In this document: positions 1 to 47,993 of the stretch, in pieces
Position numbering within the stretch: the first letter of the stretch is position 1
Layout of the letters: every line of letters starts with the position of its first letter
Assembly (NCBI GenBank): GCA_000934665.2
Contig: JYFJ02004652.1
Span: forward strand, 1-47,993
From: Catajapyx aquilonaris
Lineage: Eukaryota
Direction of reading: 5' to 3'
DNA: 47,993 nt
The notes under the pieces: model-generated
What the model was told of the DNA's origin: nothing
Database searches by the model: none
The model's input: only the letters and a program-made list of their open reading frames with translations
Translations under genes and position numbers: made by a program

Positions 1-573
1 CAACATGTCCGTAACCTGGCAGCGCCCAGGATTACCAACACATAAACACAAAAACACATAAACAGTCGCGACATTACTTTTGCGGTCAATAGTACATAAT
101 AGCATTAGACACTATAGCAATGGGACAAATATTCGACACATTTTTTTGGGACTTAAATGTTTATATTATGGCCGTGGCGATGCACGGATAATCCGCACAC
201 GCGGATTATCGGGATTACAGTGTAATTGTATTCTATTGTTGGTTGCCAGTTGTGCCCCCGGGCGAAGGGGGGGCAGGCAGCGTGAGTGGGGAAGGGGAAA
301 AGGTCCGGCGGGTGACGGTGACGGGTGCGGGGGCGGGAGACACGCAAAAATGCGACCTTCACTCGCGCATGCGTGAGGGATTGTAGAGTAATGAAGGAGG
401 AGAGGAGGAAATGGATACCGGCGGTGGAGGAGATGGAGGATGAAGAAGTGTATGGATTTGTAAAGAATGTAAGAAAAAGGGGTGCTCTGTGTAAGTATTT
501 GTACGGGATGGTGAAAAAGAGGAGGGATACAATTCTGGAGAGACAGGGGGAGGGGTTGAGTGAGAAGGGAAAA

Positions 574-630
574 ATGTAAATGTAAATGTGTATGTAAATG
601 TAAATGTAAATGTAAATGTAAATGTAAATG
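574..630. repeat. (TGTAAA)n microsatellite
   Basis: About 9 tandem TGTAAA units are visible. They explain the low-complexity YIYIYI/FTFTFT ORFs. Confidence 0.95.
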
Positions 631-711
631 TGTGAAGGAGGAGGAGGGTCGGCCAAGCGGCGTGTGCTGCAGGCCGACGGACTAAATAAAGCGCAAAACA
701 AACAAGCACTC

Positions 712-877
712 GCGCATGCTCTGAACGGGGGCCAATCGGAGGCCCCATGGTAACAATGAGTCTTGAATCCGTCTCAGCAACAATGGACGGGAGCCAATAG
801 GAAGTGATGGCGGCAACAATATGGTGGCGGACCAATCAGTGGGCTTATATAAACACCGCAACCATTTTAATATTATA
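712..877 (-). mobile_element. 5' terminal segment of a non-autonomous Helitron-like element (homologous to 18631-18790)
   Basis: 712-877 aligns by eye to the reverse complement of 18631-18790 (gcgcatgctc...ccaatcggagg...ccaataggaag...ggcggaccaatcag.gggcttata...cattttaatattata). The terminus is interrupted by the MITE at 878. Confidence 0.55.
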
Positions 878-1207
878 CGAGGGTTGAGTCAAAAGTCATG
901 GCGCGTATTTTTTTTATTCAACTTGTCCCATACTCGAAAGAAAGCTCCAGTGTTGTCCATCTCCGAGTGTCCCTCATGCAGCGTCCAACAGCTCCAAGCG
1001 CGGAAGGCTCGGGTCGTGTTAGGGCAATGGTGTGGTTGGGGGTCACATTCCCCCTTTGTTTCCCCACCCCCTCGCGATATGGGCGACATCTATACGCCAG
1101 ATAAAATTGCTATCGCCGGATCTTCAAAACTCAGCAAAGGTCATCTCTGTATGTGCTGCCGTTTTTGAATAAAAAAATACGCGCCATCACTTTTGACTCA
1201 ACCCTCG
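878..1207. mobile_element. mariner-type MITE
   Basis: About 44-bp TIRs: CGAGGGTTGAGTCAAAAGTCATGGCGCGTATTTTTTTATTCAA and TTGAATAAAAAAATACGCGCCATCACTTTTGACTCAACCCTCG. TA on the left flank. No coding capacity. Confidence 0.85.
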
Positions 1208-1649
1208 GAGATACATAAGTCATATGATGTCTCATATTTTTATAATATTATAGACCTACACTCAACATACACCCCATTTAAATGCATCATTTTGCGAAAT
1301 GTGACACCATATTTGGTATGTTTATTTTATTGATGTCAAGCACCCCCGCCTATGCAACAGTAGCTAGGCCTAATCGGAAAAGTATATTTCGGATCATCTT
1401 GTATATTATCAGCACCTAACATAATTATTTTCCAGAAAATTCCACCACTCTGCGGCGCCACATCGTAGTTTTGATTTATACTAATCCGTTTAAAGAAGAA
1501 AAATGCGAGTAAATATCTCTTTCATTTTTATTGCAAAATTAAATTGACTAGTCGGAATTGGTGGAAATAGGACGTTTAATCCTCCTGTGGAGACACCTGC
1601 CTGAAAGAAGTTGTAACTAACGCATTTGATGTGTGAACTTGAGCTTGTG

Positions 1650-1820
1650 TGAGCTGCCATCATTTTTCACACCATACCTCGTGGCAGTCCGTACATCGTC
1701 CGGTTACATAGTCTCGTGAAATCAGCACAGTCGGTTCCAGACATTCTGAAGATCTGAACCTGCGACCAAAGAGGCTGCTGAGGACATCCTCCAGGGTGGA
1801 CAAGCGGTGGACACAGAAAG
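1650..1820 (+). other. putative non-coding first exon of gene A (intron 1821-2242)
   Basis: Ends in the donor AAG|GTAAATGGGG and shares GGACATCCTCC and GTGGACA motifs with the exon ending at 4532. Acceptor attaattgcAG at 2241-2242. The 5' boundary is approximate. Confidence 0.55.
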
Positions 1821-2260
1821 GTAAATGGGGCATGGGCATGACTCTGAGTGGGACGAAAATTCGACCCAATGTTGCTAAGTAAGCGTCTTGATCATCTTTT
1901 TCCAACTCCAACTTAATTTGCAGCCATGCACTGCCAAAGTTGCCAAAGTTTCAGGTTGCCATTAATTGTCCAGCCACCTGCTAATCCTTATCATCGTGTG
2001 ATTCACCAACCCTGAAAAAGAGTGAGGAAGCTTAGGCAGAAGGTCAATGGGTAATTCGACCAGCATATTTTTGATAACTGAATTGTCCGTCACGTGAAAT
2101 AATTGCAGGGTCAGAAATAAGTTACAAAAAATCAAGCTGCAAAAATGTGTATGGCTTACTTCCCCATTTATAATACTTTCCAAACAAGTTACATGCTAAA
2201 TGTGTACAGTACTCTGCATTGTTCAATTATTATTAATTGCAGGAAGCTTCGAGGAAGAGA

Positions 2261-3064
2261 ATGGCTGCAAACTACTATCCGTCCCGTTCCTACTGGCTGC
2301 GGCTGGAGCAGTTCAACGCAGTGTATGGCAACAACTTCAATATCATCGAAAGTGGACTGGACACAATCTCCAACTCCTACGAGGATATCATCTTCGATCG
2401 TTGCTTGTGTCAATCATGTATCGACGCCATCCAGAACACGACCTCTGGAAGCACACCTGACTGTTGGGTCCATATTATCCATATTACCAGATATCCAGAG
2501 ATCACTCAATATCAAAACCCAATATTTCCATACACTCCTGTTGTTCCTGGCTCAAATGATCCTGAAAGTACCTTCATACCATACCCAACAGGCGATCATC
2601 ACCCAGGATATGAGCCAGTGAGAGATACTAGGGAACCAGACTCCGAATTGTCCATCTCCGAATTGTCCATCTCGTCCGAATTGCCCATCTCCGAAGATAC
2701 ACCTGACCAAGATCTGGATATCCCAGAACCAGAGGAAGTATATCCGATTCCAATGGACAACACGGATTGGGACTGGTTGGGATCCATTAACAACTCTCTG
2801 GAGATTCTTGCTTGGGCAGAGAATATGGCGTCCAGACTTCGAGCATTTTCACGAGACATGTTTAGATGTTCACCTCCTCTTCTTCAAGGAAACGGTGCTG
2901 TTCGTATTCCTTCAGAATCAGAGGTGGAGAACGTCATGAGAGATGCTCAAAGGATCGGAGAAGCGCTGAATGTGCCTTTCTACCAGCTCGGGCCTATGGC
3001 TGGGGGAGATAGGCCTGGGGTTGATGTTGAGACAGTTAAAGAAAATGCCAATGCTGAGAATTAA
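2261..3064 (+). CDS. orphan acidic protein (gene A), 267 aa, starting MAAN; CxCxxC...C..H..H cluster and SELSI repeats
   Basis: 804-nt open frame. The first ATG follows a splice acceptor in the same context as 5802 and 34726. AATAAA at 3863. No family recognised. Confidence 0.7.
   Translation: MAANYYPSRSYWLRLEQFNAVYGNNFNIIESGLDTISNSYEDIIFDRCLCQSCIDAIQNTTSGSTPDCWVHIIHITRYPEITQYQNPIFPYTPVVPGSNDPESTFIPYPTGDHHPGYEPVRDTREPDSELSISELSISSELPISEDTPDQDLDIPEPEEVYPIPMDNTDWDWLGSINNSLEILAWAENMASRLRAFSRDMFRCSPPLLQGNGAVRIPSESEVENVMRDAQRIGEALNVPFYQLGPMAGGDRPGVDVETVKENANAEN
2641..2696 (+). repeat. in-frame 15-18 nt coding tandem repeat (CTCCGAATTGTCCAT)x3
   Basis: Encodes SELSI-SELSI-SSELPI-SE. Unit lengths are multiples of 3. 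Confidence 0.85.
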
Positions 3065-3212
3065 CAGGATTGTAGTGGCCATTTGTCTAAATGATGGGGA
3101 TTAATTTCCTTCAACTTGGAAGAGGGAAATATCTTGCATGATTCATAACATATTTTCCATGTGCTGTTCATGTTCTGTGCTGCCTTATTTCCAGCTTAGT
3201 GGTCCATGTATA

Positions 3213-3553
3213 CAGGGTGTTTCAACTTTTTTGTCCGAACAGTTATCGGAAAATTGCACGTAGCTGCTACTTTGTAAGCAGTGACTTGCAACCGGTGATT
3301 TGTCGGAGGAATGGGGAATGGGGAATGGGGAAAAGGAGGGTCACACATCTCCTGGCATGTGTGGACCCTCTTTTTTTCCATGCTTGACCCTCAATTTTCA
3401 GCGGGGAGCACGTATGCCACTTTAACCTACGATTCGCAGGAAATATTCCTCGTTCCTCCGAAAAAATCACCGTTTGCAAGTCACTGCTTACAAAGTAGCA
3501 GCTACGTGCAGTTTTCCGATAACTGTTCTGACAAGAAATATAGAAACACCCTG
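3213..3553. mobile_element. Tc1/mariner-superfamily MITE
   Basis: About 90-bp TIRs beginning CAGGGTGTTTC and ending GAAACACCCTG, flanked by TA on both sides. Confidence 0.9.
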
Positions 3554-4043
3554 TACATCCGGATTTTTTAAACTATTATTTCCCTGATAACATGTGCAAA
3601 AATGGTGAAAACATGTCAGGACATTATTTATGTCACATTAATTTGGAAAGCTATGAAGAATGATCATTTGCAAGTCATAGTAGTTCATATGGTTTTAATC
3701 GTTTTAGTAATATTGCAGAAAGATTTACCATGTTGAATAGTGTGTGCTCGGCAATGTGACATCTTCATGTAGATCTCTGTGAAATCTTGATTGTGAACAT
3801 CATTAACCTGCCTTAGTTATTTTAGTTGGAATCTGTCATTTTTGTAGCTCAAAAAGTGCCTTAATAAATGCGTGCCACGCACAAAATATGATAAACGAAG
3901 CTTTTTCTTGAAGGTTTACAATATATTATTGTAGAGTGCAGATAAACACTCTACGCATACTGTATGCAAACTTCAATATAAACACATATATAGCAGCCAC
4001 GCCACGGTTGCAACTCAGACTGGACACTGGTATGTCGTTGATG

Positions 4044-4400
4044 TGACGTCAGCTCGCTCACAATTTTGTGGCGAACAAAACAAACGCCATGGCAAGCTCT
4101 GGTGAATAACATTAGTTAATAAATATTGAACCGCTTTATTTCTCCAATGGTAGTACCCTTGTAATAACAATAGCCAAGTGGGTCAAAGGTCAGACGTCGT
4201 TGCCCAACCTCACATTGCAATGCCACGTCATGCTCTTTCCTATTGCCTTATAAGGGAAAAAATTCCTATTAAACGACAATGCCAAATGTCCTACTTTTCC
4301 TGGCTCGCGTAGCAACAAGACACATTTGACGTCACAGGCCCTCCGGTGGAGCCATCTGTCTTTATATGTGACAAACTAGAATTGGAAGAGGCCATTTTTC
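4044..4400 (+). promoter_or_regulatory. putative promoter of gene B
   Basis: Two perfect CRE palindromes TGACGTCA (4044, 4327), TATA-like TTTATAT (4361) and GCCATTTT about 30 bp downstream (4391), just ahead of the first exon. Confidence 0.4.
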
Positions 4401-4532
4401 CTATGGAAGAGGGTGATCTGCCATTATTTTCCTGCAGAAGAGACAGGACACATCCTGGTGACATCGTCTCCTGAGACGTGCAACCGAGGGGCCTGTGGAC
4501 ATCCTCCTGACCTTTAACATCGTGGACATAAG
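4390..4532 (+). other. putative non-coding first exon of gene B (intron 4533-5785)
   Basis: Donor AAG|GTAAATGGGACGTG. Acceptor caattacAG at 5784-5785, followed by AAGC...ATG at 5802. Confidence 0.55.
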
Positions 4533-4921
4533 GTAAATGGGACGTGGGAGTGTGGGTTTCTCTAGATCCGGATTCTTCAGACGTGGCACGTGGGTGTGTA
4601 GGCGGTTTGCGATTAGCGATGAGTTTGACCTTCAGTGTTTATCCAGCTTGTCAGCACATTTACAGATCATCGACATCATGAAACAGGGACTTTAATTTTG
4701 TCGGACGCAACATACTTGTCGTGAATCTGAAGTTAGGCCTAGTCGGTGGGACAGGCTTTTGGCTCGCAAGACAGTACATGTAGCATAGTACGATTGTCCG
4801 AGTGTTCGTTGGGTTCATGTTACAAGGTCAGAATTAAGTGAGGGGCTCATGATTATTTTAGGAAATGATCAGGATATATTGAAGATTCTTCAAGTGAAGA
4901 ATTAGAACAAAATTGTCTGAT

Positions 4922-5117
4922 GGAGGTGTGGTGGGCGAGTTGGTAACGACTCGGCTTGCTGAGTGACAGGTCCCGGGTTCGATCCCCGTCTGGGAGTTCC
5001 CTTTCGCCTGCGTCAGGAGGGTCTCTGACCCGGGCCTTGGAGGCGTCTGGCAACCTAACCTCCAGGGGGACTGCACATGACCCCGGTATAAGTATAACGA
5101 CATTGCACTTGCACCCG
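4922..5117 (+). mobile_element. tRNA-derived SINE family A, 3'-truncated copy
   Basis: A-box-like TGGGCGAGTTGG and B-box GGTTCGATCCC. Homologous to the copies at 9672, 15995 and 17815. Confidence 0.85.
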
Positions 5118-5801
5118 TTAATTATTATTAGGACCCGCGGAAATTATTATTCCGAGGCCAACATAGAAGAATCCTGATAAGAGTTGTGACGTCTCTGATT
5201 TGTACCAAAGTTTTGCGTTACTGTTTTATTGTCCAACCATCTGCTTGTCTTAGCTATTGTGTACTGTCTCTGCATCTCAGAAAGTCATGATTCCGGATGA
5301 GTTATTCGCTGGAAACGTGTACGGGCTGGCATCATTGATAACTGAATATTTCTTTCCGAGAACAATGCATGAAGGAAGGGTCAGAAATAAAGAACATACC
5401 AAGAAGAATCAACTTCAGAGAAAATGGCGAAGAAGTAATCAGGTTATTGTGGGCAGAAAGGTGAACCCACAATAACTCTAAGTCCAATATTGGCGATTTT
5501 TGAGTTATTTACACCACTATATTGTATAGCCTGGTGAAGTCCATTTAATCCCAAAGATTCATAGTGAGCCAGCAATCCAGGTTATTTAACTAGCATGTGT
5601 AGGATAGGGCAAGGTCGAATCTTTTTGATGGATTATCTTGCAACATTCTTTTTGGACTTTTTGGTACTTCTATACCCACAATATGTCCAATGATCCAACC
5701 AACATTCCCATAACAAAGCTGTAAAACGACATATATGTGTGATAGAAGAAAAATTCATACACTAAGCTTCAATATTCAATTACAGAAGCGTCCAGACCAG
5801 A

Positions 5802-6779
5802 ATGGCTGCCAACAATAATTCTGAGCTTCATCCCCTTGAGTTGACCATCCCAGAAGACCCTTCATCCAGTAATAATAATGCTGATCTGGAAGAGCACATT
5901 GATGATGAAACTATGGAACAATTCTTTCGCACCTTTGAAGATATGGCCGCCTGTCATCGTGCCCACCGACCCAACCGCTTGGAACGACCAGCTTCTCTCA
6001 TTAGCAAGATAATTATCTACGAAAGCTACTGTATCCCAACGAACATCATCGTGTCCGAGATCGAGAAGTCCCCGAATTTGGTAACTCTGAAGTTGACTGG
6101 TATTGAAGCCTTCGACTGCAACGACCTCATCAGAAGCGCTGTTGCATCCTGCCCAAATCTGGAGGTCCTCATCATGATCCACTGCTTCGTCTCAGATCCA
6201 GACGTAGTAGAGCAAATGAAAGATTTTTGCCCCAAGCTCAGGGTTTGTGCTTTTAACGACACTGTTATTGGTGGGATCTCTTCTAATGACCTCAGTAGCG
6301 ATTCAAATGACGATTGGGTTACTTTTATTCGTAATCACACGATCATAGGAAATCGGGAGGCTGCAACTCCAGCAGGTCCTCTGGCTGCCCCCGATAGTGT
6401 TCCTGGAAGTAGCCAAATGCCACAGTTTGTTCCTGTTCACCAGATATCTCATCGAATGAATGGTATTAGAGCACCACCATATGGATTGCCCAGAGAGCCA
6501 ATCCAAAGTTGGAATGACCGCATACTAAATGATTACAACCATAATTTACATGGTCGTGAAGCAGTAGCTGGACCTCGGGCTGTTCACTCATGTCAGGAGC
6601 CACCTCCTCGACCACCTACACATGACTCGGCTCATTCTCTGTTAACTAGCAGGATGTTGTTCAATCAGTTCATGACTTCCGTTAGGCGCGATCCTACTAT
6701 GATGATAGAAGATATGGACATTCCTTTGGAACTGATTGATGACACATCTGATGACTCAGATACCACAGATGAGGAGTAG
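5802..6779 (+). CDS. LRR protein related to the F-box/LRR paralogs, with a degenerate F-box and a disordered acidic tail (gene B), 325 aa
   Basis: IPTNIIVSEIEKSPNLVTLKLTG..FDCNDLIRSAVASCPNLEVLIM..C...FCPKL aligns with the 31489 and 34726 proteins. Cys-containing LRRs (CPNL, CPKL). Confidence 0.8.
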   Translation: MAANNNSELHPLELTIPEDPSSSNNNADLEEHIDDETMEQFFRTFEDMAACHRAHRPNRLERPASLISKIIIYESYCIPTNIIVSEIEKSPNLVTLKLTGIEAFDCNDLIRSAVASCPNLEVLIMIHCFVSDPDVVEQMKDFCPKLRVCAFNDTVIGGISSNDLSSDSNDDWVTFIRNHTIIGNREAATPAGPLAAPDSVPGSSQMPQFVPVHQISHRMNGIRAPPYGLPREPIQSWNDRILNDYNHNLHGREAVAGPRAVHSCQEPPPRPPTHDSAHSLLTSRMLFNQFMTSVRRDPTMMIEDMDIPLELIDDTSDDSDTTDEE

Positions 6780-7705
6780 GACAGTAGTAGGGAGACACTT
6801 TTGCATGTCACGGTGTGACATTAAAAATCTATGACAGGACTCGGGTAATTAGTATGGGAAATATGGAATGTTTGCAGTAGTTAGATACCGTTCTTGTGGG
6901 GTAAACTATCTGAAGTCAGATTTTTAGGAGAAAAATGAGTGGGCATTTAGATCGAGAGTTTTTGTTTCTGCTAAGGCTAACCCGACCTTGTTGAAGGTTC
7001 TACAGCCCAGAGACTGAAAAATAGCTCAAAACTACAGTATATATTCGATATTGTGTTATTTTTTTGAAGGAATCAACGATATGAGATTGAGGCTAATTTT
7101 TACTTTTGCAGGCTCTTATAAAATTTTAATTCCTTTGCTGCATGACATAATGGTAAGATTAATGGCCAGTTATGTTACTTTTTGTTACAAAAATTTGTCA
7201 AACTGTTTGGAGGATGGAGTGTGATGGAATGCCTCAAATTTATTGGTACCATTTTCTATAATTATATTACTAGTTCACGAAATATGTGAGCTGAAATTAA
7301 GAGCCCTAATTGTTTTGCTTTATGAAATGTTAAAGCACATTTCTCCGGATATTTTGACGGATAATTATTTTTTGGGATGCACATAAAGTGCTGTGATGTA
7401 ATGCAGTGGAGCATTATATTATTATCACATTATTTTTATCTATCAATAATCCTTTGCACTGATTTTTTTTTCACATTTTGGAGCCTTCCCGTTGGAGACA
7501 TGTGCCTCACACGGTCTCGCAGCATTCACAACTTGACACCACATAGGTCAAGATCAATGCTTCGTAATAAACAAATGCATTATGAAATGGCCTAAATGCA
7601 TTCCAGTGCTCCCCTAAAAACTCTTTGTGTTTTAGATGTTTTCGACACTGTCTATATAGTTAATATGAGTGGTTAAACCTGAAATGGCGTGTCATTTACT
7701 GTATA

Positions 7706-7836
7706 CAGTGAAGCCTGTCTATAGTCTGGCGCAGATCTCCCCAGTGTATATCTGTAGCATAAAACCTAAGCATGATCAGTATGGAAAATTCTTACGGAAA
7801 GGAAGAGAGTCGGCTACCTACAGACAGGTTTTACTG
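7706..7836. mobile_element. short pogo/Tigger-like MITE
   Basis: TA-CAGTGAAGCCTGTCTATAG ... CTACAGACAGGTTTTACTG-TA imperfect TIRs. Confidence 0.6.
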
Positions 7837-8446
7837 TATTAGTATTTTTGGTGCCTTACAGTTTTAATGATTATGATATACCTAGTAATACCCAGTAAGG
7901 TGTTGTGCCTGTCAAGGAGGTGTGATGGGTAATTATTGAAAGTGTGAACACCTGAGATCAGGATAATCAGAGTCACAATGGCATGCGAAACCGGTATTTT
8001 AACACTTTCTTCTTACATTTTTCATTGGACTGAAATAGCATTGATTCAACTTAAAAAACTCGCTATGGACCAAGGTGTTACTCTGACTGTTATGCATATC
8101 AGGTTTTTAAATTCATACAACTCATTACCCTGTATTAGTTTTGGTTTTTGTGGTTTAAATTGTACCTCCAGAAATAACTCAATAAAATGCTTGTCGCGCA
8201 AAGTGATGCACTGATCTGCTGAACCAGTTGCCTATCTTCCATGATAAATGACATCTTCTCTATACCATACTTTTAATCGCAGTAAAACATACATGTTAGT
8301 TGTTATTGACCTCGTAATTAGCTCAACAGAAGGTGCTATTGGTTCTAGGCAAATCCTTCTCTAAAGATGAGTTAGTTGCTGGTTAGTTGGCTAATTACGC
8401 AAGATAAATACTGTATGAAAGAGAAAACAAAACAACAATAATAACT

Positions 8447-10011
8447 CTAAAGGGAACAATTTATATAAGCTTTGTGCTGTTCTTTTAAACAAGTACATAT
8501 ATTTCTTTCATGGAATACTGGAGTTACTCTCTTCCACTCTTCCTTTATCATGGCAGCAGCCTTCTCCGCAATCATCATGATGGCAGCGTTAGGATTAGAA
8601 TTGACCAATGTTGGCATGATTGAAGAGTCAGATACTCTTAGGCCACTTACTCCCCAGACCCTGAAAATAATTAAAAATAATAATGCATATACTCTGCTCA
8701 TAGTCAATCATCTGTTTTAAATGTTATACGTAGATAGGTAATTTTTACCTTAGACGTTGATCAACCACAGCAGACTCATCATGCTTTGGTCCCATTTTAC
8801 ACGTGCCAGCCGGATGGAATATAGTTAAAGTCAAGTGTATTGCGTAACATTCCCAGTATTCATTACTCAAGAGATCAAACTTTTCGCATCCGGGTAAATG
8901 AGTCGCAGGTAAAGAACCCCCAAGCTCTTGAAAGGGAGTAGTGCGGCTGATGTTTAGAGACGAATGAATTGCTGACCAAGAGAAGAAATAAAGCAATAAT
9001 ATTATCAGTTATTCTCATATATAGGAACAGTCATCCTCGACATGTGTTCTTACCCTCAAGAAGAACTTTCATATCACTCGAATGTGAAAAGTATCTAGGG
9101 TCTACATGAGGTGTTGTGTACGGGTCAGTGCTCTCCAGCCAGATTCGACCTCTGCTTCTGGGCCTGCTGATCAAGGCCAACAGCCCAAATGCATCCTTTC
9201 CATCATGTGGCAAAAAGTGTCGATCCACAATCTGAAGATAACAACAACAACAATGGTGCTGGTAGTAGTTATTCTGTAGTAGGCCCTATAGTGAAACATC
9301 GTGACCAGTCTTACATGATTTTTGATGTTGGAACTCGCTTTGAACATGTCAAATAGAAATGTGGACATTCCAACGGATATGAGCATAAGTTGAGTGTCCG
9401 GCCAATGATTGTTGCCACTCTTGTTGTTGCTTAATGATGAACTGAGGAATGCCGATCCTTGAACTGCCAGTGTTGTCGTCAGAGAACCTGTCAAAACATA
9501 AAAAGTGTGCGACCATTAAGTTCTTTACATTACACAATTTGATATTATAATCATAATAAAATAAACGAATGCAAAAAAATTAAGCCTATTATATGAGAAT
9601 TGAGTAACATAAAATCAGCTGCTATTGCTTCAATCGTATGGCTAAAAGAATTGAAATAATTAATTAAATTTGGGGAGGTGTAGATGGCCGAGATGGTAAC
9701 GTCTCGGCTTGCTGAGTGAAAGGCCCCAGGTTCGATCCCCGCCTGGGGAACTTTCCTTTCACCTGCGTCAGGAGGGTCTCTATAACCTGCACCAAGGAGG
9801 TGTCTGGCAACCTAACCTCCTGAGGAACAGCACATGACCTCTTTACCGACATTGCTCTTACACCCATGTTCCCTCCCCAAAAATCCCCATATCCTTACCT
9901 CATGTCCTTTAATCCTTGCACCGGAGTTAGAAGAAAAAAAATCAGAAAATTGAAGGAAAAATAGTGGTATTCCACCCCCTATAAGGGCATATGGCCCTAT
10001 CACGGGGTAAC

Positions 10012-10061
<50 letters not shown>

Positions 10062-13000
10062 TAATTAATTTTTAATTAAAAATTTTTAAATTGCTAATAA
10101 TATTAGAGTTATAAGAACAAAATAGGGTCCAATAGGGGGTATCTCTGAATAAAAATGAGTTGCGTATGAATACCATTTGTTAATTAATAAGCATATTGAG
10201 TGGCATGCAACTTATTGTGAATATTGCTGTTGATTGCAACGGAGATAATCACTTTGCTCAGTAGTAATTCACCAATATTCTTTTTGATATTACGTTTTCT
10301 TATTTGAATGGGATGTGAGGTATAAATATGAGAAAAGCCTCGAGAAAAGCGATATAAAAATTCGTTTTCTAGGAAACACTATATCCATTGCACAGGTTGC
10401 ATGTAAAAATCATACCCTGATCATACTATACGTCAAAATGTAAATACAGTATCTAACGCCTGCCGATGTCGTAAGATTCATGTTTAATTCACGTAAGCAA
10501 GGGGTTAAAAATACAATTCCGGGTACCAGTTACATATGAAAGGTTACGGGCAAGGTTATAAGCAATACGCAGCTTATAATATCACAGCTTGTAATTTTTT
10601 CCATCTCATTTCTCACGCTGTAGTTGGGGTGTTTTTGTCCATCCTCCTAAGAAAAGGTAGCCTATAGGTACTAGTGTATATTTAAATGATGAGAACTACA
10701 ATATTTTTGAATACACCCAACCCCTCAACTTATGTCATTCTTCTAGAAGAATTACACTTTAGCGTGAGAAATGAGATGGAAAAAATTTACAAGCTGTGAT
10801 ATTCAGTTGCGTATTGCTTATAACCTTGCCCGTAACCTTTCATATATAACCTGTATTTTTAACTCTTTGCTTACGTGAGTTAAACATGAATCTTACGACT
10901 TCTGCAGGAGTTAGTTCCTGTATTTACATTTTGAAGCAGTATGATATGCAACCTGCGCAATGGTATATTCCGTTTCCTAGAAAATGATTTTTCTATCGTA
11001 TTTCACATAATATTATTTTATACCTCATAATATCCTATATTCAAATAAGAAAACGTAAAATCAAAAAGAATATTGGTGAATTACAGAGCAAAGTGATTTT
11101 CCCCGTTACAATCAACAGCAATTCACAATAAGTTGCTTATTAATATTAATTAACAAATGGTATTCACACGCAACTCTTTTTTATTCAGAGATACAACATG
11201 CATGTAATTCAAAGGATTCTCATACCTTCTCCACTGCTGATGTATTTGAATACGGCTTCAAGTGTTAAATCTCTTCCTGGAAGAAGTGACCTAGGCTTGT
11301 TGATGATGAATGGCGTGATGTAGGTTCCATAGTGATCTTGAAGATTTTCGCCCACCGAGAGGTTGGCCACAACCGGAATCTATCAAAGTTGGTGTATCAT
11401 ATTATTTGCAATTTCTTTTGAAATTAGCGTAATCAGGACTGTGACCAATACTAATCAACTTTTATAATTGGGCAGATGGATAATATATTCGAAGGAAAAG
11501 ATATACAGTGAAGGGGGTCCCTTTTCTATGATTCATATTCCTGTAGAGGAAGTAACACAAAGTGCTGGGGATGTACTGTCACCTTTTCAGTCTATGCTCA
11601 AAGCATAGAAAGAAATAACTATTTAGGACAAGTTTCACTTTACTTGAAAATAAAATTAATATCCCCGTTATCCATCAGGGATTTTGAAAACGTACACACC
11701 AAAATCATTTACCTTCAAAGAATTCAGTTGTTCTGCAGGTCCAATTCCGGACAAAATGAGCAGCTGTGGAGAGCTAATTGCTCCTGCCGACAATATCACT
11801 TCCTTCCTGCTCTTCAGCTCCACTATGGTACCAAATCTCTCAGCTAGTACACCATACACTTTTTTGTTGCTGTCGATTAATAGCTTGAAAGGAAAATGTA
11901 CTCGTATTTGAACTGCATGCCCCAAAAAAACAATTAACTATCCAACTCACTTTGTGCACGTGTGTTCGTGTCAGTATACGCAAATTAGGCCTGTGCAATA
12001 CTGGTGCTAAGTAACAGTGGTACGAACTACACCTTTCGCCATTTCGCTGAGTCACAGGCACGCTGCAAAATCCTGTGCCAACAATAAATCATATTAGCCA
12101 AAATTATTCATGCATTGCGAAATTCCCAGCAGTACCGGTACTACATCGTACATTCGTACTGTACAATCGTACTACCTTCATGTTGACATCCGAATCCATC
12201 CCTGGATGAATTGTATCCTAGAAGTTCTCCAGCACGTAAGAAGTCGTCTTCCAAAGGAATGTATGATTGGTCACTCACGGCCATGTGGCCATTTACTTCT
12301 GCAAATGGCAACATTTGCCATAAAAAATTTATCCGTAATTATTTTCTGTTATGTTATTAGCTAATTGAACTTACTCCGTGAATTGCGTACTCCGATGCTT
12401 TCAACAGATTTCTTGAAGTAAGGCAGGACGTCACTATAAGTCCAGCCTGAGTTTCCCATCTCTTCCCACTCGTCATAAGTCTTAGAGTCACCTCTGAAGT
12501 ACATCATGTAATTGATGTTGCTAGAGCCTCCAAGCCCTCTTCCACGAGGCCACGATGACCTCTGAAAATGGACAAATATTTAACACAAAATCACTTTCAG
12601 CTCATTTTTCTCAACATCATCTAAGTGCATCAACTGTCGTGTCTCACCCTTCCATTCATCCCCTTGCAGGCGTGCTTCTGAGGTACGGTGTAATACTGAT
12701 GGGCATACGGTGTCTGCTGCATGAAAGTGGACACTGCCGGAATGTTCCCCACCACTGGCCACAACGGATGTCCACCAGTTTCCAGGAGAAGGACTTCAAA
12801 CTTTGGGTTTTCCGACAGCCTGCTTGCGAGGACGCAGCCTGCTGACCCTGCTCCCACTGCGATGTGGTAACACGAGGAGAAAGAATTAGTCATAACAAGC
12901 TCTTGGTCATAATCAGTTTAATGGCTTTAAAAAAATCTAATATCAAGGTAAAACCGATGCTGCAATAACCACTTCTTGAAATATTCATACGTGAACGATA

Positions 13001-13735
13001 TGATGCCTGATCTTCCGTAAACCAGCATAGCTGGCGCAAGTGCATAGAATTTGACTGGTGTTCTTCATAGTAGTACTTGAAAAATAATATCGCAAAAATG
13101 GTTTCAACAGTTGCATAATAAATTATATAACATGTTAGATCTCATTCAGAGGGAGGGCAAGGTGAAATATAGTTGCATGTTTTAGATAAGAAAATCCTCC
13201 TATTTTTCCCTTGAAAGCAATGGTTAAAAAATAATATATATATATAGGCATGCAAAGCATGTAAGTGCATGGTTCAGTCACGCCATTGCCTGAATACTTG
13301 ATGTCCTACAACTTACAAGTGTTGTAAGTTAGACAAAGACTACGTTGTTTCCATATTCAGGAGAGATAATTGATAGTGACCCGTGAACGACAGTAGTTGT
13401 TTGTTTCCGATATTTATGAAACTGTACGTGGTGCACCAATATAATTATTTGGGCATCCTGAGCAAACACATGCATTAAAGTCTCAGTTAATCTGAGCAGT
13501 ATTATTTCATTATTTAAAGGAAGTAGCATACTCCACATTTTCCAAGAAAATTACTGTGCATATGAATATAGTGTATAGGTTGAGACTTACCTATAATAAA
13601 ATCGTACATCTTGGTGCTGATTTCTCCATATTCGTATAAGTGAACGACATATTGCATGGAGTAGTCCATGATATTGACAAGGGCACAAAAAACCGGAAAA
13701 AGAAATACCATTAATCGTAGAAATTCTGGCGGCAT
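8447..13735 (-). CDS. GMC oxidoreductase (glucose dehydrogenase [FAD, quinone]-like), 11 coding exons, 632 aa
   Basis: Exons 13735-13591, 12856-12648, 12561-12375, 12298-12176, 12072-11951, 11883-11713, 11379-11226, 9487-9315, 9231-9054, 8971-8749 and 8660-8447. All are GT-AG with compatible phases, totalling 1899 nt. Motifs: [103 protein letters not shown]. Hydrophobic N-terminus. An acceptor at 13809-13810 implies an upstream non-coding exon. Confidence 0.95.
9672..10062 (+). mobile_element. tRNA-derived SINE family A, full length with (TAA)n tail, in a GMC intron
   Basis: A-box TGGCCGAGATGG and B-box GGTTCGATCCC. Ends ATCACGGGGTAA followed by a (TAA)n array at 10013-10062. Confidence 0.9.
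10139..11194. repeat. large imperfect inverted repeat (foldback-like), arms about 10139-10619 and 10761-11194
   Basis: GTATCTCTGAATAAAAA... pairs with ...TTTTTATTCAGAGATAC. Matching continues inward to CCATCTCATTTCTCACGCT / AGCGTGAGAAATGAGATGG, leaving a spacer of about 140 bp. Confidence 0.9.
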
Positions 13736-15347
13736 TATGCTCTACTGTCAGTAAACAGGTAATTTAGATGTAATTGTTTCTGTTTCGTTCCCCTGTGTGG
13801 ACTTTACTCTGAAAATGAGAAAATAATAAAATAATTTATTTATAATAGCAGCAGCACTACTGCTTGTCAATAATATGCTAAGTTACACGGACATGCATGG
13901 ATATAATTATGTTGCATGAGGATACATAGATGACAAAATGTTCAAATGTTCGTGTCAGCTCAGTGGGGTGTGGGTAAGGGTAGCTGTTACTGAGGTAAGT
14001 TGTTACAATGGTTTTTAAACAATCGGGAAAATGGCAGCACGTCGCAGACTGTTGTTAAGGGAACAAGAATATGGTGTTACATATTTATTCTTGTAATTAC
14101 AGTATGTGAAGGTGGCATAAATAATATAGGCAACTTTTAATTAGATAATTTAATAATTCGTATTTATTTCTATATCAATATTACAAACTTACTGTGATAG
14201 GCCTAAGCATATGAAAGGTTAGTCTTGAATATGCCCATATTAGTCAGAATCGAAGGGTGTTTAGTATAAGGTGCAGTGTACACAGTGTGATTAAGTTAAA
14301 TAGGCTATTATTTATAATGAAACTGTAGTTTATGTTATTTTATTTATCGCGATGTGGGCTTATTTTGTACTACTTTCGTGAAATACGTATGTATTTTTTT
14401 AACTCAGCTATAATGAGTGATTATATTTATTTAATGAAACTTCCAAAGTACATAATTATGAAACAGACGTACTGTACAGCACGTACATGAATTTTCCACC
14501 CTAGAAAACTGTACAAACTCCTTCCCATACATATCTTTCAATTTCTCACAATAATATTATTTAGCGACACTGTATAAACTACAGTGGAATAAACTAACCC
14601 TTTACTTGTATAGTAACTTACTCGACTAGCTGTGCAATGTGTGCATGTTGGTACAGAATACAAGCTCTCTTCATATTAATATATTATTTTTACAATTCTG
14701 TGATAATTATATCCAAATGAAATAACACATAATAAGGTCCAAATTCCTACCGATTAAAGAGTATTATTTCCGAAATTGACGTTTAAAATATATGCTTGAG
14801 AGTATTGCTTTTTTAAAGTTGTATGCAGTAATCAATACGAGTTCACGAAACTAACCAGCAATTGTTGCGAACACATAAAGTAACGTATCCTTTTCGCACT
14901 TAAAAATATTTACACGTTACATATAGAGACATGCATAGAGCTAGAATAGATAGAAAACCAATCATAAATGACTGTATACCTTAAAGAAAAAAAATACTTC
15001 TTCACGAGTAGGAACAACACACTGTGGCAAGAACGTATCAAATCATCTGATATGCCAATGTTTCTATCTCGACTCTTCCTTACCTCACATGCAACTGAGA
15101 GGACAATGAAAAATACAACTGAGAAAAAAGGGAAGTTAATAGATTCTTACGTATATTTTTCCATATAATTTTGACTTACATCACTACAGTGTGAAACATA
15201 TCATTGACATGCACGACACGCACTCTGGTTAGGTTAATTCCCCAGTTGCACCGCACATTCCAGTTTTGAATTTGTAGGCTTTATGTCTACATGCCAACAA
15301 AAGGCTATTTTTAAATAATTTCCTCATTCTTTGCAGATAAGCTATTT

Positions 15348-15695
15348 TTTTTAGTGATATCCCTTGCCACCCCTTATGGGGTCTTCGGGGAGAGCCAATT
15401 GCTCCTAAACGCCATCGATTGAGTCCGACAGAAACTTGAGACCATGTGAGAAGCGCCCGGGCCTACGGGCAGGATGACTGGGAGGGGATGTGCAAAGTGC
15501 AGTGCAGTTACTAAGGGGGTACATTTTGTGAGCTCCCCCGGGTGGCTTGTGTCTAAGGATCACCACCCTGGACGTAGCCAGAGACGACCCAAACTCTGCA
15601 CGAGATAAAGGGGGGAAAGCCCGGGTTGGGGATCGAACCCGGGACCCTTATATCCGTGGGCGCGTGCGTTATCGCAGCGCCACTCCGTCCTCCCA
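15348..15695 (-). mobile_element. tRNA-derived SINE family B, full length
   Basis: Minus-strand head with B-box GGTTCGATCCC. 14-bp TSD CAGATAAGCTATTT at 15334-15347 and 15696-15709, plus a short A tail. Confidence 0.9.
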
Positions 15696-15994
15696 CAGAT
15701 AAGCTATTTGATTATTATTATTATAACTTACACACAGTGTGAATGTTTGTTCTGTTATTTTAGGATTTAACAATTGAAATGCAGAACAATCAAAGTTTCG
15801 AGATATAATATGACTAGCAGCGGTACCCGTTCTTCGCACGGGGGAAAAAAAGAGCGTGGAAAATCACCCCGAAATCTGCTTAGACCTCAAGCAATATTAA
15901 ATGCAAAACTGCTCATTCCCTTGCATATGTAGGCACTGGAAGGGTGTAAAAATTCTGGTTTGTTTGCGTAATAAAGAGCCACGAAACTATGGCT

Positions 15995-16347
15995 ATTTTT
16001 TATTTTTTTATTTTACCCCGTGATGTCCTTTATGGGAGCTATAGGGGGGTGGCATACCACCATCAGTTTTCTGTATATATTTTCTCTTCAATCACCGGTG
16101 CAAGGAAACAAGGACAATGGGAAAGGATAGGAATTTTTGGGGAAGGAACATGGGTGCAAGGTGCAATGTCGTAGCTAATGGGTCATGTGCTGTTCCCCAG
16201 GAGGTTAGGTTGCCAGACACCTCCTTGGTGCAGGTCAGAGACCCTCCTGACGCAGGTGAAAAGAAAGTTCCCCAGGCGGGGATCGAACCTGAGGCCTTTC
16301 ACTCAGCAAGCCGTGACGTTACCATCACGGCCACCACACCTCCCCTC
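15995..16347 (-). mobile_element. tRNA-derived SINE family A, full length
   Basis: Reverse complement of the 9672 copy. 10-bp TSD AACTATGGCT at 15985-15994 and 16348-16357, A-rich tail. Confidence 0.9.
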
Positions 16348-16437
16348 AACTATGGCTGTGGTTATCAGAATACAAAAAGGTGGGACAGATGGAGAGAGAA
16401 ACAAAGAGGAAAAAGAAGAGAGGAAAGACTGATGGTA

Positions 16438-16586
16438 TATCTCTTAGTCTGTCTCCTATCCCAAAGACCTGTCCAACTTGGGCGGCCCTACCAGTAGACG
16501 AAACTACCGCCGGCATAGCTCTTCAGGATCATGGGAAAACGAAAGCCCACCACCAAGGCAAGGTGGAGATACATTGGGGGAAGGGG
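16438..16586 (-). mobile_element. 5' leader fragment resembling RTE/BovB-type non-LTR retrotransposons
   Basis: Minus strand CACCTTGCCTTGGTGGTGGGCTTTCG...ATGATCCTGAAGAGCTATGCCGGCGGTAG...CTACTGGTAGGGCCGCCCAAGTTGGACAGGTC resembles, from memory, RTE 5' ends (CCTTGTCGTGG...GGGCTTGCG...GAGCYATGCC...AGGGCCACCCAAG..GGAC.GGTC). Confidence 0.55.
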
Positions 16587-16850
16587 ACATAAAAAATTAT
16601 AAAAAAATTGGGGGAAGTGCAAAATTTGAAACCATTTACAGGCCTGTTTCTATGGTAATCACCAACAAAATTCTGTTGCCACAGGCAAACAAATTTTATT
16701 TTTTTGCCTTTCATACCCTCATGTAGATTATCAAAATATGTTATTTATTTATTAATTTATAGCAGCAAACCCGTGTGTAGTGTCTGGTACATATGTTGAA
16801 CTTGATGTCAGCCAACGTACACAGATGTGATCGAAAGCGGAGGGAGAATT

Positions 16851-17310
16851 GGACAGTGTTATGCAATAATGGGTCAACCCACAAAAATGTCAAAATTGAG
16901 CCAAGCCCAGGAACATACACCTAAAGCAGAGGTTCTTAACCTTTTAGGGCCTCCGCACCCCTTTGTAGACAATATATTGGTCCTTGTCGCACCCCCTATA
17001 CCAGGGGTGATTGATTACGTTCATACGTAGTTAGACCAGTTTATATTAACTCTTGTTTAGAGGTGCACCTTGCTCGCACCCCCAGGGAAGCCACATCGCA
17101 CCCCTGGAGGCGCACGGGCACCCCAGGCTAAGAACCTCTGGCCTAAAGAATCCTACTTCATTAAGTTAAAATCACACTGGTGAAATGTACATACTTCTGC
17201 CATAAATGACCGAAAAGAACACTGAATTAATTTCACAGGTGTAACCTTCAAAGCCCTTTTTCTCAAAACTGGTCTCTCGTGGGTTGACGCATTATTGCAT
17301 AACACCGTCC
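16851..17310. mobile_element. MITE with about 31-bp TIRs and AATT flanks (possibly Sola-like)
   Basis: AATT-GGACAGTGTTATGCAATAATGGGTCAACCCA ... TGGGTTGACGCATTATTGCATAACACCGTCC-AATT. Confidence 0.75.
16927..17140. mobile_element. hAT (Charlie-like) MITE nested in the previous element
   Basis: TIRs CAGAGGTTCTTAACCT / AGGCTAAGAACCTCTG. 8-bp TSD ACCTAAAG / GCCTAAAG (7 of 8). Confidence 0.85.
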
Positions 17311-17332
17311 AATTATCAAAATAATACACTAG

Positions 17333-17546
17333 GTACCCGTTTTACACCCCTCCATTTTACGCCGTTTTACATTAACGCCGGTTTGAAAATGACGTCATAA
17401 ATTTTTTAAATTGAAAAATTGTGATAACGTGGAAATTATGATAGCTTGCTGGTTGTGAAGTGGCCAAGAAAGATTTCCCATGCGGGAAGTACCCGTTTTA
17501 AGCAGCTCCATTTTACGCCGTTTCGCATTAACCCCGGTTTTAAAAT
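17333..17546. repeat. pair of about 58-bp direct repeats (17333-17390, 17489-17546)
   Basis: GTACCCGTTTTA....CTCCATTTTACGCCGTTT..CATTAAC.CCGGTTT.AAAAT occurs twice. Probably transposon-end remnants. Confidence 0.7.
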
Positions 17547-17814
17547 TACGGTACATTTGAAAATTTTGTATCAGAATTTAAAAATATATATATTTGATGA
17601 CAACACAATCTGAACATGAAGGCATAACTTCAACGCTTCTGACTGAGACCAAACACACGAACGTATACCTGCTCTTCTTTCCTCTGTGTTTCCTGGTGCC
17701 TTGTGGCAGGTTCTATCGATATGCACTGTACAGTTACTCAGTGACTATGGTACATTGTTCTTATGGTTACATAATATTACCACAACACTGTACTATGATA
17801 AACTCCTAAGGGTC

Positions 17815-18161
17815 GGGGAGGTGTAGATGGCCGAGATGGTAACGTCTCGGCTTGCTGAGTGAAAGGCCCCAGGTTCGATCCCCGCCTGGGGAACTTTCCT
17901 TTCACCTGCGTCAGGAGGGTCTCTATAACCTGCACCAAGGAGGTGTCTGGCAACCGAACCTCCTGAGGAACAGCACATGACCCCTTTACAGATCCTGCAC
18001 TTGCACCTATGTTCCCTCCCCAAAAATCCCTACCCCTACCCTACATCCTTGACTCCTTGCACTGGATATTGAAGTTAAAATCTAGAAAAATGGAGTGAAA
18101 TGGTGGTATTCCACCCCCCTAAAAAGGCTCCGCCTTATCACGGGGTAACTTAAAAAACAAA
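17815..18161 (+). mobile_element. tRNA-derived SINE family A, full length
   Basis: Head nearly identical to the 9672 copy. Ends ATCACGGGGTAA plus an A-rich tail. Confidence 0.9.
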
Positions 18162-18540
18162 CTCTCCAGTCCATACTTTACGGGCACCCTGTACTGAGGG
18201 AACATGTTTACATAAGCGATCACGTGGCAGCAACGTGACCTTGGCATATACGACTCGACTTGGCGGGAACAGGGGGGAGGGGGGGGGGATCTGGAGTTGC
18301 TATGGTAGTTGAGTCACCGTCCAAGAGATGGCAGGAGCATATTGAACCGGGTTTGGCACTGAAAAGTTCGCCTTCTCTATGCACATCCTCGCGCACCAAA
18401 TTCAAAAACCCTCCGGACATCATAATAATTATGATGTACTTAGCCGTCAAAGGTTTAATATAAGAAGGGGGGAGAGAGGGGGGAGGGTATGATGAGGATA
18501 ACTGTTGGGTGAGCATCATTAAGAACATGTCCTACACCGC

Positions 18541-18630
18541 AGGCCGCAGGCCTAGAAAACAGCGAGCGAAGCGAGTGGTTTTCTAGGCCTGCGCCCTAGG
18601 AAAAGGCGAGCGGAGCGAGGGTTTTCCTAG
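18541..18630 (+). mobile_element. Helitron-like 3' terminus (double hairpin ending CTAG)
   Basis: GCAGGCCTAGAAAAC-agcgagcgaagcgagtg-GTTTTCTAGGCCTGC then CTAGGAAAA-ggcgagcggagcgaggg-TTTTCCTAG. Repeated at 19947-20036. Confidence 0.6.
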
Positions 18631-20036
18631 TCTATAATATTAAAATGCTTGCGGACTATGTATAAGCCCTCTGATTGGTCCGCCCCCATATTGTTCCCGC
18701 CACCGCTTCCTATTGGCCCCCGTTCATTGTTCCCTGGACATATTGTTACCACGACGCCTCCGATTGGCCCCCCTTCCGAGCATGCGCAATGGGTAGAAGA
18801 ACGCCACAGTCGCTTGCTGGACACCAACGAGGACACATCATTCTCCTCTCCCGTGAAGACCCCTCCACCCTTCCACCTTCCTCCACCCACGTCTTCACGG
18901 TGACCTCACAACAGGGGAGGGGGAGANGGGAATGGAACGTGCCGTAAACAAACCGAATCGAACATTGGCCAAGGTCGGGATGTGGATTATCAGTGGTGCC
19001 AATAACTCCATGGACGTTTATTAACAAAGTAAAATAATTTCGTTTTTTTTTAAACGAGGTCCTTACTTGGGTCCTTACTGCTCCCGTCGAGAGAGATGAG
19101 AAGACCGTAACTCAATGTCCACTTCCCTTGCGGCGAGAAAAAAAGCAGTGGTACCAAAAGCACCCAACAGGTGGAGTTGGGGTGCCGTTCCTTTTTTTCC
19201 CTTCCCCCAACGCCACCTCTTGGATGCTTTCGGTAACACTTGCTTTCTTTTCTCGCCGCAAGGGAAGTGGTTATTGAGTCACGGTCCTCTCACATCTGAC
19301 TGCAGTACTGGCATCCCCAGTGGGGAGAGTTGGTAAGCAGGATTAGCCGCGATATTCAACACTGAACCCGGGGATAGGCCGAGAACGTCAAAAGAAAGTG
19401 GCGGGAAGAATGAAACCAGTTTTTGATCATCTAATATTATTTTTTAAATTGTAGTTATTTTTTAATTTATTAAAATAATCGCGGCCACCCTCGACCCCCA
19501 CGGAGACGAAGGCTTCGCGACCCCCAGGTTGGGAAACACTGATCTAATACAAACACTGCCAAGTTCCATTGGCTGTTTATAATAAAAGGAAGTCATGAGC
19601 AGTTATGGAAAACGTGGTCCGAAAGGGTGCATATAATTATTTAGATACATGTGTGCGAGTGCATGCGAGTAGAGGCGGCGGTAGAGGTTGTGAATTTCTG
19701 TTCATACAATAATAAATTGGAGTTTTTTAAAAAAAATTTGCAAAGGTATTTGTATGTTGAGGTGGGCAAATGCATATTTCCCAGCCAATGCAAAGGTGGG
19801 ATTCCAGATTGGTTGCAGGCCGCAGGGTATAGGGAATCACGGATATGTGAATGCACGGAGGAACGGGTGGGGATGGGGGGTTTGAATATGATTGGCATCA
19901 TCACTGGTAATAAGTCCGAAGCGATTGAAAATATGGTGGGCACTGTAGGCCGCAGGCCTAGAAAAGAGCGAGCGGAGCGAGTGGTTTTCTAGGCCAGCGC
20001 CCTAGGAAAATGCGAGCGGAGCGAGGGTTTTCCTAG
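18631..20036 (+). mobile_element. non-autonomous Helitron-like element, about 1.4 kb
   Basis: Starts TCTATAATATTAAAATG and ends in the double hairpin plus CTAG|T. No TIR or TSD. Contains a hAT-end fragment (GGTTGGGAAACACTG, about 19527-19541). Confidence 0.6.
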
Positions 20037-20299
20037 TAGAAGCTATAAGTACATAAATTCCCCTTACACGATCAGGTTATTTTTTGGAAAGAACATTTGT
20101 CTTACATTTCTCACTGCAGGTTTCACCACCACACTCATGCAAGACTAAGCCATTGTCAGATGCATCATTATGATTTATTTATTTTTACTTTGAGTAGCGG
20201 AAGCTAAACAGCGCCATTAAATCGAGCCACCCTTCAAACCCCTATATCCACCCAATTGACATAGGTGTCAAAGTCCTTGGGTTCAGAAATAATTCGGAT

Positions 20300-21078
20300 G
20301 TGAAAGGGTGCGCAGCATCTTGTGAAGATGGCGAACATCGCACATCGCGCGGTCATCCAGTACCTGGTGGCAAAGGGAATGGGTGCCAAGGACATCTTTA
20401 AGGACATGAAGAATACATTGGCTGGCGATGCACCATCCTACAGCATGATCCAGAAGTGGACTGCCCTCTCCAAACACGGCCGAGACAGCCTAGAAGACGA
20501 CCCCCGCTCCGGAAGACCCGTGTGTTCCACCACTGAAGAAAATGTGGCCAAAGTGGAGGAACTAGTGATGGAAGACCGAAGACTGACTATCAGGTACCTT
20601 TCTGAGGTGGTGGGCATCTCAACATTTTTCATCCACACCATACTACCTGACCACCTGCGCCTGTGGAAGGTGTCAGCACGATGGGTACCCCGAATGTTGT
20701 CGCCAGAACAGAAGTCGGGAGATGTCACAATCGAATTTGGACCTGCTGAATGCTGATGCAGAAGGATTTTACGCTCCTCTGGTCACACAGGATGAAACCT
20801 GGGTACCTCTACCTGTTCCCGAACGGCCGAACATGAAGAAACACCTGCGGGGTCGACTCCATGGGAGTGACGAAGAGGTCAAGGCAGCTGTGGAGGACGT
20901 CTTGGGGGGAGGGGGGGGGATGAGATTCTTCCTTCTACCGGAGCGGTTTGGAGAAGTTGCCACGAAGATGGACAAAGTGTATTGACCGGTGTGGGGACTA
21001 TGTTGAGAAATAAAATTGTTTCTTTGTCATGTCTCGCGTATGTCTACTTGAAACCACGAACTTATGTAACACCCCTCG
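20300..21078 (+). mobile_element. degenerate mariner element (transposase pseudogene)
   Basis: HRAVIQYL...EDDPRSGRP...WVPRML, then frameshifted VTQDETWV and an internal deletion removing the YSPDLAP region. Right end ...CACCCCTCG-TA at 21078-21080. Left TIR not found. Confidence 0.9.
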
Positions 21079-21080
21079 TA

Positions 21081-21606
21081 CCTTGTTCTTAGAATACACT
21101 CATCTGCTAGTAATGGCTAAGGGATACGTATGGGATTCCTCTTCCAGTAAAGGTAGTCAACAAACTTGGGTATATTTGGTTTCTTTGTCATTGTTTCCTC
21201 TAAGAAAATGACTGGTTGAATATTTGGTACGTACATATTTGGGTTTGATTTGAAGAAAAGAATTCATCCCTATAAATTTTATTTGAAAACACAAAGCACT
21301 TCAAAATTATACACGTACCTTCAAAGAATTCAGTTGTTCTGCAGGTCCAATTCCGGACAAAATGAGCAGCTGTGGAGAGCTAATTGCTCCTGCCGACAAT
21401 ATCACTTCCTTCCTGCTCTTCAGCTCCACGATGGTGCCAAATCTCTCAGCTAGTACCCCATACACTTTTCTGTTGCTGTCGCACTTGCTGTCGATTAATA
21501 CCTTGAACAGAAATGTATTCGTATTTGAACTACATGCCCCCAAAAAACAACTAACTGTCCACCTCACCTTGTGCACGTGTGTTCGTGTCAGAATACGCAA
21601 ATTAGG
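21081..21606 (-). pseudogene. partial genomic duplicate of the GMC gene (end of coding exon 5, intron, exon 6, part of the next intron)
   Basis: 21317-21606 closely matches 11711-11989 including the intron, with a 12-nt in-frame insertion (SKCD). Weaker intron similarity extends to about 21130. The other exons are absent. Confidence 0.85.
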
Positions 21607-23109
21607 TCAAAAATCGCACGGGATATTCAACTAATGAAAAACGGAGTGAAAATCATATATTTTAATTTTTTCAATTTTTCAAACAATAATTATCCAAATT
21701 TTCCAAACCGAAACTCTTTTTTGGATGCATATTGTATGAATAATGAAAGGATTAATTAAACACCCACAAACTATGCAACTTTCATAAACTTACAGTTATT
21801 TGTTGTTCTTCGAGCAACAAGTGCAATAGACCTTTGTACATTAAAACATTTGAATGTTATCAAAGCCACAATTTGTACGAACTGTAATGCACCAGCAGCA
21901 GCGAGAAATTCTGGAGTTTTAATACATCTTGTATCCTCTTGTGTACTACCATAATTTTACAGTATACTGTAGTTCAGTGTTTCCCAACCTTTGCGTCATG
22001 AAGCCTCCTCGCCCACCCACCCCCGCTTTTCGTTTTCACCAAACACCCAATTAATTTTGCTCTGAAAGCTCATTTCAGCAACGGTTGTTGCCAGAGCTTA
22101 TTCTAAGCCTCCATATGGAATTAAACTGCACGAAATGCATGTTCAACTTGTTGAAATAGGTAAAAATGAGAAAATGTCAACAAGGTTGTTCAAGGTCGCA
22201 AAGCTTAGGTGAATGCAACTGACAAAGTATACAGAGGAATCGTCTATCTACTGTAAGCCCGGTGGGTCGTGACATCCATTGGGGTCTCGAGCATCAGGGT
22301 CGAATAATTTGCAAATTCCATAGGAAACACTAATTGCGGTACCTCTCTAAGCTGGTAATGTAATTTCTGTACAAAAGATGTAGCATGTAGGCCTAGGAGA
22401 CTATACTTTGAGTTTATTTCAAAATTACCGAAAATTACTGTTCGCCCATCGCGAAACTGCATATTAAAGTATTGTCGGTCTACAGCTTCAGCAGGGTTGC
22501 CGATATAGTTATGTGGCCATTGTTTATTGACGATTAGGCATCGTGGTAATACTTTTGTCACGGCCTACATACCTCGCAGCCTGATGAGACCCATCCGAAT
22601 GAGAAAAGGTCATTGAATTTTATTGTCAAAAACCTAGTCAGAACATCTTGGAACGTTTAAATTTTTGCGAAAGCTGAGAAATGCTACTGCTACAACGTCA
22701 TCATAATAGTTGGCCTACATACTTGTACAAACATACTGTCACGTACTGTTGGAATGCAATCTCGGCTAATTATAACTACATATTGCAAATAAAAACAGTC
22801 TCAACTGGAATGCACTGTATCAAAAAGTCAAGATCAAAATTGCAAGGTAGATCATGAATGCAAGGTTTATATTTGATGAAAACTATAGTAACGCAATGAA
22901 GCATTGATTAAAAGCCATCAACTAAATGGGACAAATATCTTCAACAGCCACGAAATATTCAAAAATTGCGACAAAGCACATCCGCTTAGCAACAAAGAGT
23001 GTCCCAGAATGTTGAACCTTCCCAGTGGTGACTCCTACCTGCAAGAGTGGCAATTGATCTTCGCCAAGACCTTTTGTCCCCTTTCCCCTGACGATGTGGG
23101 GGTGTGGGG

Positions 23110-23258
23110 GTGTTGAGACGCCACCATTTTCTTCCTGAAGCTCATCGCAGTCAGATCGTCACCTGTGTCGCTCCATCAGAAGAAGACAACGCCCATATCT
23201 CAAAACTTGCACCGGGAGACAGCAACAGAGTTGAGACAGCAGAGAATCGCTGACCAAG
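23110..23258 (+). other. putative non-coding first exon of gene C (intron from 23259)
   Basis: GCCACCATTTT start motif. Donor AAG|GTAAGTGGGACGTGAGGGGCTAAACGGGACAGTGCGT is similar to that at 34072. Upstream CCTTT(T)GTCCCCT is shared with 33937. Confidence 0.55.
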
Positions 23259-24678
23259 GTAAGTGGGACGTGAGGGGCTAAACGGGACAGTGCGTGGTCA
23301 GATAGGAGGGAAGAACGGACGGTTTCAAGGGGGTTGTGAAGAGGTTAGGCACGAAGTTAGGTTGTTTTAAGAGCAACTGTAATGTAGCAAGTAATACTTG
23401 TCGAGTAAAACATCTGCATTCACGAGCGCATCCAGCAATGTTTGACAAAATGTCCAGACATAGGTGTCCGGAGAGGGATAGTAGACAAGTGTCAGAGAGA
23501 ATGGTCAGTTACTACGATGCAGTAGAGACACGGGATGTCGATGGGACTTAGAAATGATGAAAGCTCACCTTTTAATGTGAGAGTGACCCCAACAGGGCAG
23601 TTATAGCTTCTAGGGTGTGATAGGCCTAGCTCGGGCTGGCACATTTTACGGCACAATATTGGAGTGCAAGTGGTGAAGAATTTTGTCGATTTACAGCAAA
23701 AGTGTAAGAAAAATTGACCGATTCATCGTTTCCTGCAAATGATTGAAATTAGTAGGCCTATTTCGTCTTTTGATTGGCTAGAGCGCTAGACTAATAAATT
23801 CTGCGAGATGTAGTCGAAATGTACCGGTACACCTTCTAAAACTATGGCAATGTAAAAGACGTTGCCCGGTATCACCGATAGGTTAAATATGATATTAAAT
23901 CCAGCATTAGATACAATCATTACATCATTACATAATGTAGGCTAATGAAACAGCGTGCACCTTGAGAGGTGATCGTTTCGATTAGCAATTTCACCATAAG
24001 CTGCTTTTTTGAATAGTAACTTTGGTGCAGTTACTTTTGCAACTTATCAATATGTTATTTTGATAATATCATATTGCAGTGACCCATCTTTTCTAACGCA
24101 TGAAAATGGTGGGTTCTGGCCTGCTAAAAGTGGGTATAATCATTTGCGATGGTGCCAACAACATTATTAATTGTTCTAATGAGACATTCCTTTTACTAAA
24201 TGAAATTCCTAGCATGAATAATGCAATTCGGAATAATTTAAACTGAATTTTATGCACTTTATGCAGTGCAAGTGTCGAAGTAAAGGGCCCAAAATTACTG
24301 GTTAGCCACGTGTAGTTTATTTCTGCAATCTTGTCATTTCATGGTCACTCCCAAAGTGCATGATGATAAAGTGCTGATTCACCGGACCTTTGACCATGAA
24401 CTACATGAGAAAGTGTCGCATAGCACTGATTTTTAATTGCCAAACCACCTGCATCCTCCGGAACCGTCGGATTCGGTTGCAGAGATAATCCTGGGCGCAG
24501 TGAGCAGTGATTGCTTCACGTGTGTCCTCCACAGCGGCACAGAGGTCAAACATTGCAGGATGACATGTCATAATTTGCACTATTTCTGTCGGACATTTTG
24601 ACTTCCCATCGTAGTGTTTCTGGCAGGGCTGGGGAGCTACATCTTGAAAAATATTGTTTTGATTTCAGGCAGGCAGCT

Positions 24679-25380
24679 ATGGGCACGTATCGTTGCTCTT
24701 CGTCGTCTACCGCGGAATGGTTGGTTCCATTCCCTGCATTGTCCAACTGGAACAATTACCCTCCGGTCCACGTCAGACCAGGAGTGTACTCCCATCAGGA
24801 CTGTTGCTTCAATGGGATGGCTCTTCAACCGCCACTCCGCAGTGCCTCTGCACCCTCCCAGCCCATGTGGCCAACAACCTGCATATGCATGGAAGGAAGC
24901 ATGATGACCCCACCGGTCATCCCACCTCGTGTCCAGGGTGCAGGCACCATCATGATGGCTCCTCCACCACCACCTCCGCAATACTACTCGCAGGCCATGC
25001 CGCCGCCCACATTCCCCATACGGAAATACAATGGTCCTGCCTCGTACCGCCGACCTCCTGCCCAGGCCTATCCAGCACCTCCGTACCCTGCAGCCAACGG
25101 TACCTACGTTGCTGGTGCGAAGCCTGCCCCGGTGGGCAGCAGTCTACTACGCAAGAAGAGAGGCTTCGTACCATCGGCACCACCAGGTCGGAATGTTTCC
25201 AGCCGTCCTTTGGGGAATGGTCGTTTTGTACCCATGTATGACCCTTGGAATGGGGGTTTTAAGTTCAATGGTTTTGGCATCTCGGGCAGGCCTGGGGGTG
25301 TCCATGGGGCTGCTCCTGATGAGGGAGACTTGGAGGAGGGGGAGGTGAAGAAGAATACTGGTGAAGGAGCAGAGGAGTGA
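24679..25380 (+). CDS. orphan proline-rich protein (gene C), 233 aa
   Basis: GC-rich open frame. The ATG follows the acceptor ttttgatttcAG. Pro/Tyr/Ala-rich, with RKKR and C-terminal DLEEGEV. No folded domain recognised. Confidence 0.65.
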   Translation: MGTYRCSSSSTAEWLVPFPALSNWNNYPPVHVRPGVYSHQDCCFNGMALQPPLRSASAPSQPMWPTTCICMEGSMMTPPVIPPRVQGAGTIMMAPPPPPPQYYSQAMPPPTFPIRKYNGPASYRRPPAQAYPAPPYPAANGTYVAGAKPAPVGSSLLRKKRGFVPSAPPGRNVSSRPLGNGRFVPMYDPWNGGFKFNGFGISGRPGGVHGAAPDEGDLEEGEVKKNTGEGAEE

Positions 25381-26449
25381 TACCAGTGGGATGTGGTTGG
25401 GAACATCGGTTTCGTTAGTCTTCCTGTCTAGCCTTTTTCTACATTAGTATACGCTTGTTGCACTTGCCCCAGTTGACCAAATCCAATCATTGTGTTGCTA
25501 ATTTGAAAATAACATTAACTTAAATCTGAAGAATTATTAATACAACATTTACTGAAACTTTTAATTGTGCATTGAGTTGTTGAGTCAATCGTAAGAGCAT
25601 CCAAGTGCTACTGAAGGTGGGGAAATATTCTGGGGAAATCATTTATATTTCGGGTAATTTGTGAAACCGGTGCAGTCTTTCTGGAGAGATTTCACATTAT
25701 AATCACATGCAGAGAGGTGTTTTGTTTTTGTCACCTCATTTTGTTGGGACTTGTTATGTAAGAACAACTTGTTGCATATAACGCGTCAAAGTAGAGATGT
25801 TGACTGAGGTTTTTTAAAAGAAATCTTAGGTAATGTTGCAAATTATTTCATTCTGTTTTTTTATTATTAAAAATGGGTACGTCATGCTGAAATATCTGTT
25901 GTTGCACATTCCTGAGTGCTGTGCAGGTTCTGTTACGCAATGTCATCCTGCGCTATGTCACTACAACAATTTCGTTTGCATTTTCTTTGGCTTATTTTCT
26001 TTAACAATATCGTAGTAGTCAGTAGTGAATTGTTTTTAAAAAAATGTGGCTATTTGAAAATGGAGTGAGCGACTGAAATTAAATTTTGATGCCACACTTT
26101 CAAGGAGCATAAAGTATAATTGGCAATGAGGATTAATTAAATCATGTTAACTGCAGCTCTTGAAGCATAGTAATTCTTATCTGCAAAATATTTTCTGGAT
26201 GTTTTTAAATTAATGAATGCAATTTGTCTCTTGACGTTAATCCAGTTTAGATACAATCAATGAAACGATATAGTGCATTGAAGTATTATGCTAAATATTA
26301 TGCCAATTTTATTTAACAAAATAATGTAAGACGTATATAGATAGTAGAATGTAGTGATAGAAAAAGAGCAGTTTAATTATTGCTTTGGAGCAGTTCTCTC
26401 TCAATTAATAGCTAGAAATCATAGTTTGATTCAGTAGATGCCAGTGTTT

Positions 26450-28480
26450 TGTGTTGTCTCATGTGCTCGTTACTAACAATGTATGAGTTAATAATCTGTA
26501 TAGGAATTCTTTGTTGCAAGTTATTCTGCAACATTCTAATAATAGAAGAAAGTACTCTGCTACTGTGACTTGTACAGTGCATGATGTGTGTTGTCAGGAA
26601 TGGGCATTGCATGTGAGCCTGTGTCTCAATGCTGCCCAAAAATGGCTTCTGTTTGTCCTTTTTAATTAGATAGTTGGTAAGCGAGAAAGTGATTATCAAA
26701 ATCGAAGGTGCACATGTCAGTAATTCAGATGTTTTTGGACTAAGAAAGCTTATCTTTTATTACACGTTTATTCGTTAATTGGATTTGCTACGTAATTGTT
26801 GCTTCAAATTAATTTTTTGTTTCATAAAAGCTTAATGGATTATTTTTTTAAATAGTGCGGGCGTTATTTCCTACATGCCGAAATTGATTTTGAATGTCAC
26901 TGATATCATTTTTGTGTCCTCTGCCTTTTGTGGAAAAAAAATAGAATTGTTGCATAGTTTAGTAATTTGAGTCTTGCAGCCTCATTGTCATTGAAAAGTT
27001 CCCATTATTTTCACCGAATTCATTTTAATTGTTTGTACAATCAACGTTTGTTGGGGGAAAATTCACATTGATTGGGGACTCAAAGGTTTCTCAACTAGAC
27101 GGAAATTTTTTTTCTAAGAATTATTGAGATTGAAAAAAGAATTCCACAATATTTGGTGCTATTGGTAGTGGGGTAAATAGACTGTAAACTAATTTTGAGA
27201 GAAGGTAATATTTTTCTCACTAGCGTACTCTTTCTGGAGAACTTTCATGTTCACGTGCAATGAGGTTGTAAGGTGTTAAGGCCCTAATGTTGCGTTTAAA
27301 TGTAATAATTTAGTTTTGGTGACATGTTCCAAGAGCAGTCAACCTATGTCACGGGAAAATTAAGTGACCTGTAGTTGTTGATAGAGCATTTCTTTTGAAA
27401 GAGAATGATGTTAGACAACGAACCAGGTGAATATGCACAGTATTGGTCTGACAAAACTCAAAATTAGTCAGTACCGTTCTTTGTTAGTTTAAGGTGAGGA
27501 ATATATTTTTTCTGAAGAAAGAGCAAGTCTTACAAAGATTTGTGTAAATATTAGTAGTCGTAAAATCCTGATAATATTATTATGATTGTCCATGCTAGGG
27601 CTGTGACGCAATGTATTGCTTACGATGTAAATTAGTTCGCTATATTAGTTTGGGTATAGCCAGTTTTTTTCTGTTTGGAGTGGCCATCGCGCCATCTATT
27701 TTAATGATGCACAGTATTATAATAATCTAAACATGATGAGGTTATACACAGGGTGTTCCAAGCATGCGGGTGACTAAGTTTAGCTCAAACTTGAACTCAA
27801 TTTAAAAAATTTCGTTCGAAGCTGTTCTTTTTTTGTAGCTTGTGACCTGGCTCAGGGCTCAACAAACTACACAAAAATAACCGCTATATTAGCTATATAA
27901 CTGAAAACGACCATATTTGGAACACCCTGTATAACAATATTGTCATTACCTGGTCATTACGTGTTTTGTCTTGTCCTGTATATGGCACCCTAAGCCATTA
28001 TTATCGATGTATTATAACAACATGATTACATAGGTTAATATTCGCGTTCAACTGTATTATTTCTATTTTAAAAACTCTAATGTTACTTTCCAACATTTTG
28101 AGCATGGCGTCCAATTGGTGGCAATATTGTACAGAATTGCATGGTGTGTGTTGCCAGGAATGGGCATTGTTTGTGAGTCTGTGAGAATCCACGATGCCTG
28201 TGAATGGCTTGTGTTCGTTTCATTAGTTAATAAGTACGGCCTGACGAGAATGTGATTAACAAAATCAAAATTTACACACGTGTACCATAATTCAGATGCT
28301 CCTTGGGCAAGAAATATTATTTTGAAGCAGTTATATACGATAAATTAATCGAATTATTTTCAATGAAACTATTGTGTTTAATGACTTATTTTTAATTGGC
28401 CGAAGGTCTACTTTAATGTGATAATTTTTTCCAATTAATTACCTCCATACAAGACTTGGTTTTGAATGTCATTTATTCTC
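26450..28480. repeat. diverged direct duplication, about 26450-26920 versus about 28000-28480
   Basis: Collinear shared blocks: CAGGAATGGGCATTG..TGTGAG.CTGTG, AATGGCTT.TGTT, GTGATTA.CAAAATC, TAATTCAGATG, TTTTGAATGTCA. Confidence 0.65.
27749..27929. mobile_element. short Tc1/mariner-superfamily MITE
   Basis: TIRs CAGGGTGTTCCAA / TTGGAACACCCTG-TA. Confidence 0.65.
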
Positions 28481-31400
28481 AGGTACCGTACTTTTTTTTG
28501 TTAGGCTACGCTTTTTGTGATTGTGCAGCTAATTTTTTGTTTAGAAAGTTTGCTAAATGCTACACCATCAGGTGGACATTGAGCATTGATCCAGAAATTT
28601 ACTATGATTAGTTATTACACTGTATCAGACATGGAATGTACGACAAGTACTCCTCACCATTTCCGTACAGTACAGTACCGACAGTACTCATTTGTCCAAC
28701 ATGCTCTGCAGATTTGATTCTAATAGAGCACTGTAGTTGGCTAACAAAGTGTATACAATAATTATGTTATTATTTCACATTTATATTCTTCAGCTTTGAA
28801 ATACTGGGTTATATAAAAGAAATTATAGTGACTTAACACCTGTTACGGCACACTTTAGGTGATTGTACCCTATATCTACCCTGGCATATTCAAGTACTCT
28901 ACTGTCTACTTTGACGCATTATATTGCATGAGTAACGTTCAGTTCAGCATGTAGTTCACGAAAGTGTATATGTTACCACTTTTAGAAATGAATATAGGCA
29001 TATCTCAATATTACGGAGGGTTCAATTCCAGACCACCAGTTTAATCTAATATTGTCGTACAGCGAATCACTGGCTTTATTCACTTGCTAATGAGTACGAA
29101 ATAGCGGTAGCAATAATGCGTAAAATATTATCCTCAGCCGATGTGTGCGTGCGTCGTAAGAGCGACGAAATTTTCAAAAGTGATGACAATTAATAAAAAT
29201 TCAATACGTAATGCGAGGTATGCCTGTAAAGTAATCCTGCAATGATAATAATGGAATGGCTTCCGTAAATATAATTTTTATTGTATTTTTGCAATAGCTG
29301 TTCACCTGTTGACTGGAAGGTCTTATATCCTTTTTGTGCATTTTATGCATTATTTTATGCATTACCCTGCTTATCCACATGAACACTGTTCGGTTTGCCA
29401 CAATCATGTCGTTGTCATTGTTGCTTTGGGAAATGATACCATTAGTTACTTCAGTTTTGATGTGTGTCCGCTTATGTATCTCCAGAAATGACTGAATAAA
29501 TAAATGAAAATTCCAATCAAGTTTACTTTTTCATGATAAATATGACCCATACATACTCTACATGTAAATTCATGTCGGTCGAAATTCATGACTTTTCACA
29601 TCATGACGTACACTCAATTATATTCAAAGAAAGTGATGTCATCATTGCTGATATTACTATAGGTATGCCACAATGGCAACAGAGGTTACGTCATGGTTGA
29701 ACAGTCAGAGTACACGCCTTGTTTTTCTCCAAAATGTTGAGCTCATATTTGGCCCTGTCTGGAAGGATCCGGCTGTAAGGGATTGGACAACACCCTCATT
29801 GTTTTTCAGGCGTCATTGGACGGCTGGGTTTCTTATCTGGAGCATTTGAAATACGATCCAGCAGCTCTAAGACTGCGAACAGAAGAATTTCAGGACACGT
29901 CATTGCTTGGTGGTTTGCAGTGAAGAGTACTTGGATCTTACTGGCACCCATATATTAGCAGAATATTTGTCTCTAGTTCGGTCCAATCAGCAACATAAAG
30001 GTGAGACAAAATATATGTGCTAACCTGGATACGTCCATGTGTCACGTGACTGGATCGATTTTTTTTGCCGTGTCTGGAGTATTTTTCGTATTAAACGATG
30101 GCATCACTTACACCGTATGTGATGCACTTAATTTCCNGACAAAATATATGTGCTAACCTGGATACGTCCATGTGTCACGTGACTGGATCGATTTTTTTTT
30201 GCCGTGTCTGGAGTATTTTTCGTATTAAACGATGGCATCACTTACACCGTATGTGATGCACTTAATTTCCTGACGTGCACACCAGGTGTCACCTTAGTGG
30301 CCTTCATGTCACCTTCAGGTCACCTTCATGGGCGTTACTAAAATTACAACTATTTTCTCTTGAATATTTAGGATAAAGTTACGCACTCATGTTATACGTT
30401 CTATTGGTAGTCTAATCCTTCGAAATTGGGAGGATTCCCCATAAATATATTATTGCCCTTCATGCTCATGCAATATTGTTTGGCGTACAATATTAGTACT
30501 CCAGTACGTTGTGAAGTTATTGCTACAAAAATTACATCAAATGTAACATGTACTGATATGAAGCACTCAGGTGAAATCAACTTCCTAGAGAAAATGTTTG
30601 TGTTTTCAACATTCTTAACCGTTCCAAAATTATTGCCAGTAGGTAAAAGTGTTATTTTGAGCTGAGAATGTTTCCTTCTTCCACACATAAAGGGCTGATT
30701 GAAGTAAGGTATTTTGTTGAAACATGGTGTTTACGCATTGTTGAATTTGATGAAATAAAAATATACAGCCAGGTCGTGATCATAATCAATTAATCATATT
30801 CAGAGCATATTATTGCCTTTTTTCATATTACAGAACAATAATTTTAACAGCATTGGAGACAATACAATTTCAACAGACATGCGTTTTGCAATTGAAGACC
30901 TCGGGAAGGTCCACATCAGGTGAAACATATATTGCAATTTCAAATTTCGAAGGCTCATAAGGTTTTTAATGTAAAGCCTACATTCGGGGTTTTCCATAGT
31001 GACCTATGCTTATTATTACTCCACAACCACGACCAAACCACCATATTCTACGCTATTGAAACTATCTTCTGAGATAGGTATGTAACACATTTTTGACAAA
31101 AGGTGGACCTTGATCGTTCTTTCCCAGAGGTCTTCAATTACTTTGGACCTGGAATTCTGTGCACAATGTGTAACAATAACTGGTGCGTCCAAAAGTGAAT
31201 TAAAGAATTTTTTTTCCAATAATTGGACTCATTAATTATTGCGTTGAATATTCACATCTGTTTGACACGTTGACTCATTTTTGATTCCTGTTTTTTTTTA
31301 CATGTGGGACTTGACATCATTCGGACTACAATCAGCTCTCACTTCAACACTGCCCACCAGATTGTTTACTTTGGTAAGAGAGCACAGTTTATACTCACAA

Positions 31401-31488
31401 AATGAGTAGTGTCTTTACCTACTGTACATAAAGTGCATTATTTTCTGGTATGTTTCAGATTCACTATCTTATCACATCCATCAGCCTC

Positions 31489-32586
31489 ATGATGACTGAC
31501 TTTTTCAACACTAAACTTGAACATAAAATCAAGGCAGTAATTTTCTCATATCTGTCTACAAAAGATAAGTTGTTGGTCATTCCACATGTATGCCAGAAGT
31601 GGAAAGATATTGTCCTCAACGATACCAGTCTCTGGCAGACAATGGAATTGTCATCTGACATCCCAACTAACCTCTCTGTGGCCCAACTGCAAAGGTCTCC
31701 ATTCCTCAAGACACTAAAGGTCACCGGTTGTGGATTGTACTTCAACTGTGAGGACATTGTAAGAGCTGCTGCCACAAGCTGTCCCGAACTTGAAGAGTTG
31801 AGTTTGAAAAAGTGTATCAGTGGGACTGAGGTGTTAGAATCATTAGTCCAATGTTGTCAGAGCCTTGTTTCGATAGAAATGGACATGTTTCTTTCAAGTA
31901 ATGTAGTGGGGTTGATCTCAGCCTTTTCTCGGTGTCCAAAGTTGCAGAAGCTATCAGTATATTCTGGCATCTATGAGACCAGTTATTCATTGGCTAATCC
32001 AGGTCCTCCATGGAATTACCACAATCTGAGGGAGTTAATGATCGATGAGTTACCTGCTGATTGTTTAACACTGTTGTTGTACAGTATTGGGCAACAGCTG
32101 GAAAAACTATGCATTGACGAAGTTACTACCCCAGATCTATGTCTGTTGTTGGGTAGGTTTCAACAGATAAAAGTACTCGAAATTGAGTTTGCAATGGGCA
32201 TGACCAACAATAGTTTGCTCAATGGTGTTGGGATACTAGGTAACCTTCATCACCTGAAAATATCAAGGGCTTCAAACGTGAATCCTGAAACAATGCATGT
32301 ATTCCTGAGCAGGCGTCATGTGGTTGGCAAATTAGAACATTTGGATCTTACCGAGATTAACTTGAATAACGATTGCCTTAACGCCATTTCTGATAACTGC
32401 AGGAGGCTCAATACACTTACCATAACTTACAAAGGCCTGAGCATGATGTGCCTGAAAAATTTCATGAAAAGTAGATCACCTTCTTTAAAGAAACTCGAAG
32501 TCTGGTACTCTCACGACGAACTAGCTCATGACACGTTGGATTTTGACTACCAAGAAGATCTTCAGGTATTGTTTATCGGAAAGTAG
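31489..32586 (+). CDS. F-box/LRR-repeat (FBXL-type) protein, about 365 aa
   Basis: F-box LEHKIKAVIFSYLSTKDKLLVIPHVCQKWKDIV..SLW followed by Cys-containing LRRs (CPELEELSL, CPKLQKLSV, KLEHLDL, CRRLNTLTI). A probable 5'UTR intron at 31374-31458 moves the start from 31450 to 31489. Confidence 0.9.
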   Translation: MMTDFFNTKLEHKIKAVIFSYLSTKDKLLVIPHVCQKWKDIVLNDTSLWQTMELSSDIPTNLSVAQLQRSPFLKTLKVTGCGLYFNCEDIVRAAATSCPELEELSLKKCISGTEVLESLVQCCQSLVSIEMDMFLSSNVVGLISAFSRCPKLQKLSVYSGIYETSYSLANPGPPWNYHNLRELMIDELPADCLTLLLYSIGQQLEKLCIDEVTTPDLCLLLGRFQQIKVLEIEFAMGMTNNSLLNGVGILGNLHHLKISRASNVNPETMHVFLSRRHVVGKLEHLDLTEINLNNDCLNAISDNCRRLNTLTITYKGLSMMCLKNFMKSRSPSLKKLEVWYSHDELAHDTLDFDYQEDLQVLFIGK

Positions 32587-32826
32587 TATGCAAAATCATG
32601 TCGTACATTTGACTCAATTATGTGAATTTCATTTGTTGTTGAAATAATAACTAAGGAAATATAAACAATGGTGCAATATGGTGACAATTTATCAGTATCC
32701 AGTATTGTTTCCGTGTGGTTTCCAAGGCGACTTGTCCGAACGTTTGCTAGTCACATTTTATTTGGGGTGCTTCTTGGGTCCCAGGGCGAACATCCTTGTC
32801 CTGCACTGTGCCCGTTAGATTCCACC

Positions 32827-33558
32827 ATGGCTCCATCTACTCCCCAACGAGCAAAGTCCGGAACGCTGTCCGGAACAAACGGACGGGTAAAGGACCAAGC
32901 ACAGCTCGAGAAAAACCCGGTGCTAAAACCTGCCGCCTCAGTGCCCGTGATTGTAATGGAGGAGGCCAATCAGACCATGTTCAAGAACTCGTTCCAGACC
33001 GGGTTCCTGTCCATCCTTAACAGCCTCGGCAACAAGCCACTGCAGATCTGGGACAAGCAGGTGAGGCAAGGACATGTCAAGCGTTTAGTCGACAATGACA
33101 TCCTGCATCCGGTGTTGGACATCCTGGGCGTCAACGTCGCCACCACCTTCATCACATGCCCAGCAGACAACCAGAAGACCCTCGGCATTGAGCTTCCTTA
33201 CTTGAACATAATGATCAAGAACATCAAGAAGCACGTCACTGTTGAGGTCCAGATCCTGGATGACAAACATTTGCGTCGACGCTTCCGAGCTTCTACGTAC
33301 CATCTGAGAACCAGAGTTCAGCTGTTCGTCTGTGCCATGCCGTTGCGTCTGGACCACGGATGGAACCAGATCCAGTTCAACCTTGCGGACTTCACCCGTC
33401 GAGCCTACGGTACCAACTACGTCGAGACCCTGCGAGTGCAGATACACGCCAACTGCCGCATCCGAAGGGTGTACTTCGCCGACAAGCTGTACCGTGAGGA
33501 AGACATGCCTGATGACTTTAAGACGTACGTGCCTGTCCCGATGAAGTCCGGAAAGTAG
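32827..33558 (+). CDS. CFAP20: cilia- and flagella-associated protein 20-like (BUG22/C16orf80), intronless, with a 50-aa N-terminal extension
   Basis: [14 protein letters not shown]...KPLQIWDK...RRRFRAS...[40 protein letters not shown] from 32977. Strong-Kozak in-frame ATG (CCACCATGG) at 32827. AATAAA at 33683. Confidence 0.93.
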
Positions 33559-33949
33559 AAGAAGAGGTGGGAGCCTGGGCTTAAGAAAAGTAGAGGAGGG
33601 TTCCACACCACTAAAGACAATGCAAGCATACCCTCTCTGAAAAATTAATGTCATGTTCAAAATTATAAACGTGTGTAAAGCCAATAAATGTCACCGTCTA
33701 ACAAAATTTAACTGTGTATCTCTTAATATAATTTGCGCTTATGTCACTAATATGCTTGATAAATATTTTGGAAGGAAGAGGCCAGTGTCCACTATAGATA
33801 AGTAGTTTCACTCTATTACGAAAAGAAAAAAAAAATCGCCTGGCATCATGGATGTTGAGTTGAGCCTTAGAGTGGAGCCACCTGCTGCAAAAATGTAACA
33901 ACTTCCTTCAAATAAAAAAAGTGTCATCCTGCGGAACCTTTGTCCCCTG

Positions 33950-34071
33950 GAAGCTGCTCCCATTTTACACCGAAGCCTTGACAGTGTGCAGACGTTCTCC
34001 ATCTTTTGTCCAGCAAAGGACAGCCAAGGGGCACTAGGCAGGTCGAGGTTGAGTAGCTCGGACATCACAAG
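33950..34071 (+). other. putative non-coding first exon of gene D (intron 34072-34711)
   Basis: Donor AAG|GTAAGTGGGACAG...GCTAAGTGGGACAGGGCGT. Acceptor tttaattatAG followed by GAAGC...ATG at 34726. Confidence 0.55.
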
Positions 34072-34725
34072 GTAAGTGGGACAGGGACTGGGGGGGCAGC
34101 TAAGTGGGACAGGGCGTTGTTATAAGTTAGGAGTGCTGCTATGCTGTCTAAATGTAACTGTAATATTACGTATGTACTGCATCCGGAAATAGTTTTGTCA
34201 CCTAGACCAGATTAGGATGGTCAACGACAGAGGTTTGCATGAAAGTCACGGGGAAGCAGGTTAGCCGTCAAAGTAGGCTAATTAAAGTGTGATAATAAGA
34301 AACGGATAAGAAGGGGTTGTTACTTTCCCATTAATTTTTACCACTCACACTGACTGTGAGTGATAAAGTCGCAGACACACAAGGAAGAATGATAAAGTGA
34401 CAATTTCGTGCAGTTTTGACCACCTAAATGACCAAGCGTCTCGTCGCCAACAGACTCTAACGGTCAAGCCACCTGTTGGTTTGACATTAACAGATTATAG
34501 GTTTCATAAATAATGCCAAGCCAACTGAATCTTTTATCTTCGCAATTTATAGTAGCTCGATAGTAGGCCTATGCAACATTTAATGTGCTTTCATAACAAT
34601 GATGATTTAATGAGTGCAGACCTAGATGTAATTTGTTTGAATGATCATTGTACTAAATACGCAATGTTTTATTCGAACCAGAAACCAAATATGCAAACAT
34701 TTTAATTATAGGAAGCGAATCCAAG

Positions 34726-35469
34726 ATGGCAGCCAATGATGTGCAGATGGAAGAGGAGGCCCCTGAAGAAACCAGTTTGTTCAACCAGAAGCTGACTTAC
34801 GACGAGATATTGGTGTTATTCTCGTACCTAACTACCTATGAGAAGCTGATGATCGTCCCTCGCGTCTGCAAGTACTGGTCGAGGATTGTCCTGAACAACC
34901 TGTCTCTCTGGAAGAAGATGGACATCGCCGCAGTCGACCACATCCCAACCTCATTTGTGGTGTGGCAGATCCAGAAGGCAGGACCAGTCCTGAAGGAGCT
35001 GAACTTGGTCGGAAACTTCTTCTGGCTCAAATTCAACTGCAACGAAATCATGAAGGCTGCCATTAGGTGCTGCCCTAACCTGAAGATCCTCAGGATGACC
35101 AACTGCTATGTGACAGACAAGTCGACGGTGGACAAGATGCCCGACTTTTGCTCCAAGCTGACCACTGTCCAGATGCATGAGACCACCATCAGATACCCGA
35201 AGGAGTCCTGCGATTCTAAATGCATGATGGAGTTGCTGGCAGCTATCAAATACGAGCTGATCGGACAGCCCTACCCGTATCCTGTCAACTCTTGGTCACT
35301 CTTTGTCCCTCCTTCGATGATGAACACCGTCCGTGTGGTGGTGCCGAAGAAGAAGAGGGAATCAGCAGGAAGGAGGTTCCTGAAAAGGATGCTGCATCCT
35401 TGCCAGAAGAAGTCTAAGGATGCTGGATATGACAACGACAACTCATCTGCCGGTGCGTCCAGTCAGTAA
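34726..35469 (+). CDS. F-box protein with a short LRR region and a basic C-terminal tail (gene D), 247 aa
   Basis: F-box LTYDEILVLFSYLTTYEKLMIVPRVCKYWSRIV...SLW. LRRs CPNLKILRM and CSKLTTV. PKKKR NLS-like motif. Paralogous to 31489 and 5802. Confidence 0.88.
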   Translation: MAANDVQMEEEAPEETSLFNQKLTYDEILVLFSYLTTYEKLMIVPRVCKYWSRIVLNNLSLWKKMDIAAVDHIPTSFVVWQIQKAGPVLKELNLVGNFFWLKFNCNEIMKAAIRCCPNLKILRMTNCYVTDKSTVDKMPDFCSKLTTVQMHETTIRYPKESCDSKCMMELLAAIKYELIGQPYPYPVNSWSLFVPPSMMNTVRVVVPKKKRESAGRRFLKRMLHPCQKKSKDAGYDNDNSSAGASSQ

Positions 35470-36519
35470 ACCTAACATTTTCATGGTACCTTTCATATTG
35501 TGTTTTTTATTGTGCGAAATTCAAAAAGTGTGAGGTCAAGTAGTTATTTGAAACACCAATTTTTATTCTTCATAATTAATTTTGAACTTTTGTGTCCAAC
35601 TGTAAGTTGTTTCCATTATTTTATTATGTGCAAATGTGACTTGGTGTCTTGCCCTACAAAAGAGTCCAAAATATAGAGATTTGATTGACCTATCACAAGT
35701 TCAAGGGAGAAAACTAACGAGATTTTCTATCGACAATATGATGTATTGCTATTAGGAATTTGGTAATAGCAGGAATAACTTTGTGACATTATTAATTCTC
35801 TTTAATCGGTGCATAGTACATTGTATACACTATAGTTTATTTTGTATTCCGCAGCAATCATGCCCTATGTAATATTTCCATAGTCATGGACAAGACTTGG
35901 TACAATATTTGATGATTTGTTGTGCTGTTGTAGCATATTTTAATATTGTTCAACCGACACTTACATACTGTCGCCTTACCCTGAGCAATTTTGTGATTTG
36001 TACTACAACTTGTGCTGTATTTTCAAGGTAACGCAATAAAGTCTACTTGACGCAAAGTGGTGAACACAATTGCCCACAAGTCGCATACATTCCATGATGA
36101 ATTACCAGTAGCCGCAGTGCACACAATGCAAGGTAATGGCAAATTAGCAACAATGGAATTTTCGACTCTCCATTAGCAGCGGATATTCTGGTAGCTGCTA
36201 TTCACAAACCAGTACCGGATAGCGTAGTAGTGAGAATTAAGAGCGAGCGCAAGAAGCGGCAACGGTGTAAACAAGTGAAGGAGACGAGCCGCCGCCTATG
36301 GACAATGCGGTGTTGATGAGAATGGAGCAAGACAGGTCAGTATATCTGGGTCATTCCTCGTGCTGTGTGATTTTTGGCGTAAAAAGTAGGTAGAGCGATG
36401 CCCCAGGAAAGTACTGGAAAATTAACTTGGCATGACCCGCGCATGACCTCCCTAAACCCTAGTTTGCATAACACAAGGAGTATTATTCTTATAGAGGTCA
36501 CAGGGAGTGAGGAAAGTGA

Positions 36520-36771
36520 AGCGGCAGAGAGGGCTGGACCCCTAAAGAGTGGATGACCCTTCTGCAACTGAGCGCCCAGTGGGCATCCGTCGTGGAAAGC
36601 AGGGTGGTAGATGCGCAAATGTACAGGAAGGAGGAGGAAGCTTGGAAGGCCATTCAGGTTGGATTTGTTGCAGTTCATGGCGAGGACAGCATGAGGCCTG
36701 TCAGACGAATGAAAGAGATGTATTGGCGGCGGAAGGCCCATGCGATAGAAGAAGCTCGAGCTTTCAAGAAG
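36520..36771 (+). pseudogene. Myb/SANT-like DNA-binding domain remnant (MSANTD / Harbinger ORF2 type)
   Basis: GWTPKEWMTLLQLSAQWASVVESRVVD...KEEEAWKAIQVGF...RPVRRMKEMYWRRKAHA fits the W-T-x-x-E..LL..K..AW..I...F...R....K..Y/W pattern. In-frame TGA at 36517, donor AAG|GTGAGT at 36772. Confidence 0.55.
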
Positions 36772-37043
36772 GTGAGTTCCACCAAAGGGAATTTCCCCGG
36801 AGTCAGCAATATTGGTTGACACATTGCCCAAGAGTCTTCATAAATAATACCGCTCGCAATGAATATGTGGCAGGGAATGGAAAATGTGACTACAGCCAAA
36901 CCTTGTCAGCTTGTCAGTTTTATTCATTATTTTTGGCATTTGCAAGGTTTTCCTGTGAGAAAGTAAGTAATGTTTATTTTCCCAATGAGCATTACAATCT
37001 TAGTACAAACCATTTATACAATGTTATGAGTACCCATCTCTAA

Positions 37044-37189
37044 AGCTGTGTTTACATGCGAGCAATTTGATCAGCGATGTTGCAGTGATGTACATTGCTG
37101 AGCGGAAGTAACAATTATGGTAACAAGATATTTTCTCTCCAAACATCGCTGCAGCATCGCTGATAAATTACTTGCATGTAAACGCAGCT
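37044..37189. mobile_element. palindromic MITE (PIF/Harbinger-like)
   Basis: AGCTGTGTTTACATGCGAGCAATTTGATCAGCGATGTTGCAGTGATGT pairs with ACATCGCTGCAGCATCGCTGATAAATTACTTGCATGTAAACGCAGCT. Confidence 0.7.
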
Positions 37190-37439
37190 GGACAGGTACT
37201 TGCCCAACACCAATGAAGTTCGCCTAGCACGAAAATGACCTGCATGTCGATGTTACAAATACTAATTACTTGAGAATGAATCATGTTTTAATCACACAAC
37301 TTATATGCTAATGAGCCACATATGGCAGAGCAATGTTGGGGCGAGATATCAATGTGTTTGTTAGTGGAACAAGATGAATAGGACAGTATTTATTTAGCGT
37401 GCCGGGGAGCAATGGAGTTCGCCCAGAGCGCTAAACGTG

Positions 37440-37930
37440 CCACAAAGTTCGCCTAGAAGCAGGTGACATTGCCATGGGCAGCAATGAAGGCCTCCACACA
37501 ACACGACATGTGTTGAATGAGCTCTGGCACTCGGCTAGAGTGGCGGTGTCCCGAATTTCCCACAGTTTGGCCCTCATCAAGGGATGCCTTGGTGCAAGGA
37601 TGTTTCCTCTGAAGTACCTTCTTCATGATTTTCCCATCTATCTCAATCGGATTGAGGTCCAGGCTGCTCCAAGGCCACGTAGAATGTCAATCCCCTTGTC
37701 TGCTTCCGCTGTTTTGGCAAGATCCAAAGTCCATAGAAATATTAAGTTGACATCCAGATGTAAGATGTAAGGCTACTGAGGTCACACACAGTGGATGTTC
37801 TCTCAAAATCTCCTGAAACGTGGCTGTATCGATGGTGCCACTGATGCCATGAAAGTTGCCAAGGCCGACACTACCCATGCATCCCCACGCCATAATGTTG
37901 TGTGCATGTTTGACGGTTCTAGTGAGACAT
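37440..37930 (-). mobile_element. degenerate Tc1-like transposase fragment
   Basis: MAWGCMGSVGLGNFHGISGTIDTATFQEIL and, in another frame, WPWSSLDLNPIE (decayed WPxxSPDLNPIE). Confidence 0.8.
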
Positions 37931-39972
37931 TGGGATGGTACGCCACTTCCTTTGTTTGCAGTACTTGATTATGGATGTCCCTGTATACTGACTAATTTAT
38001 CGCTAAACTTGACTAATTCCACATCTGATGTGCCCAATTCTTCCATTCCTTCTCCCAAGCAAGTCTTTTTCCTGTTCCGGTACTATCAAGAGTGGTTTCT
38101 TCTTGCCCTATTGTCAAGAGGGCAGGTCCTGATTTCATGAATTCCCCGTTATTCTTTGAGAAGTTCTGCATAAAAGTTCATCTTCATGTCACGGATGCAG
38201 AGTAGACAGGTTGTTGTGGGGACCACCTTTTGGGTCACCTCTGACCATTTTGAAATTGATGGTTTCTGCTCCTTTCGCCGATTTTGCGACATATTTTTTC
38301 AACTCTCAGTTTTCCTTGCTGCAGTCACGGTTTTACATAGTAGCACATGTATCACGTGCTACGGGCCCGGCGCATATAGGGCCCCCGCGGTGATGCGTAC
38401 ACTTGTACGCTGGTTATTAGACATTTTTCGTAAGCATTGCAAATTATCTTGCACAGTACATTCGTATTATTTGCTTGAGTGGATGAAGTTTATATGGAAG
38501 CAAAGGGGTCTGAAAGTATAGTTGTGCGGGTTTGACCGAGACTGGCCGGATATACTTGGGAGTGGGGTAGTCAACGACGATTTTTTTTTCTTCAAGTGAA
38601 CAATGTTAGGTATATACACATAAGGTATGGTATTTCTTACGCATTCAGAGGCGCTGGTTTTGCATATGAAGTCATCAGTTTTCTATCGGCAACTATCTTC
38701 TTGAAACAAACCTCCCCTCTCTCTTCTAGAAAGTAACATGTATTATTTAATAAAATAAATGCCGGCTGTACAATGTGGGAACACTGCAAACGATATACAA
38801 TATTTTGTTGAACCATACTCTTGCGTATTTTAAATTTTTTAAATAAATTCATTGTTCGTGAACAATATGCAGCTCCAAAAAAAAATTGCCATCATCTACC
38901 ATTGTCCTAAAAATTAAAATTAAAATTCTGGAAAGTTCATATTGTTCCAGCTCTAGCCAGTTCAAGTACGAAAAAATTTGCAAATTCGCTCATCAAATAT
39001 GGCAATGTTGGAATGTGGAGAAAGTTAGCAGCTGACTCCAAATCTTCATTATTTTGTTAATTAAAAACCGACGAATCAGGGGCCAAAAACACAATTTTTC
39101 TGTTAAGCTTTTGATTTTTGCCAGACGACATTGCATGATAATGATTCTCCTGTTTTCCCAAGGTCAGTGCCACTGATAATGCACGTCCTGAGGGGGTGGG
39201 TGGGTGGGTGCAAATCGGCCAATGGCAACCATTCCTAGCTTCTACCTGATGGAAGGAGGAGAGTGTGCAGGTTATGTGTGATGTGGTATGACAGGGTATG
39301 ACCCCTTCACCGCATCAGGAAGTCTACCGGTATGTATAATAACAAGACTAACAGCCGTTCACATGAAGTTCATTAAGTAAACTTAGTCAAGAGGAGTCTG
39401 TTAATTGACCATTGTGTGCCAATGATGAGCCAGTCAAATTGGGGCGAATTAAGTTGCAGGATAATAATGTCTCTAATGCACTTTATTTATTATGTAGATT
39501 GGGTTTGTGGTATGCTGCTGGGACACGGACACACCATCTGGACACCATACTCTGCCAGCAGTGCGGTCAAGTTGGTCACAAGATGTCCTGGACATAGAAG
39601 CCATATCGTGAGGATGCTCAACAACCTTGGATGTAACTGAAATTAATTGATTGGTAAGTTTACGACATACTCTTGAGCCATGATTAATGGCATATGATGT
39701 AATAAGCTGAAGGTTATAGGCTTATACACAGGATAATATATTTAATAGTCTAATTCTAATAGGCCAATGGGGTTGGGCTCATCTGGAGACTGTGTGGTGC
39801 AACATAAATTGAGTCAAAAAGTCGACATTCAAATGTATGGTCCTAGGACGAGATTACGCATAATAACGCTTTTAAATTTTTACATAAACTTTGGTCGAAT
39901 TTGCCCATTTCCTAGAGTCGCAACATCATTCGCTAAAACAGATGATTAAATTTCTGTTGTCATGTTGAAGTA

Positions 39973-41241
39973 CGAGGTAGGCGCCAAAAGTTTCCGTCCT
40001 GGCTATGTTCCAGGGGTGATAGAAATGAAACAACTATAGTGTCAGGTAGTCCCAACCATGAGTTGAGGAATGTACAAGTTTCACCCGGCAACGTCAGTCA
40101 GTCTCTTAGAAAAGTCAACTTTAGTTAGACGAGTTGCAACATGGTGAAAATCGAGTATCGAGAGTGATCAAGTTCCTCACCAAGGAAGGCCTTACTACGA
40201 TGTCTATTAAACAGGCCTTGGGTGGTGTGCATGGTGAAGCATCCTCTTCATATTCCACCATGAAGGAATGGGCTAAGCAGTTTCGTTTGGGCTGAGAGAA
40301 CATCGAAGGCGGGCTATGCGACTTTCGGCCCTTGGAGGTGATGACTGCAGAGACCGTCTCTCTTGTGGAGGAGTAGGTGCTGCAAGCAGGCCCTTGGAGG
40401 TGGAGGAACTCTTGGGAAGGTTGTGGCTTTCAGACACCACCATTCCTCTCATTATTCATGAACACCTTCACATGAAAAAGGTCAGCACAAGATGGGTGCC
40501 CCAACTTCTGTCCGCAATTAAAAAGCAAAAATGCGTAACATGTTGCGAAACGTTTTCGGACCTTCGCCGTGGCAAACAGAAAGAAGTACTGGAGTTCATC
40601 GTCACAGGAGATGAAACTATGGTCCCGTGCTATGATCCTCTATCAAAATGAGAATTAATGGAATAGCTTAGGGCAGGCGGAAAGCGGCCGAGTGACCCGG
40701 TCAACCAAGAAGACCATGGTGACGGTTCTTTAGAATTTCAAAGGAATCTTATACTAATAGACTTCAGGGATTAAACCTCGATTGTCTACGGGGAGTCTTA
40801 CTCTGGCCTGCTGCACAGGTTTCGACCATTTCGTGATGCCATGAAGAAGAACAGATGCGGGAAGTTGAGTTGGGGTGTTCTCCAACATCTGGATAATGAA
40901 CGAGGTTACAGGACAATGTTTCCAAGACTGCTGTGAGGAACTGTGGCTTCGTGGAGCTTGATCACCCACTCTACTGGCCCCTAGTGACTATTACCTGTTA
41001 TCCAAACTCAAAAAAGAACTTCAAGGTACGGTTTAAAAGTGATGAAGAGGTGTAAGAGGCAGTATACGAGCATTTTGTAGAGAAAACTTTGGACTATTCT
41101 TCCAGAGGTATTGAAATGATAATTATGAGATATGAGACGTGCATTGATGTAGAAGGAGACTATATTGAAAAATGACACTGTCGTTTTATTTCCATCACCC
41201 CTGAAACATAGCCATGACGGAAACTTTTGGCGCCTACCTCG
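39973..41241 (+). mobile_element. full-length degenerate mariner element, 1269 bp
   Basis: TIRs starting CGAGGTAGGCGCCAAAAGTTTCCGTC, with similarity extending about 70 bp, and TA TSDs. Broken transposase with VIKFL, WVPQLL and IVTGDETMV motifs. Confidence 0.92.
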
Positions 41242-41702
41242 TAGGTACCCTATTGATAGTTTGTCACACATTAAATAATGTCATATGGGACTGGGACAAT
41301 TGTAATAATTTCTTATCTTCCCGGAGCCATTTGAAATTTAAAATATTTTAAAGCATAATTTGAACCCTTAATTTGTACAAGTCAGCCAACAAATTAGTCA
41401 AATATCTCATTCACTTATAAATAGCTACAGTTACAGGCTACTTCTAATATTATTATTTTGCACAGTGGGAATCAATCCCGGATGGGAACCCTTCCAGGAT
41501 TGATTTTTCAGTGACTCTTAATGCTTTTTAAATCTTAAGTTATTCATAATAGTGTTACATGAAAAAAAAAAAGTTCAACGTAGATTTTGCCTAATTAAAT
41601 CCCCAACCAGGTGATTTGAGTTTGAAAATCAGGATTTTGCAATTTTTCGTATTTCTTACGGCCACTGAAAGGGTTAGGAGTGATGTATTGGAGAGTTTTT
41701 AA

Positions 41703-42338
41703 CCCTGGAACCGTGCCGTGCCTACGAGTATTACAGCAACCTTGCCGCGGGGTCTTTTCGGACCCCACCATATTTTAATTTTTACTAATTATTATATAAT
41801 ACTTTTCAATATATTGACTATATACATTAATTCTTTCAACAATGCTTAAAATGATCGCTAATTCAAAATAAACCTGCACTTCATGTACTGTAAAAAAATG
41901 CCAAAAGTTCATTGTAATGATCAATAATAATAATTAATAATAATAATTGTTGGGGTAGTGCTCACCCAGAAGGTGTTTTGCACGGACCTTTATTTTCAAT
42001 TCGTACATTTGGAGCCTTGAACGAAGCGCCCGGGCCCACGGGCAGGATGACAGGAGGGGATGTGCAAGGTGCAGTGCGACTGACGTGGTGGCCATTTTTA
42101 GTGAACTCCCCCGGGTGGTTTAGTCTGTAGGAAATACCACCCGAGACGAAGCCAGAGGTGACCCTGAACTCTGCACGAGATGAAGGGGGTGTCCCCGGGT
42201 TGGGATCGAACCCGGGACCTTAACATCCGTGGGCGCGCACGTTACCGCGGCGACACTCCGTCTCCCCTCATTGTATTGATCATTTTAAAGCATTTTTTCC
42301 CTTGGGGTCCAAAAAGACCCTACGGCATGGCTCCAGGG
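41703..42338. mobile_element. non-autonomous piggyBac-like element
   Basis: TTAA-CCCTGGAACCGTGCCGT ... ACGGCATGGCTCCAGGG-TTAA, with subterminal GGGTCTTTT.GGACCCCA inverted repeats. Confidence 0.8.
41924..42267 (-). mobile_element. tRNA-derived SINE family B nested in the piggyBac-like element
   Basis: Homologous to 15450-15695. TSD TCATTGTA(A/T)TGATCA at 41909-41923 and 42268-42282. Simple-repeat tail. Confidence 0.85.
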
Positions 42339-42954
42339 TTAAATAGTTTTTTCTGGCTATGCTAGAAAAGGGTAAATATTTGAGTTGGTCATTGTTCACG
42401 AAGAGTAATATATCATAAAATAAATGATCTTACGTCCTTGTTTGACAATGTGGCAATTCAATGAAAAACCAGCGGTATTGCACAAAATTAACTCCCATAA
42501 AATAGATTTTAGTGGACAACTTGCAACCTTAAGAAATTGCTATCCGTTCATCTTTATCGTATCCGTTAAAAACGTTTAATCAAAATCTCTCAATCTCCTA
42601 ACACCTCATGTAGCCATGTGAAGTTTGAAGTTAATTTTTAAATCCAAATTTTTTAGTTCGGAATCTAACTTTGGTTTCACTCTTCACCAAATATTTCAAG
42701 AAACAAAAAAGACTGAAAATTACCGTGGGTCATTGCAAAATCAATCCTGGAAGAGGTCCTTAATGAATTTTGTGATTTTCGCACCCTCAGCTCAGAGAGC
42801 TTTGACGTCTTAGTCTGGCTCAAGTGGTGATAACTGAATTGCAGGATTTGAAGTACAGTAGTTCAAGACTGCTCACAATTATAATTATTATTATTGGTGA
42901 CAAAGATGTTGATCTTGCAGAAGTTCATCCAGTCTCATTTACGTGAAGGTTCTG

Positions 42955-43286
42955 TTTTTTTTTTTTTTTTTTTTTTTTNGGGGGGGGGGGGGGGGGGGTT
43001 GCCACCTTTTTTGGAATTTGTTTTTTGGAGCGAGTTTAAGAAGAATCTTAATTAGTATGCTCCAAGGGTGGGTGGGAGGGGATGTGCAAAGTGCAAGTGC
43101 AATGTCTCTAATCGTCATTTTGTGAACTCCCCCGGGTGGCTTAGTCTGCCGGAAATTGCCACCCGAAGCGGAGCCAGAGATGGCCCAACTCTGCACGAAA
43201 GAAGGTGGGAACCCCGGGTGGGGATTGAGCCCGGGACCTTAACTTCCGTGGGCGCGCGCGTTACCGCGGCGCCACACCGTCTCCCC
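42955..43286 (-). mobile_element. tRNA-derived SINE family B with poly(A) tail
   Basis: Same head as the other B copies. TSD GGTTCTG at 42948-42954 and 43287-43293. Poly-T run, with an N at 42979. Confidence 0.85.
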
Positions 43287-45722
43287 GGTTCTGGGTTATT
43301 ACCAGGCATCAAACATATCTTGGTGGAATTTGTAGTCTGCTAATGGCATTAAAATGCTAATGGCACAAAGCACTTGATTGTGTGGCAATGTAACCTATAA
43401 TAAGTAGCCTAGCTAATTCTTCTGATAACAACTATTACATGTAACTGTGCAAAAGTCACTGCATGGCTAAGCACATATGTAATTGCCACAAGGAGGCAAT
43501 GAGCACTCTCAATGACCTTGACTCATTACACCTTGCAGAATGATGATGCATCTGATTGGTTCATGACATCACCTGCCTGATTCTGCCAAACCAACAACCA
43601 CTTTGGCCGCATCCAAATCAATTTGTGGAATCAAGCAATGCGAGGTGCTGTCATCATCTGAGGCGCTGTCATCATCCGAGGCCTCAACCCTTCATTTGCC
43701 ATCTACTATCCTGGCACACCAGACATGGACATGGTAAGCATTATTACAATTGTACACCTCATGTGTTGAAGTGCTGAGGCTGCCCATACATTAGGCAATG
43801 AATATGGAAGCCAGTGGATATTGGAAGCTAGTGCTTGGTCAGTGAGAACCGTAGCTTTTAGAAGGAAATGTTAATTGGCCATTCATTTTGAAGCCTACAG
43901 TTAACCATTATTATGAGGAGTTTCATCATCATCAACATCACGACATTTCCCTATGAGGGGTAGTCAGCGATGAAGGGAGACGCAAGCTAACCCAACATAT
44001 GAACTAATAATTAAAAGTCGTAAAAACAAACCTAAAAACAATTATGAGGAGTTTAAAGAAAGATTACGTACTGCATTAACACCCTACAACATCAGGTGCT
44101 TGTTGTGGCCATTTTTGGTAGGTGGTCATACTGTATAATGTATTTGTCCGAAATGCATATCTTCTTCCTGCGATGTCACATTTATCTGAGTTCTTGTCTG
44201 CTGAGCACCTGTGGGAGCGAGTGGCTGGGAGTCATTTGACATGGGCCTAGCCACCCCTTTGTTGACGTCATGTATCTACAAGTGACATCAGCTGCATTGC
44301 ACAATTATTGCCCAGTCTGTACTAACACATGCTCCTAATTTGGGCCTGTAATAGGCTATTGATCAAGTTTCTGCTACCACTGTAATGTTTGAAATGGAAT
44401 CATTCAGTCTTCAATTCTACATAATATGACGAAATCATTCCAATATGACTGATTGTTCTGCAAGGTCGTCATAATTAGGATTTGCAGTTGTTCATAATTT
44501 TTTCTCGTTTTTTTCACAGGATGTAAGTGATGCAACATCCACTACACTTCGCGGAGGAGGATGCTTTGGACCAGTCTTTGGAGGCACAATGTGAAAATCC
44601 CACTTGGTTCGACGACAGCTGATTTTCATCCCAATCCATGTCTCCAATCAGATGCGTCAAACTCATCTTGGTTGTTCTTCGAGTACGTTTTTGCAACTCA
44701 ACGCCCATGGTGAGCATCATATACTTGTACCATTGTGCTGCTGCTATCCCAAGTTGTTTGGCAGTAATTTTTAGGACTGCAATGGGATCTCTCATTATTG
44801 AGGCTTATACTTGATGGGAGGATACTGAGGAAATATATTGCAGCTGTAGTATGCCTCACATCCATGGTTTAATGTTAGTTTAATAAAATATGGGAAGGCA
44901 TTAATTTAATTTTTGTGAGCCCTTTCACGTCAGATTTCCAGATGGTAAAATGGGTTTAATTGCATGTTGAGACATGAAAAGGGCAGAGAACTGTTGCAAA
45001 GTGGAGGAAGATAATGGTTTGAAACTGATCAGATTAATTAGATATCAAAATGGTAATTTTAATTAATAAATCTGTCACATCAGGCTGCAATTAAATTTCT
45101 AAACCTTGATGTAGCAGCTGACGCTGCGATAACAGTTGAAGTTATTTACCCATAGTGTCCCAAGCCTTGTTGACTGAAATCGTCATTTAGCCATGTGACT
45201 AATTAAGTGCATAATGGCCAATACTTCTCTAGGCTTTTTACGATTCTTTTCATAAAGGTGATGTCATTGGCATAAAAATTTTATTGTTGTATAGGCCTAT
45301 ACACCACAGCTAGGTCCCCATGATATTTATTTCGAAGTATGTTGTTGATTAAATAAATCTGCATTATGAAGGCACTTCATGAATATTGTTCTTGCTGGAC
45401 AAAGTCTGGCTTAATCATCTGCAAGTCATTTTTTTAGTTCAGCTGGTCTTGTGGTTGATATGCTAAGTGTTTCAAGGTCAAATTCTGGTGGAAAGTGCAG
45501 TGCTTTAAAATTTCCCACTTGCATCAACTATTGTCCATTTTAATTACCAAGCCTACTTATCTGCCACCTGTCAAATAGTTTCTATCAATTGTTTCCTTTT
45601 CTTTCTAGATTATGTCAATCATCCTGGAAAGTATGCAAGGATCAAGCAGCCTAACAAACAAGTTACTTTGAAGATCCTGGAAAAGAGCAGCAGTCAGAAG
45701 AACAGTTATATTATTGTGAACA

Positions 45723-46232
45723 TCTTTATTGCTATTTTTTGTACAGTGTCAGAAATAAAGAGTGTCGTTGCCTCTCCCCCTCTGCCTTTCGATGGATGGG
45801 GGCCCATGGGCAAATGTAAGCTACGTTGACCTCCCCTATCCCCCCAGGGCTTGCCCTGGGGAGATAGGGGAAGGAGAGGGCAACATAACTTACATTGTCC
45901 CACATGCACCCCAACCATCGAAGCCTCACCCTGACCAACAGCAGGCAGAGGTGGGAGGGGCAAGGGACTGGAGTGAACGAATGAGAGACTCTCACAGGAC
46001 TCTGAAAAAAGTTTACAGGAAAAAAGGGGAGGGGCTTAAAGACAGGCTCCGCGACAGCGGACTTTGCAAACACAGGGGCAACCGGGGCCGCCCGAAATTA
46101 CGCCCGGACGACCCCGGCCTTTTTTTCGACGACTAAAACTACGATTTTTCAGCCTGCAAGTTTCCCCCTCATCGACGTCATGCACTTGGCATGACGTCGA
46201 AGGGGGGGAGCCTAAATGCAGGCAGTAAATCG
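45723..46232. other. GC-rich array of four consecutive hairpins of unknown nature
   Basis: Stems at 45723-45761, 45768-45963, 46082-46117 and 46142-46232 (see findings). Confidence 0.7.
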
Positions 46233-46869
46233 ACCTCTCTTCAACATCATGGGCCAAGAAGTATCAGCACATGATGCCGAAAATTGGAAGATTTGTAGGG
46301 GGTTAATGGAGTTGGGAAAGGATGCTGCTGATGACTGGAAAGAGAAGAAAACAAATAGGGATGCAAGACAAATGCTGATCATCAGTCAGGACTGGCTTCC
46401 AGGATGGCACCATCTCAGCAGGCTGCAAATTATTTAACCTGAAACGAGAACAAAAATTAAATTCCAAAACATAATCGAAAAGGGTCAATGCAATTACATG
46501 GAAATTGAACTGATGGCTTCCTGTGCACACAAATGCAGCAAATTTTAGCACCCCAACATTGATATTCCCCAGCCACATACACACCAAAAAAAAAGCTTAA
46601 TTGACATGATCTCGTCAGTTTTCATCGAGAGCAATGCCGAAGCTAATAATGGTCAAGTTGAAGACATCTGCAGAACTGATTCAGCGGAAATGCTGTAAAG
46701 ACAATGAGCAATTCCACCTGCAAAGACTTTGAGCTCAGCACAAAAGGTTTCCCCTCATATCCCAATAGAAAGCAGATACATTCAGAATAGTCATTTTATT
46801 GCAGTCAAGTAATTCTCTCAGGAGCCAACACTCAAATCCACGCAACTGCATTAAGACCTTGGATCTTAA

Positions 46870-47410
46870 TGATACTGACCTATAGCAACATCTCGTTATG
46901 GGCATCATCCTCTAACAAAGCGGTCCTGGAAATCACTGCTGCTCTTCCTCCGCGCAAAAGAAATCTGAAAGCAACAGAGATGCAAGAATGTAAATCAGGT
47001 GAAACAGTTAACACTAAATGCAAGACCCAATATACACTCAAGTGCCAAGTCATGCGATAGAAACCTGAAACTCTATCTGAAGTCACACCACCCTGGCGTG
47101 TATGCTCAGCAGGTTTTGTCGTGAGGCAGGGTGCTGAACACAGCTTATGGCACTGCTTTATGACGATGGGAAATTCCAACAGGCTAATGCAGTTTCATCG
47201 GCAGGTCCAGAAGTGGTTCAAGGAGCATTCTGATGTGGCCAAATAATCCTATCCAGCATTTATGGAACATGGTGAAGAGGTGCAAAATCCTGCCCCTTCA
47301 AGAACCCAGGAAGCTGCAGGTGGCTATCCAGATGGCATGGCTCAACTTACAGAATCAATGCCATGTAAGAGTTACTGCACTTCACAGGGCTAGAGCCTAG
47401 AGGATACCTG
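46870..47410 (+). mobile_element. highly degenerate Tc1-like transposase remnant
   Basis: Fragments across frames: DGKFQQANA (FQQDNA), VQKWFKEH, NPIQHLWNMVKR and ESMP. Confidence 0.65.
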
Positions 47411-47993
47411 TCCCATGACCTTTGGCACTTGAGGGTAATGCAGCATGCATAAACAGATGCACATTAATTCAAAAATTATGCACTATGATCACTAAATTAC
47501 TGCTGAAACTGGCCCAGAAAAATAATTTTCTAATGTTAGGAACTATCAAAAACCATGGTGGTCAGTAGGGTGGAGCGAAAAAAACGAAAGTTGTCCGATT
47601 AAATCGCACGGGGTGTCAAAAGTTGTGTATGGACAAGTATAACACTGGTGAATTTTTTTAGAATTTTCGTACTTCATCTTCATTTGTCACCAGAGCCTTC
47701 AAGTTTCGCAATTTTTTTCGAGAACAACACATATTACAAAATGCAACACGATTTTTGTCCATGGAAATTAATCGCTATTTCCATGTTGGTTAGGTCACTG
47801 GTAACTCATAATTGACCATTCATTTTGTCTGGTATTATTTTGTTTTTGACCTTGGGGCAGTTGCCGTCAAAAAACCAAATTCCTCGAAATAGTGCATATA
47901 GTCCGGTCGAGGAACCGAAACCCGTGCGTTTTTTGAGGGGACCTTTTTTTTATGATCGCAGATCATTTTTGACATCCTAAGGATGAAATTTAG

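Follow-up and report, generated by a model that had tools for sequence, protein, structure and literature searches.

Four neighbouring plus-strand units of an animal, probably arthropod, genome, U1 to U4 with genes G1 to G4, contain related copies of a promoter, a non-coding first exon and an intron within 34 kb of the window (the whole 47,993-base stretch of DNA analysed here), each copy directly ahead of an open frame that is among the window's longest. We put at roughly 0.6 the probability that the four units descend by old local duplication from the front end of a single lineage-specific F-box/leucine-rich-repeat (LRR) gene, with G1 chimeric and G3 having retained the promoter, first exon and intron start alone.

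The alignment supports a module of promoter, leader and intron start present in four collinear copies (Table 1). The promoter is compact: its upstream box, about 30 bases long and including an E-box-like CCAYCTG, is placed 63-86 bases 5' of an initiator-like (G)CCAT..TTTT. The promoter is followed by a predicted first exon, non-coding and some 113-165 bases long, then by the donor consensus AAG^GTAARTGGGAC (^ marks the junction) with G-runs after it and by an intron that contains a second CCAYCTG box in all four units. This intron box and the upstream box are common parts beyond those originally described. Three units (U1, U2 and U4) also agree in an AATT(R)(Y)AG^(G)AAGC acceptor and an ATG GCN GCN AAY start. 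The order of parts is kept in 4/4 units; the distances from box to initiator and from initiator to donor are comparable in size in all of them, and the box-to-acceptor spacing is variable. Alternative first exons of one gene would splice to a common downstream exon; in the predicted models every leader is paired with a separate acceptor and frame.

Table 1. Coordinates of the four units, the comparison gene and the matches between U1 and U2.
Feature	Position	Strand	Remarks
U1 upstream box	1576..1600	+	cctcctGTGGAGACACCTGC; start of leave-one-out match 1576-1854
U1 non-coding exon 1 (predicted)	1656..1820	+	from initiator-like GCCATCATTTTT (1656-1667); transcription start inferred
U1 leader intron	1821..2242	+	GT..AG, 422 bases, begins GTAAATGGGGCATGGG
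U1 intron box	1968-1981	+	GTCCAGCCACCTGC
U1 intron words	2071-2083, 2107-2120	+	TTGATAACTGAAT and AGGGTCAGAAATAA; both exact in U2 intron too
G1 coding frame	2261..3064	+	267 aa, acidic orphan, begins MAAN; exon 2 from 2243
U2 upstream box	4338..4359	+	cctccgGTGGAGCCATCTGT
U2 non-coding exon 1 (predicted)	4391..4532	+	initiator-like GCCATTTTT (4391-4399) and GCCATTATTTT (4420-4430)
U2 leader intron	4533..5785	+	1253 bases, begins GTAAATGGGACGTGGG
U2 intron box	5231-5244	+	
U2 intron words common with U1	5335-5347, 5377-5390	+	
G2 coding frame	5802..6779	+	325 aa, begins MAAN; paralog of G4 and of gene at 31489
U3 upstream box, degenerate	23025..23042	+	GTGGTGACTCCTACCTGC
U3 non-coding exon 1 (predicted)	23120..23258	+	from initiator-like GCCACCATTTTC
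U3 leader intron	23259..24668	+	1410 bases, begins GTAAGTGGGACGTGAGGGGCTAAACGGGACAG
U3 intron CCACCTG box	24445-24451	+	
G3 coding frame	24679..25380	+	233 aa, proline-rich orphan, starts ATGGGC
F-box/LRR paralog (F_31489)	31489..32586	+	comparison gene outside module set, without module leader in window
U4 upstream box	33859..33885	+	ccttagaGTGGAGCCACCTGC
U4 non-coding exon 1 (predicted)	33952..34071	+	initiator-like CCCATTTTA (33959-33967)
U4 leader intron	34072..34711	+	640 bases, begins GTAAGTGGGACAGGG
U4 intron echo of donor word	34097; 34099	+	fifth AAGGTAARTGGGAC match at 34097; CTAAGTGGGACAGGG at 34099
U4 intron box	34463-34476	+	
G4 coding frame	34726..35469	+	247 aa, begins MAAN; F-box-like, then LRR-like part
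U1/U2 collinear match	1649-1666 with 4413-4430		
U1/U2 collinear match	1778-1792 with 4493-4507		
U1/U2 collinear match	1818-1836 with 4530-4548		
U1/U2 collinear match	1943-1982 with 5205-5245		
U1/U2 collinear match	2107-2120 with 5377-5390		
U1/U2 collinear match	2231-2272 with 5773-5813		

The predicted splicing would use letters that were read directly at all eight coordinates given by the original prediction, namely GT at 1821, 4533, 23259 and 34072 and AG at 2241-2242, 5784-5785, 24667-24668 and 34710-34711; the three MAAN starts, ATGGC(T/A)GC(A/C)AA(C/T), likewise stand at 2261, 5802 and 34726. Initiators of the YY1/Pho type or Inr type read GCCAT/CCATNTT or YYANWYY at the transcription start. 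Initiator-like words occur in 4/4 units, with an ATG-free zone beginning 10-70 bases 5' of them, and CCAT..TTT is frequent in the window. The first exon of U2 contains one ATG (4402-4404) with a start at the first of its initiator-like words, and no ATG with a start at the second.

The donors had been described as similar, and they are alike beyond the splice consensus, as AAGGTAARTGGG occurs four times in the window and every copy is at one of the four donors. The word AAGGTAARTGGGAC is restricted to these donors plus one echo in the U4 intron; with up to two mismatches it has 5 matches against 0.77 expected, a number reached by 0/100 shuffles. Seven AG^GTAA(A/G)T sites were found on both strands, with GGG(G/A)C next in the four leader donors only. 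The leaders were also aligned and set against the background by leave-one-out nhmmer, in which the left-out leader was the best non-training match in 4/4 cases (E 3.6e-9, 1.8e-6, 5.6e-8 and 2.1e-6 over about 210-300 collinear bases), the best other matches having E values of 0.42 to 7.9. All six promoter-to-donor pairs scored above dinucleotide shuffles (z 3.2-8.0; observed score reached by 0-3/300), and 6 of the 11 plus-strand copies of CCA[CT]CTG lie inside the modules, which make up 9.7% of the window (post hoc binomial 2.5e-4). Apart from the four units, the profile has no match on either strand of the window, and the surroundings of the GMC oxidoreductase, CFAP20 and F_31489 genes are among the stretches covered; the non-module gene starts used for comparison are those crossed by these whole-window scans.

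The acceptors fared less uniformly. Similarity of all four had been claimed; it holds for G1-G2 (z 7.0, 0/300 shuffles), is marginal for G2-G4 (z 2.0, 16/300) and G1-G4 (z 1.6, 24/300) and fails in the three pairs with G3 (z -0.2 to 0.3), whose acceptor and start are unlike those of the other three genes. The likeness of U3 is limited to the promoter-to-donor part and the CCAYCTG intron box, and no words common with other units were found in the interior of its intron. Between the leaders generally, no alignment was found beyond the short blocks, and single pairwise BLAST matches are marginal (E 0.01-1). Such patterns could, at least in U3, reflect a common regulatory grammar, in which many co-regulated genes of this genome use one set of transcription-factor sites, initiator and splicing enhancer without common descent of their leaders: short motifs alone align, the sequence between them is unalignable, and U3 offers only box, initiator, donor word and intron box. 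This explanation is distinctly improbable given the conserved order of parts in all four units, their clustering within 34 kb, the lack of a profile match elsewhere in the window, and the collinear non-motif words, common acceptor and four codons of U1 and U2. Those two units have six collinear matches from the promoter to ATG+12, and their introns agree exactly in two words, one of 13 and one of 14 bases, that follow in one order at distances of 36 and 42 bases; a 14-base exact word was reached by 2/200 shuffles. Two repeats, one very abundant (4922-5115) and one moderate (about 5514-5700), enlarge the U2 intron.

The U1 and U2 leaders are single copy in the source organism's DNA contigs at a likeness of at least 80%, and so not an abundant repeat. 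A promoter-carrying dispersed repeat or transposon was thus rejected, as the bins of these two leaders have the single-copy depth of their flanks in a test that covers two of the four leaders and would miss copies below 80% likeness. Depth is roughly doubled in bin 1774-1960, at a 21-base side of a repeat contig, and in repeat bins it reaches 444 to 174,060. CTCF sites were considered as an identity for the boxes and rejected: AGGNGGC, the core common to the Drosophila and vertebrate consensus in the available portion of PMC1904468, is present in 3/8 boxes in reverse orientation, and the fly word AGGTGGCGC in 0/8. The E-box word CAGRTG fits 7/8 boxes.

The four payloads were proposed to be all different, which is true only of G1 and G3, each apparently unrelated to the rest. 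G2 and G4 are related (E 5.9e-18), with an alignment that begins at residue 1 and is 31% identical over 162 aa. The gene at 31489 was said to share coding homology and not the leader; both points are borne out by its matches to G2 (E 3.3e-13) and G4 (E 1.1e-26, 38% identity) and by the lack of a leader-like match in 25400-31489. G2 and G4 are ordinary paralogs, with an F-box that has decayed in G2. Like FBXL-type proteins (SKP2, FBXL2, FBXL17), G4 (PF12937, 29.8 bits against a Pfam cut-off of 24.3) and the gene at 31489 (28.9 bits) are above the Pfam F-box-like threshold; unlike them, G2 has no F-box detectable by Pfam (0 families), and G1 and G3 are not members. The best PDB matches of the G4 model are SKP2 (8byl_B, E 1.1e-3), FBXL2 and FBXL17, all above the tool's 0.001 line and obtained with a mediocre model (pLDDT 56.7). 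A word-indexed search of 5.8 billion proteins gave no sequence relatives.

G1 and G3 were correctly described as acidic (pI 4.16) and proline-rich (17.6% proline) orphans. Neither has informative relatives, Pfam families (0 in both) or a parental source for its coding sequence that could be found. Both are coding-like when read in the ORF frame, at 0.202 bits per codon for G1 and 0.146 for G3, whereas 237/237 non-coding controls have at most 0.038. The predicted spliced leaders contain no ATG in 594 bases against 13.4 expected (ATG-free random sets 0/20000), the four introns have normal numbers (10, 19, 35 and 17), and the first in-frame ATG of each ORF follows 10-18 bases after the acceptor. 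The missing ATGs give indirect support to the predicted splicing. It is therefore very improbable that G1 and/or G3 are non-functional, as chance or decaying frames behind leftover promoter copies: their codon use is frame-specific, the ATG of the ORF is the first in the predicted spliced RNA, and intact frames of 233-267 codons lie exactly behind the acceptors, which outweighs the missing homologs, the G1 model with a pLDDT of 39.6 and the region around G3, which is open in several frames and makes ORF length alone weak evidence for that gene.

The original prediction allowed for coding regions either swapped or diverged beyond recognition. The likeness of G1 to G2 covers the promoter, intron words, acceptor and first four codons and ends 12 bases past the ATG; no protein or DNA similarity was found past codon 4. 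Because G1 and G2 are the pair with the most common non-coding sequence yet are without coding similarity after codon 4, whereas G2 and G4 have less of the former and clear coding similarity, recruitment of non-homologous sequence is favoured over divergence for G1. The family evolves fast, however (G2-G4 31% identical, F-box lost in G2), so that extreme divergence of G1 and G3 has to be weighed. All four could be whole-gene duplicates of one F-box/LRR ancestor in which the regulatory blocks were constrained, the coding regions of G1 and G3 diverged beyond recognition and nothing was recruited. Such quick divergence is seen in F_31489-G4 as well, the payloads, each a single exon, are comparable in length (233-325 aa), G1 retains MAAN, and its top, non-significant hhalign match at residues 39-62 is placed like the F-box (residues 37-60 of the profile). 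We regard this as unlikely, since blastp, tblastn, hhalign (probability 0.2% for each gene) and shuffled Smith-Waterman (z -1.7 to 1.5 against three paralogs) all failed to link G1 and G3 to the F-box paralogs, and tblastn found no F-box relics near either gene in any frame.

Under the preferred origin from a duplicated front end, G2 and G4 would be diverged ordinary duplicates that retained the coding region. G1, directly 5' of G2, would have inherited everything through codon 4 followed by unrelated sequence, which would make it a chimeric or "recruited sequence" gene formed by 5' gene fragment duplication. G3 would have retained the promoter, first exon and intron start and nothing further. 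In non-coding DNA that is otherwise saturated, the surviving short blocks are probably working cis-elements, and the four genes are therefore likely to be expressed alike. A bolder proposal, possible though doubtful, casts the module as an expression cassette that selection has preserved, that exceeds its proteins in age and conservation and that has repeatedly gained or spawned unrelated frames (G1, G3). The cluster would then be a local nursery of co-expressed new genes with regulatory elements upstream and inside the leader intron, and further orphan-payload copies could exist elsewhere in the genome.

If the junctions are true, one 34-kb stretch shows stages that fly population studies see singly: a parental F-box/LRR family, ordinary diverged duplicates, a chimera with promoter, leader intron and first four codons, and a copy with promoter and first exon only. 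Short blocks conserved between very old copies would also be a natural footprint of working promoter and leader-intron elements in a non-model arthropod. The principle itself is not new.

Sdic resembles this locus in being a lineage-specific tandem family, reportedly descended from a chimeric gene and with links to sperm function, but its copies are said to have a common coding region, whereas the present units have their non-coding front end in common and include two unrelated payloads. The available text of PMC7475035 describes Sdic as a tandem gene family of Drosophila melanogaster. The testis-expressed new gene hydra has nine duplicated alternative first exons according to the accessible part of PMC1904467 and is similar in that a promoter and first-exon unit was duplicated locally in a young orphan gene; unlike here, where leader, acceptor and frame are one each, its many first exons lead to one body.

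Front-end duplication that recruits new coding sequence, as in Drosophila, fits the locus best. In the sections available of Rogers and colleagues (2017, PMC5460883), duplicated 5' fragments of Drosophila yakuba drive formerly untranscribed sequence, mostly in testis. Those chimeras are young, polymorphic, near-identical and proven by RNA-seq, whereas the present, putatively transcribed units are old, apparently fixed and four in number and have a conserved leader intron. As far as that text goes, the two systems agree in that a copied promoter and 5' UTR, with or without the start codon, stand ahead of unrelated or untranscribed sequence, and in that the new copy adjoins its parent, as G1 adjoins G2 (PMC5460883).

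The four leader units (U1–U4, each comprising an upstream box, a predicted promoter, a predicted non-coding exon 1 and a predicted leader intron) are significantly alike, as the original prediction held for the sequence in front of four plus-strand coding frames (G1–G4), and its coordinates were all correct on direct reading of the sequence. Within the window the likeness extends beyond splice consensus, with donor-word counts, leave-one-out profiles and dinucleotide-shuffle comparisons in agreement. In 48 kb the word AAGGTAARTGGG is present at four places, each of them a leader donor, and AAGGTAARTGGGAC with up to two mismatches has five matches against 0.77 expected, a number reached in none of 100 shuffles; the fifth match is an echo 28 bases inside the G4 intron. 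On both strands there are seven AG/GTAA(A/G)T sites, and the GGG(G/A)C continuation is found at four of them, the leader donors only. In the strictest within-window test of leader similarity, a profile built from three leaders returned the left-out leader as its top non-training match in all four cases (E values of 3.6e-9, 1.8e-6, 5.6e-8 and 2.1e-6), with matches collinear from the upstream box to ~20–50 bases beyond the donor. The best E value in the rest of the window, including the surroundings of the GMC-oxidoreductase, CFAP20 and 31489 F-box genes, was 0.42. All six pairwise leader comparisons exceed dinucleotide shuffles (z 3.2–8.0). The likeness claimed for acceptors and starts stands for G1 and G2 (z 7.0) but is marginal with G4 (z 1.6–2.0) and absent in G3.

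Two elements are additions to the leader as first described. A ~30-base box, (T)TGARCCTYC-N-GTGGAGCCAYCTGY, is present in every unit 63–86 bases 5' of an initiator-like word, and each leader intron carries another CCAYCTG box, set within (A)TTGTCCARCCAYCTGCT, 224–549 bases 5' of the acceptor. Six of the 11 plus-strand copies of CCA[CT]CTG in the window fall inside the modules, which make up 9.7% of it (post hoc binomial 2.5e-4). The GCCAT..TTTT word resembles the Inr consensus as well as sites of the YY1/Pho type. Seven of the eight boxes accommodate the E-box word CAGRTG. A CTCF reading of the boxes was rejected, since the core AGGNGGC (PMC1904468) is found in only three of eight. Among the papers listed for six of the motif words, the matches were coincidental and primer-like.

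Together, the predicted spliced leaders span 594 bases and lack ATG altogether, against an expectation of 13.4 (Poisson 1.6e-6); among 20000 random four-segment sets, none was ATG-free. The four leader introns hold 10, 19, 35 and 17 ATGs, near expectation. This depletion is good indirect support for the predicted leaders being real exons. As the leaders lack ATG, the ORF ATG, 10–18 bases 3' of the predicted acceptor, would be the first AUG of each predicted spliced RNA. Around the donors, a search for conserved RNA structure gave only five weak pairs (-1.65 kcal/mol); the Rfam search gave no matches and the tRNA search no genes. In the U1–U2 stretch, one sequencing run of unspecified kind falls only on repeats (3083-3643, 4766-5139 and 5514-5700), not on G1 or G2.

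The leaders are not themselves an abundant repeat: U1 and U2, the two of the four units examined, have the single-copy depth of their flanks in contigs of source-organism DNA, in which repeats of the same stretch reach depths from hundreds to >100,000. One of these, a very abundant short repeat within the U2 leader intron, has a summed contig depth of 174,060 against ~30 in its flanks; it appears tRNA-like by eye, and ARAGORN calls no tRNA in it.

The window is animal DNA whose introns are of the GT..AG type, and its plus strand carries six intact coding frames, each single-exon. GMC-oxidoreductase exons and a mariner-like remnant intervene between G2 and G3, so U1–U4 do not form one unbroken array. 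The intronless and well-conserved CFAP20 gene starts 240 bases 3' of the F-box gene at 31489 and has a possible N-terminal extension of 50 residues if translation starts at its first ATG. GTTTCCAAGGCGAC, ~100 bases 5' of that ATG, matches 12 of 14 positions of the RFX X-box consensus. Elsewhere, a ~135-base direct duplication with a single N at 30137, where its copies join, could be either a recent tandem duplication or an artefact of assembly, and the long minus-strand open frames with repeated IY and HL dipeptides are simple-sequence DNA and no gene.

Features of the window, with predicted leader splice sites (donor; acceptor) where they apply
Feature	Position	Strand	Remarks
Open frames, IY and HL dipeptides	153-835	-	
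G1	2261-3064	+	267 aa, single-exon frame; 1820/1821; 2242/2243
Abundant repeat, second	~3083-3643		between G1 and U2
Very abundant short repeat	4922-5115	+	within U2 leader intron
Moderate repeat	~5514-5700		
G2	5802-6779	+	325 aa, single-exon frame; 4532/4533; 5785/5786
GMC-oxidoreductase exons	8450-12917 and 21310-21606	-	one or two genes
Mariner-like helix-turn-helix remnant	20304-20753	+	
G3	24679-25380	+	233 aa, single-exon frame; 23258/23259; 24668/24669
Direct duplication	30000-30290	+	
F-box/LRR gene	31489-32586	+	365 aa, single-exon frame
X-box-like word	32718-32731		
CFAP20 gene	32827-33558	+	PF05018, E 9.5e-80; PDB 7rro, E 1.5e-93
G4	34726-35469	+	247 aa, single-exon frame; 34071/34072; 34711/34712

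Behind the leaders, the proposal of four different payloads fails for G2 and G4, which are alignable paralogs, and holds for G1 and G3, for which no similarity was found. The alignment of G2 with G4 starts at residue 1 and so takes in MAAN (31% over 162 aa, E 5.9e-18), and each of them matches the gene at 31489 (E 3.3e-13 and 1.1e-26, respectively). By this alignment and these common matches, the two are ordinary paralogs within a single lineage-specific FBXL-like family that evolves fast. The Pfam F-box-like threshold is exceeded by G4 and by the gene at 31489, and G2 is below it; a structure model of G4 (pLDDT 56.7) has SKP2, FBXL2 and FBXL17 as best matches, all weak. With the gene at 31489 as query, a word-indexed protein search returned no relatives of the family.

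In line with the original prediction, the gene at 31489 shares coding homology, and no leader-like sequence lies within 6 kb upstream of it. Its frame is open for 57 bases 5' of the first ATG (31432-31489, plus strand) and begins in phase at a good acceptor, tttcag/ATT (31458/31459). Because the frame is open in phase exactly from this acceptor, the gene probably has a further upstream exon, coding or not, and it is conceivable that the predicted U3 donor at 23258 serves it across 8 kb.

G1 and G3 are, as predicted, acidic (pI 4.16) and proline-rich (17.6% proline), respectively. In the correct frame, the codon usage of both is like that of the window's recognisable genes, at 0.202 bits per codon for G1 and 0.146 for G3, against a top score of 0.038 among 237 non-coding controls. 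They resemble neither one another nor the F-box paralogs; hidden F-box homology was looked for and not found in either (hhalign probability 0.2% each; none by shuffled Smith-Waterman against the paralogs), and the highest shuffled Smith-Waterman value, for G3 with CFAP20 (z 2.9, 8 of 500), is regarded as chance. A word-indexed search of 5.8 billion clustered proteins returned nothing for either, and a protein atlas nothing usable. Exhaustive phmmer over 1.84 billion representatives gave G1 one match, seven stretches of a 5320-aa protein (E 3.9e-5), which was taken as low-complexity. The fold model of G1 (pLDDT 39.6) is below searchable quality.

The neighbours U1 and U2 have six matches in common, all collinear, which begin at the initiator word and end 12 bases beyond the ATG. 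TTGATAACTGAAT and AGGGTCAGAAATAA are exact in both introns with their order kept, 36 and 42 bases apart, and a 14-base shared word was attained in 2 of 200 shuffles. Similarity between G1 and G2 ends after codon 4. This pair retains the most non-coding similarity of any pair and no coding similarity, whereas the reverse is true of G2 and G4. The G1 coding region may have diverged past recognition with nothing recruited, but given this asymmetry we favour taking G1 as a copied front end of the F-box/LRR family running into non-homologous sequence. Sequence upstream of U1 has no collinear matches downstream of the G1 breakpoint, a comparison uninformative about tandem-duplication geometry at such age, and the 3' flanks of the four units have no similarity among them. 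In the donor region U3 is most like U4, at 72% over 53 columns (z 8.0), and it has no acceptor, start or intron-interior words in common with the other units.

In the proposed working of the module, box and initiator would form a compact promoter, and the conserved exon end (GGACAY..AAG), donor and G-runs would ensure splicing of the leader intron, which bears the second copy of the box motif. Since these footprints survive within otherwise saturated sequence, they are probably under selection and would lead all four genes to share one expression pattern.

In Drosophila yakuba, Rogers and colleagues showed that tandem duplications taking in the 5' portion of a transcript create chimeric genes and activate sequence that had not been transcribed before (PMC5460883). 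They report 43 putative instances in which non-coding sequence was recruited, 15 of these without an inherited start codon, and activation of neighbouring untranscribed sequence in 30 cases, 23 of which were detected in testis (PMC5460883). G1 beside G2 has exactly the same geometry, although G1 is old and apparently fixed, unlike those cases. Sdic and hydra are kindred examples.
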